Shown in pieces: positions 1 through 43,471 of a stretch of 43,471 nt of DNA (positions are counted from its first letter, which is position 1; every line of letters begins with the position of its first letter). Location of the stretch: positions 1 through 43,471 of the forward strand of contig JAGVGS010000107.1 in the NCBI GenBank assembly GCA_020057015.1, read 5' to 3'. The notes below the pieces were generated by a model. The model did not search any database. It worked only from the letters and a program-made list of their open reading frames with translations, and was not told the DNA's origin. The position numbers and the translations under genes were made by a program. This DNA comes from Candidatus Omnitrophota bacterium. Its GTDB lineage: Bacteria > Omnitrophota > Gorgyraeia > Aquiviventales > Aquiviventaceae.

Positions 1-1
1 C

Positions 2-1963
2 CGCTTCGATGCTGTCGATGCGCTGGAGTTCTACGGAGAGCCTGACGTGACGCGCTTCTACAACATGCAGGTGTATTGGCTCAACTTCGAGGCAGACAGC
101 CCAGCGCGCATGACAACCCGGCAGAATGGCGATGCGCGCGGCTTCGAGGTGCTCAGCTACCCGCACACGCTGCACCTAGAGGGCAACGAGGCGTATTACT
201 CCGAATCGCCCACCGACGCGCATTGGTTCTTTGACCATGAAATCTATGCCGGGGACAGCTACGACATCACGCTGGACGTCGATCAGCTCGCCCACACCGG
301 CGAGGACGCCAAGCTCATCGTGGGACTGCAAGGGCTCTCTACGTGGGGCTACGGCGACAGCGCGCACAAGCGCCAGCACGCCCTCCTGCGCCTCAATGGG
401 GAGCAGGTCGGCGAGCACGAGTGGGACAATGATACGTATGCGCGCCTGGTGCTCTCCGTGCCGGTGAACCAGTTGCAAGAGGGGGCCAATGTCCTCACCG
501 TCGAAGCCACCGATGAGGAGGGGACCCTGGAGCAATTCTTCATGGTCGATGCGGTGCACCTGACCTATCCGCGAAAACTCGTGGCCGGCGAGGAGGGCCT
601 CGCCTTTCGCACCGCGGCGCGTCCGAAGGCGCGCTACACCATCGAAGCCCTCCCCAGCGCCGAGGTCCTCGCCTATGAGCTGCACAGCGATGGCGCCGTG
701 ACCCACATCGTCGATCCGCTCGTGGAGGTGGAGGGCGAGCACTACCGCGTCTCGCTGGCCGATGGCACGCTGCGCGGGGTCTCGTTGCTGGAGCTCAGCA
801 CGGCCGAGGCAGCAGAGCCCGGCTCCGACGCGCTGCTGGAGCCGGCGCGCACGAAGACCCGCCGCCATTATGTGGTGGTGCCGGCCTCAGCGGTAAAGAC
901 CGTGGCGGCCTTAAGCTACCATGCGCCTTCTGAGCTGGAGATCAAGAACCTGCCTGCGTATCTCGTGGTGGCACCTGCGGTCTTCCATGAGACCTTGAAG
1001 CCGTTCGTGGAGCATCGTCAGGGCCTGCTGGTTGATCTCGAAGAGGTCTACAATCTGTTCAGCTATGGCCTGCCAGAGCCCCAGGCGCTGCGCCGCTTCC
1101 TCCTATTGGCCGCCGAGCATGGGGCGAAGATGGCACTGCTGGTGGGCGATGGGCACTTCGACTACCGCAATTTCCAGGGCAGTGATGTGCCGCAATACGT
1201 GCCGGTCGCGCTGGTGCCCAACCGCTTTGGAGAAACAGTCTCAGACGCGTACTACGCCACCCCAGAGGGGGCGCTGGTGCCGAAGCTGGCCCTTGGCCGC
1301 TGGCCGGTGAATTCCGTTGAAGAGTTGCAGGCAGTCATTGAGAAGACCTTGGCGTATGAAGGGCAGGCCAGCCACGGCGCGGTGATGCTGGCCGATGATG
1401 AGCCGGTATTCCGCGCCACCCTCGATCAACTCGCTCAGCAATTACCCTATCCGGATGAAGTCGTGCGCATCAACTATGGCGAGTACGACGCGCTGGGCGC
1501 CAAAGCCAAGCTGCTGGAAGCCGTGAACAGCGGCACCGGTCTGCTGGCGTACGATGGCCATGGCGGGGTGCAATTGTGGTCCTCGGCCCAGCTGCTGACG
1601 GCTGGCGATGTTGACACGATGACCAATGAGGGTCAGTATCCGGTGTTGCTGGCCCTAGGCTGTCTCTCTGGTTATTTTGGGTATCCCGTCGACATGGACA
1701 GCTTGGCTGAGACGCTGCTGCGCGCAGAGGCTAAAGGCGTGGTCGCGGCCTTCTCACCCAGTGGCCTCACCTCCTCGGTGGAGCAGCAGACCTTTGCCAC
1801 CGCCCTCTTGCAAGCGCTCGTGACTGACCACCAATCGCTGGGTACGGCCCTGTTGCACGCGTACCAGGTCGTAGAAGCGCAACTGCCGGCCAGCAAAGCT
1901 CAAGCCCTAATCCAGACGTTCAACCTGCACGGCGATCCTGCCCTGACTCTGCGGCTTCAGTAA
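2..1963 (+). CDS. Peptidase C25 (gingipain)-like cysteine peptidase, 5' end cut by the window edge
   Basis: The frame is open from nt 2, with no stop before the GTG at 47 used by the ORF track. Stop is TAA at 1961-1963. The C-terminal half has His/Cys dyad contexts typical of the caspase-fold C25 family: LLAYDGHGGVQLW and PVLLALGCLSGYF. A LLVGDGHFDYRNF block lies upstream of these. Confidence 0.6.
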   Translation, partial: RFDAVDALEFYGEPDVTRFYNMQVYWLNFEADSPARMTTRQNGDARGFEVLSYPHTLHLEGNEAYYSESPTDAHWFFDHEIYAGDSYDITLDVDQLAHTGEDAKLIVGLQGLSTWGYGDSAHKRQHALLRLNGEQVGEHEWDNDTYARLVLSVPVNQLQEGANVLTVEATDEEGTLEQFFMVDAVHLTYPRKLVAGEEGLAFRTAARPKARYTIEALPSAEVLAYELHSDGAVTHIVDPLVEVEGEHYRVSLADGTLRGVSLLELSTAEAAEPGSDALLEPARTKTRRHYVVVPASAVKTVAALSYHAPSELEIKNLPAYLVVAPAVFHETLKPFVEHRQGLLVDLEEVYNLFSYGLPEPQALRRFLLLAAEHGAKMALLVGDGHFDYRNFQGSDVPQYVPVALVPNRFGETVSDAYYATPEGALVPKLALGRWPVNSVEELQAVIEKTLAYEGQASHGAVMLADDEPVFRATLDQLAQQLPYPDEVVRINYGEYDALGAKAKLLEAVNSGTGLLAYDGHGGVQLWSSAQLLTAGDVDTMTNEGQYPVLLALGCLSGYFGYPVDMDSLAETLLRAEAKGVVAAFSPSGLTSSVEQQTFATALLQALVTDHQSLGTALLHAYQVVEAQLPASKAQALIQTFNLHGDPALTLRLQ

Positions 1964-2029
1964 TCCCCCGTCGGAGGCCACCCGTTTTGGGCGCGTCCGT
2001 CCATCTCCGGCATGCTATGATGTCGGGCC

Positions 2030-3049
2030 ATGAGGCGCGTGCGCACGGTGTTGCTTGGCCTGGGGGCGAGCCTCTTGCTGCTTGAAGGCGCACTCCGGTG
2101 GTGGTGGCCGCAACCGATGTATGCCACACGGGCGAGTCCGCTTGGTTGGGCGCACATCCCCGGAGCGCAGTTGACGTATGCCCGCCAGGAATTCCGCACC
2201 CGTATTACCTATAACCGCCTTGGGTTGCGTGACCGCGACTACCCACTCCAGAAGCCCGCGCACACGAGGCGCCTGCTGTGTCTGGGCGACTCGTTCACCG
2301 TGGGGATGGAAGTGCCTCACGACCTTGTCTGGACCGAGCAGATAGAGCAGCGGCTCAATACGCCCGGGGCAGGGGCCCCGGCGGTGGAGGTCATCAACGC
2401 CGGGGTGCCGGGCTATGGCTTGGATCAAATGAACCTCTTCCTGCGCCGGGAGGGACGAGCGCTGCAGCCGGATCTGGTCATCGTGCTGCATATGGGGTTC
2501 TTCGGCCGTGAACTGGGCCATCAGCTCGCCCGTTTGGTCGATGGGCAGCTGGAGCTGCGCGAGGCGCAATTTACGCGCACTCAACAGGCGCTGCGTCGCG
2601 TCTTGTCGTGGTGGCGGTTCCATTCCCACGTGGTCGCTGCCCTGTGCGAGTCCACCAAGGGGCTGCCGGGAGTGGCCCGCGTGTACGAGGCGGCACATTT
2701 TTGGGGCCGCACACGCCTGGTAGCACAGCAAGCTCTCGGCGCCTTTGAGGCCGCACCGGCCGCACTCACCCCCGAGCTGGCGCTGACCTATGCGTTGTTG
2801 GATGACCTGCGGCGGCTGGTGGTCGCTGAGGGAGGGCAGTTGCTGTTGGTGCTAGGTGATGAGCAGGCTGCGCCGTTAAAGGCCTATTGCCGCGCGATGG
2901 GAGCGGCCTGCTTGGCGCTGCCCTTTGCGCCGGCACGGTACCCGCTCGATGGCCACTGGAATGCGGAAGGCCACGCGGCCGTGGCCCAGGCGCTCGCACC
3001 CTGGATCCAGGACTGGCTTTCGGTTGACTTCCTGCAACCTGCATCATAG
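2030..3049 (+). CDS. SGNH/GDSL-family hydrolase with N-terminal membrane anchor or signal
   Basis: Hydrophobic N-terminus VLLGLGASLLLL. SGNH blocks are visible: LLCLGDSFTVG (GDS block I), INAGVPGYG (block II Gly), DGHWNAEGH (DxxH block V). Confidence 0.7.
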   Translation: MRRVRTVLLGLGASLLLLEGALRWWWPQPMYATRASPLGWAHIPGAQLTYARQEFRTRITYNRLGLRDRDYPLQKPAHTRRLLCLGDSFTVGMEVPHDLVWTEQIEQRLNTPGAGAPAVEVINAGVPGYGLDQMNLFLRREGRALQPDLVIVLHMGFFGRELGHQLARLVDGQLELREAQFTRTQQALRRVLSWWRFHSHVVAALCESTKGLPGVARVYEAAHFWGRTRLVAQQALGAFEAAPAALTPELALTYALLDDLRRLVVAEGGQLLLVLGDEQAAPLKAYCRAMGAACLALPFAPARYPLDGHWNAEGHAAVAQALAPWIQDWLSVDFLQPAS

Positions 3050-3058
3050 ACTGCCTGC

Positions 3059-3889
3059 ATGTCTGAGCACGACGTCAGCCTCGGTATCGCCGGTCTGACC
3101 TTGCGTTTGCTGGATGACGTTCTCGTGCCTCCCGAATGGCTCACCACCACGTGCGCACCCTTCCAGGTCTCGGCGGCCCCGGCAGCGAACGCGCTGACCG
3201 TGGCCATTCATCGCGACCCGTCTTTTGAGCGCGGCGAGGACCAGTTGCACCTGCACCCTGGGCAGGAGCCTGGGGGCTTTCACATGCGCGGGTATGATTT
3301 TTTGATCGCGCGCCGCCGCTGCGGGTTGCCCTTTGAGGTGGAGGCGCATCCAGACGCCGGTATGGCCGGGGTGCTGCGCTGGGTGACGAGCTTAGCACTG
3401 CTCGAGCAAGGCGGCCTGCTGCTGCACGCAGCTTCCGGTGCCCTGGAAGGTCGTGGGATTATTTGTGCCGGCCCTTCGGGCAGCGGGAAAACCACCCTCT
3501 CTCGCTTGCTGCAATCCCATCTGCAGCTGTTTACCGATGAAACCACCGCAGTGCAGTTCACCGGGGCCATGCCGCTGGCCTATGCCACCCCGTTTGCCGG
3601 AGAGCTGGGTCCGGTCTCGGGTCCGGCTGCTGCTCCGTTAGAGGTGGTGTGCTTTTTAAAGCACGCAAAGGCTCATGCAGTGCGTGCGCTGCACCCTGCC
3701 GAAGCGGTCGAGCGTCTCATGGGCTGCACGTTCTTGCCGCGCGATGGCACCCTGTGGATCACCACAGCGTTGGCGACGGCCGAGCGGCTCGCGCGGGCCG
3801 TACCGTGTCTGGAATTGGCGTTTGCTCCTGAAGCCTCAGTCGTGGAGGTGGTGCGCGATGTCCTCGCTCAACCCGTGTCGCCGGCCTGA
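3059..3889 (+). CDS. HPr kinase/phosphorylase-like P-loop protein (candidate peptide kinase)
   Basis: ATG at 3059. The motif GGLLLHAASGALEGRGIICAGPSGSGKTTLSRLL resembles the HprK C-terminal domain with Walker A. The 3' end overlaps the next gene by 32 nt. Confidence 0.65.
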   Translation: MSEHDVSLGIAGLTLRLLDDVLVPPEWLTTTCAPFQVSAAPAANALTVAIHRDPSFERGEDQLHLHPGQEPGGFHMRGYDFLIARRRCGLPFEVEAHPDAGMAGVLRWVTSLALLEQGGLLLHAASGALEGRGIICAGPSGSGKTTLSRLLQSHLQLFTDETTAVQFTGAMPLAYATPFAGELGPVSGPAAAPLEVVCFLKHAKAHAVRALHPAEAVERLMGCTFLPRDGTLWITTALATAERLARAVPCLELAFAPEASVVEVVRDVLAQPVSPA

Positions 3890-4148
3890 AATTGCGTGGC
3901 GCGTCATCGACGGGGAAGCTGTCGTGGTAAACCCACGGGCCGGCCTCATCTATCCGTTTAATCCGGTCGCCACGCGCTGCTGGGAGCTCGCCGATGGCAC
4001 GCGCACTGCCGAGCAGATCATCATGGCCCTCTATGAAGAGTTCGATGTGCCGCGCGAGCAGCTCGAGCGCGACATGCAGGCATTCCTCGCCACGCTGCAC
4101 GAGAAGGGGCTGCTCATGACCGCTACGGTGATGGCAGCAGCGGCGTGA
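3858..4148 (+). CDS. PqqD-family peptide chaperone (RiPP recognition element)
   Basis: Internal ATG at 3858 within track ORF 3675..4148, preceded by GGAGG at 3844-3848. The 96-aa product MSSLNPCRRPEIAWRVIDGEAVVVNPRAGLIYPFNPVATRCWELADGTRTAEQII..FLATLHEKGLL has PqqD-like size and pattern. The longer track ORF would overlap the kinase gene out of frame. Confidence 0.75.
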   Translation: MSSLNPCRRPEIAWRVIDGEAVVVNPRAGLIYPFNPVATRCWELADGTRTAEQIIMALYEEFDVPREQLERDMQAFLATLHEKGLLMTATVMAAAA

Positions 4149-5437
4149 TGGGCGGCTGTAGCCAGGGAGGATGCGGCAGCGGGTGCGGTGCTGGGGCCTT
4201 GCCCTCAGCGCCCCAAGTGCTTGACCTCACAGATCGCATCGCGCAGTCAGTGCCGTCCAACCCGCTGCGCGTGGAGAGCGCCGAGGCGCGCGAGCATCTG
4301 AACCGGATTTTTTTGAAGGTCGACCAGCGCAAAATCCCCTTTTGGACCCACCTCGATCTCACCTACAAGTGCAACACCGACTGTATCCACTGTTACTGCC
4401 AGCACCTGGACCCAGCCTTCGGCGGCAAGTACGATAAGCAGGATTTAACGACTGCTGAGATTAAGGGGTTGCTCGACCAGTTGGCCGACTACGGCGTGCT
4501 GAATCTCACGCTCTCCGGCGGCGAGCTGCTCGTGCGCAAAGACTTCTTCGAGATCGCGTTTTACGCCAGCCGCGAGAAACACTTTGCCCTCTCGTTTTAC
4601 ACGAACGGCACGCTGGTCAACGAGCGCATTGCCGCGCGCGTTGCGGAGCTTTGCCCGGTGGCGGTGGAGATCAGCCTGCAAGGGGCCACGGCCGAAGTGC
4701 ACGACTACGTGGTGCAGCGGCCCGGGTCGTTTCAGCGGGTCATCGCTGCGGCCCGCATGCTCCGCGCCCGCGGTGTCAATGTCGTGCTCAAAACCACGCT
4801 GATGCAGCCGAACTTTCATCAAGCCGATGAGCTCGTGCGCCTGGCCGGCAGCCTGGGGGCCAGTGCCTACCGCACCAGCCTCGATCTGACCCCTAAGAAC
4901 GATGGGGATACCAGCGTGCAGCGATTCAACCTCACCGACGAGCAATTTGCAGACTACATCGCGCGCGACTACCCTGAACCCTTTCAGTATCGCGAGCCCA
5001 TCTCGCTTGAGGAGGCCCGCCAGCGATCGACCTGTGGCACTGGCACCGTGGCCTGCTATATCTCGCCCTATGGCGATGTCTACCCGTGCATCCAACTACT
5101 GATTTCGATGGGCAATATCCGCGAGCGCTCGTTCAAGGAGATTTGGGAAGCCCCCTCTGAGCTGCGCCGTAAGCTCGAGGCGATTCAAACCTACGGTGAT
5201 CTGCCGGATTGCCAAACCTGCGAATACGTGCAGCTGTGTCAGCGCTGCCACGGGCTGGCCTATCTGGAAACCGGGGATCTGACCAAGTGCTATAAGATGG
5301 TGCTGCGTTCAGCCAAGCTGAACACCGAGGTGAATGCCCGCATGGCGCCCAAGGTCGAATCCAGCGTGGTGCCGGTCGCGGCCGGGCCGATGCTCATCGA
5401 GCGGCAGTCGCCGGCGTTCACGAGTTTCAGTCGTTAA
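4145..5437 (+). CDS. Radical SAM/SPASM-domain peptide maturase
   Basis: Start is GTG 4145 or ATG 4148, overlapping the PqqD stop (GTGATG). CX3CX2C cluster is CNTDCIHC. SPASM-type C-terminal cysteines are CGTGTVACYISPYGDVYPC (CX12GX4C) and CQTCEYVQLCQRC (CX2CX5CX2C). Confidence 0.9.
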   Translation: MMGGCSQGGCGSGCGAGALPSAPQVLDLTDRIAQSVPSNPLRVESAEAREHLNRIFLKVDQRKIPFWTHLDLTYKCNTDCIHCYCQHLDPAFGGKYDKQDLTTAEIKGLLDQLADYGVLNLTLSGGELLVRKDFFEIAFYASREKHFALSFYTNGTLVNERIAARVAELCPVAVEISLQGATAEVHDYVVQRPGSFQRVIAAARMLRARGVNVVLKTTLMQPNFHQADELVRLAGSLGASAYRTSLDLTPKNDGDTSVQRFNLTDEQFADYIARDYPEPFQYREPISLEEARQRSTCGTGTVACYISPYGDVYPCIQLLISMGNIRERSFKEIWEAPSELRRKLEAIQTYGDLPDCQTCEYVQLCQRCHGLAYLETGDLTKCYKMVLRSAKLNTEVNARMAPKVESSVVPVAAGPMLIERQSPAFTSFSR

Positions 5438-5460
5438 CCACCACAGAGGAGGGATGCATC

Positions 5461-5625
5461 ATGGCACCACCAGCACGCAAGCGGGCCTATGAGCCGCCAA
5501 AGTTGCACAGCGTGCAGGCCATTGAGGCCGGCTCGGCGGTATGTTGCAAGACCAATAGCGGAGCGTGCTCAGCCGCTGCCAAGTCCGGCGGCGGTAAGGG
5601 CCAGCGCTCCAAGGACACCTCCTGA
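5461..5625 (+). CDS. Candidate RiPP precursor peptide, 54 aa (absent from the ORF track)
   Basis: Hand translation gives MAPPARKRAYEPPKLHSVQAIEAGSAVCCKTNSGACSAAAKSGGGKGQRSKDTS. ATG is at 5461 and TGA at 5623-5625. A strong RBS GAGGAGGG at 5446-5453 lies 7 nt upstream. The ORF sits 24 nt after the rSAM stop and 5 nt before the next gene. Confidence 0.6.
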   Translation: MAPPARKRAYEPPKLHSVQAIEAGSAVCCKTNSGACSAAAKSGGGKGQRSKDTS

Positions 5626-5630
5626 CGCTT

Positions 5631-7037
5631 GTGCGCGCCTCGGGGAAGACATTTCAGGCGACAGCGCCTCTGGATCGGACAGCAGAGGCGCTGTTTGTTT
5701 GCTCCCTATCGCAAGAGGGTCTGGTGTGGATCACTGCGCGGGGCAACAGCATGGCGCCCACGTGGACCGATGGGGCGCTGCTGGGTGTCGTCGCGGCGCG
5801 CGCCGAGACCTTGCGGCCGGGCGATGGCATCGTGTTTCACAATGGGGAGCAGGTCGTGGCCCACCGCTTGCTGCGCCGGCGCTATGAGGAGGGCTGGTGG
5901 TGGCTGCAGCCCAAAGCCGATGCAGGGTGCACGCCCGAGCCGTGGCAACCGGAGACCGCGCTCATCGGCCGTATTGTGGCTATCGAGGCCCGCGGTCGGC
6001 AGCAGCGCTGGGACCAGGGATGGGGCCTGCTGCGGCAGCGCGCGGCCGGGTGGTGGCAGCAGGCGCATGTGGCAGGGCATGGGGCATGGCAGCAGCTGAC
6101 CAGGCAGGGCAGCCGGATCATCTCTCCCTGGCCCTGGCCGGTGCCCGAGACTGACCCGCGCCTGACGTGGGGCCGCAATATGTTCTTGCGCGAGCGATTG
6201 GCCGCGTGTGTGCGGGTGCTTGCTCCTGCCGGCATCGAATCGATGCTGCTCAAGGGCCAGGCATTGATCTTAACCGGCGTGATGGACCCTGCCGAGCGCC
6301 CGATGGCTGACGTTGACCTGTTGGTCAAACAGGAGCAGGCCGCGAGTGTGCTGCATCTGCTGCAAGCCGCCGGCTACCGCCTGCGCGGGCCGACTGATGC
6401 GCTGCGCGCCTCGCTGGATGACCAGCTGCCCTTTGAGGATCCCTCGGGCGTGGTGTTTGACGTGCATTGGGGCGTGGTGACCGGCGGCTGGCGGTTTCGC
6501 GACGTGATCCGCCTGGATTATGAGGGACTGTGGGCGCGCAGCCAGCGCTGGGATCTTGACGGCGTACCCGTGCGCGTCATGGCTCCGGTGGACCAGCTGT
6601 TGCACTTATGCTCGCATCTCATCCTGAGCGGGGCGACCGGGCACGTGTGGTGGCAAGACCTGCGCCGGTTTCTAGAGCACCAGGGCAAGGCGATCGATTG
6701 GAGCGACTTGCTGATCCAGGCGCGCCAGGCTCGCTTGCGCACGATCGTCTGGCTGTCGTTGGACACGCTCTGGCAGCGCTGGCAAGTGCCGGTGCCGCCT
6801 CAGATCGTGCGTGCGCTGCGTCCGGCTCCGTGGCGCCGGTGGCTGCTGCGCAGCCTGCTGCCAGCGGATCTCTCCACCGCGGCGGATGAGTCCCGCTGGC
6901 AGCGCCATACGCGTGAGCTGCTGCTGATGGACCGCCCGATCGACCGCCTGCGCTTGCTGTGGCGCTGGAGCCATCCGCCGGCGGCCTGGCATGCGTATAA
7001 AGCAGGGACAGTCACTAATTTCTGTTGTGCCGACTAG
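5631..7037 (+). CDS. Fusion protein: N-terminal S24/S26-like peptidase domain plus C-terminal uncharacterised nucleotidyltransferase (NTP_transf_5/PF14907-like)
   Basis: GTG start at 5631. The N-terminus ITARGNSMAPTWTDGALLGV..PGDGIVFHNGEQVVAHRLLRR matches the LexA/signal-peptidase-type GxSM..GD..v pattern. The C-terminal half has LLKGQALIL..ERPMADVDLLV..AAGYRL..VFDVHWGVV, typical of PF14907. The last 12 codons run into the palindromic repeat. Confidence 0.65.
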   Translation: MRASGKTFQATAPLDRTAEALFVCSLSQEGLVWITARGNSMAPTWTDGALLGVVAARAETLRPGDGIVFHNGEQVVAHRLLRRRYEEGWWWLQPKADAGCTPEPWQPETALIGRIVAIEARGRQQRWDQGWGLLRQRAAGWWQQAHVAGHGAWQQLTRQGSRIISPWPWPVPETDPRLTWGRNMFLRERLAACVRVLAPAGIESMLLKGQALILTGVMDPAERPMADVDLLVKQEQAASVLHLLQAAGYRLRGPTDALRASLDDQLPFEDPSGVVFDVHWGVVTGGWRFRDVIRLDYEGLWARSQRWDLDGVPVRVMAPVDQLLHLCSHLILSGATGHVWWQDLRRFLEHQGKAIDWSDLLIQARQARLRTIVWLSLDTLWQRWQVPVPPQIVRALRPAPWRRWLLRSLLPADLSTAADESRWQRHTRELLLMDRPIDRLRLLWRWSHPPAAWHAYKAGTVTNFCCAD

Positions 7038-7063
7038 GGTCCAGGGCACAAATTAGTGACTGT
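6999..7063 (+). repeat. Palindromic ~75-bp element, copy 1, proximal part (interrupted by the IS)
   Basis: AAAGCAGGGACAGTCACTAATTT (6999-7021), then CTGTTGTGCCGACTAGGGTCCAGGGCAC, then AAATTAGTGACTGT. The rest of the right arm, CCCTGCTTT, resumes at 8143. It is near-identical to copy 2 at 11476-11550. Confidence 0.85.
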
Positions 7064-8137
7064 TTGGGTTCAAGGTCCTAGTGCAACACTTGGTATCCTG
7101 GTCCATCCAGGAACAAGGAGTTGCACATGTCAAGGTCCCGGCACTTGGACTTGCGTGAACGCGAGGAGTTCAGCCGCATGTTAGCCGCGAATCAGAGTGT
7201 GCGCATGATTGCCCGCTGCCTGCGTCGCGCTCCCAGCAGCCTGACCCGGGAGCTGCAGCGGCATCGAGCCTCGCGGGTGACGTATCGGGCGGTCTTCGCA
7301 CAACACCGGGCGCAGCGCTGGGCCACGCAACCTCGGAAGCCCCGCACGCTCGCGGTGGAGCCCCACCTGCGGGCCGTCGTCTTCACGCTCCTCGCGCAGC
7401 ACTGGTCCCCCGAACAGATTGCGCGCGGGCTGCCGCAGCGGTATCCTGACGACCCGACCATGCGCATCTCTCACGAAGCCATCTACACGTACCTGTACGT
7501 CTTGCCCCGGGGCGCCTTGAAGAAGGAGCTCATTCGAGTCCTGCGCCACCGGCATCACGTCCGCCGTCCCCGTGGCAAGGCGCGTCTCACGTCCCGACCG
7601 ATCCAGGACGCCATCAGCATTGAGGAGCGCCCGGCCGCGGTGGCGGATCGCACCCTGCCCGGCCACTGGGAAGGCGATCTGCTCATGGGCCACGGCAACG
7701 CCTCGGCCCTGGGCACCCTGGTGGAGCGCACGACCCGGTTCACGCTCTTGGTCCCCTTGCGCGGCAAGGATGCTCCCAGCGTCCGGCAGGCGTTCGCCCG
7801 CGAGCTGCGCACGCTGCCACAGCAGTTGCGCCAGTCGCTGACCTACGACCAGGGCCAGGAGATGGCCCAACATCGGCTCTTCACCGCCCAGACGCAGATG
7901 CGCGTCTACTTCGCGCATCCGCACTGCCCGTGGGAGCGGGGCACGAACGAGAACACCAACGGGCTCTTGCGGCAGTTCTTCCCCAAAGGCACTCGCTTTA
8001 CCACCATCAGCCGCCGACAGATCAAACACATTCAGGCGCTCCTCAACGACCGGCCACGCAAGGTCCTGACCTGGCACAGTCCAGCGAAGGTCTTCAAGGA
8101 CGTCTTGGAACGTGTTGCACTAGAACCTTGAATCCAC
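7064..8137 (+). mobile_element. IS30-family insertion sequence (~1.07 kb)
   Basis: Terminal inverted repeats are TTGGGTTCAAGGTCCTAGTGCAACAC (7064-7089) and the reverse complement of 8112-8137, GTGGATTCAAGGTTCTAGTGCAACAC, matching at 23/26 positions. A single transposase ORF has its stop inside the right IR. Apparent flanking duplication is ACTGT (7059-7063 and 8138-8142) or a shorter subset of it. Confidence 0.9.
7127..8131 (+). CDS. IS30-family DDE transposase
   Basis: ATG at 7127 is preceded by AAGGAG at 7115-7120; the track start TTG at 7121 is less likely. It has an N-terminal HTH region and the IS30 hallmarks LPGHWEGDLL and YFAHPHCPWERGTNENTNGLLRQFFPKGT. Confidence 0.95.
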   Translation: MSRSRHLDLREREEFSRMLAANQSVRMIARCLRRAPSSLTRELQRHRASRVTYRAVFAQHRAQRWATQPRKPRTLAVEPHLRAVVFTLLAQHWSPEQIARGLPQRYPDDPTMRISHEAIYTYLYVLPRGALKKELIRVLRHRHHVRRPRGKARLTSRPIQDAISIEERPAAVADRTLPGHWEGDLLMGHGNASALGTLVERTTRFTLLVPLRGKDAPSVRQAFARELRTLPQQLRQSLTYDQGQEMAQHRLFTAQTQMRVYFAHPHCPWERGTNENTNGLLRQFFPKGTRFTTISRRQIKHIQALLNDRPRKVLTWHSPAKVFKDVLERVALEP

Positions 8138-8151
8138 ACTGTCCCTGCTTT
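8138..8151 (+). repeat. Distal remnant of palindromic element copy 1, including the putative target duplication
   Basis: ACTGT followed by CCCTGCTTT completes the right arm AAATTAGTGACTGTCCCTGCTTT. That arm is the exact reverse complement of 6999-7021. Confidence 0.7.
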
Positions 8152-8154
8152 TGT

Positions 8155-8184
8155 TTGACGAGACGTGCAGCCGTTAGGTATACT
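8155..8184 (+). promoter_or_regulatory. Sigma70-like promoter
   Basis: TTGACG (8155-8160), an 18-nt spacer, then TATACT (8179-8184). The same -35/N18/-10 TAnnCT layout recurs upstream of the other two GEMM-I-like leaders. Confidence 0.45.
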
Positions 8185-8204
8185 TTATCTGTAATCTGTA
8201 GCTC

Positions 8205-8311
8205 TCGAGAAAGCCACACCCGTCGTAAGGCGGGGCCGGAAAGCCACGGGTCCTTGACGGATCGCCGGGTTGCCGAAGGGCGGAACCTCAGGATCGCCGG
8301 GTTGCCGAAGG
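8205..8311 (+). promoter_or_regulatory. GEMM-I-like (cyclic-dinucleotide riboswitch-like) leader, divergent 5' half
   Basis: The leader reads GAGAAAGCC, ACA, CCCGUC-GUAA-GGCGGG (a GNRA-capped hairpin), GCCGGAAAGCC, ACGGGUCCUUGACGGAUCGCCGGGUUGCC. The 3' half closely parallels the clear riboswitch at 19651-19692. The GGCAAAC and GACGCAAAGCC junctions are altered. The 21-nt 3' strand GGATCGCCGGGTTGCCGAAGG is present twice, at 8259-8279 and 8291-8311. Confidence 0.5.
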
Positions 8312-8375
8312 AGATAGCGGAGCCTTTCGGAATCCGGCGTTTGTGTTTATACTAGCAGCACATCACAGTGTGTAT

Positions 8376-9182
8376 ATGAGGGTTCATCATCAGATGCTCC
8401 GACAGCAGAAAGTATTCGCCTATCGCATCCGCGGGCGATCGGGATTGAGCCTTGTGGAAATAATGGTCTCGCTCTTCGTAATCCTGGTTACGGCGGAGGC
8501 AGGATATTTGAGCGTCATCCAGTCACTCAGGTATATGGACGTCAATCGCGACGTCCGGCACGCCTACATTGATCTTCAAGCCGTCCTCGAACGCATTCAG
8601 GCCACTCCCCCAACCCAGATTTTTGAAGTCTTCCAGCATAACCAATTGGTGAATGGGACGCTGATTGGAGGCATCACCTTGACCGGGGAGCAGCTTACAG
8701 TGACCTACCTGCCCGGGCAGGTCATGAATGTCGTGAACGCCGGCAACAATACGATCCGATTTACCTATGGTGCGGGAAATGGAACGTACAACGTGAGTGC
8801 TGTGTCGCTGGAGCTCAGAGACGGTAATATGCTCGACAGCAATATTGTCGCCACCTCCACTCCCGTAGCAGGGGCGGGTGGTGCGGTCAATAATGCAGGG
8901 CCAGGTCAGACCTTTACCGTGGGCTTTGCGGCGATACCGGCCGCTGCGCGGAGCGTGTGGTTGAGCGTCACGCTTCAGAATGTCGATGGGGCGGGTGAAG
9001 TGGACGTGTTTGTCAACAATCGCGGACCGTATGCTCCAGGCCCAGCATTCTACGTGGCGGGGGCGTGGACCGGAATGATCTATCTACCCGATGTAACGCC
9101 GCTACATGTCGAGGTCATGAATGCGTGGCAGACCCGAGGGCATGCCATGGGGCGAACGCTCAACGGAATCAAGCTCTGGTAG
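8376..9182 (+). CDS. Prepilin-type (type IV pilin/pseudopilin-like) protein
   Basis: Class III signal RGRSG/LSLVEIMVSLFVILV, with Gly at -1 and Glu at +5. The start is uncertain: GTG 8343, ATG 8376 or ATG 8394. The remainder is a beta-rich domain without recognisable motifs. Confidence 0.7.
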   Translation: MRVHHQMLRQQKVFAYRIRGRSGLSLVEIMVSLFVILVTAEAGYLSVIQSLRYMDVNRDVRHAYIDLQAVLERIQATPPTQIFEVFQHNQLVNGTLIGGITLTGEQLTVTYLPGQVMNVVNAGNNTIRFTYGAGNGTYNVSAVSLELRDGNMLDSNIVATSTPVAGAGGAVNNAGPGQTFTVGFAAIPAAARSVWLSVTLQNVDGAGEVDVFVNNRGPYAPGPAFYVAGAWTGMIYLPDVTPLHVEVMNAWQTRGHAMGRTLNGIKLW

Positions 9183-9193
9183 CGGGGTAAAAC

Positions 9194-10222
9194 ATGCTAA
9201 CAAGACGATCGGACAAGGGTTTCACGCTCATTGAAGTGTTGGCGGCGGGCGGCCTTTTTGCCGTCGTGGCGGGTGCCGCAGGCCTGATGGTGATGGGGGC
9301 CACCGCGACGTGGACCAGGACAGCCGCCGTCCTCGAGCAGGATGGCAAGGCAACCCTGGCGATGGAAGGCATTCGCACCGCCCTGCGAGGCAGTCAACCG
9401 GCGGGTATCGATACCCCCAACCCAGGATTTGACCGTATTCGGTTCATCAGGGGTACTCAGTTTGACCCGATTTCAGGGCAGGTGGCGCGGAATGACGTGC
9501 GGCAGATCAGGGTGGTGGATATTAATGCTGCTGGGGTGGGGCGACTGGTGCTCCAAAATCAGGATGAGACAACAACGTTCCGGACGCTGACACGGGATGT
9601 CACTCTCTTTACGGTGGTGGACTCGGCAATCAATAACACGCTCGCCCCGAATGAGGTGGATGTCACAATCGGCCTGGCAGTCCGAGGGTCTGGAAGGCCC
9701 TCCCTGCAGACCTCGGTGATTTCGACGCGAGGGCTTGGGAACGCCCAGTTAATAGAAGCCGAGAGCGGCGCGCCAGCCGGCGGTGCCTGGACCCCAAACA
9801 ACATCGACTTTACAGCACCAGCATCTTCAATCCCGACGGATGCAAGCGGAAACTTGTTCATTGAAGTAACCCCTTCAGGAAACACCCAGCGGACTCTAAC
9901 ATATTCCTTCAACATTGCTGTAGCTGGCGAGTATCGCATGTCGTGGAGGATCCGGTGGAACTGGAAGGTCGCATGGAATATATGGGTACATCCATATATA
10001 CGGGATTCTTACACGTGGAGAATCGATGGAGGTGTCGACAGGGCTATGAGTCATGCGTTCTTTCCTGATTGGCGCTGGGTCGAAGTCGATACAATACCTT
10101 TGACCGCCGGCTTGCATACATTGGTGATCACGTGGCCAAAGGATCCTTTAAAACCGCGGAATTATGAGGCTTTGGATGCGATCTTTTTCACTACCGAGTC
10201 AGGGGACCCGCCAGCATTGTAA
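9194..10222 (+). CDS. Prepilin-type N-terminal cleavage/methylation domain protein with large C-terminal domain
   Basis: Canonical motif SDKGFTLIEVLAAGGLFAVV. The Trp-rich C-terminal ~130 aa begins AQLIEAESGAP, loosely reminiscent of CBM6/35-type modules (low confidence). Confidence 0.85.
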   Translation: MLTRRSDKGFTLIEVLAAGGLFAVVAGAAGLMVMGATATWTRTAAVLEQDGKATLAMEGIRTALRGSQPAGIDTPNPGFDRIRFIRGTQFDPISGQVARNDVRQIRVVDINAAGVGRLVLQNQDETTTFRTLTRDVTLFTVVDSAINNTLAPNEVDVTIGLAVRGSGRPSLQTSVISTRGLGNAQLIEAESGAPAGGAWTPNNIDFTAPASSIPTDASGNLFIEVTPSGNTQRTLTYSFNIAVAGEYRMSWRIRWNWKVAWNIWVHPYIRDSYTWRIDGGVDRAMSHAFFPDWRWVEVDTIPLTAGLHTLVITWPKDPLKPRNYEALDAIFFTTESGDPPAL

Positions 10223-10239
10223 GGAAGGAGGCGAACGCG

Positions 10240-11433
10240 ATGTTCATGCTCTTATGCCGAAGGCGAAGCGAATCGGCCAGGCGCGGATCAGCGCTGCTGG
10301 GGACCTTGCTGTTGATGTCCACTTTTGTGCTGATTACCGGCTCCACGATTACCATGGCGCTCAATCACGCTGTGCTCACGCAACACTTTGTGGGCATGGC
10401 ACAGGCGTTTTGGAACGCGGAAGCCGGCGCTGCCGAAGGCGTGAGCTGGCTGCTGCGCGCCAACCCGCTGCCAGGGGGAACCGTGATCCTGGGGCAAGGT
10501 TCGAATCCTCCATTTCTTGCCCCAGGTCCTGCTAACGCTGCTAACGAGGTGCAGGTAACTTCCCAGGCTGGCACCGTACAAGGCACCTTCCGCGTAACGG
10601 TAACGCGTGGGGTGGGGTTCGTCTACACCATTGCGAGTAGGGGGACCAGTGCTGCTGAAGGCATCCAACGTACCGTAAGTCGGACTGTTCGGATCACCGC
10701 GCCAATCGTGTGGGAGAGGGAGTTTGATCTCACTATTGGAACTCCAAATACTATTCCGGCACAGGGAACCACGCCGGACTACACGTATTGGGGATGGAAG
10801 TTTGGTCAAGGCGTTTCTCCCACGTTGTACTGGTGGAACGGCGAGTTTGTTGGAGCGTTTGCGGCGATTTCGAGGGCGCTGTTTATCCGTTTGAATGACC
10901 CCATCGCGGGCGGAGACTTTAGCGTTGACCTTTGGGCCGCGTATACGCCTTGTAGACCCGGAGAAGGTAATGGTGATCAGTCACAGTGCGGTACTCCTGC
11001 GGGGAACCCCGGGCACCATACGGAGCGCATGAGCGTATACATCAGCGGCATCCAATATGACATCATGGATCCAGAGCGCGGCCAACAGGAAGGTATGATG
11101 TGGTACAAAAATATGGGCAGTTGCGCCGGAACCATTGATTGCGGTGAGGGAAATCTTGCTGTTCCCGGTGCTCAAGCGGTCCCAATCTACCTGGATCAAC
11201 GGAACAACACGACCACTTTGAATGCAGCCCTTGGCGATAATCTCGACGGAGTCGCGGGCGCGGATGATATCCGAGGCAACATCGTCATTGTGCCGTGGGA
11301 TGCCTGGAATCCACTGGCTTGGAACAACCCATTCAACTTCACAGCAGGCAGCGAGAGCATCAACAATGTGCGTGTGCGGAAAGTCGATAAAACAGGGCGC
11401 ACCGTAGAGCTCCTCGGCTGGAATGCTGAGTAA
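10240..11433 (+). CDS. PilX-like minor pilin/pseudopilin-like protein
   Basis: RBS AAGGAAGGAGG lies upstream of ATG 10240. The N-terminus RRGSALLGTLLLMSTFVLITGSTITMAL resembles the PilX N-terminal domain. The C-terminal region is large, with 6 Cys. Confidence 0.65.
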   Translation: MFMLLCRRRSESARRGSALLGTLLLMSTFVLITGSTITMALNHAVLTQHFVGMAQAFWNAEAGAAEGVSWLLRANPLPGGTVILGQGSNPPFLAPGPANAANEVQVTSQAGTVQGTFRVTVTRGVGFVYTIASRGTSAAEGIQRTVSRTVRITAPIVWEREFDLTIGTPNTIPAQGTTPDYTYWGWKFGQGVSPTLYWWNGEFVGAFAAISRALFIRLNDPIAGGDFSVDLWAAYTPCRPGEGNGDQSQCGTPAGNPGHHTERMSVYISGIQYDIMDPERGQQEGMMWYKNMGSCAGTIDCGEGNLAVPGAQAVPIYLDQRNNTTTLNAALGDNLDGVAGADDIRGNIVIVPWDAWNPLAWNNPFNFTAGSESINNVRVRKVDKTGRTVELLGWNAE

Positions 11434-11475
11434 CTGAAACCCGCGGTTGGCAGTGCAGGACAAAGATATTTTTAT

Positions 11476-11550
11476 AAAGCGGGGACAGTCACTAATTTCT
11501 GTTGTGCCGACTAGGGTCCAGGGCACAAATTAGTGACTGTCCCCGTTTTT
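11476..11550 (+). repeat. Palindromic ~75-bp element, copy 2 (intact; bidirectional terminator-like)
   Basis: The 23-nt arms AAAGCGGGGACAGTCACTAATTT (11476-11498) and AAATTAGTGACTGTCCCCGTTTT (11527-11549) are complementary apart from one G:T position. An inner stem TTGTGCC/GGCACAA extends the hairpin. A T-run follows and an A-run precedes. Confidence 0.85.
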
Positions 11551-11571
11551 GTTGCTATTCTTAAGGGTAAC

Positions 11572-13098
11572 ATGTGCTGCCTGAAACGCTTGCCGACTCT
11601 ATTCTTGGTAGCAAGCCCTCTATCGTTCCTCTTAGCGCCTTCGCTGGCATGGGCCGCTGCGGCCGAAGGCAGTGAGACCCTCAAGTGGCTGGTGATCGGC
11701 CTCGTGGTCGTGGCCACCCTCGTCATCGGCCAATTGATTTACGGGTTCTCCCAAAAGGATAAGGCGATCAAGGCTAAGGCCGAGACGCCTGAGGCCCCCG
11801 CCGCGCCGACCCCGGCCATCTACCACCCGAAAGCCGTGGTGCCCTCCATTCTTGATCAGCTGGCGCAAGCCGGTGTCAACCCCAAGCAGCGCGAGCAGCT
11901 GGCCCAGTCGCTTTCGACCATTGTGACCAAGACCGTCGACGCGCAGGTGGATGCCGTCAAGCAAGAGGTCAAGAAGCACTACGACCAAGTCTTGGAGGAG
12001 AAGCAGTGGGCCGAGCGCGCGCTGCAGCGCAAGTATCAAGAGGCGCTGATTGACCGCAACCAGACCGCGCAGGTGCTCGAGAGTATTGCCGAAGGCCTAG
12101 TGGTGGTGAACAACAAGGGCGAAGTGGTGATGATGAATCCGGCCGCCGAGAAACTGCTGGCGGTGCGGCAGGCCGAGCGCGTGGGCAAGCCGCTGGTCGA
12201 ATCGCTCGATGACGATCAGATCATCTCGCTGGTGCAGGGCTCGACCGAGGGCCGCGAGATCGTGGTCAATACGAAGCAAGAGAGCACCAAGCGCGTGCTG
12301 CGCGCGAGCAACGCCGTGGTCACCGATCAGGATGGCCGGGCCGTGGGCATGGTGGCGGTGCTGCATGACGTGACGAAGCAGAAGGAAGTGGAGGATCTCA
12401 AATCCGAGTTCGTCTCCAAGGTCAGCCACGAGCTGCGCACCCCGCTCATGGCGATCCAGTACGCGCTCTCGCTGCTGGATGATCAGATGGCCGGCAGCAT
12501 GTCTGAGGACGCGCAGGCCTTCGTGTCCCTGACCCGTCGTAATCTGGAGCGGCTCAACTTGCTGGTGAGCGACCTGCTCGATCTTTCCAAGCTCGAGGCC
12601 AAGAAGATGGAGCTGCGGCTGGAGCTGATCGCGCTCGGCCCGATTCTGCAGACCGTGTGCGATACGATGGACGCGTGGGCCAAGAGCAAGCAGATCACGC
12701 TGGTGCGGCGCGTGGTGGAAGAGGTGCCCATGATGCGCCTGGATGCGTCGCGCCTGATTCAGGTGCTCACCAACCTGGTGGGCAACGCCATCAAATTCAC
12801 GCCGGAAAAGGGCAAGATCACCGTCGAGGGCAAGCTGGCGGCGGATCAGCAGCACGTGGAAGTGAGCGTCATCGACACCGGGGTGGGGATTGCCCCCGAG
12901 GATCTGCCCAAACTGTTCAACAAGTTTCAGCAAGTGGGCGAGCGCACCGCCAGCGACATGAGCGGCACGGGGTTAGGGCTCGTGATCGCCAAGGAGATCG
13001 TCGAGCTGCACCAGGGCCGGATCTGGGTGGAGAGCGATGGCAAGCGGGGCGCGCGGTTTGTGTTTACCCTGCCGCTGCACGCGGCGGCCGCGGCGTGA
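11572..13098 (+). CDS. Membrane-bound PAS-domain sensor histidine kinase
   Basis: ATG 11572 is chosen because the track start GTG 11533 lies inside the repeat. It has a signal/TM segment, a coiled-coil and a PAS-like region (ESIAEGLVVVNNKGEVVMMNPAAEKLL). H-box is FVSKVSHELRTPL, N-box LVGNAIKFT, G-boxes DTGVGI and GTGLGLVIAKEIVELHQGRIWVES. Confidence 0.9.
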   Translation: MCCLKRLPTLFLVASPLSFLLAPSLAWAAAAEGSETLKWLVIGLVVVATLVIGQLIYGFSQKDKAIKAKAETPEAPAAPTPAIYHPKAVVPSILDQLAQAGVNPKQREQLAQSLSTIVTKTVDAQVDAVKQEVKKHYDQVLEEKQWAERALQRKYQEALIDRNQTAQVLESIAEGLVVVNNKGEVVMMNPAAEKLLAVRQAERVGKPLVESLDDDQIISLVQGSTEGREIVVNTKQESTKRVLRASNAVVTDQDGRAVGMVAVLHDVTKQKEVEDLKSEFVSKVSHELRTPLMAIQYALSLLDDQMAGSMSEDAQAFVSLTRRNLERLNLLVSDLLDLSKLEAKKMELRLELIALGPILQTVCDTMDAWAKSKQITLVRRVVEEVPMMRLDASRLIQVLTNLVGNAIKFTPEKGKITVEGKLAADQQHVEVSVIDTGVGIAPEDLPKLFNKFQQVGERTASDMSGTGLGLVIAKEIVELHQGRIWVESDGKRGARFVFTLPLHAAAAA

Positions 13099-14135
13099 TG
13101 GTGCGCATCAGCCAACTGGTCAAGCCCACGGCCGAGCCGATCGAGCCACCCCCCGCTCTTGTGCAGACCCCTGAGCCCAGGAGCCCCAGCGGAGCGCCTG
13201 TGGCGGTCCCCCTGCGAGTGGCCGGACTCCCGCGCGCGCAGCCAGGCGTGCACAGCGAGGAGGCCCAGCAGCTCTATGAGGCGCTGATGAAGGAATGCGC
13301 CCGCGTGTTTGACGAGGCGCGCAGCGAGCAGCCGATTACGCTGCAAGCGCTGCCCGCGCTGGCCAACGCGCTGGTGGCCCAGGTGCGGGGTGGGAATGAG
13401 CGCCTCAGTCGCTTGAGCAGCGCGGTGGCCGGTGGCTTTGCGCTGCCGCGGCATGCGGTCAACGTGGCGGTGCTGGCCTGCCGGGTCGGGTCGGTGCTGG
13501 GGCTCTCTGAGCTGCAATTGCAGGAAGTGGCCCTCGCCGCGCTGCTGCATGATATCGGCATCATCGGCATGGAGCATCTGGTGCACCTGCCCGCGCATTT
13601 GACGCCGGAGCAGCGCACCCGCGTGCGCGAGCATCCGCTCTTAGCCCACCGGCTGTTGCAGCGCACCCAGGCGATTTCTCCCCTAGTCTGCGAGCTGATC
13701 TTGCAGCAGCACGAGCGGGAAGATGGCAGCGGCTACCCGCGGCAGCTGGCCGGGGCAGAGATTCAAGAGCCGGCGCAATTGCTCGGCTTGGCCCAGGTCT
13801 TTGAAGCGCTCACGCACGATCGGCCGTATCGCGGACACTTGCCGCCGGCTGAGGCGCTGCGCACGCTGGTGCAGGATCAGCGCGCGGGGTTTCGCGACCG
13901 GCTGCTCAAAGGGCTGCTGCAGACGATTCCGGTATATCCGGTGGAAAGCTGGGTACGCCTGAGCACCGGGGAATTGGCCCAGGTGGTGGCGGAGATGCCC
14001 CACCACCCGCTGTCGCCGACCGTGGCCGTGCGCTTTGACCCGCAAGGCCAGCCGCTCGGCCCTGTGCGCACGGTGGCTCTGGCGCGCGATCGCAGTCTCT
14101 CGATCCTGCGCGCGGTGCCTGCTCCGGCGGCCTGA
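13098..14135 (+). CDS. HD-GYP domain protein (cyclic-dinucleotide phosphodiesterase family)
   Basis: ATG 13098 overlaps the kinase stop (TGATG). Motifs are ALLHDIGII, HPLLAHRLL and QQHEREDGSGYPRQL. The track's longer ORF from 12657 overlaps the kinase gene out of frame. Confidence 0.9.
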   Translation: MVRISQLVKPTAEPIEPPPALVQTPEPRSPSGAPVAVPLRVAGLPRAQPGVHSEEAQQLYEALMKECARVFDEARSEQPITLQALPALANALVAQVRGGNERLSRLSSAVAGGFALPRHAVNVAVLACRVGSVLGLSELQLQEVALAALLHDIGIIGMEHLVHLPAHLTPEQRTRVREHPLLAHRLLQRTQAISPLVCELILQQHEREDGSGYPRQLAGAEIQEPAQLLGLAQVFEALTHDRPYRGHLPPAEALRTLVQDQRAGFRDRLLKGLLQTIPVYPVESWVRLSTGELAQVVAEMPHHPLSPTVAVRFDPQGQPLGPVRTVALARDRSLSILRAVPAPAA

Positions 14136-14137
14136 GG

Positions 14138-14947
14138 ATGTACGCCTCGTATTGGGGCCTGCGTGAAAAGCCCTTCGAGAACACGCCAGACCCGCGCTTT
14201 TTTTACGCCTCCCAGCAGCATCGCGAAGCCGAAGCGCGCATGCTGTACTGCATCCGCGAGCGCAAAGGGGCCGGCCTGCTCACCGGGGTGTTTGGCTGCG
14301 GCAAGACCGTGGTAGGGCAGGTGGTGCTCAAGGAGCTCAACCAGGAGCGCTATCGCACCGCGGTGCTCACCAACCCCCGCCTGAATGACCTCGATTTGCT
14401 GCGGCTGATCGCGCACTACCTGGGGGCCTCGCCGCTGGCCGCCACCAAGGCCGACGTGCTGATCCAGCTCGAGATGATCCTGACGGAGAACGCCAAGGAA
14501 GGGCGCGATAGCGTGGTGCTGATTGACGAGGCGCACACGATTCAAAGCCCCGAGGTGTTCGAAGAGCTGCGCCTGCTGCTCAATTGCCAGTGGCAGCAGC
14601 GCTTTCTGCTCACCCTCCTGCTGTTCGGCCAGCCAGAGCTGGCGCGCAACATCGACCAGAACAAGCCCTTGGAGCAGCGCATCGGCGTGAAGGCCTCGCT
14701 CGGGCCCATGAGTTTTGAGGAAACCAGCGCCTATGTGGTGCATCGGCTGCGCGTGGCCGGGCACGAGGAGCCAGGCGGCGTGTTTTCCTACGAGGCGCTG
14801 CGCGTGGTGCACGACTCCACCGGCGGCATCCCCCGGCGGGTCAACCGGCTGTGCGACATGCTGCTGCTGGCCGGCATGGGGGCCCGTACCGCCCGCATCG
14901 AGCCGCCGCTGGTGCAGGAAGAAGTGGCTGGGCTGCAGACGGCATGA
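14138..14947 (+). CDS. ExeA/GspA/MshM-like AAA ATPase (AAA_22)
   Basis: N-terminal YWGLREKPFENTPDPRFFYASQQHREAEARMLY. Walker A is GVFGCGKT and Walker B VVLIDEAH. No peptidoglycan-binding extension is present. Confidence 0.8.
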   Translation: MYASYWGLREKPFENTPDPRFFYASQQHREAEARMLYCIRERKGAGLLTGVFGCGKTVVGQVVLKELNQERYRTAVLTNPRLNDLDLLRLIAHYLGASPLAATKADVLIQLEMILTENAKEGRDSVVLIDEAHTIQSPEVFEELRLLLNCQWQQRFLLTLLLFGQPELARNIDQNKPLEQRIGVKASLGPMSFEETSAYVVHRLRVAGHEEPGGVFSYEALRVVHDSTGGIPRRVNRLCDMLLLAGMGARTARIEPPLVQEEVAGLQTA

Positions 14948-15762
14948 ACTATACCGCGCACTGGGGCTTAAGCGCCCTGCCGTTTGAGAACACGCCGGAC
15001 CCGCGCTTTCTCTACCAATCAGCTCAGCACGAGGAAGGCCTTGCGCGCTTGCGCTATGTCGTGGAGGGGGCGAAAGGGGCAGCGGTGCTCACGGGTGTCT
15101 TTGGCTGCGGTAAGACGCTGCTCGCGCGCTCGCTGCTGAGCAGCCTCTCGTCCAGCCGCTATCGCATGGCGTATCTCGCCAACCCCATGATGTCCGAGGT
15201 AGAGCTGCTGCATGGCATTGCGCACAAGCTCAACGTGCCGGATCTGCCCCCGCGCCGCTCGGATGTGCTGGTGGATGCGCTGCTGGATGGCATCGAGCAC
15301 GCGCTGCGGGAGAATCAGCGCGACGGCAAGCAGACCCTGGTCATCGTCGATGAGGCGCATGTGATTCGGGAAGAGCGGGTCTTCGATGAGCTGCGGCTGC
15401 TGTTGAATTTTCAGGATGACGACCGCTTTTTACTGACGCTGATCCTCATGGGCCAACCGGAGCTGAAGGAGATTATCGACCGGCACAAACCGCTGGCGCA
15501 GCGTATCTGCATGGGGTATCATCTGATTGCCTTCACCGAAACCGAGACCGGTGGCTACCTGCAGCATCGGCTGCAAGTGGCCGGGGCCAGCCGGACGCTG
15601 TTTGATCCCGGTGCGGTGCAGGCGGTGCAGGAACTGAGCGGCGGCATCCCGCGGCGCATCAACCAGATCGCCGACTTGGCGCTGCTCACCGGCATGGGCC
15701 GGCAAGCAAGCCACATCGATGCCGCGATCGTGCAAGAGGCCGCGGCCAGCGTCGGAGTGTAA
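14944..15762 (+). CDS. ExeA/GspA/MshM-like AAA ATPase, tandem paralogue
   Basis: ATG 14944 overlaps the upstream stop (ATGA). Motifs are HWGLSALPFENTPDPRFLYQSAQHEEGLARLRY, GVFGCGKT and LVIVDEAH. Confidence 0.8.
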   Translation: MNYTAHWGLSALPFENTPDPRFLYQSAQHEEGLARLRYVVEGAKGAAVLTGVFGCGKTLLARSLLSSLSSSRYRMAYLANPMMSEVELLHGIAHKLNVPDLPPRRSDVLVDALLDGIEHALRENQRDGKQTLVIVDEAHVIREERVFDELRLLLNFQDDDRFLLTLILMGQPELKEIIDRHKPLAQRICMGYHLIAFTETETGGYLQHRLQVAGASRTLFDPGAVQAVQELSGGIPRRINQIADLALLTGMGRQASHIDAAIVQEAAASVGV

Positions 15763-16580
15763 TGAGAACCGGAGTGTCCCAGCGGTGGTCACTGACGCAG
15801 CGCGTCTCATGGGGCGCGGCTGTGTTGTTGACCGCGCTTCTCGTCTCGCTTTTCGCCCTCAGCCGCTTGACCGCGCAAGCCATGCTCCAGGTGCGCCAGG
15901 CCGGGCAAGCCGTGGACACTTTGGCCCAGGCGCGCGAGCTGCACGCGCCGCTGACGCGCCTCTTGGCCTATGCGCAACTCGTCTACCAGGGCGACCGCAC
16001 ATTTCACGAGGCCCTCACGCAGCAGATCCAGCTCGTGGAGCAGGGCTTCACCCAGCTTGAGCAACAAGTGGCCGTGATGGCGCCGGCGCAGTGGTCGCTG
16101 TTGAAACAAGCCCAGGCCGACTGGGTGGATACCCGCGCTGCCCTGCAAGAACTCTTACCTGCCAATGACCTTGCGATGGAGCGCCGCTTGAACTTGCGTG
16201 AAGCGTTGCGCAGCCGCTCGAGCAGCCTGCAGCGCGCCCTGGAAGGCTTAGAGCGGGAATCCCAGGCGCAGCGCGTGACATTGACGGCGAGGGCCTCGCG
16301 CTGGTCCGGCTGGGTGGACCGCGCCGCCGCGCTCTTGATGGTCTGCTGGTTGATGGCTGGCCTGGCGCTGTGGTGGGTCTTCAGCCGGCGCCTATTGGGC
16401 CCGTTGGAGCAAGTAGCGGCTGCGGCCCAGGCCCTGGCACAGGGCGATTTGAGCTTCCGGATGCAGCGGCGCGCCGGCGAGGGCGCAGAGCCCCTGGTGG
16501 CGTCGTTTAATGCCATGGCCGAAAGCTTGCAGCGTTCACAGGAGCGATTGACCCCGCCGCGAGAAGTCGTGCGATCGTAG
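15762..16580 (+). CDS. Two-TM sensor-like protein with HAMP domain and no output domain
   Basis: The start overlaps the upstream stop (TAATG). TM1 is AAVLLTALLVSLFAL, followed by a ~150-aa helical loop and TM2 LLMVCWLMAGLALWWVF. The HAMP-like segment is RRLLGPLEQVAAAAQALAQGDLSFR..LVASFNAMAESLQRS. Confidence 0.65.
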   Translation: MRTGVSQRWSLTQRVSWGAAVLLTALLVSLFALSRLTAQAMLQVRQAGQAVDTLAQARELHAPLTRLLAYAQLVYQGDRTFHEALTQQIQLVEQGFTQLEQQVAVMAPAQWSLLKQAQADWVDTRAALQELLPANDLAMERRLNLREALRSRSSSLQRALEGLERESQAQRVTLTARASRWSGWVDRAAALLMVCWLMAGLALWWVFSRRLLGPLEQVAAAAQALAQGDLSFRMQRRAGEGAEPLVASFNAMAESLQRSQERLTPPREVVRS

Positions 16581-16602
16581 CCACCGCGGCCTTTTATTTT
16601 GC

Positions 16603-17637
16603 ATGCGCCTCTCTGACCTGATAGGCAAGACCCCGCCCGACCCTTTACCTCCTAAGCGGACCGCACCCCTTCCTGAGGCTGCGGCACCGATGGCGCCACC
16701 ACCAGCGCTCAAGACTTCAGCAGCCACCCCAGCGGACGTCGCCGGCACGCCCTTGGAGAGGATCTATGACGAGCTGCTGGTGTTTGTGCGACAACTGTTT
16801 GAGCAAGCGCGCGCTGGCCAGCCGTTGGACCTGAGCGCCGCTGTGCCGCTGTTGCAGCGCCTGCCTGCGCTGGATCAGGGCATGGTGGAGCTCGTCTCTG
16901 GGTTGATCAACCGCCATACGGAAGAAAACTATTTGTATAGCCACTCGGTCAATGTGGCGCTGTTGGCCTCGTATTTAGCGCAGCGGCTGAATCATGCGCC
17001 GCAGGTCGCCCAGCAGCTGGCCCTCGCCGGCTTGTTGCATGACATCGGCATGGCCGGTGCCGCAGAGCAGTTGGCGGCATCCCCCCGCAAGCTGACGAAG
17101 GAAGAATGGAAAGTCATGGCGAAGCATCCGGAGGCGTCGCTCGAGCGCCTGCAACACGCCGCCGTGCTCACGCCGGAAGCGCGCCAGGCGATCGTCTCGC
17201 ACCATGAGCGCGAGCAAGGCCGCGGGTATCCCACCGGTGAGCCGCAAGCCGCCACCCTCAATGAGTTCGGCAAGATCTTGGCGGTGTGTGATGTGTATGA
17301 CGCCGTGACCCACCCGCGCAGCTACCGCCGGCGGCAGAACCCGGCGCAGGGCATCAAGCTGCTCATCGAAGGCGCGGGGACGCAATATGACCATCGCGTC
17401 GTGCGCGCGCTCATCGGCGAGCTCTCGCTCTATCCGCCCGGCAGCATGATCAAGCTCAACACGAATGAAATCGGGCTGGTGGAGCGCATCAATTTCGACG
17501 CCCCGCTGCGTCCGGTGGTCGTCATCCACTATGATGCCGAGGGCCATGCGTTGAGCAGTCCGCGCCGGGTGGATTTGATCCATCAGCCCTTTTCATACGT
17601 GAAAGAAGTGGTCACGGACAAGGAGCCGGTGGCATGA
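16603..17637 (+). CDS. HD-GYP domain protein, second copy
   Basis: Motifs are GLLHDIGMAG, KHPEASLERL and VSHHEREQGRGYPTGE, followed by CDVYDAVTHPRSYR. Confidence 0.9.
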   Translation: MRLSDLIGKTPPDPLPPKRTAPLPEAAAPMAPPPALKTSAATPADVAGTPLERIYDELLVFVRQLFEQARAGQPLDLSAAVPLLQRLPALDQGMVELVSGLINRHTEENYLYSHSVNVALLASYLAQRLNHAPQVAQQLALAGLLHDIGMAGAAEQLAASPRKLTKEEWKVMAKHPEASLERLQHAAVLTPEARQAIVSHHEREQGRGYPTGEPQAATLNEFGKILAVCDVYDAVTHPRSYRRRQNPAQGIKLLIEGAGTQYDHRVVRALIGELSLYPPGSMIKLNTNEIGLVERINFDAPLRPVVVIHYDAEGHALSSPRRVDLIHQPFSYVKEVVTDKEPVA

Positions 17638-18725
17638 ACTGGCGCTGGTTCTTGCCCGGCGTCTTGGTGGTGGGGGTCGGCACGATGCTGGTGGATTGGC
17701 CCGGGCTGTTCAAGCGCCCGCGTGCTACGCCTGCGCCGGTGGTCGCGAGCGCCCCAGGACCACCAGGACCCGCGGCGGCCATGAGCGAGCCCGCACCAGG
17801 CGCTCAGGCGGCCGATGAGCCCACCCCAGAGGCCTGGACGCCGCGCGGCGAAGTGAGTGCTGCCCCGTTGCCTGCCGTAGTAGCGAGCCCCACCCCCCCA
17901 GCTTCCGTAGCACTCGCAGCCCCACCGCAGCTCGACCAAGCCATTCGCAAGGTGGAGCGCGTGAAGCAGCAGGTGGAGGAGCAATTCAGCGCCGTGCGCC
18001 GTGAGCGCGAGGCGCTGCGCAATGAGTTGCAAGCGCGGCGCCAGCAGGTGTTGGTGCTGGAGCGGCGCATCGCCCAGCTGAGCCAGCAGGTGCAGCAGCA
18101 AGCACAGTCGCTGCAAGCACTCGCCGCGGCCCGCGCGCAGGCTGAGCAAGGGCTGGAGGCTTCGCGCAAGCGCTTGGCGGTCTTCGAGCAAGACCCGCTC
18201 GCCAAGCAGATCAGCCGCTTGCAACAACGGGCCGATGAAGTGCCGGATCTGCAGCAAGCCCTCAAGGCACAAGAGCACACCTCGCGCCAGCTCAACCAAC
18301 AGCTGGCTCAGAGCCTGAAGCAGGTGGCCACCCTGAATGAGCGGGTCACATCTCGCGGAGCGGACCTCAGCCGCCTGGAGCGCGAGCTAAGCGCTGTGAA
18401 GTCCGAGCAATCACGGCTGAAGAAGGAAAACCGGCAGCTCACGCGGGCGGCGGAGCGCGCCGGCCGCAAGCCCTGGGAGGGTTTTGAGCGGCTCTTTGGC
18501 CAATCGCGGCACTCCGTGCATGCGGGCAAGGGGCTCTTTGCCATGGATCAGGCCTCGGTCCAGCAGGTGCTCGCCCGCGCGCGCGATCAGGTGGAGCAGC
18601 TAGCCGATGCCGTGGAAGATCGCGATCAGATCATTGCCGAGCTGCAGACCGCCTTGGCCGAGCAAGAGCGCCGTCTGGAGCAGGCCGAAGCCGTCATCGC
18701 CCTCCTCGAAGGTCGTCCTGAGTAA
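17634..18725 (+). CDS. Membrane-anchored Pro/Ala-rich, Gln-rich coiled-coil protein of unknown function
   Basis: The start overlaps the upstream stop (ATGA). N-terminal TM is WFLPGVLVVGVGTMLV, followed by a PA-rich linker. Long heptad-like stretches follow, e.g. LQARRQQVLVLERRIAQLSQQVQQQAQSLQAL. Confidence 0.55.
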   Translation: MNWRWFLPGVLVVGVGTMLVDWPGLFKRPRATPAPVVASAPGPPGPAAAMSEPAPGAQAADEPTPEAWTPRGEVSAAPLPAVVASPTPPASVALAAPPQLDQAIRKVERVKQQVEEQFSAVRREREALRNELQARRQQVLVLERRIAQLSQQVQQQAQSLQALAAARAQAEQGLEASRKRLAVFEQDPLAKQISRLQQRADEVPDLQQALKAQEHTSRQLNQQLAQSLKQVATLNERVTSRGADLSRLERELSAVKSEQSRLKKENRQLTRAAERAGRKPWEGFERLFGQSRHSVHAGKGLFAMDQASVQQVLARARDQVEQLADAVEDRDQIIAELQTALAEQERRLEQAEAVIALLEGRPE

Positions 18726-18756
18726 AGTGTCAGACACTTGAAGTGTCTGACACTTT
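18724..18756 (+). repeat. REP-like perfect palindrome, left flank of the RAYT gene
   Basis: AAAGTGTCAGACACTT G AAGTGTCTGACACTTT has 16-nt arms that are exact reverse complements. It begins inside the stop codon of the upstream gene. Confidence 0.9.
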
Positions 18757-18866
18757 CTGATAAGGTAAACGCACGTTCTGGAATTCCTCGTACGACCCAT
18801 TCCGTTTTACCCTCGCGCGAAATCCTGTGCACATGTGTAGATTTTTTCCACCGCAGCGAGGCTGCC

Positions 18867-19538
18867 ATGCCGAGGCCGTATCGTTCATGGGTGCCAGAGG
18901 GCATCTACCATTTGACGCTTCGCGGAAACAATCGTCAGACACTCTTCCTTGATGCGCAGGACTATCAGCGCTACCTTCAATTATTAGAGATCTACCGCCA
19001 GCGGCATCCTTTTCACCTGCTGGCTTACGCCTTGATGCCCAATCATGTGCATCTCCTGGTACAGGCGCTGCCGGCGGGCGCCCTTTCAGATGCCATGCGT
19101 GAGTTGGGTCCGGCCTATACACGGTACTTCAATGCGCGCTATGGGTGTGTTGGACACTTATATCAGGGACGCTTTCACAGTAGTTGGGTGAATGAGGAGG
19201 CTTACGTGCGCGAGGTTTCCCGGTACATTCATCTCAACCCTGTCCGTGCCCATCTAGCGGATGACCCCCGCGAGTATCGATGGAGCAGCTATCAGATGTA
19301 CCTAGGGCAGAGTGGACAGAGTAGCTGTGCGGTAGAAACCAGGGTTATTCTTTGCCTGTTCGGCACCGCCCTGGTCGAGCAACGCCAACACTATCGCTTG
19401 TTTGTGGAAGTATGGGCTCGCGATGCCATCCAACGGCAGAATGGGGCCTTGCGGCTGCAGCGGCTGGGTCTGGTCCCCTCGCGCCGCTGGTGGGGTGCTG
19501 CTGCTACGGTTGAAGTGTCAGACACTTCAAGTGTCTGA
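18867..19538 (+). CDS. REP-associated tyrosine transposase (RAYT; IS200/Y1 HUH family)
   Basis: ATG 18867 is an internal start of track ORF 18738. Motifs are YHLTLRGNNRQTLF, HUH motif LMPNHVHLLV, YQGRFHS and catalytic Tyr context SRYIHLNPVRAHL. The 3' end runs into the right palindrome. Confidence 0.85.
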   Translation: MPRPYRSWVPEGIYHLTLRGNNRQTLFLDAQDYQRYLQLLEIYRQRHPFHLLAYALMPNHVHLLVQALPAGALSDAMRELGPAYTRYFNARYGCVGHLYQGRFHSSWVNEEAYVREVSRYIHLNPVRAHLADDPREYRWSSYQMYLGQSGQSSCAVETRVILCLFGTALVEQRQHYRLFVEVWARDAIQRQNGALRLQRLGLVPSRRWWGAAATVEVSDTSSV

Positions 19539-19541
19539 CAC
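19512..19541 (+). repeat. REP-like palindrome, right flank of the RAYT gene
   Basis: GAAGTGTCAGACACTT C AAGTGTCTGACAC has the same arms as 18724-18756, with a different central base and a shorter outer stem. Confidence 0.85.
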
Positions 19542-19555
19542 CTTCCTTGGAGGGC

Positions 19556-19585
19556 TTGACGGGGGCCGGGGAGGTCAGGTAGGCT
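19556..19585 (+). promoter_or_regulatory. Putative sigma70-like promoter for the riboswitch leader
   Basis: TTGACG (19556-19561), an 18-nt spacer, then TAGGCT (19580-19585). The -10 is weak. The call rests mainly on the parallel with the layout at 8155 and 40135. Confidence 0.35.
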
Positions 19586-19621
19586 TTAGAAGGTACACGT
19601 TCCCTGACAATTTAGTTCGCT

Positions 19622-19694
19622 GTTCAAGGCAAACTATCCGAAAGGGTAGGACGCAAAGCCACGGGCCCTGATCGACGGGCAGCCGGGTTGCCAG
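19622..19694 (+). promoter_or_regulatory. c-di-GMP-I (GEMM-I) riboswitch aptamer
   Basis: CAAGGCAAAC, UAUCC-GAAA-GGGUA, GGACGCAAAGCC, ACGGGCCCUGAUCGACGGGCAGCCGGGUUGCC. All signature blocks are present: the GGCAAAC junction, the GNRA-capped P1b, the GACGCAAAGCC junction and the CAGCCGGGUUGCC 3' strand. Confidence 0.85.
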
Positions 19695-19703
19695 TATCCG
19701 TTG

Positions 19704-19736
19704 CGTCCTCCGAAGTTCGGAGGACGTTTTTGTTTG
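19704..19736 (+). terminator. Intrinsic terminator (riboswitch expression platform)
   Basis: A 9-bp GC-rich stem CGTCCTCCG/CGGAGGACG with loop AAGTT, followed by TTTTTGTTTG. Its 5' strand overlaps TTGCGTCC (19701-19708), the exact complement of the aptamer segment GGACGCAA (19649-19656). Confidence 0.8.
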
Positions 19737-19793
19737 TCCGCGTTGAGGAGTCTGGATGCCAACGGCAAGTCAATGGAAGGACGCAACGATCCC

Positions 19794-19836
19794 CCACGGG
19801 GGCTGCCGCACGCCGGCTGGCTGCCGTGGTTTTTTT
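19794..19836 (+). terminator. Second terminator-like hairpin with U7 tract inside the long leader
   Basis: CCACGG (19794-19799) pairs with CCGTGG (19824-19829), closing a GC-rich imperfect hairpin, followed by TTTTTTT (19830-19836). A second GGACGCAA copy sits just upstream at 19779-19786. Confidence 0.4.
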
Positions 19837-19846
19837 GTGCCCAGTT

Positions 19847-19941
19847 GCCGGTGCCAGGCACCGGCCTCCTCTTGCTTATGGGAAGCGCCCTCGCGTGCAG
19901 CCCTTGTGAACAGGGGTGCCAGGCACCGGATGCCTGGCACC
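19847..19941 (+). repeat. Cluster of GGTGCCAGGCACCGG repeats and hairpins upstream of the operon start
   Basis: The 15-nt direct repeat GGTGCCAGGCACCGG occurs at 19850-19864 and 19915-19929. The second copy forms a perfect 11-bp hairpin: GGTGCCAGGCA (19915-19925), loop CCGGA, TGCCTGGCACC (19931-19941). The first copy lies in hairpin GCCGGTG-CCAGG-CACCGGC (19847-19865). Confidence 0.6.
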
Positions 19942-19966
19942 AGCCCTGCAGGAGCTTAACGCCACG

Positions 19967-21217
19967 ATGCCTAGGCCGTTGCGCGTAGACATGCCAGGGG
20001 CCCTTTACTATGTCACCTCGAAAGCGATGGAGGGCGTGACTCTCTTTCAGACCCCGGAAGATTATCAAGCCTATCTCGCACTCCTGCACGAGGGCCAGGC
20101 CCGGCATGGCGTCAAGCTCTTCGCTTATGTGTTACTGCCGGATCAACTGCACCTTTGCTTTGAGCTGCCCCAGGGGACGGCCATCTCTACCGTGATGCAT
20201 GCGCTGAACACCCGCTACACCAAATACGTGGCGCGGCGCGATGGGCGCTCCGGGCATGTGTTTCAGCAGCGCTTTCGGCTGACCCTCATTGAGAAAGCCC
20301 CGCATCTGCTTGATACGGTGGCGGGCTTGCACCGGCTGCCGCAACGACTGGGCTTAAGCGACCACGCGCTGAGTTATGCGTGGAGCAACATTGGCGAGTA
20401 CTGCGGCGAGGCGCAGACGCGCCGGCCGGAAGTGCAGGAAGTGCTTGCCCTGTTGCAGGCCGCGGCCCAGGGTATGGACTATTGCGCGTATGTTCAAGCG
20501 CTGCCGGCCAATGTGCTGGAAGCGTTTGATGCGCATCGCCAGCAGCATGTGGTGGGCTCTGAGGCGTTCGTCGCCCGTGTGCGCGCTGAACAGCGTAAGG
20601 CCGCAGTGGCACCTGAGATGGCGGCGATGGCGGCACCCGCGACCCCGATCGCGGCACCAGCTGCCGTGACGACCACTCCTGGGCGGGTGCGGCGCTGGCA
20701 ACCGGCCCTCGTGGGCGCGCTGGCGGTGAGCTTGATGACCGTGAGCACGGCGGGTGTCATCGCCAAGAAGAAGGGCAGTGACAAGCGCAAGCGGCCTGCC
20801 CCCACGGCCTACGCCGAAGCGCCAGGCACAGGCACCGCGAGCTTGGCGACTTATGCGCCGGCGGTGACGCTGGCAGGCAGCGAGTGGGCGCTGCAGATCA
20901 AGCCGATGTATGTCAACGGGGCTGCCCCCATCCAGCAGGACGAGCTGCACTTTGACCTCAAGCAAGTCAGCTCCGCGCTCTTACAAGCGCAGGGCTTTAC
21001 CCCCTCGAACTATTCGCTGACCAGCGATGCCAATGGCGTGGTGTTGTGGGAGACGATGCAGACCGGGCCTCGCGATGAGGTGATCTGCTGGCGCGGCGAG
21101 TGGGACGGTGAGGTGATGCGGGGCGTGATGACCCGCCAAGCGCCAGGCCAGGTCGCCAGCAACTACGCCTTCGTCGGCACGAAGCAGGTAGGCCAGGGCA
21201 CAAGGAGCGAGACGTGA
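19967..21217 (+). CDS. Membrane protein with degenerate Y1/RAYT-like N-terminal domain and unknown extracytoplasmic C-terminal domain
   Basis: ATG 19967 is preceded by GGAG 12 nt upstream. The N-terminus aligns by eye with the neighbouring RAYT (ALYYVTSKAMEGVTLF, FAYVLLPDQLHLCF, GHVFQQRF). The HUH motif is degraded from NHVHLL to DQLHLC. The Tyr motif is changed from YIHLNP to GLHRLP. One TM segment is PALVGALAVSLMTVSTAGVIA. Confidence 0.65.
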   Translation: MPRPLRVDMPGALYYVTSKAMEGVTLFQTPEDYQAYLALLHEGQARHGVKLFAYVLLPDQLHLCFELPQGTAISTVMHALNTRYTKYVARRDGRSGHVFQQRFRLTLIEKAPHLLDTVAGLHRLPQRLGLSDHALSYAWSNIGEYCGEAQTRRPEVQEVLALLQAAAQGMDYCAYVQALPANVLEAFDAHRQQHVVGSEAFVARVRAEQRKAAVAPEMAAMAAPATPIAAPAAVTTTPGRVRRWQPALVGALAVSLMTVSTAGVIAKKKGSDKRKRPAPTAYAEAPGTGTASLATYAPAVTLAGSEWALQIKPMYVNGAAPIQQDELHFDLKQVSSALLQAQGFTPSNYSLTSDANGVVLWETMQTGPRDEVICWRGEWDGEVMRGVMTRQAPGQVASNYAFVGTKQVGQGTRSET

Positions 21218-21738
21218 TGAAACGAATCCTAGCGGTGGCGGCCATCCTCTGTTGCGGCGCTCTGGCGCAGGCGGCCGAGACGCCGGTAACGTCCAAGAAG
21301 GCTGCGCCCAAACGGGCCACGGCCGATGATCTGGCAGCGACGCTCTCGAACAAGCCCGGCACATCGGCCAGCGGTCAGGCCAAGGCCACGGCGGTCGATG
21401 CAGGCACCGCTGCGCTGGCGGATGCCAAGATCGAGCGGCGCATCGTGGAAGGACACATCAGCACCGTGACCAAGCGCGCGATCAACGTGGAGTACGAGAC
21501 GAAAGGCAGTGAATCCTTCGAAATGATGCTGCCGCTCGCTGCCCAAGTGAAAGTGGAAGGCGCGGCGGCGCTGGCTGATCTCAAACGGGGCGACCGGGTC
21601 AAAGTCGGCATTGAACAAACGTACCGGCAGAGCGACAAGGGCGAACGGGTGATTCTAAAGACCGAGGCGTTGGTCGTTGCCCTGGTGCAGCGCGCACCCG
21701 AAACTTTGACGACGAGCGAGGAAGTCACCACACCGTAA
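21217..21738 (+). CDS. Small secreted protein of unknown function
   Basis: Start is ATG 21217 or GTG 21214, overlapping the upstream stop, with AAGGAG at 21202-21207. Signal peptide is MKRILAVAAILCCGALAQA/AE. No recognisable motif is present. Confidence 0.6.
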   Translation: MKRILAVAAILCCGALAQAAETPVTSKKAAPKRATADDLAATLSNKPGTSASGQAKATAVDAGTAALADAKIERRIVEGHISTVTKRAINVEYETKGSESFEMMLPLAAQVKVEGAAALADLKRGDRVKVGIEQTYRQSDKGERVILKTEALVVALVQRAPETLTTSEEVTTP

Positions 21739-21739
21739 C

Positions 21740-24700
21740 ATGACACCAGCGAACCGGAGAGGGGGTGAGCAGTCTATGGGAGCCACTTCGTGGCGCAGTT
21801 GGCGGGTAATCGCCGCCGGGGTCCTCGGCATTTTGACGGCCGGACTGCTCGCTTTCCCGCAGCCGGCCGAGGCGTTTCAGGTCAAGCGCGTGCTGCGCAA
21901 TACCACGGCCTTTCAGTTGCTGAATGGGGAAGAGGTCAAGACCTATGATCTGACGTCTCAGCTCGGCGGCGTGCCGCTGGACATGACTAAATGCTTTATC
22001 GTGGCCAGCACTTTCCCAAGTTCGGGCTTCAACACGCAAACAGACGCCTTTATCGCTATCGATGATCCATCCACCATCATGGCGGCCCGCCGCACGGGTA
22101 CGGCCCAGGTGGATATTCAGTTCATGGTCATTGAGTTTGTAGACGGCGTGTCGGTTCAATCGGGGCTGACGGTCATCTCTGAAACTGCGCTTACCAAGAA
22201 TATCGTACTTCCGGCCAGTGTTGATTTGGCAAAGTCCTTCGCGCTGATTACTTGGCGCTCCTTCAACCATAACACTCAGGCTACGCATGATGACAAGAAT
22301 CTTTATAGCGCCGACCTGACCGCGGTCAACAACTTGCGATTGCAGCGCAGCGACCAGGCCGGCACTTTCCTCAACGATGTGTATTACCAGGTGGTGTCTT
22401 TTGATGAGGACGTGACCGTCACGAAAGGTACGGTGGATATCGACGCGGTACAGGATGCCGGCGAGACATCTGACAACGGCACGGCTATGGTCGCCACCAT
22501 CAACCCGGCGCTCACCTCGGTAAATGACGCCATGATGTTCTTTACCATTCGGCCCTCCGCGGCGGTCAATGGGGTGGATCAACAATACAAAGTTGATGGT
22601 TATATCAACGCAACCAACGCCATCACATTTACGCGCAATAACAATACTAACAGCGTCTCCATTGTGTATTACTTGCTCAATTTCAGCAATGAGATGTACG
22701 TCCAGCATGCACGTAACACCGCAACCTTGCCCAACGGCACTGCCAGCGGCACGTTCAATTTGCCTACTGTTACAACGCTGGCCCGCACGTTCGGCACCTT
22801 CAGCTCCTCCGGGCCGGGCACTGCGGGCAACGCAGATAACCCCAGCCTCTATGTGACCGGGGCACTGGCATCGGTGGCTGGGCCTCAGACGCAGGTGACC
22901 TTGGCCCGCTCCGGTACGTCCGGAGCTACAGCGGTTAGCTACATGGCGCCTGAATTGCCGCCTGTCAATGTGACCGCACCCGATACCGCCAGTATTATCT
23001 GGAAAGTCGGCGAGGCGCGTACGATTACCTGGAAGCATGCCGATGATGTGGCGGCCAACACCGCGGCCATTGATCTGTCGGTTAACGGCGGCAGCGCCTG
23101 GTTAGGCACATCGATTACGTGTGATGAGGGCGCGCGCACCATGGCCAGCGATGTCTGCACGTGGACGATTCCGGATTCGCTCGGCGGCACCAGTGTGATC
23201 GGCAATAACTTGCGGATCCGAGTGCGGGATACGGTCCTCGCGGCCCGCAACTTTGACCCGACCGATGTGTCATTTGAAATCATCGGCTCGATTACCGTGA
23301 CGGCCCCCAATGGGAGTGAAGTGTGGTACGTCGGGGACACGAATCGGAACATCACATGGACGAACACCGGCAACCACACCACTGACAAGGTCAACATCTA
23401 TCTCTCGGAAAACGGCGGCAGCACCTACCCCACCGCGATTGTGACGGGAGGCAGTGCTCCTACGGTTGAATCGGGCACCTATGCGTGGAACCCGATGCCG
23501 GACAAAATCGGTACCGATCGTCGCGTGCGGGTTGAATCTCAGAATGATCCGGCCCCCATCGATGTCTTTGACACCTCGAATGCGAACTTTGAAATCCGAG
23601 GTAGCGTGACCGTGACCTACCCGAATGGGGCGGAAACGCTGGAGACACAGAAGGCTTATAACATCACGTGGAATAAGACCGGCACGTTTGCGCCGAATAA
23701 TGAAGTGAATATTTACTACTCCAAGAACAGCGGTGGGCAGTATCCCACCACGCTTGTCACGAACCAGGCAGCCGGCGCCTCGAGCGGCTCCTACTCCTGG
23801 ACCCCGGTGGCGGGGGATGTCAGCGATTTTGCGCGCGTGAAGGTGACGCAACGCGATAACTCCAATGTGACGGATGAATCGAACGCGGACTTCTTGGTCA
23901 AGCCCTCCATTGTGGTGAGCTATCCGAACGGGGGCGAGAACCTGGTGGTCGGCACGCCGACTAATGTGACCTGGACCACGAATGGGGCAGGCTTAGCCAA
24001 CGTCAAAATTGAGTATTCCATCAATGGCGGGGGTGCGTATAGCCCGATTATCGAGAATGACAACATTGCTGATGATGGGATTGTGACCAACAACGGCACG
24101 CGCTCGTGGGATGTGCCGGATGTCATTGGCGGCAATGTGCTGATCAAGATCAGCAATCCCTCGATATCGGCCATTAACGACGTATCGGATGCGATCTTCC
24201 GGGTGAAGGGGCAAACCAAGGTGTTGATTCCGAATGGGACCGAGCTGTGGCCGGTGGGCGGCTCACGCAACATTCAATGGAGCAATGTGGGTACGTTCAC
24301 CAGCAACGTGGACATTCGCTTTTCCACCAATGGCGGGGCAGATGGCTATCCGGGCGGGAACACGATTGTGGCGGGTCACACCAACACCGGGGCCAGCGGC
24401 AGCTACACCTGGAATCCGGTGGTGGACATTGCCGGGGGCTACAACAACGCGATGCGGATTAAAGTGCTGCCCGTGGATTCGGTGAACGTGGCCGAGGATA
24501 CGTCTGATGCCAGTTTTACCATCCATGGCACCTTGACCCTGGCAGCCCCCAATGGCGGCCAGACGTGGGTGTACGGCGGGGCGGCGCAGAACATCACCTG
24601 GACCAAGACCGGTGCGATCGGCAACGTGGAACTGCGCTACTCGACCAATAGCGGCGGGGGTTTCGGCTCGCCGTTTGCGACCGGCTTAAACCCGACGGCC

Positions 24701-27700
24701 GGCACACCGTATGCCTGGACGCTGCCGGACAGTCTGAGCAATGCCGCCCGTATTCAGGTGCGTACGGTGGATCAGCCCTTGGTCATTTATGATGATTCGG
24801 ATGCTGACTTCTTCCTGAAGGGGTCGCTCACCGTCACTGCGCCGAATACAGCGGTGACCTGGTACCGGGGGGATATCCAAAACGTGACCTGGACGCGCGC
24901 CGGGACAACCGGTGCGATGACCGGCAATGTTGACATTCATTACACCCCGGACAATGGGTCCAATTACTACGCGATCAGCGTGAACAACGTGCTGGCCAGC
25001 GCCGGCACCTACCCTTGGACCATTCCGACCGATGCGCCGAACGATACCGTGCAAAGCGATACGGTCAAGGTGCGCGTGCGTCTCTCGAGCGACACCGTCG
25101 TGTCCGATGAATCCAACGTCACCTTTAAGATCAAGCCTCGGCTGACCCTCACCGCGCCCAACACCAACGTTGCGTGGATCGTGGGCACCTCGCAGAACAT
25201 CACGTGGACCACGGCCGGCAGCGTGCCTAAGGTGAAGCTGAGCTATTCCACCACCGGGGGCAGTCCCTACGCGAACAGCATCGTGGCGGATCTGAGCAAC
25301 GTGAACAGCTATGCCTGGACGATTCCCGATGCCATTGGCACCCAACTGCGCGTGCTGGTGGCGAAAGACACGCCGGTGGATCCGGATAGTGCCGTGGAAG
25401 ACTTTTCCGATGCGGACTTTGAGATCAAGGGGTCGCTCACGCTGACGTCACCGAACCTGGGGACCGAGGTCTGGATCGTGGGCAGCTCGCAGAACATTAC
25501 CTGGACCAAGACCGGCAGCCTCACCGGCAATGTGAAGCTGTATTACTCCACGGACGGCGGGAGCACGTATGTGGGCGACCCGGCTAGCCCCTTTGCCACG
25601 GTGGCCGTGACCGCCGGCAGCTACGCCTGGACGATTCCGGACGCCATCGACAACGACCTGAAAGTCAAGGTCGTGTATGTTAACGACACGGCGGTGGCCG
25701 ATGCCTCAAACGCCGTCTTTACGGTGAAGGGGTCACTCACCATTACCGCACCCAACACCGGCACCGAGATCTGGGATGTGAACACCTTGCACAACATCAC
25801 CTGGACCAAGACCGGTACCATCGGCAATGTGGATTTGAGCCTCTCGCTGGATGGCGGGACCGATGGCTATGCGACGTCGATCGTCACCGGGGTGACCTCC
25901 ACCTCGCCGTATGCCTGGACGATCCCGAGCAACACCACCTTGACGGTCCAAGCCCGCGTGAAGATCGCACCCGTGACCGCCGCCCAGGCCGCGGCCGACA
26001 CCTCGGATGCCAACTTTCGCCTGCGCGGCAGCTTTACCCTAACCGCACCGAGCGGGCCGGAGAACTGGATCGTGGGGGCCTCCCAGAACATCACGTGGAC
26101 ATCGCTTGGCGGCATAGCCAACGCGAAGCTGGAATATTCCCGTGATAGCGGCAGCGACGGCTATCCGTATCTCATCACCGCCTCCACCCCGGCCGGGGCA
26201 GGCAGCTACGCTTGGACCGTGGGCTGGGCAGCGGCGGATGCGGATAAGACCAACAGCAGCACCATCCGCGTGCGGGTCTCGGATGCCGCGACCGCGGACG
26301 TCAACGACACCTCGGATGCGGACTTTACCATCCGCGGCTCGCTGGCGCTGACCGCCCCGAACGGCGGCGAAAACTGGCTGGTCGGCAGCAGCCAGAACAT
26401 CGCTTGGACCCGCACTGGGAAAATCCCGAACGTGAAGCTGGTGTATTCGGTGGATAGCGGGGTCGATGGGTATCCTGAATCAACACCCAATCAAACGATT
26501 GTTGGCTCCACCTCTGGCGAAGCGCTCAGCTACGCCTGGACGATTCCGGATAAAATCGGCACCGCGCTGCGGGTGAAGATCTATGACCTGAGCAGTGTCT
26601 CGGCGACGCCGGATACCTCGAATGCGGACTTTACCATCCGCGGCTCGCTAGCCGTGACCGCGCCCAACGGTAGCGAGAGCTGGACCTATGGCGGGGCAGC
26701 CCAGAACGTGACCTGGACGCTCAACGGCACGGTCACTGGGAATGTGAAGCTCTATTACTCCAACAACGGCGGCAGCAGCTATATGGGGGATCCAGGTACG
26801 CCCTTTGCCACCGTAGCCGCCTCGGCCGGGACCTATGCCTGGACGATTCCGGATGACCTCACCACGCAGGCTCGCGTGAAAATCACTCACGCCGGCAGCC
26901 CTACGGCGGATCCGGACGAGTCGAACGCCAACTTTACCATCAAAGGGGTATTGGTTTTGGTTGCCCCCAACGGCGGGGAGGACTGGCGCGCGGATGAGAG
27001 CCAGAACATCACCTGGACCCGCACCGGCACCATCGCCCTGGTGAACCTGTACTACTCCACCAACAGCGGCGGCACGTATCCGGTGACGATTGCCAGCGCT
27101 GTGAACGGCGGCAACCTGAGCCGCGCGTGGACGATCCCCAACACCCTGAGTGTCACCACCGCGCGCGTCAAGATCGAAGACAATGGCAATACCGCGGTGC
27201 TGGATACCTCGGATGCTGACTTCATCATCAAGCCGAAGCTTACTTTGCTGACCCCGAACGGCAGCGAAGTCTGGTACGTAAACAACAACACCGATGACAT
27301 TACCTGGACCACGAACGGCACGGTGGCGGAAGTGAACCTGAAGTACGCCACCGATGGGAGCACGTTCAGCAACCCGATCGCGACGCAGTTGGCCAACATC
27401 AACGCGTATGACAACTGGGTGATTCCCGATGCGCTCAGCACGACGGTGAAGGTGCGGGTGGAGAGCTTCACCGATGCGGCGAACGTGTCCGACGTCTCCA
27501 ACGCCGACTTCACGATCCGCGGCGCCATCACCGTGACCGCGCCCAACACGAACGTCACGTGGATTGTCGGCGACTCACAAAACGTGACCTGGACCAAGGT
27601 CGGCAGCCTCACCGGCAACGTCAATCTCTACTACTCGACGAATGGCGGCAGCAGCTACCTGGGCGACCCCGGCACGCCATTTGCTACTCCCACGGTGGCT

Positions 27701-30700
27701 TCGGGTAGCTATGCCTTGACGATTCCCGATGCGATCGGCAGCAACCTGAAGGTGAAAGCGGTTCTGGCGAATAACACCAGTGTGACCGATGAATCCAACA
27801 CGGCCTTTACCGTGAAGGGCTCGCTCATCATCAGCGCGCCTAACGGCGGAGAAGTCTGGGATGTGAACACCCTGAACAACATCACCTGGACCAAAACCGG
27901 CACCATCGGCAACGTGGATTTAAGCCTCTCGCTCGATGGCGGCACAGACGCCTACGCAACCTCGATTGTCACGGGGATCTCAGCCACCTCGCCCTATGCC
28001 TGGACCATTCCGAGCAACACCACCTTGACAGCCCAAGCCCGCGTGAAGATCGCACCCGTGACCGCAGCCCAGGCCGCAGCCGACACGTCCGATGCCAACT
28101 TCCGCCTCCGCGGCAGCTTTACCCTGACCGCGCCCAACGGCGGCGAGCCCTGGATCGTGGGGGCGGCCAATAACGTCACCTGGACGCTGCTCGGCGGCAT
28201 GGTCAACGCCAAGCTCGAATACACGCGTGATGGCGGCTCTACGTATCACACCATTGTGGCCTCGACTGCCGCCGGCTCAGGCAGCTATGCCTGGACCGTG
28301 GACTGGGCCAACAGCGATAACAGCAAACAGGTGTTGAACAGCAATACCATGCGCGTGCGGATATCCGACGCAGCGGATGTCACGGTGCAGGATAGCTCCA
28401 ACGCGAACTTTACGGTGAAGGGGAGCCTCACCCTGGCGGCCCCCAACGGTGGCGAGAACTGGCTGGTAGGCGGGGCACAGAACATCACTTGGACCCGCAC
28501 CGGGTATCTGCCGAACGTGAAGCTGGAGTATTCAACGGACGGCGGTTCCACCTATCCCAACGAAATCGTAGCCTCGACGTCAGGAGAGGCCCTGAGCTAT
28601 GCATGGACCATCCCGAACGCCATTGATAATGATCTGCGCGTGCAAGTCACCGATTTGAGTGCGGTGGCGGCTGCTGCGGATGTGTCGAATGCCAATTTCA
28701 CGATCCGCGGCGCGCTGACGCTTACCTCGCCCAACGGCGGCGAGCAGCTCGGGATTGCCGGCAGCCACAATATTACCTGGACCCGCACCGGGACGGTCAC
28801 CGAAAACGTGAAACTGGTGTACTCGACCGACGGGGGCTCGACCTATCCGGAACCAAGCAAGGTGATCGTCTCGGATGTCGTCGCCGCAACGCAGACCTAT
28901 GCCTGGACGGTTCCCGATGCCCCGACGATCCAGGCCCGCGTGAAAATCATCCACACGCCGGTGGCGACTCCGCTGGCCGACCCTGATGAGTCCAACGCCA
29001 ACTTCAGCATCAAAGGGACTCTGACCATCGTCGCCCCGAATGGCGCCGAGACGTGGAAGAGCGGCGAGTCGCGCAACATCACCTGGACCCGCGGCGGCAG
29101 CATCGCTAGCGTCAGGTTGAGCTACTCGAAGGACAGCGGAGCGACGTTCCCGACCCAGATCATCGCCTCTACGGCCGGCGCCGACCTGGCTTATGGCTGG
29201 ACCGTGCCGGATGTCGTGACGGCGGCGGATCGCACGAAGATTCGGGTGAAGATCGAGGATGTAGGTGATCCCACGGTGAGCGACACGTCCAACGCCGATT
29301 TCACGATTCGGCCCCAACTGACGTTGACGGCCCCCAACGGCGGCCAGACCTGGCTCGTGGGCGCTTCGCAGAATATTACGTGGACAAAGAACGGCAGCAT
29401 TCCGAACGTGAAACTCGTCTACTCGACCGATAGCGGCAGCACCTACCCTGAAGCCGCCCCTGATAACACGATTACGGGCTCCACGCCCGGGGCTGACCTG
29501 TCGTTTGCTTGGACCGTGCCGGATAAGGTGGGCACGCTGCTGCGCGTGAAGATCGTGCAGACCGATGATGCCGCGGTGGTGGACACGTCGGATGGCGATT
29601 TCGCCATCAAGGGCTCGCTCGCACTGACCTCACCCAACGGCGGGGAAACTTGGCTCGTCAACGAGTCGCGGGCCGTGACCTGGACCCGCGTGGGCACCAC
29701 GGGCACGATGGCCGGCAACGTTGAGCTGGCCTACTCGATCAACGGGGGCACCGGCTACGGGGCCGCGTTTGCCACCCCGCTGGCCAGCGCCTTAACCTAC
29801 GCCTGGACCGTGCCCGATGCCATTGGTACCCAGCTGCGGGTGCGCGTGCGGGCCGAAGGGGACACCTCGGTCAGCGATGAGTCAAATGCCAACTTCACCA
29901 TCAAGGGTATCCTGGCGCTCACCGCCCCGAATGGTGGTCAGACCTGGGGGGTGGGGACCACGCCCAACATCACCTGGACCCGCACCGGCTCGATTACCAA
30001 TGTGAAGCTCGACTACTCGGTCGATAGCGGCGGCAGCTTCCCCAACGCCATTATTGCCTCGACCGATGCGTCCACCGGGACCTATGCCTGGACCGTGCCG
30101 GCGGGGGCTGTGCTGTCCACGCAAGCGCGCGTGCGGGTGACGGACGCCGCTGATGCCGCGGTGGCGGATGATTCGAATGCCGATTTCAATCTGGTGGGCG
30201 TGCTCGTACTGACGGCCCCCAACGGCGGGGAGATTTGGGCCTATAACACGTCGCAGAACGTCACCTGGACCCGCAGCGGCAATATCAGCAACGTGAAGTT
30301 GGAGTATTCCACCAACGGCGGCTCCAGCTACCCGAACGTGATCATCGGCTCGACCGCGGCCGCCACGCAGTCCTACACCTGGACCGTGCCCAATGAGCAC
30401 AGCGCCACGGTGCGCGTGAAGGTCTCGGATGCGGCGGCGGCGTTTACCGGCATTGTCAGTGACACCTCAAACGCGAATTTCAAGATTCGCTCGGGCTTGA
30501 CCCTGAGTGCGCCGGATGGCGGCGAGGTGTGGACCGTGGGCTCGGCGCAAAGCGTCGGCTGGGGTAGCTCCGGCACGGTGAACAATGTGATGCTGGAGTA
30601 CTCCACGAACGGCGGCTCGAGCTACGATTTCTTGGTGACCAACTCCGCTCCCAATACCGGGTCCTACAGCTGGACCGTGCCGGACGCGATCGGCACTTCG

Positions 30701-33700
30701 GTGCGGGTGAAGATCACTGATGCGGAGGATGCGGCTGCCTCGGATGCCTCGAATGGCAACTTCAAGATCCGCGGTTCGTTGACCTTAGGCGCGCCCAACG
30801 GGGGCGAGCAATGGGGCATTGCGACCTCCAAGAACGTCACCTGGACACGCAACGGCTCCATTGCGAATGTGAAGCTCGACTACTCGCTGAATGGCGGCAC
30901 AGACTATGACGGTTCGATTGTCGCCTCGACCGCGGCCGCGGCCGGCACCTATGCGTGGACCATTCCAGACTTTCCGACTGCGACCGCGCGCGTGAAAGTC
31001 GCCGACGCTGCTGATGCGCTGCTGGTCTTCGACACCTCGAATGCCAACTTCAGCATCAAGGGCTCCGTCAACGTGACCGCGCCCAACGGCGGCGAGACCT
31101 GGATTGTCGGGGCAGACAACAATGTCACCTGGACCAAGTTTGGCTCTATTAGCAGCGTGGAGATCCGCTACTCCGAGAACAACGGGTCGACTTGGCCCGC
31201 TGGCAATATCATTGTCGGCTCCACCAGCGCGGCCGCCGGGACCTATACGTGGACGATTCCAGACAAGATCGGCAATAGTGTCCTCGTGCGGATTACGGAT
31301 ACGGCCGACACGAGCACCCTGGATGACTCCAATGCGGTGTTCAGTATCAAGGGGTCATACGCGTTGACCTCACCGAATGGCAGCGAAACGTGGGTCGTGG
31401 GCGAGAGCCGCAACATTACTTGGACGAAGACCGGGACCTTGGGGAATGCCAAGTTGGAAATGTCGGTGAACGGGGGCAGCGTCTACCCGACAGAAATAGT
31501 CAATCCGGTTGCCTCAGTCGACGGCACCTATGGCTGGACCGTGCCGGACGCCATTGGGACGCAGGTGCGGGTGAAAATCACCCTCTTGTCCGACACCGCG
31601 GTCAATGATGCTTCGAGTGGAAACTTCACCATTAAGGGGTCGTTGACGCTCAACGCGCCCAATGGTGGTGAAGTGTGGACCGTAGGCAGCAACCAGCCCA
31701 TCACGTGGTCCCGCGTGGGGTCGATCGCCAACGTGAAGCTGGTGTACTCCACGGATGGTGGCGTGAGCTATCCAGAGGTGGGTCCGGACAACACGATTGT
31801 GGCTTCGACTGCGGCCGCGGCGGGCAGTTATTCCTGGACGATTCCCGATGCCATTACCACGACCGCGCGCGTGAAAGCGATCGATTTCTCGGATGCCTCG
31901 GTCAGCGACACCTCGAATGCCAATTTCAAGATCGCCGGCTCCCTCGCGCTGACCGCGCCCAACGGCGGCGAAGCCTGGCTCATCGGGGGCAGCCAGAACA
32001 TTACGTGGACCAAGCAAGGCGCCATCGCCAATGTGAAGTTGGAGTATTCGACCAATAGCGGAGGGGCCTATCCGAACGAAATCATTGCCTCGACCTCGGC
32101 CGCGGCCGGCACCTATGCCTGGACCATCCCGGATGCGCCGAGCACTGCCGTGCGGGTGAAGATCACCAACACCTCAGACTCCACGGTCAATGATGCCTCC
32201 AACGCGGACTTCAATATCCGCGGGACGCTGACCGTGGTCGCTCCGAATGGCAGCGAAGTGTGGACCGTGGGCGAGAGCCGTAACATCACCTGGAGCAAGA
32301 CCGGCTCGATCAGCAACGTGGAGCTGCGCTACTCCACGAACAGCGGCAGCAGCTACCCGACCGTCATCGTGGCATCCACCGCGGCCAGTGCCCTCAGCTA
32401 TGCCTGGACCGTGCCCGATGCCATTAGCACGACGGCGCGGGTCAAAATCACTGATACCACGGACTCCGCGGTGACAGACACCTCGAATGCCGACTTCAAA
32501 ATCCGAGGCGCGTTGTTGGTGACGGCGCCCAACGGCGGCGAGACCTGGATTGTGGGCGCTGCCCAGAACATCACCTGGACTCGTACCGGGTCGATTGCCA
32601 ATGTGAAGCTGGACTACGCTACCGATGGCGGGATCGGGTATACCAATCCGATTACCGCCTCTACCGCAGGGGCCGCAGGCACGTATGCCTGGACGATTCC
32701 TGATGCGATCGGCAACCAGGTGCGGGTGCGCATCGGCGATGCGGCCGATGACAACAATGTGTACGACATGTCGGACAACAACCTCACGATCAAGGGCGCG
32801 GTGACCTTGAACGCGCCCAACGGCGCCGAGAGCTGGATCGTGGGCGCTTCGCAGAACATCACGTGGAGCAAAAGCGGCACCTTGGGCAACTGCAAGCTGG
32901 AATACTCCACCACTAGTGGTGCCGCCTACCCCAACGAAATTGTAAACCCGATCGCGTGTGCGACCCTCACCTATGCCTGGACCATCCCGGATGCGATCTC
33001 GGCAGGGGTGCGGGTCAAGCTGACGAACCTGGTCGATACCGGCGTGAGCGATGCCTCGAATGCGGACTTCAACATCAAAGGCTCGTTGACGCTCACCAGC
33101 CCCAACGGCAGCGAGACGTGGCTGGTGGGTGAGACCCGCAGCATCACGTGGACCAAGACCGGCTCGATTGCCACCGCGCGACTGGACTACTCCACCAATG
33201 GCGGGGTGGCGTATCCGAACGTGATCACCGCCTCGACCGGTGCCGGGGGACTCTCGTTCTTGTGGACCGTGCCGGATAACATGTCCACCAACGTCAAGGT
33301 GCGCATCCGCAATGTCGATGACACCACGGTAGAGGATGAATCCAACGCCAGCTTCAAGATCGCCGGATCCTTCACGCTGAATTCGCCCAACGGGGCGGAG
33401 AAGTGGCCGGCCGGCTCGCTGCAGTCGCTCACCTGGAGCAAGACCGGTTCTATTGCGAATGCGAAGTTGGAACTCTCGACCGATGGGGGCAGCACCTATC
33501 CCACGTTGATTGTGGCCACGACCCCAGCGAGCAATTTGAGCTATGCCTGGACGTTGGGCTCGGCCACGAGCACCCAATGCCGCGTGAAGATCACGGACGT
33601 GTCGGACTCGGGGGTGAACGACGCTACTAATGCGAACTTTAAGATCATGGGCGGGTTTAGCCTCACTGCGCCGAATGGCGGCGAAGTCTGGGTGGTGGGC

Positions 33701-36700
33701 AGCAGCCAGAACATCACCTGGACCACCAGCGGGACGGTCGCCAATGTGAAGCTGGACTACTCGACCGATGGGGGTGCTAGCTACCCGAACGTGATCACGG
33801 CCTCGGTGACCAACACCGGCTCCTACGGGTGGACGATTCCTGATGCGATTGGCACGACCCTGCGCGTGAAGGTCGAGGACGTGCTCGATATTGATGCGAA
33901 GGATGAGTCCGATGCCAACTTCAAGATCAAGGGCTCGGTGACCGTGACCGCGCCCAATGGTGGTGAGCTGTGGGATGTTGGCGCGAGTCAAAACATCACG
34001 TGGACCAAGACCGGCACCATTGCCAACGTCAAGATTGAGTTCTCCACCGATGGCGGCACCAACTACCCCGGCGGCGGGCAAGTGATCGCCAATTCATTCA
34101 ACGCCGGAGCGTTCAGCTACAGCTGGACGGTGCCGGACTATATTTACACCACCCTGCGCGTGCGGCTGACTGATGTCGGCGATGCGACGGTGGTGGATCA
34201 GTCCAACAACAACTTCACGGTGCGTGGGGCCTTCACGCTCACCGCGCCGAATGGCGGAGAAAAGTGGAAAGTCGGGGCAACGCAAGTCATCAGCTGGACC
34301 ACGTTTGGGACGATTCCCAATGTGAAGCTGGAGTACTCCAGCAACGGCGGCACGGACTACAGCAACATTGCGGCCTCCGCGGCCAACACCGGCACGTATA
34401 ACTGGACCCTACCTAACGCGATCTCGACCACCGCAAAGGTACGGGTCTCCAATGCAGCCGATGCCGGTACGCTGGATGTCTCGAACGCCAACTTTAAGAT
34501 TATGGGGAACTTCACGGTCACGGCGCCGGATGGCGGCGAAGTGCTGACTGCGGGCAGCAGCTATAACGTCACCTGGACGAACCAGGGCACGGTGTCCAAC
34601 GTCGAGCTGAAATACTCCACCAATAGCGGCGGGGCCTACGGCAATACCATCGTGGGCTCGGCTTCGAACACTGGAACCTATAGCTGGACGGTGCCGGATG
34701 CGATCTCCTCCACCCTGCGGGTGCGGGTGGCTGACGCAACCGATGCGACCGATGCGTTTGATACCTCCAATGCGGACTTCAAGATTCGCGCCGGGTTTAC
34801 CCTGACCGCACCCAATGGGAGTGAGGCCTGGACCGTCGGCACGGCGCGCAATGTGACATGGACCACCGCCGGCACGGTGGCCAACGTGAAGCTCGAGTAC
34901 TCCATCAACGGCGGCACCGATTATGTCAATATCATCGGCTCAACGGCCAACAGCAGTCCCTATAGCTGGACAATTCCCGATGCGATTACCACCGCCGGCC
35001 GGGTGCGGGTCTCGGATGTGAATGACAGCACGGCCAATGATGCCTCGAATGCGAACTTCAAGATCCAAGGGGTGCTCACCATGACCGCGCCCAACGGCGG
35101 GGAGAAGTGGACCGTCAACAGCGCCCGGTCGGTGAGCTGGGACCGCGTCGGATCCATTGCGAACGTGAAACTCGACTTCTCCACGAACGGCGGCTCGATC
35201 TACGCGCCCATTATCGCCTCCACCGCGAACACAGGGACGTATGCCTGGACGATTCCAGATAGCGTCTCGACCGACTGTTTGGTGAAGGTGACCGACACCA
35301 ATGATGCGACGGTGACCGATGCCTCCAACGCGGCCTTCAAGATTCAGGCCGGCTTTGTGGTGACCGCGCCCAACGGCGGCGAGGTGTGGGGCATCGGCTC
35401 AGCCCGCACGATTGCATGGACGACCAATGGAACCGTGGCTTTTGTCAAGATCGACTACTCTACGGATGGCGGGACTAATTACACCAACCAGATTACGACG
35501 TCTACCGCCAACACGGGGACCTACAACTGGACCATCCCGGATGCGATCTCTGGGACGGTGCGGGTGAAAGTCTCCCAAACCACGGATGCCGAGGCGTTTG
35601 ACACTTCGGATGGCAATTTCCGCATCCGTATCAGCGTGGCCTTGGTGGCCCCCAATGGGGCCGAGGTCTGGCGCGTGGGCCAGTCGCGCAACGTCACCTG
35701 GTCAATCAGCGGCACGATTCCCAACGTGAAGCTGCAGTACTCCCGCGATGGGTTCAATGCGGATCTGCAAACCATCAACATCAGTGCGCCCCAAACCGGC
35801 AGTTACGCCTGGACGATCCCGGATGCCATCTCCAACACGGTGCGCGTGCGCGTCAGCGACCCCAATGACATCGGGGCCTTGGATGACTCGAACGCCGACT
35901 TTAGGATCATTGCGAACTTTACCGTGACGGCGCCGAATGGCAGCGAGCAATGGACGGTCGGCAGCGCGCAAACCGTCACGTGGACGTCCGCAGGCTCGGT
36001 GTCCAATGTCAAGCTCGAGTACTCCACCAACTCGGGCGGGTCATGGAACCCCCTCCTGGGTTCCACCCCGAATGACGGTACCCAGGGCTGGACCGTGCCC
36101 GATGCGATCAGTGCCAATGCGCGTTTGCGCGTCAGCGACCCGGCCGACAGCACGTCAGATGATACCTCGGACAATGACTTCAAGATCCGGGCGTTCTTTG
36201 CCCTCAGCGCGCCCAATGGCAGCGAAATCTGGACGGTGAATGAGAGCCGCAACATCACGTGGACGAACACCGGCACGGTGCCCAATGTGAAGCTGGAGTA
36301 TTCCACGGATGGCGGCGCGAACTACAACCAAACCATTGCGGCCTCAACGGGTAATACGGGCACGTATGCCTGGACCGTGCCGGATGCCATTTCCACGACC
36401 GTGCGGGTCAAGGTGACGTCCACTACCGATGTGGATGGCAATGATGCCTCGGATGCGAACTTCAAGATCCGCGGCGCCTTTAATCTCACGGCGCCCAACG
36501 GGGCAGAGAACTGGAAGATTGCCAACAACCACACCATCACCTGGACAACCACCGGCACGATGGCCAACGTCAAGCTCTCCTACTCGACCAACGGAGGGGC
36601 CGCGTTCCCGAACACCATCATCGCCTCGGTGGCGAACACCAATAGCTACGTGTGGAATGTGGCCGATGCGCCCACCACGGCCGGCCGCGTGCGGGTGGAA

Positions 36701-38956
36701 AGCGTGCTGGACAACACGGTGTATGATGACTCGAATGCCAACTTCAACATCCAGGGTAACTTCACGCTGACGTTGCCGAACGGCGGCGAGTCCTGGAGTG
36801 TGGGGGAGAACCGAAACATCACCTGGAACTGGGGCGGCACGATTCCCAACGTGAAGCTCACTTACTCGACCGACAGCGGCAGCACGTTCCCGAGCGTGAT
36901 CACGGCCTCGGCGCCCAACGGGCCAGGCTCCAGCGGCAGCTTCAGCTACGCGTGGACCGTGCCGAATAGCATCACCACAACCGCGCGGGTCAAGGTGGAG
37001 GACGTCACGGATGGGGCGGTGTTCGATGCGTCCAACGCCGACTTCAAGATCCAGGGTAAGCTGACCCTCATCGCCCCCAACGGCAGCGACCGCTGGGTCG
37101 TGAATGAGACCAAGCCGATTCAGTGGAGCACCGCCGGCAGCATCAACAACGTGAAACTCGAGTACTCGACCGACAGCGGCAGCACGTATCCGAACACCAT
37201 CGTGGCCTCGGTGGCCAACGGGGGCAGCTACAACTGGGTCGTGCCCAACACGACGTCCACCACGGCGCGTGTACGGGTCCTCAACGTGGCGGACAACACC
37301 GTGGCCGATGCCTCGGATACCGACTTTACGATCGACCTGTATCAAATTACCGTGCATATCAAGGATCTCTTGACGAACAATGCGCTCGATCAGGTCGGGG
37401 TGGATGGCGCCAACAGCCTGAACGCCGCCTACCTGTGGCAGCAGTCGGGCATCACCTCGCCGATCACGAAAGGCCTGCAATACGGGACCTGGCCGATCAA
37501 GTTCAGCCGGGTCGAGTACGGCGACCAAGTGATCAATGTCGTGGCCGATAGGGACCAGACGATGAACGTGTACATGGAGACCCAGGTGGTGCACCTGTGG
37601 GAAGTGGTGACCGAGATGGCGTATAACTCCACCACCGATACCGTGGCGATTGCGGCCACGCTGCGTCGCGATGGGTCCACGGTCATCGGCGTCACCTCGA
37701 ATACGGTCAAATTCTATGATGGCGGTGCGCTGATCAAGACCTTTACCACGAATGGGGCCCCGGATGCCCAGGGCTTCTATAACTACACGTGGACCACTCC
37801 CACGGGCCTCGTGGCCGGCAAGGTGTACAATGTGGTCAGCAGCGGCACGATCGCGACGGGTGGCGTGTTCAACACGCCGAAGACCTTCAGCATCACGGAG
37901 GTTTCGAAGCTGCAGGATGTGCAAAATACGATCAATGATAAGTTGAATATGTCGATGAGCACGATGCAGACCAACATCCGCGGTGATTTGAGCGCGCAGA
38001 CCGGCACGATTACCGGGGCGTTGACGGCGCAGACATCGGCGATCAACACGTCGCTATCGAACTTTGAGACCAAGAGCGACGTGCAGATCAACGCCCTGAA
38101 GCTGCGCGCGGATGAGATCAAGGACGCCGGCGGCGAGCTGCAGAAGAGCAGCGAAGACTTGAACGCCACCAACGCCAAGTTCTCTGGCAACTTGATCACG
38201 CCGAAGAACGCGCTGATCAACGACAAGGATGTGAAGATCCAGTACCGGGCCATTCCGAACTTAGTACCGCTCATCACGATCACGGCTCAGGATACGAGCA
38301 ACCAAAGCGTGACCGTGGTCTCGGGAGAGCCGATGAGCCTGGTGGACGGCTACGCTGACATGTACGAATACACGATCGATAAGATCACCTCCCCGCCGTA
38401 CACGCCCGGCAAGGCCGTGAGCGTGGTGGTGGAGGCCGAGGTCTTCACCTACGTGCTCGATGCCGCGAAGGGCAAGGTGAAGAACGTCGAAGCGGGCTCT
38501 TTCATCGTGGAATCCACGACGCTGAGCACCCTCGAGGGCCTCGTGGCTTCGCAGGGCGGCCTGAAGGATCTGGTGCAGAGCATGGTGGCCACGATGAATG
38601 GGCTGAAAGGCAACGTGGCCAGCCGTGGGGATAGCATGGCCATGTTGGATGCCCTCAACCGGAAGATCGACCAATTGCCCAGGCTGATCGTGCAGGAGAT
38701 GAACCGCGGCAGCACAATGACCGACATGAAAGACGAGATCGCGCAGATCAGTGAGACCTTGCAGGATTTGGCGGGCAAGGATCTCGGGCTGGATCTGACC
38801 AATATCGTGGGCAAGGCGATCGATGAGTCCTCTGGGATCAAGGAGCTGCGCCAGTCGGCTGATCGGGTGCAGGGCAGCACCGAGCTCATGCAGAAAATCG
38901 TCGAACAAAAGTGGGGAGGCATCGATGCGCCGGTCATCCACGCGATCTACCAGTAA
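21740..38956 (+). CDS. Giant (5738 aa) secreted or surface repeat protein: unique N-terminal ~400 aa, 49 tandem Ig-like modules, ~540-aa C-terminal region
   Basis: A single uninterrupted ORF. Start is ATG 21740, 2 nt after the upstream stop, or ATG 21776 behind GGAGAGGGGG. Signal-like N-terminus is WRVIAAGVLGILTAGLLAFPQPAEA/F. Module consensus is sLTlTAPNGGE.W.VGs.QNITWT.tGsI.NVKLEYSTdGGstYpn.I.aSt.n.GsY.WTIPDaIst..RVkV.D..d..v.D.SnAnFkIrG. The C-terminus has beta-sandwich-like and low-complexity helical segments. Confidence 0.9.
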   Translation: MTPANRRGGEQSMGATSWRSWRVIAAGVLGILTAGLLAFPQPAEAFQVKRVLRNTTAFQLLNGEEVKTYDLTSQLGGVPLDMTKCFIVASTFPSSGFNTQTDAFIAIDDPSTIMAARRTGTAQVDIQFMVIEFVDGVSVQSGLTVISETALTKNIVLPASVDLAKSFALITWRSFNHNTQATHDDKNLYSADLTAVNNLRLQRSDQAGTFLNDVYYQVVSFDEDVTVTKGTVDIDAVQDAGETSDNGTAMVATINPALTSVNDAMMFFTIRPSAAVNGVDQQYKVDGYINATNAITFTRNNNTNSVSIVYYLLNFSNEMYVQHARNTATLPNGTASGTFNLPTVTTLARTFGTFSSSGPGTAGNADNPSLYVTGALASVAGPQTQVTLARSGTSGATAVSYMAPELPPVNVTAPDTASIIWKVGEARTITWKHADDVAANTAAIDLSVNGGSAWLGTSITCDEGARTMASDVCTWTIPDSLGGTSVIGNNLRIRVRDTVLAARNFDPTDVSFEIIGSITVTAPNGSEVWYVGDTNRNITWTNTGNHTTDKVNIYLSENGGSTYPTAIVTGGSAPTVESGTYAWNPMPDKIGTDRRVRVESQNDPAPIDVFDTSNANFEIRGSVTVTYPNGAETLETQKAYNITWNKTGTFAPNNEVNIYYSKNSGGQYPTTLVTNQAAGASSGSYSWTPVAGDVSDFARVKVTQRDNSNVTDESNADFLVKPSIVVSYPNGGENLVVGTPTNVTWTTNGAGLANVKIEYSINGGGAYSPIIENDNIADDGIVTNNGTRSWDVPDVIGGNVLIKISNPSISAINDVSDAIFRVKGQTKVLIPNGTELWPVGGSRNIQWSNVGTFTSNVDIRFSTNGGADGYPGGNTIVAGHTNTGASGSYTWNPVVDIAGGYNNAMRIKVLPVDSVNVAEDTSDASFTIHGTLTLAAPNGGQTWVYGGAAQNITWTKTGAIGNVELRYSTNSGGGFGSPFATGLNPTAGTPYAWTLPDSLSNAARIQVRTVDQPLVIYDDSDADFFLKGSLTVTAPNTAVTWYRGDIQNVTWTRAGTTGAMTGNVDIHYTPDNGSNYYAISVNNVLASAGTYPWTIPTDAPNDTVQSDTVKVRVRLSSDTVVSDESNVTFKIKPRLTLTAPNTNVAWIVGTSQNITWTTAGSVPKVKLSYSTTGGSPYANSIVADLSNVNSYAWTIPDAIGTQLRVLVAKDTPVDPDSAVEDFSDADFEIKGSLTLTSPNLGTEVWIVGSSQNITWTKTGSLTGNVKLYYSTDGGSTYVGDPASPFATVAVTAGSYAWTIPDAIDNDLKVKVVYVNDTAVADASNAVFTVKGSLTITAPNTGTEIWDVNTLHNITWTKTGTIGNVDLSLSLDGGTDGYATSIVTGVTSTSPYAWTIPSNTTLTVQARVKIAPVTAAQAAADTSDANFRLRGSFTLTAPSGPENWIVGASQNITWTSLGGIANAKLEYSRDSGSDGYPYLITASTPAGAGSYAWTVGWAAADADKTNSSTIRVRVSDAATADVNDTSDADFTIRGSLALTAPNGGENWLVGSSQNIAWTRTGKIPNVKLVYSVDSGVDGYPESTPNQTIVGSTSGEALSYAWTIPDKIGTALRVKIYDLSSVSATPDTSNADFTIRGSLAVTAPNGSESWTYGGAAQNVTWTLNGTVTGNVKLYYSNNGGSSYMGDPGTPFATVAASAGTYAWTIPDDLTTQARVKITHAGSPTADPDESNANFTIKGVLVLVAPNGGEDWRADESQNITWTRTGTIALVNLYYSTNSGGTYPVTIASAVNGGNLSRAWTIPNTLSVTTARVKIEDNGNTAVLDTSDADFIIKPKLTLLTPNGSEVWYVNNNTDDITWTTNGTVAEVNLKYATDGSTFSNPIATQLANINAYDNWVIPDALSTTVKVRVESFTDAANVSDVSNADFTIRGAITVTAPNTNVTWIVGDSQNVTWTKVGSLTGNVNLYYSTNGGSSYLGDPGTPFATPTVASGSYALTIPDAIGSNLKVKAVLANNTSVTDESNTAFTVKGSLIISAPNGGEVWDVNTLNNITWTKTGTIGNVDLSLSLDGGTDAYATSIVTGISATSPYAWTIPSNTTLTAQARVKIAPVTAAQAAADTSDANFRLRGSFTLTAPNGGEPWIVGAANNVTWTLLGGMVNAKLEYTRDGGSTYHTIVASTAAGSGSYAWTVDWANSDNSKQVLNSNTMRVRISDAADVTVQDSSNANFTVKGSLTLAAPNGGENWLVGGAQNITWTRTGYLPNVKLEYSTDGGSTYPNEIVASTSGEALSYAWTIPNAIDNDLRVQVTDLSAVAAAADVSNANFTIRGALTLTSPNGGEQLGIAGSHNITWTRTGTVTENVKLVYSTDGGSTYPEPSKVIVSDVVAATQTYAWTVPDAPTIQARVKIIHTPVATPLADPDESNANFSIKGTLTIVAPNGAETWKSGESRNITWTRGGSIASVRLSYSKDSGATFPTQIIASTAGADLAYGWTVPDVVTAADRTKIRVKIEDVGDPTVSDTSNADFTIRPQLTLTAPNGGQTWLVGASQNITWTKNGSIPNVKLVYSTDSGSTYPEAAPDNTITGSTPGADLSFAWTVPDKVGTLLRVKIVQTDDAAVVDTSDGDFAIKGSLALTSPNGGETWLVNESRAVTWTRVGTTGTMAGNVELAYSINGGTGYGAAFATPLASALTYAWTVPDAIGTQLRVRVRAEGDTSVSDESNANFTIKGILALTAPNGGQTWGVGTTPNITWTRTGSITNVKLDYSVDSGGSFPNAIIASTDASTGTYAWTVPAGAVLSTQARVRVTDAADAAVADDSNADFNLVGVLVLTAPNGGEIWAYNTSQNVTWTRSGNISNVKLEYSTNGGSSYPNVIIGSTAAATQSYTWTVPNEHSATVRVKVSDAAAAFTGIVSDTSNANFKIRSGLTLSAPDGGEVWTVGSAQSVGWGSSGTVNNVMLEYSTNGGSSYDFLVTNSAPNTGSYSWTVPDAIGTSVRVKITDAEDAAASDASNGNFKIRGSLTLGAPNGGEQWGIATSKNVTWTRNGSIANVKLDYSLNGGTDYDGSIVASTAAAAGTYAWTIPDFPTATARVKVADAADALLVFDTSNANFSIKGSVNVTAPNGGETWIVGADNNVTWTKFGSISSVEIRYSENNGSTWPAGNIIVGSTSAAAGTYTWTIPDKIGNSVLVRITDTADTSTLDDSNAVFSIKGSYALTSPNGSETWVVGESRNITWTKTGTLGNAKLEMSVNGGSVYPTEIVNPVASVDGTYGWTVPDAIGTQVRVKITLLSDTAVNDASSGNFTIKGSLTLNAPNGGEVWTVGSNQPITWSRVGSIANVKLVYSTDGGVSYPEVGPDNTIVASTAAAAGSYSWTIPDAITTTARVKAIDFSDASVSDTSNANFKIAGSLALTAPNGGEAWLIGGSQNITWTKQGAIANVKLEYSTNSGGAYPNEIIASTSAAAGTYAWTIPDAPSTAVRVKITNTSDSTVNDASNADFNIRGTLTVVAPNGSEVWTVGESRNITWSKTGSISNVELRYSTNSGSSYPTVIVASTAASALSYAWTVPDAISTTARVKITDTTDSAVTDTSNADFKIRGALLVTAPNGGETWIVGAAQNITWTRTGSIANVKLDYATDGGIGYTNPITASTAGAAGTYAWTIPDAIGNQVRVRIGDAADDNNVYDMSDNNLTIKGAVTLNAPNGAESWIVGASQNITWSKSGTLGNCKLEYSTTSGAAYPNEIVNPIACATLTYAWTIPDAISAGVRVKLTNLVDTGVSDASNADFNIKGSLTLTSPNGSETWLVGETRSITWTKTGSIATARLDYSTNGGVAYPNVITASTGAGGLSFLWTVPDNMSTNVKVRIRNVDDTTVEDESNASFKIAGSFTLNSPNGAEKWPAGSLQSLTWSKTGSIANAKLELSTDGGSTYPTLIVATTPASNLSYAWTLGSATSTQCRVKITDVSDSGVNDATNANFKIMGGFSLTAPNGGEVWVVGSSQNITWTTSGTVANVKLDYSTDGGASYPNVITASVTNTGSYGWTIPDAIGTTLRVKVEDVLDIDAKDESDANFKIKGSVTVTAPNGGELWDVGASQNITWTKTGTIANVKIEFSTDGGTNYPGGGQVIANSFNAGAFSYSWTVPDYIYTTLRVRLTDVGDATVVDQSNNNFTVRGAFTLTAPNGGEKWKVGATQVISWTTFGTIPNVKLEYSSNGGTDYSNIAASAANTGTYNWTLPNAISTTAKVRVSNAADAGTLDVSNANFKIMGNFTVTAPDGGEVLTAGSSYNVTWTNQGTVSNVELKYSTNSGGAYGNTIVGSASNTGTYSWTVPDAISSTLRVRVADATDATDAFDTSNADFKIRAGFTLTAPNGSEAWTVGTARNVTWTTAGTVANVKLEYSINGGTDYVNIIGSTANSSPYSWTIPDAITTAGRVRVSDVNDSTANDASNANFKIQGVLTMTAPNGGEKWTVNSARSVSWDRVGSIANVKLDFSTNGGSIYAPIIASTANTGTYAWTIPDSVSTDCLVKVTDTNDATVTDASNAAFKIQAGFVVTAPNGGEVWGIGSARTIAWTTNGTVAFVKIDYSTDGGTNYTNQITTSTANTGTYNWTIPDAISGTVRVKVSQTTDAEAFDTSDGNFRIRISVALVAPNGAEVWRVGQSRNVTWSISGTIPNVKLQYSRDGFNADLQTINISAPQTGSYAWTIPDAISNTVRVRVSDPNDIGALDDSNADFRIIANFTVTAPNGSEQWTVGSAQTVTWTSAGSVSNVKLEYSTNSGGSWNPLLGSTPNDGTQGWTVPDAISANARLRVSDPADSTSDDTSDNDFKIRAFFALSAPNGSEIWTVNESRNITWTNTGTVPNVKLEYSTDGGANYNQTIAASTGNTGTYAWTVPDAISTTVRVKVTSTTDVDGNDASDANFKIRGAFNLTAPNGAENWKIANNHTITWTTTGTMANVKLSYSTNGGAAFPNTIIASVANTNSYVWNVADAPTTAGRVRVESVLDNTVYDDSNANFNIQGNFTLTLPNGGESWSVGENRNITWNWGGTIPNVKLTYSTDSGSTFPSVITASAPNGPGSSGSFSYAWTVPNSITTTARVKVEDVTDGAVFDASNADFKIQGKLTLIAPNGSDRWVVNETKPIQWSTAGSINNVKLEYSTDSGSTYPNTIVASVANGGSYNWVVPNTTSTTARVRVLNVADNTVADASDTDFTIDLYQITVHIKDLLTNNALDQVGVDGANSLNAAYLWQQSGITSPITKGLQYGTWPIKFSRVEYGDQVINVVADRDQTMNVYMETQVVHLWEVVTEMAYNSTTDTVAIAATLRRDGSTVIGVTSNTVKFYDGGALIKTFTTNGAPDAQGFYNYTWTTPTGLVAGKVYNVVSSGTIATGGVFNTPKTFSITEVSKLQDVQNTINDKLNMSMSTMQTNIRGDLSAQTGTITGALTAQTSAINTSLSNFETKSDVQINALKLRADEIKDAGGELQKSSEDLNATNAKFSGNLITPKNALINDKDVKIQYRAIPNLVPLITITAQDTSNQSVTVVSGEPMSLVDGYADMYEYTIDKITSPPYTPGKAVSVVVEAEVFTYVLDAAKGKVKNVEAGSFIVESTTLSTLEGLVASQGGLKDLVQSMVATMNGLKGNVASRGDSMAMLDALNRKIDQLPRLIVQEMNRGSTMTDMKDEIAQISETLQDLAGKDLGLDLTNIVGKAIDESSGIKELRQSADRVQGSTELMQKIVEQKWGGIDAPVIHAIYQ
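22964..37339 (+). repeat. 49 tandem in-frame coding modules (93-108 aa each, 4792 aa in total)
   Basis: Counted module by module from the translation. The lengths sum exactly to aa 409-5200 of the ORF. Each module carries APNG, an (I/V)TW strand, an Asp-box-like S-x-D-G-G-x-x-Y/W motif, (A/S)WT(I/V)P and a terminal (A/G)(D/N)F.I.(G/P/A). Confidence 0.95.
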
Positions 38957-38957
38957 C

Positions 38958-39791
38958 ATGGCGCAGGCCCTGCTCGCCTTGGCCCTCACCCTGCTGGCCG
39001 GCCTTCGGGTGGAGGCGGCGGTCGAGCGCGAGCCGGTGATGCTCTCGGTCGTGGCGGTGAATCCCTCGGCAGAGAAGACCCAAACACTCCCCATCCGCAT
39101 CGACTTGCCCAGGGAAGTGAAGCCGGCCGATGTGCTGGACGTAGGCGAGCTGACGCTCGAGTACGATGATGACCAGCAGAACTACTACGTCTTCAAGGAC
39201 TTGGTGGCACTCGAACCCAAGCAAACGCTGGTCTTCGAAGTGCGGGTGAAGGACGTGTGGTTCGTGCCGCAGCCAGAGCTGGATAGCTTGCGCGATTATG
39301 CGAGCCTGCTCATGAGCCGGATCAAAAACACCGAGTACGCGAACACGGCTAAGGCGCTTACCGAGAGCATCCACAGCCGCCTTGGCGAGATCGCCGCTAC
39401 GCAGGATGATGAGACGCTAAGCCGCAAGGCCCGCATCGGCGCGTACCGGCACCACCTGGACGTGGTAGCCCAGGTGAAGGAAGACCTCAGTCGGATGGAG
39501 AAGCTGCTCACGTTCACCGGTGGGCCGCCGGTGCCGGAGCTGCTGGAGCAATCTTCGCTGAAATCCGATGCGCCGTCCAAGACGACCACCTGGATGGTCA
39601 TCTTTCTGATCCTGATCTTCATCGGACTCTTGGGTGGGCAGTTTTTCTTCACCTGGAGCCGGCGCGCCAACGTGACCCGCGACCTCTCGATCCTGAGGGA
39701 GGCCACCTTTGGCAAGCAGCCCGGCAAAGCCCCCACCGGGCAGGTCGGCAACGGGCACGGGGCGGCCCCAGGCACCGCACCCCGGCGCTAG
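38958..39791 (+). CDS. Signal-peptide protein with C-terminal TM anchor, unknown function
   Basis: ATG 38958 is 2 nt after the giant-gene stop. Signal peptide is MAQALLALALTLLAGLRVEA/A. C-terminal TM is TWMVIFLILIFIGLLGGQFFF, followed by a basic Gly/Pro-rich tail. Confidence 0.6.
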   Translation: MAQALLALALTLLAGLRVEAAVEREPVMLSVVAVNPSAEKTQTLPIRIDLPREVKPADVLDVGELTLEYDDDQQNYYVFKDLVALEPKQTLVFEVRVKDVWFVPQPELDSLRDYASLLMSRIKNTEYANTAKALTESIHSRLGEIAATQDDETLSRKARIGAYRHHLDVVAQVKEDLSRMEKLLTFTGGPPVPELLEQSSLKSDAPSKTTTWMVIFLILIFIGLLGGQFFFTWSRRANVTRDLSILREATFGKQPGKAPTGQVGNGHGAAPGTAPRR

Positions 39792-39803
39792 CAGCCTTGC
39801 TCT

Positions 39804-40067
39804 ATGGCCGCCGGCCTGCTGCACGTCGTCGTCCTTAGCCCCGAGCAGGTGCTCTTTGAGGGCGATGCCGACCATGTGATCGCCCCCGGAGAGTATGGGG
39901 TCTTCGAAATCCTGCCCTTCCACCGGCCCTTTGGCAGCTTGCTGCTGCCTGGACACCTCATCATTGATTCCCAGGCCCTGCCCATCGAGCGGGGGGTGCT
40001 GCGCGTTGAGCGAGACACTGTTACTGCCCTTGTCGAACTGCCGCCTGAAAACGGGGACAGTTACTAA
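39804..40067 (+). CDS. atpC: F-type ATPase epsilon subunit, beta-sandwich domain only (87 aa)
   Basis: LLHVVVLSPEQVLFEGDADHVIAPGEYGVFEILPFHRPFGSLLLPGHLII..ERGVLRVERDTVTALVE matches the epsilon N-terminal domain pattern. There is no C-terminal helical hairpin. The last ~6 codons and the stop lie inside palindromic element copy 3. Confidence 0.7.
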   Translation: MAAGLLHVVVLSPEQVLFEGDADHVIAPGEYGVFEILPFHRPFGSLLLPGHLIIDSQALPIERGVLRVERDTVTALVELPPENGDSY

Positions 40068-40123
40068 TTTGTGCCCGGACCCCTAGACGGCACACCGAAA
40101 ATTAGTGACTGTCCCTGTTTTTT
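40048..40123 (-). repeat. Palindromic ~75-bp element, copy 3 (inverted orientation)
   Basis: AAAACGGGGACAGTTACTAATTT GTGCCCGGACCCCTAGACGGCACACCGA AAATTAGTGACTGTCCCTGTTTTTT. The central asymmetric part matches the reverse complement of copies 1 and 2. Arms are conserved and a T-run follows. Confidence 0.8.
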
Positions 40124-40134
40124 GCTCGCCTGCC

Positions 40135-40164
40135 TTGCTTTTTTGCGCTACGAACAGGTATGCT
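40135..40164 (+). promoter_or_regulatory. Putative sigma70-like promoter
   Basis: TTGCTT (40135-40140), an 18-nt spacer, then TATGCT (40159-40164). Confidence 0.35.
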
Positions 40165-40207
40165 TTAACTACATAGAATTAAGCAGGTTTGGTCAACTTT
40201 AGTGCTG

Positions 40208-40284
40208 TAGAAGGGCAAACGATCCGCAAGGATCGGGCGCAAAGCCGCAAGTCCTGCGCAGGCAGGATGGTTGGGCTGCCGGCA
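40208..40284 (+). promoter_or_regulatory. GEMM-I-like riboswitch aptamer (variant 3' strand)
   Basis: GAAGGGCAAAC, GAUCC-GCAA-GGAUC, GGGCGCAAAGCC, GCAA, GUCCUGC-GCAG-GCAGGAU, GGUUGGGCUGCC. The GGGCAAAC junction, GNRA-capped hairpin and GCGCAAAGCC junction are conserved. The 3' strand GGUUGGGCUGCC deviates from CAGCCGGGUUGCC. Confidence 0.6.
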
Positions 40285-40300
40285 CAAGCCAGCGTGATTG

Positions 40301-40332
40301 CGCCCATCCACCGCGGATGGGCGTTTGCTGTT
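40301..40332 (+). terminator. Terminator-like hairpin (expression platform), weak U-tract
   Basis: A 9-bp stem CGCCCATCC/GGATGGGCG with loop ACCGC, followed by TTTGCTGTT. TTGCGCCC (40298-40305) is the exact complement of the aptamer segment GGGCGCAA (40235-40242). The RBS GAGGAG (40333-40338) follows immediately. Confidence 0.5.
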
Positions 40333-40341
40333 GAGGAGACC

Positions 40342-40563
40342 ATGGGCCGTAATGTGGCGTTGACGGTCGTGTTTTTCATCTGTCTCATCGGGCCGGCGGC
40401 CGTGATGGCCGTGATGGGCAAGGCCAGCATCGGGGCGCTGGGCCGCAATCCCTCGGCCGCGCCCAAGATTCTCACGGCTATGATCATTAACCTGATTTTT
40501 GTCGAAGCCATTGCCGTGGTGGCCCTGCTGGTCATCTGGCAGCTCTTCACGCAGAAAGGCTAA
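40342..40563 (+). CDS. atpE: F-type ATPase subunit c
   Basis: ATG 40342 lies behind GAGGAG. The track start at 40189 would read through the riboswitch-like leader. The 73-aa two-helix hairpin has the loop GALGRNPSAAP and the carboxylate in LIFVEAIAVVALLV. Confidence 0.85.
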   Translation: MGRNVALTVVFFICLIGPAAVMAVMGKASIGALGRNPSAAPKILTAMIINLIFVEAIAVVALLVIWQLFTQKG

Positions 40564-40569
40564 GCCTCC

Positions 40570-41295
40570 ATGCTCGCGATGATTTCAGTGATCGTGGTGC
40601 TGCTGCTGGTCTTTATCGCGATGGTGCTCATCTGGCGCCAGATCATGACCGGCCAGGTCACCCACGCGACGACCCACTTGCGGGAGCTGAGCCAAGACTA
40701 CCTCAAGCGGCATGAAGAGCTGAAGGATCGCCAGAGCGAGGGGGATAAGCGCTATCAGGACCAAATCGAGTCGGCCAAGGCCGAGGGCGAGCGATTGCGC
40801 GCGAAGCTGCTGGAAGAGGCGGAGGCTGCGCGCGTGCGCCTCGTGGCTGAGGGCAAGGCCGAGAGTGAGCGCCTCGTCAACCAGGCGCTGGCGGCCCGCG
40901 ACGTGATGCAGCAAGAGATGGATGCGACGATGAGCCATCGGGCCGTGGCGCAAGCGCGGCAACTCGTGCAGGAGATCCTCCCGGCGCCGATGCGCCAGAT
41001 CATGCAAGCGCAATGGGTCGAGGAGCTGATGGAAGGCCTGAAGGCCCTCCCGAAACTGGAGACAGCCGAGCCGGTGAAAGAAGTCCGTGTGGCCTCGGCC
41101 TTTGCGCTCACCGCCGCACAGCGCCAGCGGCTGCAGGCCGGGCTGGAGGCGCTGGTCGGCCACCCGGTGACGTTGCAGGAGACGGTGGAGGAAAGCCTGC
41201 TCGCCGGGCTCATGCTCACGGCCGGCCACTTAGTGCTGGATGGCACCCTGACATCCAAACTGGAGCAGGCCGCGCGCAGCCTGCACGCCTCATGA
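40570..41295 (+). CDS. atpF: F-type ATPase subunit b with delta/OSCP-like C-terminal extension
   Basis: N-terminal TM is ISVIVVLLLVFIAMVLIW, followed by a long charged helix. The C-terminus VRVASAFALTAAQRQRLQAGLEALVGHPVTLQETVEESLLAGLMLTAGHLVLDGTLTSKLEQ resembles the delta C-terminal domain. No separate delta gene is present. Confidence 0.65.
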   Translation: MLAMISVIVVLLLVFIAMVLIWRQIMTGQVTHATTHLRELSQDYLKRHEELKDRQSEGDKRYQDQIESAKAEGERLRAKLLEEAEAARVRLVAEGKAESERLVNQALAARDVMQQEMDATMSHRAVAQARQLVQEILPAPMRQIMQAQWVEELMEGLKALPKLETAEPVKEVRVASAFALTAAQRQRLQAGLEALVGHPVTLQETVEESLLAGLMLTAGHLVLDGTLTSKLEQAARSLHAS

Positions 41296-42788
41296 CCCCG
41301 ACGGCTCCGGGTGCGGCGGCGGCCCCTGCGGGCATGCGCTTTGACATCCGGGAAGTGGGCCGGGTGGCGTCGGTGCGTGAATTCATCGTGCGGGTGAAGG
41401 GCCTGCCCTCCTGCTTGAACGGCCAGATGGTGGAATTCGCGCGCGGCGGCAAAGGCATCGTGATGGGCTTTACAGAACAGGACGTGCTCGTGCTCATTCT
41501 CGGCAATGAGGCCAACATCCGCGCCGGCGACGAAGTCTACTCCCGCGGGCAAGCCTTCGCGACCCCGGTCGGCGAGGGGCTGCTGGGGCGGGTGGTCACG
41601 GCGCTGGGCGAGCCCTTTGATGACCAGGGCCCGGTGCTGGCCACCGACGTGAGGCCGACGTTCTATGAGGCCCCGGGGGTGATGGAGCGCGTGCCGGTGA
41701 AAGAGGGGCTGCAGACCGGGGTGCGGATTGTGGACGCTGCGTTTCCCATCGCCAAAGGCCAGCGGCAGCTCATTATCGGCGATCAGATGACCGGCAAGAC
41801 CACCATTACCACCGACACCATCCTCAACCAGCATGACAAGGGGGTCATTTGCATCTACTGCGCCATCGGCCAGAGCCAGTCGTCGTTTCTCAAGGTGCTC
41901 TCGCTGCTGCGCGAGCGCGGGGCGCTGGCCTACACGATCGTGGTGGCCGGCATCGCCTCGGCCCCGCTGGGCGAGCAGTACCTGGCCCCCTACGCCGCGG
42001 CGTCGATGGCCGAATACTTCGCCTCCAAGGGGCGCGACGTGTTCGTGGCCTTTGACGATCTCAGCAAGCACGCCTGGGCGTACCGGCAGCTCTCGCTGCT
42101 CATGGAGCGCGCCCCGGGCCGCGAGGCCTACCCGGGCGATATCTTCTATGTCCACTCGCAGCTCCTGGAGCGGGCCGGCAAGTTCATCAAGGAGCTGGGC
42201 GGGGGCACGATCACCTTCTTTCCGATTGTCGCCACCATTCAAGGTGACATCACGGGCTATGTGCAAACCAACATTATTTCGATTACCGATGGGCAGCTCT
42301 ACCTCAATACCGGCCTCTTTCAGAGGGGGTTCAAGCCGGCCATCGACTTCGGGCTCTCGGTCTCGCGTATCGGCAACAAGGCCCAGTGCGAGGCCATGCG
42401 CGAGCTCAGCGGCAAATTGCGCCTGGAATACCTGCGCTACCAGGAGCTGCTCTCGATGACCAGCATGAAGGCGGATCTCTCGGCCGAGGCCGAGGCGCGC
42501 TTGCGCCGCGGGGAAGTGATCAACCAGCTCATCACGCAGAACAAGGCGCGGCCCTCGCCGCTGAGCGAGCAGATCGTGTTCCACTACGCCATCCGCAAAG
42601 GGCTGCTCGACCCGCTCTCGCGCGAGGCCCGCCTGAAGTTCAAGGAGCGGGTCCATGCCTGGCTGCAGGAGCACTCCGCCGGGCTGCTGCAGCAGATTCA
42701 GGCGCAGCAATCGATGACGCCGCCGATCAAGGAAGGCCTGGATAAGGCCTTGGGGCTGTTCCTGCATGACGAAGGGCTGGTCGTGTGA
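41292..42788 (+). CDS. atpA: F-type ATPase alpha subunit
   Basis: ATG 41292 overlaps the b stop (ATGA). Motifs are P-loop GDQMTGKTT, CIYCAIGQ, FDDLSKHAWAYRQLSLLMERAPGREAYPGDIFYVHSQLLERA and ISITDGQLYL. Confidence 0.95.
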   Translation: MTPTAPGAAAAPAGMRFDIREVGRVASVREFIVRVKGLPSCLNGQMVEFARGGKGIVMGFTEQDVLVLILGNEANIRAGDEVYSRGQAFATPVGEGLLGRVVTALGEPFDDQGPVLATDVRPTFYEAPGVMERVPVKEGLQTGVRIVDAAFPIAKGQRQLIIGDQMTGKTTITTDTILNQHDKGVICIYCAIGQSQSSFLKVLSLLRERGALAYTIVVAGIASAPLGEQYLAPYAAASMAEYFASKGRDVFVAFDDLSKHAWAYRQLSLLMERAPGREAYPGDIFYVHSQLLERAGKFIKELGGGTITFFPIVATIQGDITGYVQTNIISITDGQLYLNTGLFQRGFKPAIDFGLSVSRIGNKAQCEAMRELSGKLRLEYLRYQELLSMTSMKADLSAEAEARLRRGEVINQLITQNKARPSPLSEQIVFHYAIRKGLLDPLSREARLKFKERVHAWLQEHSAGLLQQIQAQQSMTPPIKEGLDKALGLFLHDEGLVV

Positions 42789-43471
42789 TGATCCCGCTGA
42801 TCACGCTGAAGAAGGACGTGCAGTTCAACGGCCAGTTCACGAAGATCGTGGACGCCATGAAGGGCATCGCCGCGGCCCGCTACCACCAGCTGGAGCGGCA
42901 GCTGAGTCTCTTCGAGCCGTTTGCCGAGGTGGCGGCGAGCTTGCTGGCCGGCATCGATGTCGGCCGTCTTAATCACCCGCTCGTGCGCCCCACGGTCGCG
43001 CGCACGGCGGTGGTGCTCGTGACGAGCGATGAAGGGTTCCTCGGGGGGCTTAACGCGCAGATCGTGGTGGCGGGCCTCGAGGAGGGCGGGCCGGAGGTCT
43101 GGGTGACCGCCATCGGCTCTCAGGCCCGCAACTACCTGCGCCACGAAGGCCGGTCCGTGACGTATTTTCCTGGGATTATCGACGCCACCCGCGCGCAGGC
43201 CGCCCTGACGGTGCGCGATCATCTGATGCAGCAGGTGCGCGAAGGCGTCTGCGGGAAGATCATCGTGGTCTATGCCCGAGCGCTCTCGTTTGCCGTGCAG
43301 CAAGTGCAGGTGGAGACGCTGGTGCCGTGCACCGCCTGGGTGTCCAAGCTAGTGCAGTCGACATCGGTGAACACCGAATGGGAATCCGAGCCCTCCGACG
43401 TGGTGGCCTACGTGGTGGGCCATTGGATGGCGCACCGCTTGGAGGAGATTTTTGCGCTCAGCCGCCTGGCC
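42788..43471 (+). CDS. atpG: F-type ATPase gamma subunit, 3' end cut by the window edge
   Basis: This ORF is not in the track. ATG 42788 overlaps the alpha stop (TGATG). The frame is open for 228 codons to the window end. The N-terminus MIPLITLKKDVQFNGQFTKIVDAMKGIAAARY and VVLVTSDEGFLGGLNAQIV fit the gamma pattern. Confidence 0.85.
   Translation, partial: MIPLITLKKDVQFNGQFTKIVDAMKGIAAARYHQLERQLSLFEPFAEVAASLLAGIDVGRLNHPLVRPTVARTAVVLVTSDEGFLGGLNAQIVVAGLEEGGPEVWVTAIGSQARNYLRHEGRSVTYFPGIIDATRAQAALTVRDHLMQQVREGVCGKIIVVYARALSFAVQQVQVETLVPCTAWVSKLVQSTSVNTEWESEPSDVVAYVVGHWMAHRLEEIFALSRLA

What the first reader, a model, noticed from the sequence alone, without database searches (positions are those of the whole stretch)
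3059..7037. Compact RiPP-like cluster joining lasso-type recognition and tailoring parts to a radical SAM/SPASM maturase
Five tightly packed, partly overlapping genes make up the cluster. They are an HprK-like P-loop protein (GPSGSGKTT), a PqqD/RRE, an rSAM/SPASM enzyme, an untracked 54-aa Cys-containing peptide with a near-perfect RBS, and an S24/S26-like peptidase fused to a PF14907-type nucleotidyltransferase. The rSAM/SPASM enzyme carries CX3CX2C, CX12GX4C and CX2CX5CX2C motifs. Established knowledge links several of these parts to lasso peptides. HPr-kinase homologues phosphorylate the C-terminal Ser of lasso-peptide precursors (paeninodin type). PF14907-type nucleotidyltransferases decorate that phosphate further (pseudomycoidin type). 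PqqD-like RREs bind the leader. Here no asparagine-synthetase-like lasso cyclase and no transglutaminase-like leader protease is present on either side, and a SPASM radical SAM enzyme occupies that position instead. Inference: the product is an rSAM-crosslinked peptide (thioether or other) with a phosphorylated or further decorated C-terminal Ser. I do not recognise this combination as a described RiPP class.
Basis: partly seen in the sequence, partly recalled or inferred. Interest (0 to 1): 0.85.

Follow-up and report, generated by a model that had tools for sequence, protein, structure and literature searches.

The report
Radical-SAM variant of phosphorylated-peptide (LPP-like) cassette
This is a real, widely conserved gene cassette that makes a small modified peptide, combining the recently described kinase, chaperone, signal-peptidase and nucleotidyltransferase machinery of 'linear polyphosphorylated peptides' with an extra radical-SAM enzyme, and related clusters often sit next to polysaccharide-export genes.

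Summary
Window 3059-7037 carries five co-oriented, tightly packed genes:
- a ScmC/HprK-like P-loop kinase
- a PqqD-type RRE
- a radical SAM/SPASM enzyme
- a 54-aa precursor
- a signal-peptidase-like domain fused to a PF14907 nucleotidyltransferase

The same five parts recur in all 11 close loci I fetched through the rSAM, in the same order in the nearest clade and rearranged in the Omnitrophota clade. The small ORF is under purifying selection. None of the 11 close loci has a lasso cyclase or B2 protease, and IS30 sits in a palindrome downstream of the operon, so this is not a truncated lasso locus.

Four of the parts are the defining core of the LPP family (Popov et al., Nat Commun 2026). ScmC + PqqD + rSAM/SPASM is NCBIfam/TIGRFAM's uncharacterised 'SynChlorMet cassette'.

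I found three things not described in the literature available here:
- The two are joined in one cassette.
- There is a precursor superfamily with a YxxPx[L/I/V] leader, a leader end of E-(A/V/T), exactly three Cys in 41 of 44 peptides, and a C-terminal Ser in 38 of 44.
- It occurs in many non-Bacillota phyla. In the nearer relatives it lies inside EPS loci, and in this clade beside a PorU-like C25 peptidase.

The chemistry (thioether crosslinks, C-terminal phospho-Ser, hexose or nucleotide addition) is inferred, not shown.

The parts
2..1963 (+). PorU-like Peptidase_C25, cut by the contig start. A conserved upstream neighbour in this clade.
   Evidence: PF01364 E=4e-63 and NF033707 T9SS_sortase 132 bits, below its cutoff. 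A C25 gene lies directly upstream of the cassette in all six loci of the clade that have upstream sequence: window, L002, L003, L092, L093, L094. The full-length version is about 1400 aa. The Omnitrophota versions have signal peptides.
3059..3889 (+). ScmC/LppK-type P-loop kinase of the HprK/PEPCK fold. Walker A is GPSGSGKTT (residues 138-146), followed by TDET (residues 159-162).
   Evidence: Precomputed PF27840. TIGR04352, TIGR04249 and TIGR04355 local hits. AF2 model pLDDT 93.4; Foldseek finds PEPCK-ATP, then HprK/P 1knx, 1kkl and 2qmh. H123, G138, G141, G143 and K144 are invariant across 58 sequences.
3858..4148 (+). Discrete PqqD-type RiPP recognition element (96 aa).
   Evidence: PF05402 E=6e-19. 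Solved relatives are TbiB1 3.7e-8, LppB 9x8z 2.1e-5 and TfuB1 1.3e-4. Start codon and RBS were read from the sequence.
4145..5437 (+). Radical SAM/SPASM peptide maturase with a full 7-Cys SPASM and a Cys/Gly-rich N-terminal extension.
   Evidence: PF04055 and PF13186. Invariant Cys residues. It falls below the cutoff of every named NCBIfam family. Foldseek's top hits are SkfB, CteB and SuiB.
5446..5453 (+). Shine-Dalgarno sequence GAGGAGGG for the precursor gene.
   Evidence: Read directly from the sequence.
5461..5529 (+). Predicted leader of the precursor (residues 1-23). It has a basic N-terminus, Y10-E-P-P-K-L15, and ends in I-E-A23.
   Evidence: YxxPx[L/I/V] occurs in all 44 peptides by construction, since it was the search pattern. 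The E(-2) and A/V/T(-1) pattern occurs in 31-38 and 36 of 44. It is homologous to the LppA leader end F-E-T (PMC13381572).
5530..5625 (+). Predicted core GSAVCCKTNSGACSAAAKSGGGKGQRSKDTS plus stop. Cys28, Cys29 and Cys36 are at 5542-5547 and 5566-5568. C-terminal Ser54 is at 5620-5622.
   Evidence: CC[KR]x5C and a terminal Ser are invariant in the 12 clade members. Across 44 peptides, 41 have exactly three Cys and 38 end in Ser. Purifying selection.
5631..6100 (+). S26B (Sec11/SipW/LppS-type) leader-peptidase domain with Ser40, His78 and Asp97.
   Evidence: PF00717 and TIGR02228 hits. Invariant GxSMxP, HR and KxD motifs. SEC11C 7p2q E=2.6e-7. LppS catalytic residues are S29/H68/D93 (PMC13381572).
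6101..7037 (+). PF14907 (NTP_transf_5, PsmN/LppN-type) nucleotidyltransferase-fold domain fused to the peptidase. It carries the D-V-D motif.
   Evidence: PF14907 E=1.2e-33. The DxD motif is conserved in the alignment. The fusion recurs in L001-L004, L013, L017, L040 and L077.
7005..7063 (.). REP-like palindrome overlapping the last codons of the fusion gene. It is the IS30 target.
7050..8151 (+). IS30-family element with 40-nt inverted repeats. It lies downstream of the cassette, not inside it.
   Evidence: NF033563 E=3e-87. Inverted repeats at 7050-7089 and 8112-8151.
12657..15762 (+). One HD-GYP and two AAA_22 ATPase genes. These are recurring neighbours of the cassette in related loci.
   Evidence: Pfam hits. 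The same families lie next to the cassette in L003, L007, L008 and L010.

Best explanation
This is an operon for a ribosomally made, post-translationally modified peptide. Its machinery is the LPP-type set (kinase, RRE, signal-peptidase-like leader peptidase, PF14907 enzyme) plus one radical SAM/SPASM maturase.

Proposed course of events:
1. **Recognition.** The 54-aa precursor is bound through its leader motif Y10-x-x-P-x-L by the discrete PqqD RRE. This is inferred from homology to lasso B1 and LppB.
2. **Core modification.** The rSAM/SPASM enzyme modifies the core at or through its three invariant cysteines (C28, C29, C36). The first Cys sits at a fixed distance from the leader motif. Cys-to-carbon thioether crosslinks are the most likely chemistry (inferred).
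3. **Phosphorylation.** The ScmC/HprK-type kinase phosphorylates a Ser, most likely the conserved C-terminal Ser54, possibly several times (inferred from paeninodin, pseudomycoidin and LPP).
4. **Elaboration.** The PF14907 domain builds on the phosphate, with a hexose as for PsmN or with a nucleotide (inferred).
5. **Leader removal.** The fused S26B peptidase domain (Ser40/His78/Asp97), helped by the RRE, removes the leader after I-E-A23. This is inferred by homology to LppS cutting after F-E-T.
6. **Export and role.** The 31-residue product is exported by an ABC-2 transporter that related loci encode just upstream of the contig edge. It acts at the cell surface or matrix, where a secreted PorU-like C25 peptidase and, in relatives, EPS machinery are co-encoded.

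Shown here: gene content, conservation, domain identities, catalytic residues, precursor family features and genomic context. Inferred: every chemical step and the biological role.
For: **Gene set and motifs:**

**Conservation of the cassette**
- The five parts recur, each time with a conserved small ORF, in L001-L011 and L092.
- In the genome-contig scan, 46 of the 80 kept rSAM-homologue loci carry ScmC. PqqD lies within 6 kb in 44, the S26 peptidase in 35, PF14907 in 19 and a peptide in 35. All five parts occur together in 29.

**Precursor superfamily**
- The Tyr of the YxxP motif lies 20 or 18 residues before the first Cys in 41 of 44 peptides.
- 41 of 44 have exactly three Cys, and 38 of 44 end in Ser.
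- At -2 the residue is E in 31 and Q in 7 of 44. At -1 it is A, V or T in 36 of 44. The first Cys is set as core +5, the anchor used for this numbering.
- The ORF is under purifying selection.

**Individual enzymes**
- Kinase: PF27840 and an HprK/PEPCK fold. Its D160-E161 matches the position of the PsmK D158/D159 metal site (PMC6993621).
- Peptidase: SEC11-like triad.
- RRE: nearest to lasso TbiB1 and to LppB.
- rSAM: structurally nearest to the thioether synthases SkfB and CteB.

**Experimental precedent**
- LppK, LppB, LppS and LppN (PMC13381572). In that paper's supplement the kinases are typed by TIGR04249, TIGR04352 and TIGR04355, the same models that hit here.
- PsmK and PsmN phosphorylation followed by hexosylation (PMC6993621).
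- Nucleotidyltransferase fused to the leader protease in lasso clusters (PMC8498205).
Against: - No product has been observed for any member.
- In LPP the kinase phosphorylates core Ser3, not the C-terminus. A Ser near the junction (Ser25) exists in the window clade.
- 6 of 44 peptides do not end in Ser, yet their loci keep ScmC.
- LppN showed no activity in the heterologous host.
- The rSAM's best NCBIfam scores are to AhbD and MftC (decarboxylation chemistry), and its Foldseek E-values to anSME and PqqE are close to those for SkfB and CteB. Thioether formation is therefore not discriminated.
- No exporter is present in the window itself.
- All NCBIfam hits for the kinase, RRE and rSAM are below curated cutoffs.
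Confidence: 0.72

Rival explanations
1. Same cassette, but the kinase works as in LPP. It polyphosphorylates a Ser just after the leader junction (Ser25 in GSAVCC) to license leader cleavage. The conserved C-terminal Ser then has another role, such as recognition by the C25 peptidase or exporter, or as a crosslink acceptor.
For: LppK phosphorylates core Ser3, and unphosphorylated precursor is cleaved poorly (PMC13381572). The window clade has Ser at core +2.
Against: Ser or Thr near the junction is not conserved. The Omnitrophota peptides have GAA, GAL or GAT, and position +3 is S or T in only 13 of 44. The terminal Ser is present in 38 of 44. Lasso-type HprK homologues do target a C-terminal Ser (PMC6993621, PMC8498205).
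Confidence: 0.2
2. The rSAM/SPASM enzyme does not make thioethers. It installs another modification, such as epimerisation, a C-C or C-N crosslink, oxidative decarboxylation, or Cys oxidation. The three Cys would then serve as disulfide or metal ligands in the product.
For: The best family scores are to AhbD, MftC and NirJ. SuiB, PqqE, anSME and EpeE are also among the Foldseek hits.
Against: The three Cys are the only near-universal core residues, and the first lies at a fixed distance from the RRE motif. SkfB and CteB are the top structural matches.
Confidence: 0.3
3. The peptide is not a free secreted natural product but part of the envelope or EPS machinery. The phospho(glyco)sylated C-terminus would be extended by, or attached to, polysaccharide, or the PorU-like C25 sortase would process or anchor the peptide at the surface.
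For: The cassette is embedded in Wza, Wzz/tyrosine-kinase, Wzy_C and flippase loci in L005-L014, L036 and L038. Such genes were found in none of the 35 ScmC-negative rSAM loci. C25 lies directly upstream in 6 of 6 clade loci. LPP and paeninodin clusters also sit in capsule loci and are co-induced with an EPS gene (PMC13381572). PsmN adds hexose to the phosphate (PMC6993621).
Against: This rests purely on context. Most of the distant ScmC-positive loci showed no EPS genes within 10 kb. The window's own 43 kb has no Wza, Wzz or Wzy genes.
Confidence: 0.12
4. An ordinary lasso-peptide locus that lost its cyclase and B2 protease through the IS30 insertion.
For: Lasso-like leader motif, RRE, kinase and PF14907 enzyme.
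Against: Homologous loci without IS30 end at the same gene and have no Asn_synthase or transglutaminase. No ORF of at least 300 aa in the 94 fetched loci has the SGGLDS motif, and the five SGGVDS hits look like GuaA/MnmA-type PP-loop enzymes by motif only. IS30 sits in a palindrome after the stop codon. The core has no Asp or Glu at positions 7-9 to act as acceptor for a macrolactam.
Confidence: 0.01
5. The small ORF is a chance ORF, and the rSAM acts on a non-peptide substrate of polysaccharide synthesis.
For: The peptide matches no Pfam or NCBIfam family.
Against: The ORF is conserved in position and sequence across phyla, with an excess of synonymous change. A discrete RRE and a leader peptidase are always co-encoded.
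Confidence: 0.01

Closest known systems
LPP (linear polyphosphorylated peptide) clusters of Bacillota: LppA/K/B/S/N/D (Popov et al., Nat Commun 2026, PMC13381572)
   Same: - HprK-like kinase typed by TIGR04249, TIGR04352 and TIGR04355.
- Discrete PqqD RRE.
- Archaeal/ER-type signal peptidase (TIGR02228, Ser-His-Asp) as leader peptidase.
- PF14907 enzyme.
- No lasso cyclase.
- Leader with YxxPx[V/L] that ends in hydrophobic-E-small.
- Location in polysaccharide loci.
   Different: - An rSAM/SPASM maturase is present here. 'Radical' does not occur in that paper's text or in its held supplements, one of which was truncated when stored.
- The core is short and conserved, with three Cys and a terminal Ser, instead of long variable C-termini.
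- No conserved Ser3.
- The peptidase is fused to PF14907.
- The exporter is ABC-2 type rather than MsbA.
- A PorU-like C25 peptidase is present.
- It is found outside Bacillota, whereas LPP was stated to be restricted to that phylum.
SynChlorMet (SCM) cassette of TIGRFAMs/NCBIfam: ScmC TIGR04249, ScmD TIGR04248, ScmE TIGR04250, ScmF TIGR04251
   Same: ScmC-type P-loop protein + PqqD homologue + PqqE-like rSAM/SPASM. The window proteins hit all of these models, and the kinase is Pfam ScmC PF27840.
   Different: - All scores are far below the equivalog cutoffs: 24 vs 125, 37 vs 100, 108 vs 400.
- There is one rSAM, not two.
- From my memory of the TIGRFAM description, SCM has no identified precursor and no peptidase or PF14907 component in its definition.
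- Loci with two rSAMs (L057, L073, L086, L088, L091) carry longer peptides of the same superfamily.
Paeninodin/pseudomycoidin-type phosphorylated lasso peptides (PadeK/PsmK kinase, PsmN)
   Same: - HprK-type kinase and PF14907 enzyme acting on a precursor that ends in Ser.
- YxxP-type leader bound by a discrete B1 RRE.
- The nucleotidyltransferase is sometimes fused to the leader protease (PMC6993621, PMC8498205).
   Different: - No Asn-synthetase-like cyclase and no B2 cysteine protease.
- A serine signal-peptidase-like leader peptidase instead.
- An rSAM enzyme and a Cys-rich core.
Sactipeptide and ranthipeptide maturation (SkfB, CteB, AlbA, PapB)
   Same: SPASM-type rSAM with two auxiliary-cluster motifs, a Cys-containing core and RRE-dependent recognition. 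SkfB and CteB are the nearest solved folds.
   Different: The RRE is a separate protein, not an N-terminal domain. Scores are below all family cutoffs. Additional kinase, nucleotidyltransferase and S26B peptidase are present. The crosslink is not demonstrated.

Membership tests
Lasso peptide BGC | Asn-synthetase-like macrolactam cyclase (C protein) | tested here: not met
   No Asn_synthase among the window's large ORFs or in the precomputed Pfam of L001-L011 and L092-L094. No ORF of at least 300 aa has the SGGLDS motif, and the five SGGVDS hits look like GuaA/MnmA-type PP-loop enzymes by motif only.
Lasso peptide BGC | Transglutaminase-like B2 leader protease | tested here: not met
   No such Pfam family appears in the window ORFs or in the neighbour tables (same calls). 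An S26B serine peptidase is present instead.
Lasso peptide BGC | B1-type RRE and a YxxPxL leader motif | tested here: met
   PqqD E=6e-19. The nearest solved protein is lasso TbiB1 at 3.7e-8. The leader reads Y10EPPKL15.
LPP (PMC13381572) | SpI-like archaeal-type signal peptidase with a Ser-His-Asp triad as leader peptidase | tested here: met
   TIGR02228 hit at 26.5 bits, below the 51.85 cutoff. Ser40, His78 and Asp97 are invariant. SEC11C and SEC11A are the best PDB hits. Cleavage activity was not tested.
LPP (PMC13381572) | Discrete PqqD RRE | tested here: met
   PF05402. It aligns full-length to LppB (9x8z_B) at E=2.1e-5.
LPP (PMC13381572) | HprK-like kinase of the TIGR04249/04352/04355 type | tested here: met
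   The same three models hit and are the ones used in the paper's table. PF27840. HprK/PEPCK fold.
LPP (PMC13381572) | NTP_transf_5 enzyme | tested here: met
   PF14907 at 117 bits, above the 31.2 cutoff.
LPP (PMC13381572) | MsbA-like exporter | tested here: not met
   None in the window. Relatives carry an ABC-2 type pair instead.
LPP (PMC13381572) | Leader consensus YxxPxVLxHQxIxFET followed by core xxS (phospho-Ser3) | tested here: inconclusive
   YxxPxL and the I-E-A end match in pattern, but Ser3 is not conserved. No direct sequence of LppA was available for alignment.
LPP (PMC13381572) | Linear product with phosphorylation as the primary modification and no other core-modifying enzyme | tested here: not met
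   An rSAM/SPASM gene sits inside the operon and is conserved with it.
SynChlorMet cassette (NCBIfam equivalogs) | Scores above the ScmC, ScmD, ScmE and ScmF cutoffs, and two rSAM/SPASM genes | tested here: not met
   Scores are 24.4 vs 125, 36.9 vs 100, 108 vs 400 and 74.5 vs 400. There is only one rSAM gene.
Pfam PF27840 ScmC | Match to the family model | tested here: met
   Precomputed PF27840.1 on the window protein P0126 and on almost all of the 61 homologues listed. The model is absent from the local Pfam copy, so no score is available.
HPr kinase/phosphorylase (PF07475) | Match to Hpr_kinase_C | tested here: not met
   No PF07475 hit at E<=0.01. The resemblance is only at fold level: HprK/P at E=4e-5 to 8e-4, behind PEPCK.
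Sactipeptide/ranthipeptide | rSAM with a SPASM domain and a Cys-bearing core | tested here: met
Sactipeptide/ranthipeptide | Cys S to C-alpha, C-beta or C-gamma thioether in the product | not testable with these tools
   Needs mass spectrometry or NMR of the product.

The most novel reading that the evidence does not exclude
A phylum-spanning family of radical-SAM-crosslinked peptides, phosphorylated and then glycosylated or nucleotidylated at the C-terminal Ser, forms an integral part of exopolysaccharide or capsule systems. The phospho-Ser peptide could serve as primer, anchor or carrier for a glycan. Alternatively, it could be processed or attached at the cell surface by the co-encoded PorU-like C25 'sortase'. 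Either would be a previously unknown kind of peptide-polysaccharide conjugate biosynthesis. It would also give a function to LPP and paeninodin-type clusters in capsule loci.
Probability: 0.1. Interest if true: 0.9.

Novelty: new variant of a known kind. Interest (0 to 1): 0.62.

Why it matters
- **It links two separately catalogued systems.** The experimentally founded LPP family (2026, reported as restricted to Bacillota) and the long-uncharacterised SynChlorMet-type ScmC/PqqD/rSAM cassettes appear to belong to one large superfamily.
- **It supplies a missing piece.** The precursor peptides were not known. Here they have a clear signature: a YxxP leader, an E-(A/V/T) cleavage site, three Cys and a terminal Ser.
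- **The superfamily is large and untapped.** The ScmC profile finds 4,794 cluster representatives at E<=1e-30, mostly from uncultured bacteria. This is a sizeable source of new peptide chemistry: rSAM crosslink plus phosphorylation plus a PF14907 modification.
- **The biological role becomes testable.** The recurrent placement in EPS loci, together with HD-GYP, AAA_22 and PorU-like C25 genes, makes the still unknown role of these phosphorylated peptides (biofilm or capsule?) open to experiment.

Tried and rejected
- **Truncated lasso locus:** rejected (and the neighbourhood tables).
- **LexA-type S24 cleavage at Ala-Gly:** this was my first idea. I replaced it with an S26B assignment after finding His78 instead of Lys and the SEC11 matches. 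My first -3/-1 guess (cut after EAGS) was then replaced by the LPP-homology site after IEA.
- **PF07475 membership:** not met.
- **PDB sequence search with a ScmC profile:** it found only generic P-loops. Fold search was needed.
- **Word-indexed search with the peptide:** it returned only 4 sequences, so the family was collected from six-frame scans of the loci instead.
- **Genome-contig scan:** The organism of the window therefore stays unidentified, and look-up of the window protein's contig failed.
- **Literature searches:** searches for SynChlorMet, PF27840, TIGR04249, and for HPr kinase + PqqD + radical SAM, found nothing. My first search was swamped by the unrelated acronym SCMC.
- **RRE-Finder and structure-based RRE papers:** neither mentions the kinase or peptidase parts.
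- **C25 HMM:** my first one was built partly from out-of-frame sequence, so its counts are underestimates. C25 presence in the clade rests on the Pfam tables instead.

Full report
**1. What is in the sequence**

Window 3059-7037 holds five co-oriented genes.
- The first gene (3059-3889, 276 aa) carries GPSGSGKTT. Its record in the protein collection is typed as Pfam PF27840 'ScmC'. Locally it hits NCBIfam HprK_rel_A (3e-6), ScmC (1.6e-5) and HprK_rel_B (1.7e-5), all below their cutoffs. It does not hit PF07475.
- The PqqD gene really starts at ATG 3858, behind GGAGG at 3845-3849, and overlaps the kinase gene by 32 nt.
- The rSAM gene starts at GTG 4145 or ATG 4148, overlapping the PqqD stop codon. 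It has PF04055 + PF13186. Its CX3CX2C, CX12GX4C and CX2CX5CX2C cysteines are invariant in 22 homologues.
- After a 23-nt gap containing GAGGAGGG comes the 54-aa ORF at 5461-5625.
- Five bases later comes the 468-aa fusion of a peptidase domain (residues 26-116) and PF14907 (residues 182-377).

There are three corrections. The kinase is ScmC-type rather than PF07475. The peptidase is S26B rather than S24. The small ORF is already called 'hypothetical protein' by JGI and NCBI.

**2. It is conserved, and the small ORF is a gene**

The closest rSAM homologues (64-73% identity) lie in loci L001-L004 with the same order: ScmC, PqqD, rSAM, small ORF, peptidase-PF14907.
- A second clade (about 47% identity, Omnitrophota and others; L005-L011) has the same parts rearranged. 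There the peptidase is a separate protein of about 150 aa.
- All 12 loci (the window and L001-L011) carry a 52-55-aa ORF matching Y-x-x-P-x-[LV], then [LI]E[AV]G, then CC[KR]-x5-C, and ending [ST]S-stop.
- Between the window and L001, 19 of 46 aligned codons differ synonymously and 13 non-synonymously.

The refutation test 'homologous loci lack a conserved small ORF' therefore fails to refute.

**3. It is one branch of a large superfamily**

A scan of GTDB species representatives gave 80 loci with rSAM relatives at 28-40% identity. I searched these with HMMs built from the 12 loci.
- 46 of the 80 carry a ScmC homologue.
- Of those 46, PqqD lies within 6 kb in 44, the S26 peptidase in 35, PF14907 in 19, and a candidate precursor in 35. 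All five parts occur together in 29.
- By their record titles, these are MAGs of Omnitrophota, Kiritimatiellia, Lentisphaerae, Elusimicrobia, Planctomycetota, Acidobacteriota, Nitrospirota, Desulfobacterota, Chloroflexota, Myxococcota, Verrucomicrobiota, Clostridia and others.

The 44 distinct peptides I collected share several features.
- A basic N-terminus and a YxxPx[L/I/V] motif. That motif was my search pattern, so its presence in all 44 is by construction.
- The Tyr of the motif lies 20 residues before the first Cys in 28 peptides and 18 residues before it in 13.
- Exactly three Cys in 41.
- A C-terminal Ser in 38.

None of the six representative peptides I scanned matches Pfam or NCBIfam. 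A profile of 58 ScmC sequences finds 4,794 representatives of 50%-identity clusters at E<=1e-30, and 20,270 at E<=1e-10, among 1.84 billion.

**4. Identity of the parts**

- **Kinase.** The AF2 model has pLDDT 93.4. Foldseek finds ATP-PEPCK (E about 1e-7), then HprK/P 1knx, 1kkl and 2qmh (E 4e-5 to 8e-4). This is the HprK/PEPCK P-loop fold. H123, G138, G141, G143 and K144 are invariant, and D160 is nearly so. D160-E161 sits where PsmK has its essential D158/D159 (PMC6993621).
- **Peptidase.** GxS40MxP, H78-R and K95-x-D97 are invariant. The best solved matches are human SEC11C and SEC11A (2.6e-7 and 2.4e-6), ahead of bacterial SPase I and lambda cI. It is therefore an ER/archaeal (SipW-like) Ser-His-Asp peptidase.
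- **RRE.** The best solved relatives are lasso TbiB1 (3.7e-8), LppB 9x8z (2.1e-5), lasso TfuB1 (1.3e-4) and PqqD (8e-4).
- **rSAM.** It falls below the cutoff of every named family. The best scores are AhbD 167 of 500, MftC 156 of 265, StsB 115 of 625 and ScmE 108 of 400. The AF2 model has pLDDT 83. The nearest folds are SkfB, CteB, SuiB, BlsE, anSME and PqqE.
- **PF14907 domain.** It keeps a D-V-D motif, like the essential D134/D136 of PsmN (PMC6993621).

**5. Not a broken lasso locus**

- No Asn-synthase or transglutaminase family occurs among the window's large ORFs.
- None occurs in the Pfam tables of the related loci.
- In the 94 fetched loci, no ORF of at least 300 aa has the SGGLDS motif. 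The five SGGVDS hits look like GuaA/MnmA-type PP-loop enzymes by motif only, and none lies next to a cassette.
- The IS30 element (inverted repeats 7050-7089 and 8112-8151) is inserted into a REP-like palindrome that begins at 7005, after the body of the last gene. The same palindrome recurs at 11482-11543 and 40054-40115.
- Loci without IS30 end the cassette at the same gene.

**6. Comparison with what is known**

The decisive literature hit is Popov et al., Nat Commun 2026 (PMC13381572).
- They define 'linear polyphosphorylated peptides' (LPP). The clusters have an archaeal-type signal peptidase LppS (S29/H68/D93), a discrete RRE LppB, an HprK-like kinase LppK, an NTP_transf_5 enzyme LppN and an MsbA exporter. 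They have no cyclase and often lie inside capsule or EPS loci.
- The leader consensus is YxxPxVLxHQxIxFET, with cleavage after T(-1). LppK polyphosphorylates core Ser3. LppS needs LppB. LppN was inactive in the heterologous host.
- Their supplementary table types the kinases by TIGR04249 (67), TIGR04352 (65) and TIGR04355 (11). These are exactly the models that hit the window protein.
- 'Radical' occurs nowhere in the text or in the held supplements, one of which was truncated when stored. LPP is described as restricted to Bacillota.

The window cassette therefore contains four of the five LPP core genes, lacking only the MsbA exporter, plus an rSAM/SPASM enzyme. NCBIfam's SynChlorMet cassette (ScmC, ScmD, ScmE, ScmF) already records ScmC + PqqD + rSAM/SPASM as an uncharacterised system. 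From my memory of the TIGRFAM description, it has no known precursor. The window proteins hit those models far below cutoff, and only one rSAM is present.

Using the first Cys as anchor (defined as core +5), the family peptides have E at -2 in 31 of 44 (Q in 7 more) and A, V or T at -1 in 36 of 44. This mirrors the LppA leader end F-E-T. It places the window's cleavage site at A-I-E-A23 | G24-S-A-V-C-C and gives a 31-residue core.

**7. Context**

In the nearer relatives the cassette lies among genes for Poly_export, Wzz/GNVR/AAA_31, Wzy_C and flippase proteins, an ABC-2 transporter pair, AAA_22 ATPases and HD-GYP proteins.
- With HMMs for these, EPS genes appear in ScmC-positive loci (Wzz in 11, Poly_export in 9 and HD-GYP in 13 of 57). 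They appear in none of the 35 ScmC-negative rSAM loci.
- The window itself has HD-GYP and two AAA_22 genes at 12.6-15.8 kb. It has no Wza, Wzz or Wzy genes.
- In the window's own clade a PorU-like Peptidase_C25 of about 1400 aa lies directly upstream in all six loci that have upstream sequence. In L092 an ABC-2 exporter precedes it.
- In the window the C25 gene is cut by the contig start, so an exporter may lie just beyond the edge.
- The Omnitrophota C25 proteins have signal peptides.

**8. Mechanism and verdict**

Shown: the gene set, its conservation, the catalytic residues, the precursor signature and the context.

Inferred, in order:
- RRE-guided recognition of the leader.
- rSAM modification at the three Cys, with thioethers most likely.
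- Phosphorylation by ScmC, most likely at the C-terminal Ser54.
- Elaboration of the phosphate by the PF14907 domain.
- Leader removal by the S26B domain after IEA.
- Export, and a role at the cell surface or matrix.

The main uncertainties are the phospho-site (LPP uses Ser3), the rSAM chemistry, and the biological role.

This is a new variant of a known kind: an rSAM-bearing, non-Bacillota relative of LPP that also gives SynChlorMet-type cassettes a candidate precursor family.

Noticed in passing
window 7005-7063, 11482-11543, 40054-40115; IS30 at 7050-8151: A REP-like palindrome (GGGACAGTCACTAATTT ... AAATTAGTGACTGTCCC) occurs three times, with 0 matches expected by chance. The IS30 element is inserted into the right arm of the first copy. 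The last ~10 codons of the peptidase-PF14907 gene (…GTVTNFCCAD) are encoded by the left arm of that copy.
   Followed up: partly
window 2-1963; L092 3788-8002; L094 1741-5907; L005 2424-7982: A large PorU-like Peptidase_C25 (T9SS-sortase model hit below cutoff) lies immediately upstream of the cassette in every locus of this clade that has upstream sequence. In the Omnitrophota loci it sits inside the cassette. Signal peptides are present on the two Omnitrophota versions I read (L005, L007). Its role is unknown; it may process the peptide or act as a sortase.
   Followed up: partly
window 4145-4210; L001 1283-1330: The rSAM enzyme of this clade has a Cys/Gly-rich N-terminal extension (MMGGCSQGGCGSGCGAG in the window, MSGCAGCNSCGSG in L001). 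It is absent from the 357-aa Omnitrophota homologues and is disordered in the AF2 model (residues 1-42 have pLDDT below 50).
   Followed up: no
L057 12957-13256, L073 8503-8811, L086 11846-12178, L088 12076-12309, L091 3639-4037: Loci with two rSAM/SPASM genes (SynChlorMet-like) carry longer peptides of the same superfamily. These have the motif YxxPx[LIV]xxxxLxxxQAILSxC, and four of the five end in G-x-R-[PA]-S. They are candidate precursors for the SCM cassette, whose precursor was, to my recollection, never identified.
   Followed up: partly
window 12657-17637: Two HD-GYP (HD_5) proteins, two AAA_22 ATPases and a HAMP protein follow a PAS histidine kinase (11533-13098). HD_5 and AAA_22 genes flank the cassette in L003, L008 and L010, and an AAA_22 gene does in L007. 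This suggests a regulatory link through c-di-GMP or an ExeA-like ATPase.
   Followed up: partly
window 8343-11433: Three genes for pseudopilin-like proteins lie between IS30 and the histidine kinase. 9194-10222 has an N_methyl motif, and 8343-9182 has a hydrophobic N-terminus. N_methyl genes also lie near the cassette in L007 and L010.
   Followed up: no
window 21740-38956: A single 5,738-aa ORF with Kre9_KNH Ig-like domains is probably a giant surface protein. Two IS200-like Y1 transposase genes lie just upstream (18738-19538, 19916-21217).
   Followed up: no
window 2030-3049; L002 3716-4348; L092 8019-8651: The gene between C25 and the kinase is not conserved. The window has a GDSL-like hydrolase with a weak, below-cutoff hit. 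L002 and L092 instead have a 210-aa protein with no family hit; the L002 one, the only one I read, looks multi-pass membrane.
   Followed up: no
L005 9243-9689, L007 9223-9693 and the other stand-alone S26B peptidases: The separate peptidases of about 150 aa end in a hydrophobic segment (for example RIFGLCLAFFLPCI). In the fused versions this segment is replaced by the linker to PF14907. It may be a membrane anchor or a docking helix.
   Followed up: no

What the first reader, a model, noticed from the sequence alone, without database searches (positions are those of the whole stretch)
5461..5625. Untracked 54-aa ORF with lasso-like YxxPxL leader motif, CC..C core and C-terminal Ser
The hand-translated peptide is MAPPARKRAYEPPKLHSVQAIEAGSAVCCKTNSGACSAAAKSGGGKGQRSKDTS. 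Residues Y10-E-P-P13-K-L15 fit the YxxPxL motif used by PqqD-type RREs of lasso systems. Three Cys (C28, C29, C36) sit in a Ser/Ala/Gly-rich core suitable for rSAM thioether chemistry. The peptide ends in Ser, the residue targeted by HprK-like peptide kinases. There is no Asp/Glu at core positions 7-9, which argues against lasso macrolactam formation. The ORF was missed by the track because it is under 60 aa.
Basis: partly seen in the sequence, partly recalled or inferred. Interest (0 to 1): 0.75.

Follow-up and report, generated by a model that had tools for sequence, protein, structure and literature searches.

The report
Precursor peptide of radical-SAM RiPP cassette
The 54-codon ORF is a real, conserved gene that most likely encodes the precursor peptide of an uncharacterised modified-peptide pathway in Omnitrophota bacteria, which adds a radical-SAM enzyme to the kinase, chaperone and signal-peptidase machinery recently described for linear phosphorylated peptides.

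Summary
The ORF at 5461-5625 (+) exists exactly as described and is a real gene. It has a GGAGG Shine-Dalgarno sequence 8 nt upstream. It sits 23 nt after a radical-SAM/SPASM gene. It recurs in that position in every related locus, with dN/dS of 0.1-0.3.

An exhaustive profile search found 16 further clusters of 51-59 aa peptides. In all 29 family members I collected, these features are invariant: Y-x-x-P, CC[K/R], a third Cys (six residues later in 28 of 29) and the C-terminal Ser.

The surrounding cassette contains:
- an HprK/PEPCK-fold kinase (Pfam ScmC);
- a discrete PqqD-type RRE closest to lasso B1 proteins and LppB;
- an rSAM/SPASM enzyme;
- an archaeal-type signal peptidase fused to NTP_transf_5;
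- a C25 peptidase.

This is the gene set of the "LPP" family (Popov et al. 2026) plus an rSAM enzyme and the C25 peptidase. It is not a lasso system, and it does not reach the cut-offs of the SynChlorMet equivalog models.

No Pfam or NCBIfam model matches the peptide. I found no paper describing this combination.

A wider superfamily with the same leader, and mostly a terminal Ser, spans at least 12 phyla.

The chemistry (thioethers, phosphorylation of the terminal Ser) remains inferred.

The parts
1..1963 (+). Peptidase C25 (gingipain/PorU-like) gene, cut at its 5' end by the contig edge. It is an accessory member of the cassette.
   Evidence: Pfam Peptidase_C25 E 4e-63. The frame is open from base 2. 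Homologues of 1150-1852 aa lie next to the cassette in L005, L006, L008, L015 and seven more distant loci, but not in all.
2030..3049 (+). Weak GDSL/SGNH-like ORF, probably not a core part.
   Evidence: Lipase_GDSL_2 scores 30 bits, below its cut-off. No homologue was found in any related locus.
3059..3889 (+). ScmC-family P-loop kinase with the HprK/PEPCK fold; the predicted peptide kinase.
   Evidence: PF27840 in the precomputed table for the identical protein P0141. AlphaFold model pLDDT 92.9. Foldseek best hits are ATP-PEPCK (E 1e-7) and HprK/P (E 3e-5). H123, G138-x-S-G-x-G-K144-T-T and D160-E161 are conserved in 43-44 of 44 homologues.
3858..4148 (+). Discrete PqqD-type RiPP recognition element (96 aa). 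It overlaps the end of the kinase gene.
   Evidence: PqqD E 1.8e-19. The profile hits TbiB1 at 1.2e-12, LppB (9x8z_B) at 1e-7, TfuB1, PbaB1 and PqqD. D72 and F76 are invariant, with the same D-x-x-x-F spacing as LppB D70/F74, which hold the leader Tyr and Pro (PMC13381572).
4145..5437 (+). Radical-SAM/SPASM peptide maturase.
   Evidence: Radical_SAM 7e-26 and SPASM 2e-11. No NCBIfam equivalog cut-off is reached. Invariant C76-x3-C80-x2-C83 plus SPASM cysteines C297, C315, C356, C359, C365 and C368. The best solved relative is SkfB at 1.5e-16, then CteB.
5448..5452 (+). Shine-Dalgarno GGAGG of the precursor gene.
   Evidence: Read from the sequence. GGAGG lies at the same distance upstream in all homologous loci.
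5461..5529 (+). Predicted leader (aa 1-23): a basic N-terminus, then Y10-E-P-P13-K-L15 (5488-5505), then I21-E22-A23.
   Evidence: Y and P are invariant in all family members. The hydrophobic-E-[A/V/T] motif parallels LPP F-3/E-2/T-1, which precedes the SpI cleavage site. The boundary is inferred; cleavage after S25 (an AxA-type site) is the alternative.
5530..5625 (+). Predicted core (aa 24-54) plus stop codon: C28 and C29 (5542-5547), K30, C36 (5566-5568), a Gly/Lys-rich tail, and terminal S54 (5620-5622).
   Evidence: CC[K/R] and the third Cys are present in all 29 members; the CC-x6-C spacing holds in 28 of 29. The terminal Ser is in 29 of 29.
5661..5701 (+). GC-rich hairpin (arms 5661-5672 and 5683-5694) followed by TTTGTTTG; a probable partial terminator or attenuator after the precursor gene.
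   Evidence: Fold of 5626-5712 gives -36.6 kcal/mol with a 12-bp stem. Hairpins followed by T-tracts, analogous in structure but not in sequence, occur in L001, L002 and L004.
5631..7037 (+). [quoted passage not shown] The true start is probably GTG 5724.
   Evidence: NTP_transf_5 1e-33, Peptidase_S24 4e-7, sigpep_I_arch 5e-6. G-x-S-M-x-P, H-R and K-[A/G]-D are invariant in 16 homologues. Homology to relatives begins at residue 32 in two of the three closest contigs and at residue 7 in the third. The two domains are separate genes in the other Omnitrophota loci.

Best explanation
The ORF encodes the precursor peptide of an RRE-dependent RiPP pathway. Shown here: it is a real gene under purifying selection, always placed directly after the rSAM/SPASM gene, and it belongs to a family with an invariant Y-x-x-P leader motif, CC[K/R] plus a third Cys, and a terminal Ser.

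Inferred mechanism:
1. The discrete PqqD protein binds the Y10-x-x-P13-x-L15 leader, as lasso B1 proteins and LppB do, and presents the peptide to the enzymes.
2. The rSAM/SPASM enzyme modifies the Cys-containing core. The most likely product is one to three Cys-derived thioether cross-links (sacti- or ranthipeptide-type).
3. The ScmC/HprK-fold kinase phosphorylates a Ser. The best candidate is the invariant C-terminal Ser54, as in paeninodin-type lasso peptides, and the NTP_transf_5 domain then decorates the phosphate.
4. The archaeal-type signal-peptidase domain removes the leader after the I-E-A motif (about residue 23-25), as LppS does in LPP biosynthesis.
5. The C25 peptidase is an accessory of unknown role, perhaps trimming at the basic tail or a sortase-like transfer.

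My confidence that it is a genuine RiPP precursor of this cassette is about 0.93. My confidence that all the inferred chemical steps are right is about 0.4-0.5.
For: Gene reality:
- The SD sequence and the position after the rSAM gene are conserved.
- dN/dS is 0.10-0.33, with differences concentrated at third codon positions.
- The ORF is present even where no gene was called (L004).

Family:
- 16 further clusters came from an exhaustive profile search.
- Every locus whose rSAM is at least 43% identical carries a family peptide directly 3' of the rSAM gene.

Cassette:
- ScmC, PqqD, rSAM, S24 and NTP_transf_5 co-occur in all sufficiently long family loci, and in 63 of 80 wider loci at least ScmC is present.
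- PqqD is fused to the rSAM in some homologues (P0055, P0057, P0063), which links the RRE to the rSAM step.

RRE: closest solved relatives are TbiB1 and LppB, and the D-x-x-x-F pair is conserved (PMC13381572 sections 8-9).

Kinase: PEPCK/HprK fold and conserved His, Lys, Asp-Glu. Lasso kinases share a His-Lys-Asp-Asp motif and phosphorylate the conserved C-terminal Ser of the precursor (PMC9266682).

Peptidase: invariant Ser/His/Asp triad, matching LppS S29/H68/D93, which cleaves its leader in an RRE-dependent way (PMC13381572 section 11).

Terminal Ser: 29 of 29 in the family, and 31 of 36 candidate precursors in ScmC-positive loci of the wider superfamily. The precursor candidates in L085 and L053, where no ScmC hit was found, end in Phe and Leu.

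rSAM: closest solved relatives are the thioether synthases SkfB and CteB.
Against: - No chemistry was observed.
- The rSAM scores highest against AhbD and MftC models in NCBIfam, not against sactisynthases, and reaches no curated cut-off. Thioether formation is therefore only the most common outcome for Cys-rich cores, not a specific prediction.
- In LPP, the only characterised system with the same peptidase, RRE, kinase and NTase set, the kinase targets core Ser3 and not the C-terminus. The equivalent position is not Ser in this family.
- No exporter gene is present in the window.
- The C25 peptidase is absent from several family loci.
- The leader/core boundary is inferred from a 3-residue motif.
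- All relatives are metagenome-assembled, so expression is unproven.
Confidence: 0.7

Rival explanations
1. It is an LPP-like linear phosphopeptide. Phosphorylation is the class-defining step. The cysteines serve as disulfide or metal ligands, or the rSAM makes a modification other than a thioether (for example epimerisation, or a C-C or C-O cross-link).
For: The peptidase, RRE, kinase and NTase quartet is identical to the LPP core set. The rSAM reaches no sactisynthase or ranthipeptide cut-off, and AhbD/MftC models score highest.
Against: The three Cys and their spacing are conserved across the family (third-Cys spacing in 28 of 29). The rSAM gene is always adjacent to the peptide gene. The closest solved rSAM relatives are thioether synthases.
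Confidence: 0.2
2. It is the precursor of a small peptide-derived cofactor (PQQ- or mycofactocin-like). Only a few residues, such as the C-terminal ones, would survive processing.
For: PqqD plus an rSAM/SPASM enzyme plus peptidases is also the grammar of the PQQ and mycofactocin pathways. The MftC model aligns over the full length at 156 bits. The C-terminal residue is invariant.
Against: The MftC, PqqE and PqqD equivalog cut-offs are not met. No PqqB/C-like or MftD/E/F-like genes are present. Conservation covers the whole core (CC[K/R], the third Cys, G-K-G-x-R), not only the end. The kinase and NTase point to a decorated peptide.
Confidence: 0.06
3. The kinase phosphorylates core Ser/Thr for elimination and lanthionine-type Cys addition, a lanthipeptide-like route.
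For: The core is rich in Thr and Ser next to the Cys residues.
Against: No lyase or cyclase domain is in the cassette. The kinase fold is HprK/PEPCK, not the protein-kinase fold of class III/IV lanthipeptide synthetases. The rSAM would be left unexplained.
Confidence: 0.03
4. It is a lasso peptide precursor, or a chance ORF.
For: The leader motif is the lasso-type [Y/W]xxPx[L/V/I] (PMC13381572 introduction). ORFs of this size are frequent in GC-rich DNA.
Against: No Asn-synthetase-like cyclase or B2 protease appears in the window cassette or in any related locus. There is no Asp/Glu at core positions 7-9. Chance is excluded by conservation, synteny and dN/dS.
Confidence: 0.01

Closest known systems
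Linear polyphosphorylated peptides (LPP), Popov et al., Nat Commun 2026 (PMC13381572)
   Same: It shares the archaeal-type signal-peptidase-I leader peptidase with a Ser/His/Asp triad, the discrete PqqD-type RRE, the HprK-like kinase and the NTP transferase. The leader also has YxxPx[V/L] and a hydrophobic-Glu-small motif before the cleavage site. One relative (L008) lies among polysaccharide export genes, as LPP clusters do.
   Different: This cassette adds an rSAM/SPASM enzyme and often a C25 peptidase. The core has three invariant Cys. The LPP phospho-acceptor Ser3 is not conserved, whereas the C-terminal Ser is. No MsbA-like pump is present. It occurs in Omnitrophota and many other phyla, whereas LPP was described as restricted to Bacillota. 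In the window the peptidase and NTase are fused.
Paeninodin-type phosphorylated lasso peptides (PadeK/ThcoK, PsmK/PsmN)
   Same: It shares the YxxPxL-type leader, the discrete B1-like RRE, an HprK-like kinase whose substrate is the precursor's conserved C-terminal Ser, and a nucleotidyltransferase-like enzyme that decorates the phosphate (PMC9266682).
   Different: There is no B2 protease, no macrolactam synthetase and no acidic residue at core positions 7-9. The leader peptidase is a serine signal peptidase, and an rSAM enzyme is present.
SynChlorMet (SCM) cassette, NCBIfam TIGR04248-TIGR04251, and the HprK-related kinase A/B and GeoRSP systems
   Same: It shares the grammar of a ScmC-like P-loop protein, a PqqD homologue and rSAM/SPASM enzyme(s). 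The window kinase belongs to the Pfam ScmC family PF27840.
   Different: None of the equivalog cut-offs is reached: ScmC 24 versus 125, ScmD 37 versus 100, ScmE 108 and ScmF 75 versus 400. There is one rSAM instead of two. From my memory of the TIGRFAM description, no precursor had been identified for SCM. Here the precursor is identified.
Sactipeptides and ranthipeptides (SkfB, AlbA, CteB/SCIFF, PapB)
   Same: It shares an rSAM/SPASM maturase with auxiliary-cluster cysteines acting on a short Cys-containing precursor through an RRE. SkfB and CteB are the closest solved structures.
   Different: The RRE is discrete rather than an N-terminal domain. The extra kinase, NTase, signal peptidase and C25 peptidase are absent from known sacti- and ranthipeptide clusters. 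No curated maturase model is matched above its cut-off, and the SCIFF and other precursor models do not hit the peptide.

Membership tests
Lasso peptide | Leader with the [Y/W]xxPx[L/V/I] motif, recognised by a PqqD-type RRE | tested here: met
   Y10-E-P-P13-K-L15 is present, and Y and P are invariant in the family. The PqqD protein is closest to TbiB1.
Lasso peptide | Macrolactam synthetase (Asn-synthetase-like C) and B2 cysteine protease in the cluster | tested here: not met
   Neither appears among the window cassette proteins or in the Pfam tables of related loci.
Lasso peptide | Asp/Glu at core positions 7-9 for the isopeptide ring | tested here: not met
   Between E22 and D52 there is no acidic residue.
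LPP (Popov et al. 2026) | Archaeal-type SpI leader peptidase with a Ser/His/Asp triad | tested here: met
   Peptidase_S24 4e-7 and sigpep_I_arch 5e-6, the latter below its cut-off. G-x-S-M-x-P, H-R and K-[A/G]-D are invariant in 16 homologues.
LPP (Popov et al. 2026) | Discrete RRE, HprK-like kinase and NTP transferase | tested here: met
   PqqD 1.8e-19, with LppB (9x8z_B) hit at 1e-7. The kinase has the HprK/PEPCK fold. NTP_transf_5 scores 1e-33. Direct sequence comparison with LppK, LppN and LppS was not possible because those sequences are not held.
LPP (Popov et al. 2026) | Precursor motif YxxPxVLxHQxIxFETxxS with the phospho-acceptor Ser at core position 3 | tested here: inconclusive
   YxxPxL and I-E-A (compare F-E-T) are present, but the Ser three residues after the motif is not conserved (A, T, Q or V in most members).
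LPP (Popov et al. 2026) | MsbA-like exporter, and no other primary modifying enzyme | tested here: not met
   No ABC transporter is in the window. An rSAM/SPASM gene is always adjacent to the peptide gene.
SynChlorMet cassette (NCBIfam equivalogs) | ScmC, ScmD, ScmE and ScmF above the curated cut-offs, with two rSAM/SPASM proteins | tested here: not met
   Scores are 24.4/125, 36.9/100, 108.4/400 and 74.5/400, and there is a single rSAM. The more distant loci tested also fall below cut-off.
Pfam ScmC (PF27840) | Match to the family model | tested here: met
   The precomputed Pfam assignment for the identical protein P0141 and for 59 of its 60 listed homologues is PF27840. The local Pfam copy lacks this model.
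Sactipeptide / ranthipeptide | rSAM/SPASM maturase with CxxxCxxC and auxiliary-cluster cysteines | tested here: met
   Radical_SAM plus SPASM. Invariant C76/C80/C83 and C297, C315, C356, C359, C365 and C368.
Sactipeptide / ranthipeptide | Cys-to-carbon thioether cross-links in the product | not testable with these tools
   This needs mass spectrometry or NMR of the modified peptide.
Sactipeptide / ranthipeptide | Match to a curated maturase or precursor model (AlbA, SkfB, StsB, PapB, SCIFF) | tested here: not met
   All maturase models score far below their cut-offs. No precursor model hits the peptide even at E <= 10.
PQQ / mycofactocin | PqqE or MftC and PqqD equivalogs, with a cofactor-type precursor (E..Y or C-terminal GVY) | tested here: not met
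   MftC 155.7/265, PqqE 91/381, PqqD 35/46. The peptide has neither motif.

The most novel reading that the evidence does not exclude
The family defines a new RiPP class found well beyond Bacillota. An LPP-type machinery (RRE, HprK-fold kinase, NTP transferase, signal-peptidase-type leader peptidase) is coupled to rSAM cross-linking of a CC[K/R]-x5-C core. The phosphorylated and decorated C-terminal Ser, together with the sortase-like C25 peptidase, would serve to attach the peptide to a cell-surface polymer in Omnitrophota and relatives.
Probability: 0.12. Interest if true: 0.85.

Novelty: new variant of a known kind. Interest (0 to 1): 0.6.

Why it matters
This finding gives a concrete, conserved substrate for an enzyme cassette that databases know only as enzyme families (ScmC-like, PqqD, rSAM/SPASM, NTP_transf_5).

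It shows that the peptidase, RRE, kinase and NTase machinery just described in Bacillota (LPP, 2026) is widespread in uncultivated phyla and is there joined to radical-SAM chemistry.

It offers a clean, testable set of invariant residues (Y10, P13, C28, C29, C36, S54) for reconstitution experiments.

If the chemistry is as inferred, the product would combine thioether cross-links with C-terminal (poly)phosphorylation. No known RiPP is reported to have that combination.

Tried and rejected
- Exact look-ups of the window rSAM and of the peptide in the contig index found nothing.
- A genome scan with the single S24/NTP_transf_5 protein found no relatives. The rSAM alignment was used instead.
- Pfam and NCBIfam scans of the peptide and of six distant leader-homologous peptides, up to E = 10, gave no meaningful family.
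- A sequence search of the kinase against the PDB found only P-loop matches. The fold search was needed.
- The terminator scan missed the post-precursor hairpin because its loop is 10 nt. It was found by folding.
- Literature searches for 'SynChlorMet', for HprK+SPASM+RiPP, for PF14907, and for signal peptidase + radical SAM + HPr kinase found nothing relevant. Two RRE and rSAM survey papers do not mention kinases. Haft and Basu 2011 is not held.
- P0133, a 199-aa repeat protein, matches only the leader stretch 'KRAYEGPKLH' and was rejected as spurious.
- I considered a functional link between the cassette and the downstream pseudopilin genes. I rejected it because the similarly sized gene after the cassette in L004 is not homologous, and L004-L006 lack the riboswitch.
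- The GDSL-like ORF is not conserved in any relative.
- I recall a resemblance between 'CCKT'/'ACKT' and the SCIFF motif 'ACKTSC'. This is from memory only, and no HMM supports it.

Full report
**Observation.** GGAGG lies at 5448-5452, 8 nt before the ATG. The ORF begins 23 nt after the stop codon of a radical-SAM gene. In this 63% GC window a 54-aa ORF is not remarkable on its own. Of 199 ORFs of 40-80 aa, this is the only one that combines a [Y/W]xxPx[LVIAF] motif near the N-terminus, at least 3 Cys and a terminal Ser. The identical product is already held by NCBI and JGI as 'hypothetical protein' (P0001), so the ORF is not unannotated in public records.

**Is it a gene?** Three metagenome peptides of 69-80% identity (P0002-P0004) lie on short contigs with the same order: rSAM C-terminus, peptide, S24/NTP_transf_5. 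Four longer contigs add further members. One of these (L004) carries the ORF although no gene was called there. All have GGAGG at the same distance upstream. Pairwise dN/dS among seven members is 0.10-0.33, with synonymous differences at 50-97% of synonymous sites and roughly twice as many third-position changes as first- or second-position changes. This is a protein-coding gene under purifying selection.

**Family.** A profile of four members was searched against 1.84 billion representative proteins. It returned 16 further true clusters, all 51-59 aa, plus one spurious repeat protein. With the peptides recovered from genomic loci, 29 distinct members are in hand. All 29 have these features:
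- a basic N-terminus;
- Y-x-x-P-x-[L/I/V/A];
- a hydrophobic-Glu-[Ala/Val/Thr] motif about nine residues later (two members differ slightly);
- CC[K/R];
- a third Cys, six residues after the pair in 28 of 29;
- a Gly/Lys/Arg-rich tail;
- a C-terminal Ser.

No Pfam or NCBIfam model matches the peptide, even at E = 10.

**Surroundings.** All neighbours are on the + strand:
- 1-1963: a Peptidase_C25 gene cut by the contig end.
- 3059-3889: a P-loop protein. It is in Pfam ScmC (PF27840) by the precomputed table. It gives only weak hits to HprK-related kinase A/B and ScmC in NCBIfam.
- 3858-4148: a 96-aa PqqD protein.
- 4145-5437: an rSAM/SPASM protein.
- 5461-5625: the peptide.
- 5631 (or 5724) to 7037: a fusion of a Peptidase_S24 domain with NTP_transf_5.
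- 7121-8131: an IS30 transposase, directly after the cassette.

**The kinase.** A model built from 44 homologues has pLDDT 92.9. Its best structural matches are ATP-dependent PEPCK (E about 1e-7) and HprK/P (E about 3e-5). H123, the P-loop G138-x-S-G-x-G-K144-T-T and D160-E161 are conserved in 43-44 of 44 sequences. This parallels the His-Lys-Asp-Asp set reported for lasso-peptide kinases (PMC9266682).

**The RRE.** The PqqD profile hits the lasso RRE TbiB1 (1.2e-12), LppB (9x8z_B, 1e-7), TfuB1, PbaB1 and PqqD itself. D72 and F76 are invariant. They have the same spacing as LppB D70 and F74, which hold the leader Tyr and Pro (PMC13381572 section 8).

**The peptidase.** The S24 domain has invariant G-x-S-M-x-P, H-R and K-[A/G]-D in 16 homologues. 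That is the Ser/His/Asp triad of archaeal-type signal peptidases.

**The rSAM.** It has the CxxxCxxC motif and six invariant SPASM cysteines. It reaches no curated equivalog cut-off. Its closest solved relatives are the thioether synthases SkfB (1.5e-16) and CteB.

**Breadth.** A genome scan with an rSAM alignment returned 80 loci.
- The nine loci with rSAM identity of at least 43% are Candidatus Omnitrophota MAGs, plus one bin labelled Brocadiaceae. The window is therefore very probably from Omnitrophota.
- Each of those nine has a family peptide directly 3' of the rSAM gene.
- In these loci the S24 and NTP_transf_5 proteins are separate genes, and the gene order differs.
- The C25 peptidase is present in some family loci but not all.
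- Among the other loci, 63 of 80 in total contain a ScmC-like gene, usually with PqqD, S24 and NTP_transf_5.
- Those loci carry labels from at least 12 phyla: Desulfobacterota, Aminicenantes, Elusimicrobia, Chloroflexota, Planctomycetota, Verrucomicrobiota, Clostridia, Nitrospinae, Zixibacteria, Actinomycetota, Acidobacteriota, Kiritimatiellia and Lentisphaerota.
- Next to their rSAM genes lie peptides with a homologous leader (K-x-Y-x-K-P-x-[I/V/L]...E-E-A-V-L-x-x-C-K) and different Cys cores.
- Of 36 such candidates in ScmC-positive loci, 31 end in Ser (mostly G-S) and 2 end in Thr. The candidates in L085 and L053, where no ScmC hit was found, end in Phe and Leu.
- None of the tested enzymes reaches the SynChlorMet equivalog cut-offs.

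**Closest characterised system.** Popov et al. (Nat Commun 2026, PMC13381572) described 'linear polyphosphorylated peptides' (LPP) in Bacillota.
- The conserved gene set is an archaeal-type SpI peptidase (LppS), a discrete RRE (LppB), an HprK-like kinase (LppK), an NTP transferase (LppN) and an MsbA-like pump.
- The precursors carry the motif YxxPxVLxHQxIxFETxxS.
- LppK polyphosphorylates core Ser3.
- LppS (S29/H68/D93) cleaves after F-E-T, and only when LppB presents the leader.

The window cassette contains the same four enzyme types. Its peptide has YxxPxL and, at the corresponding place, I-E-A (F-E-A, M-E-V or L-E-A in relatives). By this homology I infer that the S24 domain is the leader peptidase and cuts after about A23. 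Cleavage after S25 is an AxA-type alternative.

The window cassette differs from LPP in several ways:
- the LPP Ser3 position is not conserved here, whereas the C-terminal Ser is;
- an rSAM/SPASM enzyme and often a C25 peptidase are added;
- no exporter is present in the window;
- the hosts are not Bacillota, although LPP was described as restricted to that phylum.

**Mechanism.**
- Shown: the gene is real, the family and its invariant residues exist, the cassette composition is conserved, and the kinase, RRE and peptidase have the stated folds and catalytic residues.
- Inferred from established knowledge of lasso B1/LppB recognition: PqqD binds Y10/P13/L15.
- Inferred from rSAM/SPASM precedents (SkfB, AlbA, CteB): the enzyme cross-links the three Cys to acceptor carbons.
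- Inferred from paeninodin-type kinases, which phosphorylate the conserved C-terminal Ser of their precursors (PMC9266682), and from the near-universal terminal Ser wherever ScmC is present: Ser54 is the phospho-acceptor, and NTP_transf_5 decorates the phosphate, as PsmN does.
- Fusions of PqqD to the rSAM in some homologues support the view that the RRE also serves the rSAM step.
- The role of the C25 peptidase is unknown.

**Transcript structure.** A 12-bp GC-rich hairpin followed by TTTGTTTG lies 36 nt after the stop codon (5661-5701). Analogous hairpins followed by T-tracts, different in sequence, follow the peptide gene in L001, L002 and L004. This fits the partial terminators that raise precursor transcript levels in many RiPP operons (my own knowledge). 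It also implies that the S24 fusion gene starts at about GTG 5724. Homology to relatives begins there, at residue 32, in two of the three closest contigs; in the third it begins at residue 7.

**Rivals.**
- A purely LPP-like phosphopeptide, with a non-thioether rSAM step, cannot be excluded (about 0.2).
- A cofactor precursor is unlikely (about 0.06), as is a lanthionine-type route (about 0.03).
- A lasso peptide or a chance ORF is effectively excluded.

**Novelty.** I found no model for the peptide and no paper on this gene combination. The library does not hold most subscription journals, so this absence of evidence is limited. I rate the finding as a new variant of a known kind: an LPP/paeninodin-type tailoring machinery joined to rSAM/SPASM chemistry on a new precursor family. 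Interest is 0.6.

Noticed in passing
window 8204-8278, 19619-19696, 40204-40283 (+): There are three c-di-GMP-I class riboswitch aptamers in one 43-kb window: two of the GGC variant RF03167 (71 and 69 bits) and one RF01051 (62 bits). The first follows a sigma-70-like promoter (8155-8184) and precedes a pseudopilin-like operon (8343-11433).
   Followed up: partly
window 21740-38956 (+): A single giant ORF of 5738 aa with Kre9_KNH Ig-like repeats and Reelin-subrepeat matches. It is probably a surface adhesin.
   Followed up: partly
window 7121-8131 (+): An IS30-family transposase (293 bits) is inserted directly 3' of the RiPP cassette. In relative L006 the cassette is instead followed at once by HD-domain and AAA_22 genes, which in the window lie at 13080-15762.
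   Followed up: partly
window 5661-5701 (+): A GC-rich 12-bp hairpin plus T-tract lies just after the precursor stop codon, inside the longest possible reading frame of the next gene. Analogous hairpins occur in L001, L002 and L004. It suggests transcript attenuation and a later start (GTG 5724) for the S24/NTP_transf_5 gene.
   Followed up: partly
L019-L088 (genome loci): A wide superfamily of ScmC + PqqD + S24 + NTP_transf_5 + rSAM cassettes spans at least 12 phyla. Their unannotated precursors follow the form K-x-Y-x-K-P-x-[IVL]...EEAVLxxCK...GS, and no curated model matches them.
   Followed up: partly
L052 1-6200: An Omnitrophota locus has four rSAM/SPASM genes, a PqqD and a ScmC-like gene in a row. 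A leader-homologous ORF ending in Ser lies at the contig start (3-266).
   Followed up: no
L008 1-17074: In a 646-kb Omnitrophota contig the cassette (with an 1852-aa C25 peptidase) sits among polysaccharide export and assembly genes (Poly_export, Wzz/GNVR, Wzy_C, Polysacc_synt). This echoes the capsule-locus context reported for LPP and paeninodin clusters.
   Followed up: no
window 18738-19538 and 19916-21217 (+): Two IS200-like Y1 transposase-domain ORFs flank the second riboswitch. The second has a long C-terminal extension of unknown function.
   Followed up: no
window 4145-4220 (+): The longest reading of the rSAM gene starts with a Gly/Cys-rich stretch (MMGGCSQGGCGSGCG). JGI calls a start 24 codons later (P0005, 406 aa). 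The real start is unresolved.
   Followed up: no

Follow-up and report, generated by a model that had tools for sequence, protein, structure and literature searches.

The 43,471-nt stretch analyzed here (the window) makes up an entire 43.5-kb contig of an uncultured Omnitrophota-like bacterium, and its relatives are Candidatus Omnitrophota. Our reading, to which we give a probability of roughly 0.7, is that it carries a conserved Omnitrophota neighborhood in which three units stand under c-di-GMP-I OFF riboswitches and would be de-repressed by HD-GYP proteins. At the head of each unit stand a promoter of the sigma-70 type (TTGACx-N16-GG-TAnnnT), a canonical c-di-GMP-I aptamer and then an intrinsic terminator; the three leaders fill the contig's three longest gaps between genes.

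Gene organization of the contig

Every Pfam-supported gene lies on the + strand, as a preliminary description of this DNA had stated, and none of the nine long minus-strand ORFs has a Pfam match. That description assigned pilin-like genes to leader 1, a giant surface-protein operon to leader 2 and ATP synthase genes to leader 3, and these targets hold with amendments. Leader 1 is followed by three prepilin/pseudopilin-like genes (8376-9182, 9194-10222 and 10240-11433; span 8376-11433), closed by a REP-like palindrome with a T-run (11476-11549) after which there is no riboswitch. Leader 2 does precede the giant gene (21740-38956), whose 5738-aa surface-protein product has a signal/TM segment at its N terminus and contains tens of Kre9_KNH-like Ig repeats of ~95 aa, but two genes intervene: one for a RayT-like membrane protein of a conserved family (19967-21217; Y1_Tnp-like domain, degenerate HUH) and one for a 174-aa protein with a signal peptide, which is conserved ahead of giant genes (21214-21738). 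Next is the gene for a conserved 277-aa protein (38958-39791; 43-61% identity in relatives), which has a signal peptide and, at the C terminus, a TM segment. Leader 3 is followed by F-type ATPase genes (40342-43471) for c (40342-40563), a b/delta fusion (40570-41295), alpha (41292-42788) and gamma (42788-43471, interrupted by the contig end), whereas a short F1 epsilon, consisting of the beta-sandwich domain only (39804-40067), is encoded upstream of the leader.

Between leaders 1 and 2 lies a signaling operon (11572-18725) encoding a PAS histidine kinase (11572-13098), a first HD-GYP protein (13095-14135), two AAA_22 (ExeA-like) proteins (14138-14947 and 14944-15762), a HAMP protein (15762-16580), a second HD-GYP protein (16603-17637) and a coiled-coil protein (17634-18725). 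Both HD-GYP proteins carry the HD and HHExxDGxGYP motifs, and this pair, the kinase and the HAMP protein were all confirmed as originally described.

Aptamers and predicted ligand

Searching the window against Rfam at curated thresholds returned exactly three GEMM-I (c-di-GMP-I) aptamers, one in each leader as had been proposed, all on the + strand and above gathering scores; relaxing the search to E<=0.1 added none. They lie at 8204-8278 (RF03167, 71.3 bits, E 4.6e-15; GUAA tetraloop), 19619-19696 (RF03167, 68.9 bits; GAAA tetraloop) and 40204-40283 (RF01051, 62.3 bits; GCAA tetraloop). In a sample of six aptamers from the window and its relatives, the canonical GEMM-I helices were formed in 94.4% of cells, with two-sided changes at nine helix pairs; either value was reached in 0/500 shuffles, and slid-control alignments gave 26-49% pairing. 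The equivalents of G20, A47 and C92, whose roles have been described (PMC5888326), are kept in 6/6 of these aptamers, and the canonical pocket in all three window leaders predicts c-di-GMP as their ligand, judged from these three nucleotides.

We consider it very improbable that the aptamers sense 3'3'-cGAMP, as GEMM-Ib types do, or whatever the 'GGC' variant binds. The model of that variant, RF03167, does outscore RF01051 for leaders 1 and 2, and pocket-altered natural GEMM-I variants sense cGAMP (PMC7266159; PMC8835794). However, the only conspicuous core difference between the consensus lines of the two models is GACGCGAA (RF03167) versus GACGCAAA (RF01051), and at the column that separates them leaders 1 and 2 carry A, the canonical nucleotide. 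3'3'-cGAMP, which the preliminary description had named beside c-di-GMP for enzyme assays, is not supported as ligand, since the position-20 equivalent is G, not A, in all aptamers; A at this position is reported to be the mark of cGAMP selectivity (Kellenberger, Nelson and Ren, 2015). The HD-GYP, MshEN and PilZ domains of the neighborhood are c-di-GMP parts.

Promoters and palindromes

Upstream of each aptamer we found the promoter-like site that had been proposed, TTGnnn-N18-TAnnCT, in 3/3 leaders on the + strand: TTGACG-N18-TATACT (8155-8184), TTGACG-N18-TAGGCT (19556-19585) and TTGCTT-N18-TATGCT (40135-40164). The shared AGGTAnnCTTTA has three copies in the window, confined to the leaders, where 0.31 were expected, and this count was attained in 1/100 shuffles. 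In 305 kb of sequence the regular expression TTG[AC]N18GGTANNNT matches 10/10 distinct riboswitch leaders and only 2 distinct sites elsewhere.

A palindrome is present before each of the three leaders, but the palindromes are not of one family. Leaders 1 and 3 are preceded by one REP-like family, GGGACAGTCACTAATTT..AAATTAGTGACTGTCCC, to which the palindrome at 11476-11549 also belongs. The copy at leader 1 (left part 6999-7063) is split 17 nt upstream of the -35 site by a + strand IS30-family insertion sequence (7064-8137; transposase 7121-8131 with HTH_38 and rve; terminal inverted repeats; ACTGT duplication), beyond which the outer right arm resumes, and the arms 6999-7012 and 8138-8151, which the insertion separates, show 100% complementarity. 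The copy at leader 3 (40052-40117) has a T-run and is inverted relative to the others. Leader 2 is instead preceded by a GTGTCAGACAC hairpin, one of two (18724-18756 and 19510-19545) that flank the Y1 transposase gene (18867-19538, NHVHLL motif intact) of a + strand IS200/RAYT-type element (18724-19545). Upstream palindromes as a component of the design were not upheld: they are absent upstream of orthologous leaders and are lineage-specific REP or IS debris.

Terminators and proposed switching logic

A terminator scan placed an intrinsic terminator downstream of every aptamer, all on the + strand. In the leader 1 expression platform (8291-8349), 8291-8311 is an exact 21-nt repeat of the aptamer 3' half (8259-8279) and serves as 5' arm in a terminator hairpin; the 3' arm extends to about 8339, and a UUUGUGUUU tract comes next. 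The 5' arm of leader 2 terminator T1 (19703-19737), GCGUCCUCCG, complements the 3' strand of aptamer P1a. Likewise, the leader 3 terminator (40300-40334) has a 5' arm, GCGCCCAUCC, that complements the P1a 3' strand GGAUCGGGCGC. Leader 2 has a second terminator-like hairpin with a U7 tract (T2, 19784-19826), conserved in orthologous leaders, an arrangement that resembles the two rho-independent terminators in series of the Bacillus thuringiensis Bc1 c-di-GMP-I riboswitch (PMC11218506); it differs in that T2 lies about 50 nt past the end of the T1 T-run and is followed by three conserved TGCCWGGCA palindromes (19850-19943) just upstream of the RayT-like gene. These palindromes are kept in all orthologous leaders and occur nowhere else in the 305 kb.

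Antiterminator pairing is visible in partial-transcript folds. Pairing of the P1a 3' strand with the terminator 5' arm yields a duplex of -13.7 to -19.1 kcal/mol, an energy matched by 0-1/300 shuffles in 5/7 leaders; in two leader-3 orthologs, L001 and L002, the complementarity is weak. The P1a 3' strands each prefer their own terminator, with GGACGC/GCGUCC versus GGGCGC/GCGCCC co-varying. Without ligand, an aptamer strand would pair with the terminator 5' arm and allow read-through; leaders 2 and 3 would use the P1a 3' strand for this, while in leader 1 the aptamer 5' half would pair with the duplicated copy of its 3' half. With c-di-GMP bound, the aptamer would hold the strand, the terminator would form and transcription would halt. 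Since the terminator 5' arm pairs with a strand that the bound aptamer retains, we infer that all three leaders are OFF switches. In the full-length minimum-energy fold of leader 1 a terminator-type hairpin forms regardless, and its switching would rely on kinetic competition between the two identical 21-nt copies.

Adhesion is usually promoted by c-di-GMP, and the MshEN/PilZ-bearing pilus ATPases of the relatives belong to a class typically activated by it, so that one might expect ON switches through which c-di-GMP induces the surface machinery. We regard this as unlikely. The terminators lie entirely outside the aptamers, 6-17 nt past P1, and the bound aptamer would therefore be unable to sequester them; moreover, the only strong alternative partner of the terminator 5' arm is the aptamer strand held in the ligand-bound fold. 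The MshEN/PilZ ATPases nonetheless suggest that c-di-GMP activates the pilus at the protein level in the relatives, which sits awkwardly with transcriptional repression.

Conservation in relatives

Three distinct relatives (L021, 65.1 bits; L019, 56.8 bits; L017/L018, 36.3 bits) also have the leader-2 riboswitch, placed before the RayT-like gene, the small gene and the giant gene. The leader-3 riboswitch recurs between epsilon and c in four relatives and before c alone in a fifth; the orthologs in L001 and L002 are Rfam matches before the c gene, while those in L012 and L014, which have large insertions, were read by eye. The recurring leaders hold orthologous positions, all share the same promoter and have near-identical terminators, in relatives with no more than 40-47% protein identity. 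Judged by this comparison, leaders 2 and 3 are ancestral. Leader 1 has no ortholog in the relatives, its first pilin-like gene being an orphan (8376-9182, no homolog detectable by homology search), and the HD-GYP/kinase operon was not found beside the cluster in any relative fetched.

Some bacteria hold many copies of such aptamers, including 17 GEMM-I in G. sulfurreducens (PMC8835794) and 16 c-di-GMP riboswitches in C. difficile (PMC6200980), and by our rough estimate, with ~17 copies in an assumed ~2 Mb genome, a triple within 32 kb somewhere would not be rare. That the three aptamers are close together by chance, in a genome rich in GEMM-I of which this stretch is nothing special, is nevertheless highly doubtful: two of the three positions have orthologous counterparts in relatives, the genes under control belong to a single conserved syntenic block, and in the roughly 190 kb scanned from related Omnitrophota every GEMM-I sits at the leader-2 or leader-3 position and none at any other. 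Of the second-messenger regulon first proposed, a cyclic-dinucleotide-regulated unit, as opposed to a chance cluster, is thus supported; its link to energy conversion is not.

The F-type ATPase after leader 3

The recurring neighborhood comprises the RayT-like, small secreted, giant Ig-repeat and 277-aa genes, then F-type ATPase epsilon, c, b/delta, alpha and gamma, and in relatives continues beyond gamma with beta, MshEN/PilZ-T2SSE, T2SSF and pseudopilins. It matches the pilus-linked neighborhood published for the non-respiratory 'symbiotic' F-type ATPase of Omnitrophota (PMC10066038). That match and the lack of a subunit a gene, absent from the window locus and from all relatives' loci examined, leave 'energy conversion' unsupported. 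A housekeeping ATP synthase, with c-di-GMP controlling energy conversion, could be argued from alpha, which exceeds the atpA equivalog cut-offs (TIGR00962, 544 versus 484 bits; NF009884, 557 versus 554) and has ordinary F1 alpha chains as its best PDB matches, and from the c subunit, which retains the GRNP loop and the membrane Glu. We find it distinctly unlikely: besides the missing subunit a, epsilon is reduced to its beta-sandwich, the c-ring Glu is replaced by Gln in L009, and the cluster always lies between the giant surface-protein gene and pilus/T2SS-like genes.

Published Omnitrophota 'symbiotic' ATPase/type-4a pilus loci likewise have an F-type ATPase adjoining pilus/T2SS-like genes and giant ORFs, and PilZ genes near the giant genes were an earlier hint of c-di-GMP involvement (PMC10066038; bioRxiv 10.1101/2023.11.21.568195). 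When their texts were searched, riboswitches came up in neither paper, and c-di-GMP did not come up in PMC10066038; the preprint brings in c-di-GMP only via PilZ and GGDEF domains and mentions no ATP synthase. The synteny here shows the giant gene, the 277-aa gene, epsilon and c in direct succession, and subunit a missing; the likeness is one of gene neighborhood, and a type 2/3 clade placement of alpha was not reproduced.

The gliding motor of Mycoplasma mobile combines an F1-like ATPase with giant surface 'leg' proteins. It shares with the Omnitrophota cluster the genetic linkage of an F1-type ATPase to very large surface proteins and a host-dependent lifestyle. By contrast, the Omnitrophota cluster, known from its genes alone, retains the c subunit and the b/delta stalk, and the window alpha falls under the MMOB1660 model cut-off (405 versus 600 bits).

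A proposed c-di-GMP regulon for a surface machinery

The arrangement resembles the Clostridioides difficile c-di-GMP-I regulon, in which each of several class I aptamers has a terminator and acts as an OFF switch of surface and motility genes (flagella, adhesin, protease), and one second messenger co-ordinates several operons (PMC6200980). It differs in that three copies lie within 32 kb, adjoining HD-GYP genes, and in its targets, recognized from sequence: a giant Ig-repeat operon, pseudopilins and an F-type ATPase. The Geobacter GEMM-Ib 3'3'-cGAMP riboswitches have the same fold, occur in many copies per genome and control extracellular/surface functions (PMC8835794; Kellenberger and Nelson 2015), whereas the window aptamers serve a different gene set and keep the G at the position-20 equivalent that predicts c-di-GMP rather than cGAMP.

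The two HD-GYP phosphodiesterases of the operon between leaders 1 and 2, together with its PAS kinase and HAMP protein, would bring c-di-GMP down, and this would de-repress all three targets jointly: the pseudopilins, the giant protein and the ATPase. The riboswitch class is already known; with two of its three positions here conserved in distant relatives, it gains a new and conserved regulon, the gene set of what we infer to be a surface machinery.

Three c-di-GMP-I aptamers with a canonical ligand pocket

Rfam searching of the whole 43,471-nt window at curated thresholds identified three aptamers of clan CL00126 (c-di-GMP-I, GEMM-I) on the + strand, all at or above their gathering scores: that of leader 1 at 8204-8278 (RF03167, 71.3 bits, E 4.6e-15), that of leader 2 at 19619-19696 (RF03167, 68.9 bits) and that of leader 3 at 40204-40283 (RF01051, 62.3 bits). 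These matches corroborate the GEMM-I-type aptamer assigned to each leader in the preliminary description; a permissive rescan of the window (E<=0.1) returned no further riboswitches. In an alignment of six aptamers, comprising the three window leaders and three from relatives, 94.4% of the cells in the canonical helices (P1a and P2) are paired and nine pairs are altered on both sides, values that 0 of 500 shuffles matched, with slid controls 26-49% paired. The P1a tetraloops are of the GNRA type (GUAA, GAAA and GCAA in leaders 1, 2 and 3). All six aligned aptamers carry G directly 5′ of the G-C pair (position 20, Vc2 numbering), A directly 3′ of that pair (position 47) and C at the junction ahead of the P1 3′ strand (position 92), and these three positions are c-di-GMP contacts (PMC5888326; PMC11218506).

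Because the G20, A47 and C92 equivalents are present in all three window aptamers, the predicted ligand of each is c-di-GMP. The best-scoring model for leaders 1 and 2 is that of the 'GGC' variant (RF03167), a name that we take to denote a G where the canonical class has A (position-47 equivalent). Comparison of the two models' consensus lines shows one conspicuous difference in a core column, GACGCGAA in RF03167 versus GACGCAAA in RF01051, and at this column both leader 1 (CCGGAAAG) and leader 2 (ACGCAAAG) hold A, the canonical nucleotide. Variant identity is therefore unlikely, the high RF03167 scores reflecting overall similarity (e.g. a short P2 loop) and not the variant's distinguishing nucleotide. 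The other cyclic dinucleotide considered at the outset, 3′3′-cGAMP, is not indicated either: a GEMM-Ib riboswitch is marked by A at the position-20 equivalent, the change behind cGAMP selectivity in the Geobacter variants, and G is found in all three leaders as well as in the three aligned relatives. The ligand pocket is altered in the cGAMP-selective Geobacter variants (PMC7266159; PMC8835794).

Promoter-like sites and flanking palindromes

The promoter-like site described for each leader was recovered with an 18-nt spacer in all three cases, as sigma-70-like sites on the + strand reading TTGACG-N18-TATACT (leader 1, 8155-8184), TTGACG-N18-TAGGCT (leader 2, 19556-19585) and TTGCTT-N18-TATGCT (leader 3, 40135-40164). 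Within the window, the string AGGTAnnCTTTA has three copies, all at these sites (expected 0.31), a number reached in 1 of 100 shuffles. Across the window and its relatives, the pattern TTGACx-N16-GG-TAnnnT was found in 10/10 distinct riboswitch leaders and at just two distinct sites outside such leaders in 305 kb. The intergenic regions that hold the leaders, of 244, 428 and 274 nt, are also longer than any others on the contig.

A palindromic element does precede each leader, as had been noted, but the hairpin at leader 2 belongs to a different kind, and the elements are incidental, lying outside the riboswitch design. Copies of one REP-like family, GGGACAGTCACTAATTT...AAATTAGTGACTGTCCC with flanking A- and T-runs, lie upstream of leaders 1 and 3, and an extra copy at 11476-11549 ends the pilin-like operon with no riboswitch downstream. 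An IS30-family element (7064-8137) with inverted ends and an ACTGT duplication interrupts the copy ahead of leader 1, and the outer arms of the REP (6999-7012 and 8138-8151) are perfectly complementary across it; the insertion looks recent and lies 17 nt ahead of the -35 site of leader 1. Leader 2 is preceded by the hairpin GTGTCAGACAC, which flanks an IS200/RAYT transposase gene (18867-19538) that is a true REP/RAYT system by its intact NHVHLL (HUH) motif and the GTGTCAGACAC hairpins on either side. Since different palindromic repeats, specific to each lineage, flank the orthologous leaders of relatives, the palindromes are best read as repeat debris gathering in the few long intergenic regions, perhaps ending transcription of the unit upstream. 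A related REP palindrome (GGGGACAGTAACTAATTT...AAATTAGTTACTGTCCCC) is present at 6597-6700 of an unrelated-looking metagenome contig of 1.07 Mb (Ga0213882_10000003; locus L015), so the family is not limited to the source genome; scanning metagenomes with the palindrome gave two unrelated loci only, both without GEMM-I.

Terminators coupled to the aptamers

Each aptamer is coupled to an expression platform in which the 5′ arm of a terminator is complementary to an aptamer strand. The intrinsic terminators of leader 2 (19703-19727) and leader 3 (40300-40324) lie entirely outside the aptamer, and their complementary 5′ arms can pair with the 3′ strand of P1a (GGGUAGGACGC with GCGUCCUCCG in leader 2, GGAUCGGGCGC with GCGCCCAUCC in leader 3), a pairing that appears in folds of transcripts ending before the terminator 3′ arm. 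These duplexes have energies of -13.7 to -19.1 kcal/mol, and in 5 of 7 leaders 0-1 of 300 shuffles were as strong. Each P1a strand favours its own terminator, and comparison of the leaders shows an A/G change in the aptamer answered by U/C in the terminator. Leader 1 has a hairpin with a U-tract, the 5′ arm of which (8291-8311) is an exact 21-nt copy of the aptamer 3′ half (8259-8279).

From these pairings we infer that leaders 2 and 3 are probably OFF switches, in which the ligand-bound aptamer would keep its P1a strand, so that the terminator could form. The second of the two 21-nt copies in leader 1 could replace the first as partner of the aptamer 5′ half and would thereby be unavailable to the terminator; once the aptamer is locked by ligand, this copy would be released, again giving OFF. 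The OFF logic proposed for leader 1 is less certain than that for leaders 2 and 3, because its full-length minimum-energy fold has a terminator-type hairpin either way. The class I c-di-GMP riboswitches of Clostridioides difficile are OFF switches (PMC6200980).

Genes downstream of the three leaders

All Pfam-supported genes of the window are on the + strand and the nine long ORFs on the opposite strand lack Pfam matches, so the co-directionality claimed earlier holds for the supported genes. The genes downstream are likewise as stated, namely pilin-like for leader 1, a giant surface-protein operon for leader 2 and ATPase genes for leader 3. Leader 1 precedes genes for three prepilin-type proteins with the N-termini RSG/LSLVEIM, KG/FTLIEVL and, GspK-like, RGSALLGTLLL. 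Leader 2 precedes five genes, encoding a 416-aa RayT-like protein, a 174-aa signal-peptide protein, the 5738-aa giant protein (21740-38956), which consists of Kre9_KNH-like Ig repeats of about 95 aa, a 277-aa membrane protein and a short F1 epsilon, and leader 3 precedes genes for ATPase c, a b/delta fusion, alpha, and gamma truncated by the contig end. Pfam matches and motifs also bear out the operon with two HD-GYP proteins, a PAS histidine kinase and a HAMP sensor, in the order PAS histidine kinase, HD-GYP, two AAA_22 (ExeA-like) proteins, HAMP protein, HD-GYP and coiled-coil protein. Both HD-GYP proteins have an HD_5 domain with the HD and HHExxDGxGYP motifs of c-di-GMP phosphodiesterases (LHDIGI...HHEREDGSGYP and LHDIGM...HHEREQGRGYP), an activity that is predicted for them and by which, given OFF switches, they would de-repress all three transcription units.

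At positions 1-7037 lie genes for a C25 (gingipain-type) peptidase, truncated where the contig begins, a GDSL-like protein, a PqqD-like protein with a radical SAM/SPASM enzyme as a RiPP-type pair, and a Peptidase_S24/NTP_transf_5 fusion; these genes bear no relation to the riboswitches.

Conservation in relatives

The named relatives all belong to Candidatus Omnitrophota; one is a MAG labelled Planctomycetia. The order giant-gene C-terminus, 277-aa protein, epsilon, c, b/delta, alpha is kept in six loci (L001, L003, L006, L012, L013 and L014), and the 277-aa protein is 43-61% identical in relatives. A GEMM-I aptamer lies 5′ of the ATPase c gene in five relatives, including Rfam matches upstream of c in L001 (44.7 bits) and in L002 (47.6 bits), the latter with no epsilon gene ahead of it. 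The aptamer sits between epsilon and c in L001, L012 and L014, as in the window; those of L012 and L014 are under threshold because of large insertions and were identified by eye. No GEMM-I was detected, even at E<=0.1, in L003, L006, L009 and L013, where epsilon and c abut. The order RayT-like gene, small protein, giant gene is repeated in L017/L018, L019/L020 and L021, with a GEMM-I aptamer ahead of the RayT-like gene (36.3, 56.8 and 65.1 bits, respectively). A search of genome contigs with a nine-sequence alignment returned three loci.

The relatives' aptamers carry insertions of tens to >100 nt that lie in P1a, in the loop of P2 or in the core, where they separate GGAC from GC (L001 9294-9455; L012 2545-2750; L014 3838-4005; L017 5538-5716), some of which are palindromic repeats, and because of them the aptamers fall below Rfam gathering scores or are partly aligned. 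No orthologue of leader 1 was found in relatives, since its first gene is an orphan, and the kinase/HD-GYP operon was not found near the cluster in the relatives compared. Two of the three riboswitch positions, those of leaders 2 and 3, are ancestral.

An F-type ATPase cluster without subunit a

The window contig stops inside gamma; the relatives' clusters extend through gamma and beta to an MshEN protein, a T2SSE ATPase (some with PilZ), T2SSF and pseudopilins, the last four following the orthologous clusters in L002, L003, L006 and L009. No gene for subunit a (PF00119, ATP-synt_A) was found within ±10 kb in any locus, nor in the window. The locus is thus unlike a canonical F1Fo operon, which has a with c and b, and subunit a could lie elsewhere in the genome. 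Given the missing subunit a and the synteny with surface machinery, the proposed link to energy conversion is not borne out. The 'symbiotic' type of F-type ATPase (Seymour et al. 2023), pilus-linked and non-respiratory, is characterised by type-4 pilus genes at most 10 kb from the ATPase genes and by an alpha subunit that clusters with the type 2/3 non-respiratory sequences. Here, alpha passes the canonical atpA cut-offs, scores 405 bits with the MMOB1660 model against a cut-off of 600, and resembles ordinary F1 alpha by HMM and PDB comparison; the tentative assignment to the 'symbiotic' type is accordingly based on gene order and the lack of subunit a rather than on phylogeny. The c subunit (40342-40563) has the GRNP loop and membrane Glu kept in most lineages, with Gln in L009 (243-461), and epsilon is an 80-aa beta-sandwich only. 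Small GIY-YIG nuclease genes are present inside the ATPase cluster of two relatives, at the alpha/gamma junction in one (L006/L007, 12321-12644) and directly after c in the other (L012, 3281-3544).

A RayT-like protein and a second terminator-like hairpin in leader 2

The protein encoded by the first gene of the giant-gene operon (19967-21217) belongs to a conserved Omnitrophota family annotated RayT in JGI. Its N-terminal domain resembles a Y1 transposase with a degenerate HUH motif (QLHLCF), and it also has a TM helix and a C-terminal domain that is extracytoplasmic. The degenerate motif and TM segment argue that it is not a typical RAYT. We considered whether the gene was a mobile insertion between riboswitch and giant gene; this was ruled out by conservation of the family at full length (36-48% identity across about 98% of the query) and by its position as first gene of the giant-gene operon in every case.

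Between this gene and T1, the riboswitch terminator of leader 2, lies a second terminator-like hairpin, T2 (19784-19826; CTACGGC...GCCGTAG and a T7 tract). T2 follows the riboswitch terminator in all leader-2-type leaders (L021 ~5828-5856; L019 ~5832-5858; L017 ~5842-5870); Bc1 of Bacillus thuringiensis likewise has two tandem terminators (PMC11218506). Between T2 and the RayT-like start, the window and every orthologue carry one to four TGCCWGGCA palindromes per leader (window 19850-19943; L017 5871-5990; L019 5894; L021 5870-5900), with none elsewhere in 305 kb. They are similar to the GTGTCAGACAC hairpins that flank the neighbouring true RAYT, and the RayT-like protein could bind to them. 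The TGCCTGGCAC palindrome was also considered as a sigma-54 promoter (TGGCAC-N5-CTGCA, 19934-19949), which was rejected, as its spacing is not conserved in orthologues and, on reading the leader sequences, its start would fall downstream of the ribosome-binding site. Similarly, we discarded a leader peptide between T1 and T2, the reading frames not being conserved among orthologues.

Discussion

The Omnitrophota are an uncultured phylum of ultra-small bacteria that probably live as predators or parasites. The preliminary description had proposed a second-messenger regulon linking surface structures and energy conversion; the stretch is probably a c-di-GMP regulon serving a conserved block of surface-machinery genes, and the energy-conversion part is not supported. 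The riboswitch class and its terminator-type logic are already well known; the novelty lies in the regulon and in its being conserved across uncultured bacteria of this phylum. Around giant genes, T2SS-like loci and PilZ genes have been described (West-Roberts et al.), and a text search of the paper describing the 'symbiotic' ATPase (PMC10066038) found no mention of riboswitches or c-di-GMP. The literature searched contained nothing linking riboswitches to Omnitrophota and no regulatory handle on their giant proteins or pilus-linked F-type ATPase.

We speculate, giving it roughly one chance in four, that the HD-GYP/kinase operon acts with the three riboswitches as the master switch for a single composite Omnitrophota cell-surface machine, made up of the giant Ig-repeat protein, an F-type rotary ATPase without subunit a and type-4-pilus-like pseudopilins, which would be expressed only when c-di-GMP falls, e.g. 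on host or prey contact. The domesticated RayT-like membrane protein would then provide a second checkpoint by binding TGCCWGGCA behind T2.

The list of GEMM-I targets gains an F-type ATPase operon and a giant-gene operon, and many Omnitrophota aptamers with large insertions escape Rfam thresholds. As short RNA elements, the leaders are open to in vitro assays that need no culture of the organism. An explanation is still awaited for the giant proteins of Omnitrophota and for their pilus-linked F-type ATPase, and conserved c-di-GMP riboswitches before the giant-gene and ATPase operons give them a concrete, testable signal, which would unite giant protein, ATPase and pseudopilins in a single regulon.

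Follow-up and report, generated by a model that had tools for sequence, protein, structure and literature searches.

The giant-protein operon carried by the DNA under study is preceded by a leader in which an aptamer of the c-di-GMP-I class is followed by an intrinsic terminator, and sequence, folding and conservation considered together make OFF regulation by the ligand the best-supported reading of this arrangement, one that we regard as likely. The identity of the aptamer, its helices, their conservation and the synteny of the genes downstream are established by computation. The window, meaning the whole stretch of 43,471 nucleotides that was analysed, contains on its + strand three aptamers of the GEMM-I clan in Rfam (8204-8278, 19619-19696 and 40204-40283), the first heading a pilin/HD-GYP operon, the second the giant-protein operon and the third an F-ATPase operon. 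The presence of three GEMM-I riboswitches in a single window suggests that much of the regulation in this organism passes through a major layer of RNA-based control by c-di-GMP.

Identity and class of the aptamer

19619-19696, + strand: GEMM-I (c-di-GMP-I) aptamer, matched by Rfam RF03167 (68.9 bits) and by one more clan member at or above gathering
19620-22 with 19692-94, + strand: P1, of 3 bp only
19629-30 with 19653-54, plus 19634-39 with 19644-49, + strand: P1a, with a GAAA loop at 19640-43
19657-67 with 19678-89, + strand: P2
G19628, A19655 and C19691, + strand: equivalents of the ligand contacts G20, A47 and C92 (Vc2 numbering), from the model alignment and a regex table

The region was compared with Rfam release 15, in which clan CL00126 is GEMM-I. 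The top model for 19619-19696 is RF03167, whose 68.9 bits (E 2e-14, cmscan) exceed the gathering score of 59, and in a 211-nt sub-window a second family of the clan also reaches at least its own gathering score at the same position. This second family is likely RF01051 (gathering score 35), since near-identical orthologous aptamers reach 56-70 bits on that model. As in RF01051 and its clan (for example Vc2 of Vibrio cholerae), the architecture comprises P1, P1a with a GNRA loop and P2, and the blocks GGCAAAC, GGACGCAAAGCC and GYUGCC; unlike in that family, P2 is short, with no apparent 11-nt tetraloop-receptor motif, and P1 has 3 bp. In the model alignment the P1a loop is GAAA (19640-19643) and no receptor of the CCUAAG...UAUGG type is found in the short P2. 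It is this compact scaffold, with its explicit 3-bp P1 and its P2 without an apparent receptor, that accounts for the 80-nt RF03167 model outscoring RF01051. The canonical GEMM-I aptamer put forward in the original prediction, whose signature blocks are all present, is borne out, among other things by a covariance-model score above gathering.

RF03167 represents the GGC variant, which was reportedly defined in a PNAS paper of 2017. The NAR 2017 paper makes no mention of this variant. The core consensus reads GACGCAAAG in RF01051 and GACGCGAAG in RF03167, with one differing position. We take this position to be A47 (Vc2 numbering), a base that becomes intercalated between the ligand's two guanines, and whose role was reportedly described by Smith et al. 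in 2009. Judging from the two consensus lines, the letters GGC in the variant name would stand for G20/G47/C92. An A is present at the 47-equivalent in the window and in all of about 30 related aptamers, which include those of orthologous leaders and the paralogous rs1, rs3 and L085b. In Vc2, G20 and C92 recognise the ligand's G-alpha and G-beta (PMC6140456), and in the window aptamer the equivalents of G20, A47 and C92 are all canonical, for which reason it is assigned to c-di-GMP-I and not to the GGC variant. The variant was rejected despite its top score: the window aptamer shares with it the compact P2 and the explicit P1, whereas the G of the variant consensus GCGAAG is absent and the window reads GCAAAG. 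Assignment to the GEMM-Ib cGAMP class was also rejected, the window having G19628 where that class has A at position 20. The scaffold is the same as in the GEMM-Ib 3'3'-cGAMP riboswitches (Geobacter Gs1761), and seven orthologous leaders (L056, L060, L068, L074, L077, L085 and L086), unlike the window aptamer with its G20, do carry A at the G20-equivalent. Read from its sequence, 19619-19696 is a canonical predicted c-di-GMP-I site on a compact scaffold.

The helices of the aptamer and of the terminator that follows it (T1, see below) covary in alignment A2, which comprises 11 sequences only and has paralogous leaders among them: 94% of the cells are paired and 10 pairs are changed on both sides. 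None of 500 shuffles equalled the observed both-side changes and slid controls gave 34-50% of paired cells, these controls being blind to phylogeny. Taken alone P1 is weak, with 73% of cells paired in the 11 leaders.

Terminator 1 and the predicted switching helix

19648-19656, + strand: switching segment within the aptamer, AGGACGCAA, comprising the last P1a pairs, the GAC bulge, the junction-closing G-C pairs and A47/A48; 5' strand of the anti-terminator
19701-19709, + strand: 3' strand of the anti-terminator, TTGCGTCCT (RNA UUGCGUCCU), overlapping the 5' strand of T1
19703-19735, + strand: terminator 1 (T1), with hairpin 19703-19727 (GCGTCCTCCGA-AGT-TCGGAGGACGT) and U-tract 19727-19735 (T5GT3)

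An exact complementarity between the aptamer junction and a downstream segment had been pointed out in the original prediction, and indeed GGACGCAA (19649-19656) and TTGCGTCC (19701-19708) are reverse complements without a mismatch; the pairing extends to 9 bp (AGGACGCAA/TTGCGTCCT) and is the longest and best helix between the aptamer and the downstream sequence. The terminator is likewise present as then described, with a 9-bp stem, a 5-nt loop and T5GT3, and can alternatively be drawn with 11 bp and a 3-nt loop. Its energy is -19.1 kcal/mol (z = -4.7 versus shuffles), and a terminator scan returned a single site, hairpin 19703-19727 followed by TTTTTGTTT. The intrinsic terminator is located outside the aptamer and the anti-terminator is built from an aptamer strand, which is the layout of an OFF switch. 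As T1 is situated wholly 3' of the aptamer, ligand binding cannot directly block it, and since no terminator overlaps any of the aptamers an ON wiring is not available.

The MFE structure of 19612-19716 contains the anti-terminator, at -37.6 kcal/mol versus -26.8 kcal/mol with the Rfam aptamer forced, and in this structure AGGACGCAA/UUGCGUCCU is lengthened by two more G-C pairs and lies stacked on P2, which stays intact. In length-stepped folding from the putative start at 19594, the ensemble probability of the anti-terminator is 1.00 for transcript ends 19710-19722, and that of T1 is 0.93-0.99 from end 19726 onward, with no ligand energy added. The MFE structures of the full-length leader switch between both states according to the chosen ends. 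Given that the full-length leader settles at equilibrium into the terminator even when ligand is absent, kinetic control of the switch would be required. Within these folding models, read-through in the ligand-free state would need kinetic trapping, in which a helix of 7-11 bp competes with an 11-bp hairpin that has a toehold of 4 nt, and folding thermodynamics do not by themselves predict it.

Conservation of the predicted switch in related leaders

The 7-bp core of the anti-terminator is kept in all 11 aligned leaders (98-100% of cells paired, with 2 compensatory pairs), and the MFE of truncated transcripts contains the anti-terminator in 6 out of 10 leaders and other pairings in 4. The paralogous leaders give the clearest covariation of this helix. 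In riboswitch 3 of the window, the aptamer segment GGGCGCAA pairs with TTGCGCCC, the 5' strand of a different terminator, and in the ATPase leader of L097, which is orthologous to that of riboswitch 3, GGGCGCA pairs with TGCGCCC, the stem being again a different one; in L096 the pairing is not clearly visible.

Across 15 orthologous GC-rich leaders T1 is nearly identical (GCGUCCUCC, loop, GGAGGACG, U5GU3), and in L063 it has two compensatory changes. Such near-identity is unusual for a terminator, and it is explained if the 5' strand has to pair both with the invariant GGACGC of the aptamer and with its own 3' strand. Low-GC orthologues have one terminator only, CCAGGCA-CGGUUGGU-UGCCUGG-U8, found directly after the aptamer at the position that T2 (see below) occupies in the window, and its segment GCACGGU is complementary to the 5' strand of the aptamer P2, GCCGUGC. 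These leaders would thus seem, from their sequence, to use a different aptamer strand with the same regulatory sign. For the low-GC leaders of the 'B1' type (stem CCAGGCA-AUU-UGCCUGG) no confident assignment of an anti-terminator was obtained. T1 is missing in L046, L059, L061, L064 and all low-GC leaders, which indicates that the expression platform is evolutionarily plastic. A T1-like match in L074 (515-537) falls within a coding region and was set aside as a chance occurrence. Taken together, the terminator outside the aptamer, the length-stepped folding and the conserved, covarying anti-terminator give support in silico to the OFF wiring that had been predicted.

Putative promoter, upstream reading frame and putative second terminator

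19557-19586, + strand: putative sigma-70-type promoter, weak and recognised by eye, with TTGACG (19557-19562), an 18-nt spacer and TAGGCT (19581-19586)
19745-19959, + strand: uORF of 67 codons, with SD GAGGAG (19745-19750), ATG at 19756 and stop TAA at 19957-19959
19794-19836, + strand: terminator-like hairpin 2 (T2) inside the uORF, with stem-loop 19794-19829 and U7 at 19830-19836, of putative function
19851-61 and 19916-26 (GTGCCAGGCAC) and 19930-40 (ATGCCTGGCAC), + strand: GTGCCWGGCAC palindromes, within 19851-19940

The putative promoter is a weak consensus match, missed by a consensus scan, and would place the start of transcription near 19594. An identical layout (TTGNNN, N18, aGG-TAKRCT-TTA) also precedes the other two riboswitches of the window. 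T1 is followed in the leader by a uORF, another hairpin and a set of palindromes, all of which had been overlooked in the original prediction.

The first annotated gene has its ATG 8 nt downstream of the uORF stop codon. Coupled uORFs of this kind, whose stop falls within 0-8 nt of the main ATG, occur in 13 of 16 GC-rich leaders versus 0.75 expected from dinucleotide shuffles; these frames start just after T1 or the aptamer and often overlap the main start as TGATG or TAATG. In L061, which is without T1, the ribosome-binding site of the uORF comes directly after P1. Among three close relatives, indels of 36 and 12 nt preserve the frame, and pN/pS is weakly lower in the uORF (0.59) than in other frames (0.72-0.96). 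The peptide has no Pfam or NCBIfam match, and together with the pN/pS values this gives no support to a protein-coding role: as far as sequence comparison indicates, it is the frame that would matter and mostly not the peptide.

The hairpin T2 has an energy of -25 kcal/mol, and its position and T7-GTGCC tail are conserved in the orthologues, with compensatory changes in the stem (CUACGG/CCGUAG to CCACGG/CCGUGG in the window). It looks like a strong intrinsic terminator, so that passing T1 does not alone guarantee operon expression. In leader-peptide attenuators of the E. coli pyrBI type, translation through an intrinsic terminator suppresses that terminator. Like these, the uORF, which has its own SD and a conserved frame, crosses an intrinsic terminator, hairpin and U-tract included, and stops where the first structural gene begins; unlike these, it is downstream of a riboswitch-controlled terminator, its peptide is poorly conserved and its function is a proposed one. 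By analogy, translation of the uORF may suppress T2 and couple into the first gene.

The palindromes are the sole exact copies in the 43-kb window, versus 0.07 expected, and nearly all orthologous leaders have GTGCCWGGCAC palindromes in the interval from T2 to the first gene. At the RNA level, 19851-61 and 19930-40 can pair into a long hairpin, and the fold of 19845-19945 has -54.1 kcal/mol (z -3.1). Dispersed REP elements were considered and rejected as an identity for them, there being no more than two exact copies in 43 kb, and these within the leader. On the minus strand the ORF 19634-20107 has no family match and nothing was found in Rfam, a mir-1542 match at E 0.31 corresponding to the palindromes.

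The operon and its counterparts in other loci

18864-19538: bona fide REP-associated tyrosine transposase (RAYT), NF047646 93 bits
19967-21217, + strand: first annotated gene, 416 aa, RAYT-like membrane protein with an N-terminal Y1_Tnp domain, then a hydrophobic segment, then a C-terminal domain that is conserved
21214-21738, + strand: 174-aa secreted-looking protein, whose start overlaps the preceding stop; a syntenic small gene is present in all context loci
21740-38956, + strand: giant 5738-aa repeat protein with an N-terminal signal/anchor, tens of ~90-aa Ig-like Kre9_KNH-type repeats and a C-terminal coiled coil
39804-40067: epsilon-like gene, from the ORF list
40050-40125, + strand: long hairpin and U6 after the epsilon-like gene, -38.2 kcal/mol, z -6.05

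The 5738-aa ORF that had been noted is present at 21740-38956, and the statement that the aptamer leads its operon holds insofar as the aptamer is conserved upstream in about 30 loci; the giant gene, however, is not the first cistron, the order after the aptamer being T1, the 67-codon uORF, T2, the palindromes, the 416-aa RAYT-like gene, the 174-aa gene and the giant gene. The transcription unit probably runs via the giant gene, a membrane protein of ~300 aa and the epsilon-like gene to end at 40050-40125.

The 416-aa protein matches PF01797 with 29.5 bits and NF047646 with 57 bits, under the cut-off of 80, and over 150 residues it is 36% identical to the bona fide RAYT encoded directly upstream. 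In respect to the latter, NHVHLL is replaced by DQLHLC and YIHLNP by GLHRLP, with loss of the first HUH His and of the YIHLNP Tyr, so that catalytic residues are missing from the RAYT-like domain; the hydrophobic segment and the C-terminal domain are gains. In an intriguing parallel, the true RAYT is flanked by GTGTCWGACAC doublets and the degenerate RAYT-like gene is preceded by the related GTGCCWGGCAC. No family match was obtained for the 174-aa protein.

For the 416-aa protein, 47 full-length homologues were found (28-50% identity), one of them named Candidatus Omnitrophica; AtpA of the window (41298-42788) shares 70-76% identity with numerous proteins that bear the name Candidatus Omnitrophica or Omnitrophota, and the contig thus most probably belongs to this phylum. 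The contigs of the homologues keep the order RAYT-like gene, small gene and giant gene, and the giant proteins at homologous loci, of 5901 and 6681 aa, have the same Kre9_KNH Pfam matches as that of the window. Upstream of the homologous gene, an aptamer above gathering is present in 5 of the 6 distinct context loci (L041, L043, L046, L048 and L049), the sixth (L051) having none above the Rfam gathering score. The aptamer is also upstream in 23 of 40 metagenome loci collected with a family profile (Rfam); among the remaining 17, 6 have less than 150 nt of 5' flank, 7 have by eye insertion-bearing or truncated aptamers and 4 have none. Judged from these sequences, the aptamer would precede homologous operons in about 30 metagenome loci. 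A scan of genome contigs with the 416-aa protein returned distant Y1_Tnp domains only and no orthologous locus, and exact-sequence look-ups of the window proteins gave no record.

Proposed mechanism and alternative explanations

From these observations we infer the ligand, the sign of regulation and the roles of the uORF and T2 as follows. Without ligand, AGGACGCAA (19648-19656) would pair with UUGCGUCCU (19701-19709) once the latter is made, and the resulting anti-terminator helix, stacked on P2, would withhold the 5' strand of T1, so that the polymerase could pass the U-tract 19727-19735. With c-di-GMP bound, the core segment would be locked in the aptamer by the G-C junction pairs and the intercalation of A47, and this would allow the 11-bp hairpin 19703-19727 to form and transcription to end. 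In the read-through RNA the uORF would be translated across T2 and the GTGCCWGGCAC palindromes, stopping 8 nt before the first gene, and ribosomes trailing the polymerase would probably suppress T2 and couple translation into the RAYT-like, 174-aa and 5738-aa genes. The net outcome would be a lower expression of the giant-protein operon at high c-di-GMP. As a whole, this model of a transcriptional OFF switch is in our judgement probably correct.

The opposite sign, an ON switch in which ligand binding prevents termination, we find scarcely credible: only the general expectation that c-di-GMP induces adhesins speaks for it, whereas the aptamer ends at 19696 and shares no position with the terminator 19703-19727, and the sole strong competitor for the 5' strand of T1 is the very segment of the aptamer core that the ligand would sequester. 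A different view of T1 is that it acts as a constitutive leaky attenuator, with the ligand exerting its effect by some other route, for instance through the stability or processing of the RNA or through uORF translation. This would agree with full-length equilibrium folding, which gives the terminator regardless of ligand, with L061, where T1 is missing and the ribosome-binding site of the uORF directly follows P1, and with an action of Vc2 via RNA stability, as reported in the preprint bioRxiv 10.1101/617340. Nevertheless, we deem it improbable in view of the three-way complementarity between the aptamer GGACGC, the T1 5' strand GCGUCC and the T1 3' strand GGACG, which is conserved in 15 leaders and covaries in the paralogous ones: this is what a functional anti-terminator predicts, while a constitutive terminator has no need of it.

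It is also unlikely that the riboswitch governs a short leader RNA only, reaching T1 or T2 and perhaps including the uORF, with T2 being constitutive and the operon promoter located in or after the palindromes. The conserved T2, a hairpin of -25 kcal/mol with U7, would fit such a reading, as would the CTGGCAC held by the palindromes, which is the sigma-54 -24 element, and TGGCAC-N5-CTGCA, present in the window at 19934-19949. The sigma-54 promoter was however rejected: other leaders do not preserve the -12 element, and a start within the palindromes would leave no space for a ribosome-binding site. Against the short leader stand also the low-GC orthologues, in which the sole terminator occupies the T2 position and comes right behind the aptamer, and the uORF, whose frame is kept across T2 and in 13 of the 16 leaders runs up to the main start codon, a conservation hard to explain unless both transcripts and ribosomes cross T2. 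As for the ligand, sensing of 3'3'-cGAMP, or of both cyclic dinucleotides, rather than of c-di-GMP alone is suggested by the seven orthologous leaders with A at the G20-equivalent, which is the GEMM-Ib signature, and by the finding that G20A lets Vc2 bind both ligands (PMC6140456). For the window aptamer this is nonetheless very unlikely: it has G19628, wild-type Vc2 with its G20 binds cGAMP at ~10 uM versus picomolar c-di-GMP (PMC6140456), and parts of c-di-GMP signalling are abundant, with HD-GYP proteins in the window and MshEN in the syntenic loci L095, L097 and L098.

Relation to known systems

All class I c-di-GMP riboswitches of C. difficile are transcriptional OFF switches, and one of them precedes CD2797, the gene of a calcium-binding adhesion protein (PMC11477304). 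The leader of the giant-protein operon resembles these riboswitches (Cd1/flgB, PPEP-1, CD2797) in that an intrinsic terminator comes after a GEMM-I aptamer, with the ligand favouring termination, an effect that is here a predicted one. It differs from them in belonging to Omnitrophota, in having a giant-protein operon as target and in a leader that continues with a uORF, T2 and palindromes, and it is known from sequence. The original prediction had called an OFF switch before an adhesin-like gene unexpected, which was overstated: with the precedent of CD2797, such an arrangement is uncommon and not unprecedented. The role of the giant protein as an adhesin is itself a putative one.

GEMM-I aptamers acting as terminator-based OFF switches are well established, and the riboswitch itself adds little to them. 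The added interest resides in the conserved association with giant operons, in the composite leader and in the A20 (cGAMP-type) variants among the orthologues. More tentatively, and with some doubt, we suggest that the composite leader could be specific to a class of Omnitrophota giant-protein operons, combining a c-di-GMP checkpoint at T1 (possibly a cGAMP one in some lineages), a translation-dependent checkpoint through the uORF, conserved in frame and free in sequence, that crosses T2, and palindromes to which the operon's first product may bind, a RAYT-like protein that would be catalytically dead, anchored in the membrane and domesticated into a regulator recognising hairpins. If true, this regulatory logic would be the first on record for the giant genes of Omnitrophota, and it would tie their expression to low levels of cyclic dinucleotides. 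The riboswitch offers a handle on an uncultured phylum, the prediction being that in Omnitrophota a family of operons for very large surface proteins is off at high c-di-GMP. The conserved arrangement of a uORF across a terminator and the RAYT-like first gene are testable leads. In the literature searched on Omnitrophota giant genes the word 'riboswitch' is absent, and 'c-di-GMP' is absent from the portion of it that was searched in full text; one paper on these giant genes reports conserved pilZ and secretion loci nearby.

The first and third GEMM-I riboswitches

The main riboswitch, which precedes the giant-protein operon, contains the second of three GEMM-I aptamers in the window. The first one (region 8204-8352) matches RF03167 with 71.3 bits, and here an exact 21-nt copy of the 3' half of the aptamer is found, being GGATCGCCGGGTTGCCGAAGG present at 8259-8279 and repeated at 8292-8312. 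A terminator hairpin (8295-8339) uses the second copy as its 5' strand and is followed by GTTTGTGTTT. Either of the two copies could in principle close the aptamer, so this switch may have either sign. The genes found downstream are the following:

8343-18725, operon following the first aptamer: a pseudopilin-like protein, a PAS histidine kinase, two HD-GYP-type (HD_5) proteins, two AAA_22 ATPases and one HAMP protein

The third aptamer (region 40204-40335) matches RF01051 with 62.3 bits and has the same OFF-type wiring as the main riboswitch. It lies ahead of an F-type ATPase operon (c, b/delta fusion, alpha and onward) and separates it from an epsilon-like gene (39804-40067). Control of an ATP synthase operon by c-di-GMP would be unusual. 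Of three related Omnitrophota contigs, two keep this arrangement (L096, 560-721; L097, 1374-1454). The wider gene order, comprising the giant Kre9_KNH protein, a protein of about 300 residues, ATPase epsilon, the ATPase operon and a T2SS/T4P ATPase, is retained in the related contigs L095, L097 and L098. The latter ATPase carries MshEN, a domain known to bind c-di-GMP, which indicates that several c-di-GMP-responsive parts are grouped at this locus.

Variation among the orthologous leaders

Analysis of the leaders of homologous operons in related loci (L handles) evidences variations at the ligand-binding core. At the position equivalent to G20 of the reference riboswitch Vc2, seven orthologous leaders (L056, L060, L068, L074, L077, L085 and L086) have A instead of G, which is the signature of cGAMP-selective or bispecific GEMM-Ib riboswitches. 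This suggests that the cyclic dinucleotide to which the operon responds may differ between lineages.

Several orthologous aptamers, all scoring below the Rfam gathering scores, contain an additional structured element, about 50-70 nt long, which is inserted either at the A47 junction, precisely where GGACGC meets AAAGCC, or inside helix P1a:

L051/L057, about 2545-2705
L041, 5600-5716
L063, L071, L068 and L080

The inserted hairpin common to L041 and L063 is conserved, with the form GAAGCCAACCGC-GAAA/AGA-GCGGAUUGGCGAA. A further sub-group (L049, 91-226; L054; L073; L083) retains terminator T1, the switching segment and P2, but has neither the GGCAAAC block nor the 5' strand of P1a in the 5' half of the aptamer. 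Their Rfam scores are 38-40 bits. This sub-group may represent degenerate aptamers or adopt a different fold.

Upstream of P1, by about 12 nt, a conserved (T)TGACAA motif is noted in several leaders (window 19600-19617; L048 2625-2641; L051 2528-2545). Folds of the window in the anti-terminator state bring UAGUU (19613-19617) together with AACUA (19632-19636, the 5' strand of P1a), and this modelled pairing may act as a helper helix.

In several leaders the stretch that separates the palindromes from the first gene also has tandem heptamers (GCTCAAG or GCTGGAG, 3-4 copies) and then their inverted complement (CCTTCAG or CCTCGAG, 3-4 copies), the two arrays together making a long hairpin within the upstream ORF:

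L043, 5925-5980
L048, 2915-2980
L051, 2895-2980
L060 and L083

The window is devoid of the tandem heptamer repeats seen in these five.

A RAYT/REPIN unit and a RAYT-like operon protein

Upstream of the main riboswitch lies a bona fide transposase gene:

18864-19538, REP-associated tyrosine transposase (RAYT; NF047646, 93.4 bits)

GTGTCWGACAC palindrome doublets are found on both flanks (18727-18753 and 19515-19541; four copies against zero expected), and the segment 18727-19541 represents a RAYT/REPIN unit whose insertion lies some 15 nt ahead of the putative promoter of the main riboswitch. In the first operon protein (19967-21217), a RAYT-like domain from which catalytic residues have been lost (the first His of HUH and the YIHLNP Tyr) is joined to a hydrophobic segment, and a conserved C-terminal domain (WETMQTGP..GE..CWRGEWDG) is also present. 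The protein may have been domesticated as a hairpin-binding regulator. GTGCCWGGCAC palindromes (window 19851-19940), similar to the REPs of the adjacent true RAYT, are always found upstream of its gene.

Follow-up and report, generated by a model that had tools for sequence, protein, structure and literature searches.

The locus considered here raises the question of what a single gene of 17.2 kb encodes in a bacterium of the Omnitrophota, and how a protein of that size could be exported and held at the cell envelope. Omnitrophota are uncultivated, ultra-small and apparently host-dependent bacteria. The window, that is the whole stretch of DNA that was analysed, comprises 43,471 nucleotides from a Candidatus Omnitrophota bacterium (GCA_020057015.1 JAGVGS010000107.1:1-43471). 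We propose, with moderate confidence, that the giant protein encoded in it is a fibrillar, adhesin-like surface protein of an Omnitrophota-lineage bacterium, which is exported by Sec and placed under second-messenger control.

The giant gene (21740..38956, plus strand) has 5738 uninterrupted codons and one stop, at its end, in agreement with a preceding sequence-only reading in which a single ORF of 5738 aa filled 17.2 kb; with Met13 (nt 21776) as the start, the product is 5726 aa long. The 49 tandem modules counted in that reading were recovered both by a motif scan (49 starts between aa 407 and 5106, for modules of 93–109 aa) and by an HMM trained on the 49 segments, which found 49 domains at aa 409–5198. 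A long tandem array on a metagenome contig raises the suspicion of an artefact of assembly or of a pseudogene. However, the frame is open over all 5738 codons, the DNA repeats are merely 63–71% identical (the best internal duplicate, at 71% identity, spans 1.6 kb) and the gene contains no exact repeat of at least 40 nt. The pairwise amino acid identity between modules has a mean of 45% and a maximum of 90%, the latter between modules 10 and 17 within a 7-module higher-order duplication. Because the modules have diverged and lack such exact repeats, repeat collapse or expansion during assembly is unlikely. A like architecture is also found in independent JGI, NCBI and ENA assemblies. For instance, the relative P0009 is complete, with 6910 aa and 58 modules as against 49 in the giant protein, and a gene call of 6681 aa in GCA_016196355.1 has the same architecture and is full-length or nearly so. 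These relatives, together with a recurrent gene cassette, came from the comparison of homologous giant genes and their neighbours that had been recommended at the outset. The diverged repeats and the independent relatives thus speak against the array artefact which the sequence-only reading had warned of, and an artefact or pseudogene is extremely improbable.

The stalk (22958..37336, +) is built from the 49 tandem Ig-like PF10342 modules of 93–109 aa, which directly abut one another and have Asp-box-like hairpins, as delimited by HMM, motif and Pfam. The module consensus, GxLTLTAPNGGExWxVGxxxNITWTxxGxxxNVKLxYSTxGGxxYPxxI...GxYAWTxPDAIxTxxRVKVxxxxDxxVxDxSNAxFxI, agrees with the motifs picked out by eye beforehand, and the resemblance to the Kre9/KNH-like family PF10342, put forward at that stage, was borne out by hmmscan: with a gathering score of 24.6, three modules reach 43.6 bits and aa 1–1000 reach 52.9 bits, and the two halves of the array score 105.8 and 123.9 bits (E 2e-30 and 4e-36). 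The Asp-box-like hairpin is likewise present, with the motif S.[DN].G..[YWF] in 37 of the 49 modules and the strict form S.D.G..[YWF] in 14; this stretch matches Pfam Reelin_subrepeat-B (E 3.5e-12), and reelin subrepeats contain Asp-boxes. The Pfam BNR family gave no match in the giant protein and propeller periodicity is absent; each ~97-aa period fits an Ig-like model and not a BNR propeller blade. No solved homologue was found when the sequence profile of the 49 modules was compared with the PDB. Bacterial PF10342 proteins share with the giant protein modules above the Pfam gathering threshold, but the latter has 49 consecutive copies with a specific head and tail, and it has no functional link to the Kre9/Knh1 proteins of fungal glucan synthesis.

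Met13 is the likelier start of the giant protein because a Shine-Dalgarno sequence, GGAGAGGGGG, lies upstream of it and because the homologue P0008, which is 72% identical to the giant protein, begins at the equivalent position. The signal-like N-terminus noted earlier is a Sec-type signal peptide (Met13–Ala45; 21776..21874, +), recognised by hydropathy and conservation. Residues 20–42 are the sole window of the giant protein with a Kyte-Doolittle hydropathy above 1.6, and this hydrophobic segment is followed by AEA and then FQVKR, a conserved signal-peptidase-I-type AxA site at which the cut falls between the two; the mature N-terminus [FY]Q[VI]KR is kept among homologues. The sorting signals found missing by eye, namely LPXTG, PEP-CTERM, the T9SS CTD, RTX repeats and an autotransporter barrel, were also missing in pattern searches and in Pfam and NCBIfam searches of the termini. 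LP.TG is absent from the whole giant protein, hydrophobic windows outside aa 20–42 are lacking and the C-terminal region has no NCBIfam match. Neither a PEP-CTERM motif nor a C-terminal transmembrane (TM) segment is present in the giant protein, its last 544 aa match no T9SS sorting domain of the TIGR04183/TIGR04131 type in NCBIfam or Pfam, and the RTX motif GG.G.D does not occur in it. Pfam gave no autotransporter or T5SS barrel, the C-terminal model consisting of sandwiches and helices, and no ABC, MFP or TolC families occur among the called ORFs of the window. The export and attachment route had been left open; the first export step can now be assigned to Sec, and candidates for the anchor and the outer-membrane passage are proposed below. 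A role as a PorU-like sorting peptidase was weighed for the product of a Peptidase_C25 gene (47-1963) and rejected, as the giant protein has no T9SS CTD and as related loci did not show the gene in the 10 kb preceding the head gene. The AAA_22 proteins encoded nearby are similar to TIGR03015 but score below its cutoff (217.8 and 186.6 versus 324.5 bits).

Following the signal peptide is the head (21875..22966, +), previously described as a unique beta-rich domain of ~400 aa. It is beta-rich but not unique. Its 364 aa are made up of four ~90-aa beta repeats that are homologous to one another (aa 46–136, 137–224, 225–318 and 319–409; hhalign probabilities of 95.6–98.2% in pairwise comparisons) and belong to a large family with 343 representative homologues in an exhaustive search. 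The exhaustive search was used since a word-indexed search undercounted homologues of the giant protein's ends (5 and 2 matches). AlphaFold models the head as one compact all-beta unit (pLDDT 82, pTM 0.87). Its best PDB match, with E 6e-5 and TM 0.50, is a weak one to the C-terminal domain of PCSK9, and Foldseek also gave weak matches to phage tail-fibre or baseplate proteins with TM 0.5 or less. Pfam and NCBIfam searches with the head gave nothing significant and no recognisable family of lectins or adhesins. Neither the head nor the C-terminal region has a paralogue among the ORFs of the window by BLASTP. In homologues the head domain nearly always stands directly after the signal peptide and before arrays of PF10342-type modules; in a few of them a head-type repeat is joined to a minor-pilin-like N-terminus.

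For the C-terminal ~540 aa AlphaFold predicts three beta-sandwiches together with one long helix and a bundle of helices. The first two sandwiches (aa 5195–5269 and 5287–5384; 37322..37891, +; pLDDT mostly 78–90) are kept in P0001–P0005, L003 and P0009, the same homologues that have a C-terminal region with a matching extreme C-terminus. The adjoining long Ser/Thr/Gln/Asn-rich helix (aa 5388–5479; 37901..38176, +), predicted at low confidence, differs in length among homologues and is a possible coiled coil. Beta-sandwich 3 (aa 5490–5591; 38207..38512, +; AlphaFold pLDDT 76–90) is present twice in P0005. The helical bundle (aa 5608–5725), whose helices are modelled at pLDDT below 50, and the extreme C-terminus GGIDAPVIHAIYQ occupy 38561..38953 (+) and end in a terminal strand PV(V/I)H.(I/V)YQ, of which P-V-V-H-x-x-Y-Q is kept in all homologues. 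The beta segments and Ser/Thr/Asn/Gln-rich helices of the sequence-only reading thus recur in the AlphaFold model, whereas for its carboxypeptidase-regulatory-like segments Pfam gave no CarboxypepD_reg match; nothing significant was obtained for the C-terminal region in Pfam or NCBIfam. Foldseek with the C-terminal model returned generic multi-sandwich matches (complement MG, FN3) at an uninformative TM of ~0.15. When profiles of the C-terminal region, of the modules and of the 277-aa partner protein encoded next to the giant gene were searched against the PDB, they gave coiled-coil or designed-protein noise or nothing, and hhalign detected no relation between that partner and the C-terminal region.

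The architecture of the giant protein has been weighed against that of a structural coat, S-layer-like or matrix scaffold protein. The fibre would then be a general constituent of the envelope or biofilm, being shed or covering the cell, and the head would serve assembly or self-association and not receptor binding. The composition, rich in Thr/Ala/Ser/Gly/Asn and nearly devoid of Cys, is like that of many surface-layer and matrix proteins, c-di-GMP riboswitches such as the one described below also govern matrix genes, and the strands FQVKR at the N-terminus and PVVHxxYQ at the C-terminus could mediate head-to-tail or lateral assembly. Coat formation has also been proposed for Omnitrophota giant proteins (Seymour 2023, PMC10066038). 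However, the gene is very large and occurs as a single copy per locus, and the combination of a head, a long spacer and a conserved anchor on one chain is typical of a fibrillar adhesin. In addition, the head is 42% identical to that of P0009 as compared with 51% for the C-terminal anchor region; the head therefore evolves faster than the C-terminal region, which fits a ligand-binding tip. On balance, we regard a coat or scaffold as unlikely and continue with the surface adhesin.

The giant gene is the main cargo of a tightly packed cassette with the order c-di-GMP-I riboswitch and terminator, RAYT-like gene, gene for a 173-aa secreted protein, giant gene, gene for a 277-aa bitopic protein and short epsilon gene. 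The cassette is conserved at many related loci, and its part from the riboswitch to the bitopic-protein gene recurs at about 15–30 Omnitrophota loci; 1-nt gaps or overlap separate the giant gene from its flanking genes on both sides. No account of this cassette was found in the literature searched. The first gene (19916..21217, +) encodes a membrane protein with a RAYT-like (Y1/HUH transposase) fold (PF01797, E 1e-6); its probable start is ATG 19967, and its stop codon shares nucleotides with the start of the following gene (TGATG). In addition to a TM helix, the protein carries a conserved periplasmic domain at its C-terminus, covering aa ~300–433. An assignment as a REP-associated tyrosine transposase was rejected, since in the window copy QLH replaces HxH, so that the first HUH His is lost, Gly replaces the catalytic Tyr, and the score against NCBIfam REP_Tyr_transpos (57 bits) is under the cutoff of 80. 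The gene lies upstream of the head-domain gene at about 27 of 33 metagenome loci. The 173-aa secreted protein (21217..21738, +), whose gene stops 1 nt ahead of the giant ORF, consists of a signal peptide, an Ala/Lys-rich linker and a small beta domain and belongs to no Pfam or NCBIfam family; a tblastn homologue occupies the equivalent position at about 18 of the 33 loci. The 277-aa bitopic partner (38958..39791, +) is encoded from 1 nt past the stop of the giant gene and comprises a signal peptide, a beta domain, a helical region, a juxtamembrane segment with a TM helix and a cytoplasmic tail; the ectodomain spans aa ~22–205. In the alignment the juxtamembrane segment is highly conserved and the TM helix nearly invariant. 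Its 186 homologues are 49–67% identical, the named ones all coming from Ca. Omnitrophica, and none of them contains a Pfam domain. The partner gene stands directly 3' of the region encoding the giant protein's C-terminus at all seven distinct loci examined.

The topology of the partner points to the inner membrane, and a surface-exposed fibre would consequently need an outer-membrane conduit. This bears on another explanation, that the giant protein is an envelope-internal tether, which would never reach the surface but stay within the periplasm, or an enlarged space resembling one, bound via the partner to the inner membrane. Such a location would agree with a Sec signal that is unaccompanied by any outer-membrane targeting feature and with three accessory proteins that are all either exposed to the periplasm or embedded in the inner membrane. 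Yet a rod of 49 Ig-like modules, at ~200 nm, far exceeds a normal periplasm, and the number of modules varies (49 versus 58 in P0009) as it does in surface fibres. An internal tether is hence very unlikely in our view, and the giant protein is probably a ~200-nm surface fibre.

At the head of the operon is a c-di-GMP-I aptamer (19619..19696, +) whose best model is the GGC variant (RF03167, 68.9 bits, gathering 59), the c-di-GMP-I riboswitch models being those of Rfam clan CL00126. Such an aptamer immediately precedes the orthologous first gene at 14 of 16 evaluable related loci, with 49–72 bits. The expression platform is an intrinsic terminator hairpin with a U-run (19703..19737, +; dG -19.5), in which a stem of 11 bp with 7 GC pairs is followed by TTTTTGTTTGT. 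A hairpin with a U-run is found 32–76 nt past the aptamer at 15 of 15 loci (the window and 14 others). The 5' arm of the terminator, GCGUCCUC, is complementary to GGACGC of the aptamer. It can thus alternatively pair with the aptamer core, and on this base-pairing the riboswitch is probably an OFF switch. High c-di-GMP usually promotes adhesion; an OFF-type switch would be the reverse of this rule and would count against the surface-adhesin reading. GEMM-I (c-di-GMP-I) riboswitches control adhesin and pilus genes, for instance Vibrio cholerae gbpA and genes for Clostridioides difficile surface proteins. Similar to these systems, an Rfam-level aptamer and a terminator precede a surface-protein operon here; the window aptamer differs in fitting best to the GGC variant, and the first gene in encoding a transposase-fold membrane protein. 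HD-GYP genes are present in the window and also at loci L004 and L021. The giant gene's transcription unit likely ends at a long hairpin with U6 (40053..40124, +; RNAfold of 40040-40135, -43.9 kcal/mol, then UUUUUUG). A second c-di-GMP-I riboswitch (40204..40283, +; RF01051, 62.3 bits, gathering 35) and a hairpin at 40300-40324 follow, ahead of the genes for ATPase subunits c, b/delta and alpha, which may thus be co-regulated. This second riboswitch was not found at the ATPase-gene position in L001, L003, L004, L005, L007 and L008. The window contains no tRNA.

The last gene ahead of the strong terminator, and in the window still inside the giant gene's transcription unit, encodes a short ATP synthase epsilon subunit with the N-terminal domain only (39804..40067, +; orthologues match PF02823, tblastn 46–61% identity). 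The order giant, partner, epsilon, c, b/delta, alpha, gamma, beta, MshEN, GspE, GspF, pseudopilins is found at 6 distinct related loci, and the window shows it as far as alpha, where the contig ends. GspE/F/G/J/K-like genes lie ~6–10 kb downstream in L004, L005, L007 and L008, and no secretin was seen in the related loci retrieved. T2SS substrates pass through a Sec/Tat periplasmic intermediate, and the signal peptide with its AxA site agrees with this; they are normally globular. The synteny with ATPase and T2SS genes could reflect the mere shared ancestry of close genomes.

Alternatively, the fibre, the partner, the adjacent F-type ATPase and the T2SS/T4P-like genes may constitute one motor-linked attachment or motility machine. 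Analogues are the leg proteins of Mycoplasma mobile, which work with an F1-like ATPase, and SprB of Flavobacterium, which works with the T9SS motor. A machine of this kind is suggested by the invariance of the gene order from the giant gene to the pseudopilins at the 6 related loci, and to alpha in the window. It is also suggested by the epsilon gene within the giant gene's transcription unit, with the remaining ATPase genes behind their own c-di-GMP riboswitch in the window, and by the near-invariant TM helix of the partner, which suggests an intramembrane partner. On the other hand, the alpha subunit encoded in the window closely matches canonical F1 alpha (E 1e-144), the c subunit retains its ion-binding Glu (IFVEAI), subunit a, which the cluster lacks, is possibly encoded elsewhere, the riboswitch of the ATPase operon is not conserved at other loci, and synteny by itself is no proof of a functional link. 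The possibility that the ATPase is a Mycoplasma-type F1-like enzyme was not supported by the PDB ranking, which canonical F1 alpha tops. A motor-linked machine is quite improbable. The same low probability attaches to its more specific form, in which the cassette would be the surface arm of a single c-di-GMP-gated machine that also includes the ATPase and the T2SS/T4P-like system. This machinery would hold, extend or move the fibre for host attachment, and anchoring would occur by strand complementation, the PVVHxxYQ strand entering the partner.

Returning to the adhesin-like fibre, we hypothesize that the giant protein is exported via Sec and would fold into a fibre of ~200 nm (49 modules of about 4 nm each), in which the variable head may form the distal ligand-binding tip. 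Attachment to the envelope would fall to the conserved C-terminal region, which would act via the membrane and periplasmic proteins of the cassette and not via a classical sorting signal. Passage across the outer membrane might be accomplished by the neighbouring T2SS-like machine, which is the weakest step of the proposal. Transcription would be gated by c-di-GMP or, for the GGC variant, by a close analogue.

The sequence-only reading had also considered that the giant protein might turn out to belong to a standard adhesin family with a known secretion signal, and had suggested hmmscan of a module and of both terminal regions; beyond PF10342 for the module, domain searches with the head and the C-terminal region identified no such family. 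Like the Gram-positive LPXTG fibrillar adhesins SasG and Ebh, the giant protein combines a Sec signal, a globular N-terminal domain, an Ig-like stalk and a distinct C-terminal region, and its repeat number also differs between relatives. In contrast to them, it has no LPXTG or other known anchor, its head and C-terminal region have no Pfam family, its host is presumably diderm, and it is co-encoded with three dedicated envelope proteins. The RTX/T1SS giants LapA, MpIBP and SiiE resemble it as giant Ig-like repeat fibres of a Gram-negative-type cell, as predicted here, with production or display linked to c-di-GMP and with dedicated neighbour genes. However, its orientation is reversed, with an N-terminal Sec signal instead of a C-terminal T1SS signal. 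It has no RTX nonapeptides or retention module, the window has no ABC, MFP or TolC genes, and control is by a riboswitch as opposed to LapD/LapG proteolysis. SprB and Gli349, the Mycoplasma mobile leg protein, are likewise giant filamentous surface proteins with a motor or secretion system nearby, but the giant protein has no sequence relation to them and neither a T9SS CTD nor an N-terminal TM anchor, and a motor link is for it a hypothesis from synteny only.

Published Omnitrophota giant ORFs exceed 20 kb and often 30,000 aa; their products have numerous TM helices and contain SecA-DEAD, C39 or dockerin domains (10.1101/2023.11.21.568195; PMC10066038). Together with the 'tandem-repeat scaffold' class of Nielsen & Lui 2026, they share with the giant gene the phylum, a repeat-rich predicted surface protein, T2SS/T4P-like genes nearby and c-di-GMP-related neighbours. 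The giant gene differs in its 17.2 kb, single signal peptide and one module type, in its position upstream of the ATPase/T2SS locus, and in having its own riboswitch and accessory genes. The class of West-Roberts (>30,000 aa, many TM helices, divergent SecA DEAD; 10.1101/2023.11.21.568195) does not include the giant protein, which has 5738 aa, one hydrophobic segment and PF10342-type matches only.

The means by which Omnitrophota attach to partner cells is an unsettled matter, and most of their giant proteins lack annotation. The locus provides a tractable recurrent cassette with clear boundaries and a confidently modelled compact head, and its riboswitch is predicted to couple fibre production to a second messenger. 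It also joins giant surface proteins and an F-type ATPase/pilus-like locus, which were treated separately in Seymour 2023 (PMC10066038). If a c-di-GMP-gated ATPase/T2SS machine did exist, it would be a third independent solution beside the Mycoplasma F1-like and SprB/T9SS motors. The conserved C-terminal module and the three accessory envelope proteins represent a candidate new anchoring route and, if this route is true, would constitute a new attachment mode for giant Sec-exported fibres in diderm-type cells.

The giant gene (21740–38956, + strand), carried on a complete metagenome contig of 43,471 bp, is open throughout its 5738 codons. A motif scan with alignment resolves 49 modules of 93–109 aa each, from aa 407 to approximately aa 5200, and an HMM made from these modules recovers exactly 49 domains, the number already counted in the sequence-only reading. 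Collapse or expansion of the repeats during assembly is an unlikely explanation for such an array, because the modules have diverged: their mean pairwise amino-acid identity is 45%, the best internal DNA match within the gene is 1.6 kb long with 71% identity, and exact DNA repeats of 40 nt or more are absent from the gene. Their sequences mark the modules as old duplicates. Modules 10 and 17, the two most similar (90% amino-acid identity), are part of a 7-module higher-order duplication, in which a block of ~4–5 modules (modules 9–12 versus 16–19; window positions 25472–27036 versus 27560–29106, gene nt 3733–5297 versus 5821–7367) retains 71% DNA identity, compared with 63–67% in the array outside it. 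The same architecture is found in independent assemblies, namely in the homologue P0009 (6910 aa, 58 modules), in a 6681-aa gene call from GCA_016196355.1 and in a gene of at least 3982 aa in SBAZ01000029; like the DNA repeat comparison, these speak against the assembly artefact considered earlier. The giant protein is a real feature and its earlier interpretation is supported. Met13 (nt 21776), with GGAGAGGGGG ahead of it, is the likelier start codon; the closest homologue begins at this Met as well.

The only hydrophobic segment of the protein is formed by aa 20–42, and signal peptide cleavage is predicted between AEA and FQVKR, with the mature N-terminus [FY]Q[VI]KR kept in nearly every close homologue. 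The head that follows (aa 46–409), which had been described as a unique N-terminal domain, has no match among Pfam or NCBIfam models. A word-indexed homologue search returned 2 relatives only, whereas an exhaustive HMMER search returned 343 representative proteins at E ≤1e-3 (20 at ≤1e-30), and in the closer ones the domain directly follows the signal peptide, often ahead of arrays of the same modules. The four quarters of the head match each other with 95.6–98.2% probability in profile–profile comparisons, so that the head consists of four homologous ~90-aa repeats rather than one unique domain. An AlphaFold model (19-sequence alignment; pLDDT 82, pTM 0.87) predicts one compact all-beta body. 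Its best PDB match is the C-terminal domain of PCSK9 (E 6e-5, TM 0.50), a domain with pseudo-threefold symmetry, followed by weak matches to jelly-roll capsid proteins. In a viral structure library, phage tail-fibre, baseplate and minor-tail proteins match best, and single ~93-aa head repeats superpose on tail-fibre C-terminal domains with an rmsd of 3–5 Å. These matches to a predicted model are resemblances only, from which no function can be transferred. In four distant homologues from other bacteria (P0007, P0067, P0072 and P0078), two or three tandem copies of the ~90-aa repeat lie behind a minor-pilin/PilX-like hydrophobic N-terminal helix, and many smaller secreted proteins with the repeat have the mature N-terminus (I/V)K(S/N)VQ(S/T)G. 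The head repeat thus appears to be a widespread domain family that lacks a Pfam model.

In the stalk, the 49 modules follow one another without linkers, and a Pfam scan found no inserted domains of other kinds. The modules score above threshold for PF10342 (Kre9_KNH Ig-like), as the sequence-only reading had suggested, and the proposed Asp-box-like hairpin is present in 37 of the 49, in a stretch also matched by Pfam Reelin_subrepeat-B. The C-terminal region (aa 5195–5738) matches no Pfam or NCBIfam family; AlphaFold (6-sequence alignment) predicts three beta-sandwiches with good confidence, and a ~90-residue helix and a terminal helical bundle with low confidence. The extreme C-terminus reads P-V-V-H-x-x-Y-Q, or a close variant of it, in every homologue. 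LPXTG, GGxGxD and PEP-CTERM motifs and a second hydrophobic segment are all absent from the giant protein, which also lacks the defining features of the LPXTG, PEP-CTERM, T9SS, RTX/T1SS and T5SS classes, confirming that it bears none of the anchoring or secretion tags sought by eye.

The genes flanking the giant gene are tightly packed. A RAYT-like gene (19916–21217) overlaps the gene for a 173-aa secreted protein via TGATG, the stop codon of the latter lies 1 nt ahead of the giant ORF, and the gene for a 277-aa partner protein (38958–39791, + strand) starts 1 nt past the giant's stop. A metagenome scan with the head yielded 33 loci; tblastn detected the RAYT-like gene in ~27 of these and the gene for the small secreted protein in ~18, with the gene order unchanged throughout. 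The partner comprises a signal peptide, a beta domain, helices, a nearly invariant juxtamembrane and transmembrane segment and a cytoplasmic tail. Its 186 homologues (49–67% identity; database entry P0157 is 100% identical) include none with a Pfam domain, and all those with a source name are labelled Candidatus Omnitrophica. Across 27 homologues (alignment A5), the juxtamembrane and transmembrane segment, LKSDAPSTTTTW(L/M)VIFLI.IF.GLLGGQFFFTW.RR, is almost invariant; this conservation is far above the need of a simple anchor and suggests an intramembrane binding partner. In seven of seven distinct loci examined, the partner lies directly 3′ of a gene with the same C-terminal region and is followed by genes for ATP synthase epsilon, c, b/delta, alpha, gamma and beta and, where the contig continues, for an MshEN protein, MshEN-GspE, GspF, GspG and minor pseudopilins. 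A related locus in a MAG labelled 'Planctomycetales bacterium' (L003, SBAZ01000029.1) has the giant, partner and ATPase genes arranged as in the Omnitrophota-labelled MAGs, which points either to a conflict in binning or taxonomic labelling or to a cassette distributed more widely. The RAYT-like protein scores under the NCBIfam cutoff. Neither the catalytic Tyr nor the first His of the HUH motif survives in the window copy and its closest relatives; every member has a transmembrane helix and a conserved ~130-aa C-terminal domain predicted to face the periplasm. By these sequence features the protein is not an ordinary transposase: a transposase-fold protein has turned into a conserved membrane protein whose C-terminal domain would be periplasmic. 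A shorter RAYT paralogue just upstream (18738–19538) retains an intact HVH motif as well as the Tyr, and at 92.7 bits exceeds the NCBIfam cutoff for REP_Tyr_transpos.

Rfam identifies three c-di-GMP-I class riboswitches in the window. The one heading the operon (19619–19696, 68.9 bits) is followed by an 11-bp terminator hairpin with a U-run. The same class occurs at this position in 14 of 16 related loci with a full RAYT-like gene and enough upstream sequence, and a strong hairpin and U-run follow the riboswitch after 32–76 nt in 15 of 15 cases, window included. In the window and close relatives, the 5′ arm of the terminator (GCGUCCUC) is complementary to the conserved GGACGC of the aptamer, so a ligand-stabilised aptamer should release this arm for termination; an OFF switch is proposed with moderate-to-low confidence. 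Since a strong terminator lies 3′ of the short epsilon gene, the transcription unit probably comprises the riboswitch, the RAYT-like gene and the genes for the small protein, giant, partner and epsilon. The second riboswitch (40204–40283), between short epsilon and subunit c, precedes the remaining ATPase genes and was not found at that position in six related loci. The third (c-di-GMP-I-GGC, 8204–8278, 71.3 bits) precedes three pilin/pseudopilin-like genes (8343–11433) that encode GLSLVE- and GFTLIE-type N-termini and a PilX-like protein. It belongs to a block (7121–13098) with an IS30-like integrase and a PAS histidine kinase, which looks like an insertion because it is missing from the otherwise syntenic locus L021.

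The ATPase genes (39804–42788) encode a short epsilon with the N-terminal domain only and an apparently fused b and delta; subunit a is not encoded in the cluster of the window or of loci L001–L008. As the alpha subunit looks canonical and the c subunit retains its carboxylate, ATPase specialisation cannot be claimed. Upstream in the window lie two HD-GYP genes, genes for two AAA_22 ATPases and one for a HAMP protein, all of which recur in locus L004; in L021, both HD-GYP genes and the HAMP protein are present with just one AAA_22 region. The adjacent AAA_22 pair (14138–15762) resembles the XrtA/PEP-CTERM-associated ATPase model TIGR03015 (E 1e-64 and 6e-55, both under cutoff), although the giant protein has no PEP-CTERM motif. 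Further upstream, a block (47–7037) with Peptidase_C25 (47–1963), a GDSL-like hydrolase, a P-loop protein (3059–3889), a radical SAM/SPASM protein (4145–5437) and an NTP_transf_5 protein with a Peptidase_S24 domain (5631–7037) could be a peptide-modification cluster; it shows no linkage to the giant gene in related loci.

The architecture of the giant protein, its conserved cassette and the riboswitch are direct observations. GEMM-I riboswitches often regulate surface and motility genes, and the head–stalk–tail design is common to fibrillar adhesins and the giant protein, whose mode of working may by analogy be likened to theirs. We hypothesize, with somewhat better than even confidence, that it is a c-di-GMP-gated surface fibre with a distal head and a C-terminal anchor. 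The Sec signal with its AxA site would direct export to the periplasm. Tandem Ig-like domains measure ~4 nm each, and 49 of them would form a rod of roughly 200 nm, a length similar to the reported cell diameter of Omnitrophota nanobacteria (PMC10066038). The head, which shares 42% identity with P0009 and is the more variable end, would form the distal tip; the C-terminal region, better conserved at 51%, would form the cell-proximal anchor. Because a classical sorting signal is absent, the fibre would most plausibly be held or assembled by the three co-encoded envelope proteins. For its passage across the outer membrane, the T2SS-like system nearby is the leading candidate. Both putative roles are held with considerably less confidence than the fibre itself. 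That the giant cassette, the ATPase and the T2SS-like system form a single machine is improbable. F-type ATPase/T4aP loci occur in all classes of the phylum according to Seymour et al. (PMC10066038), who treated giant ORFs apart from them; in the literature searched, we found nothing linking such a locus to the giant's cassette or to a riboswitch. The giant protein stands outside the class of giant Omnitrophota ORFs, which exceed 20 kb and encode many transmembrane helices, and it would fall below both thresholds (20 kb and 10 kaa) of published giant-ORF surveys. A giant Ig-repeat surface fibre is of a known kind; what is new is the combination of head family, tail module, accessory proteins and conserved riboswitch control.
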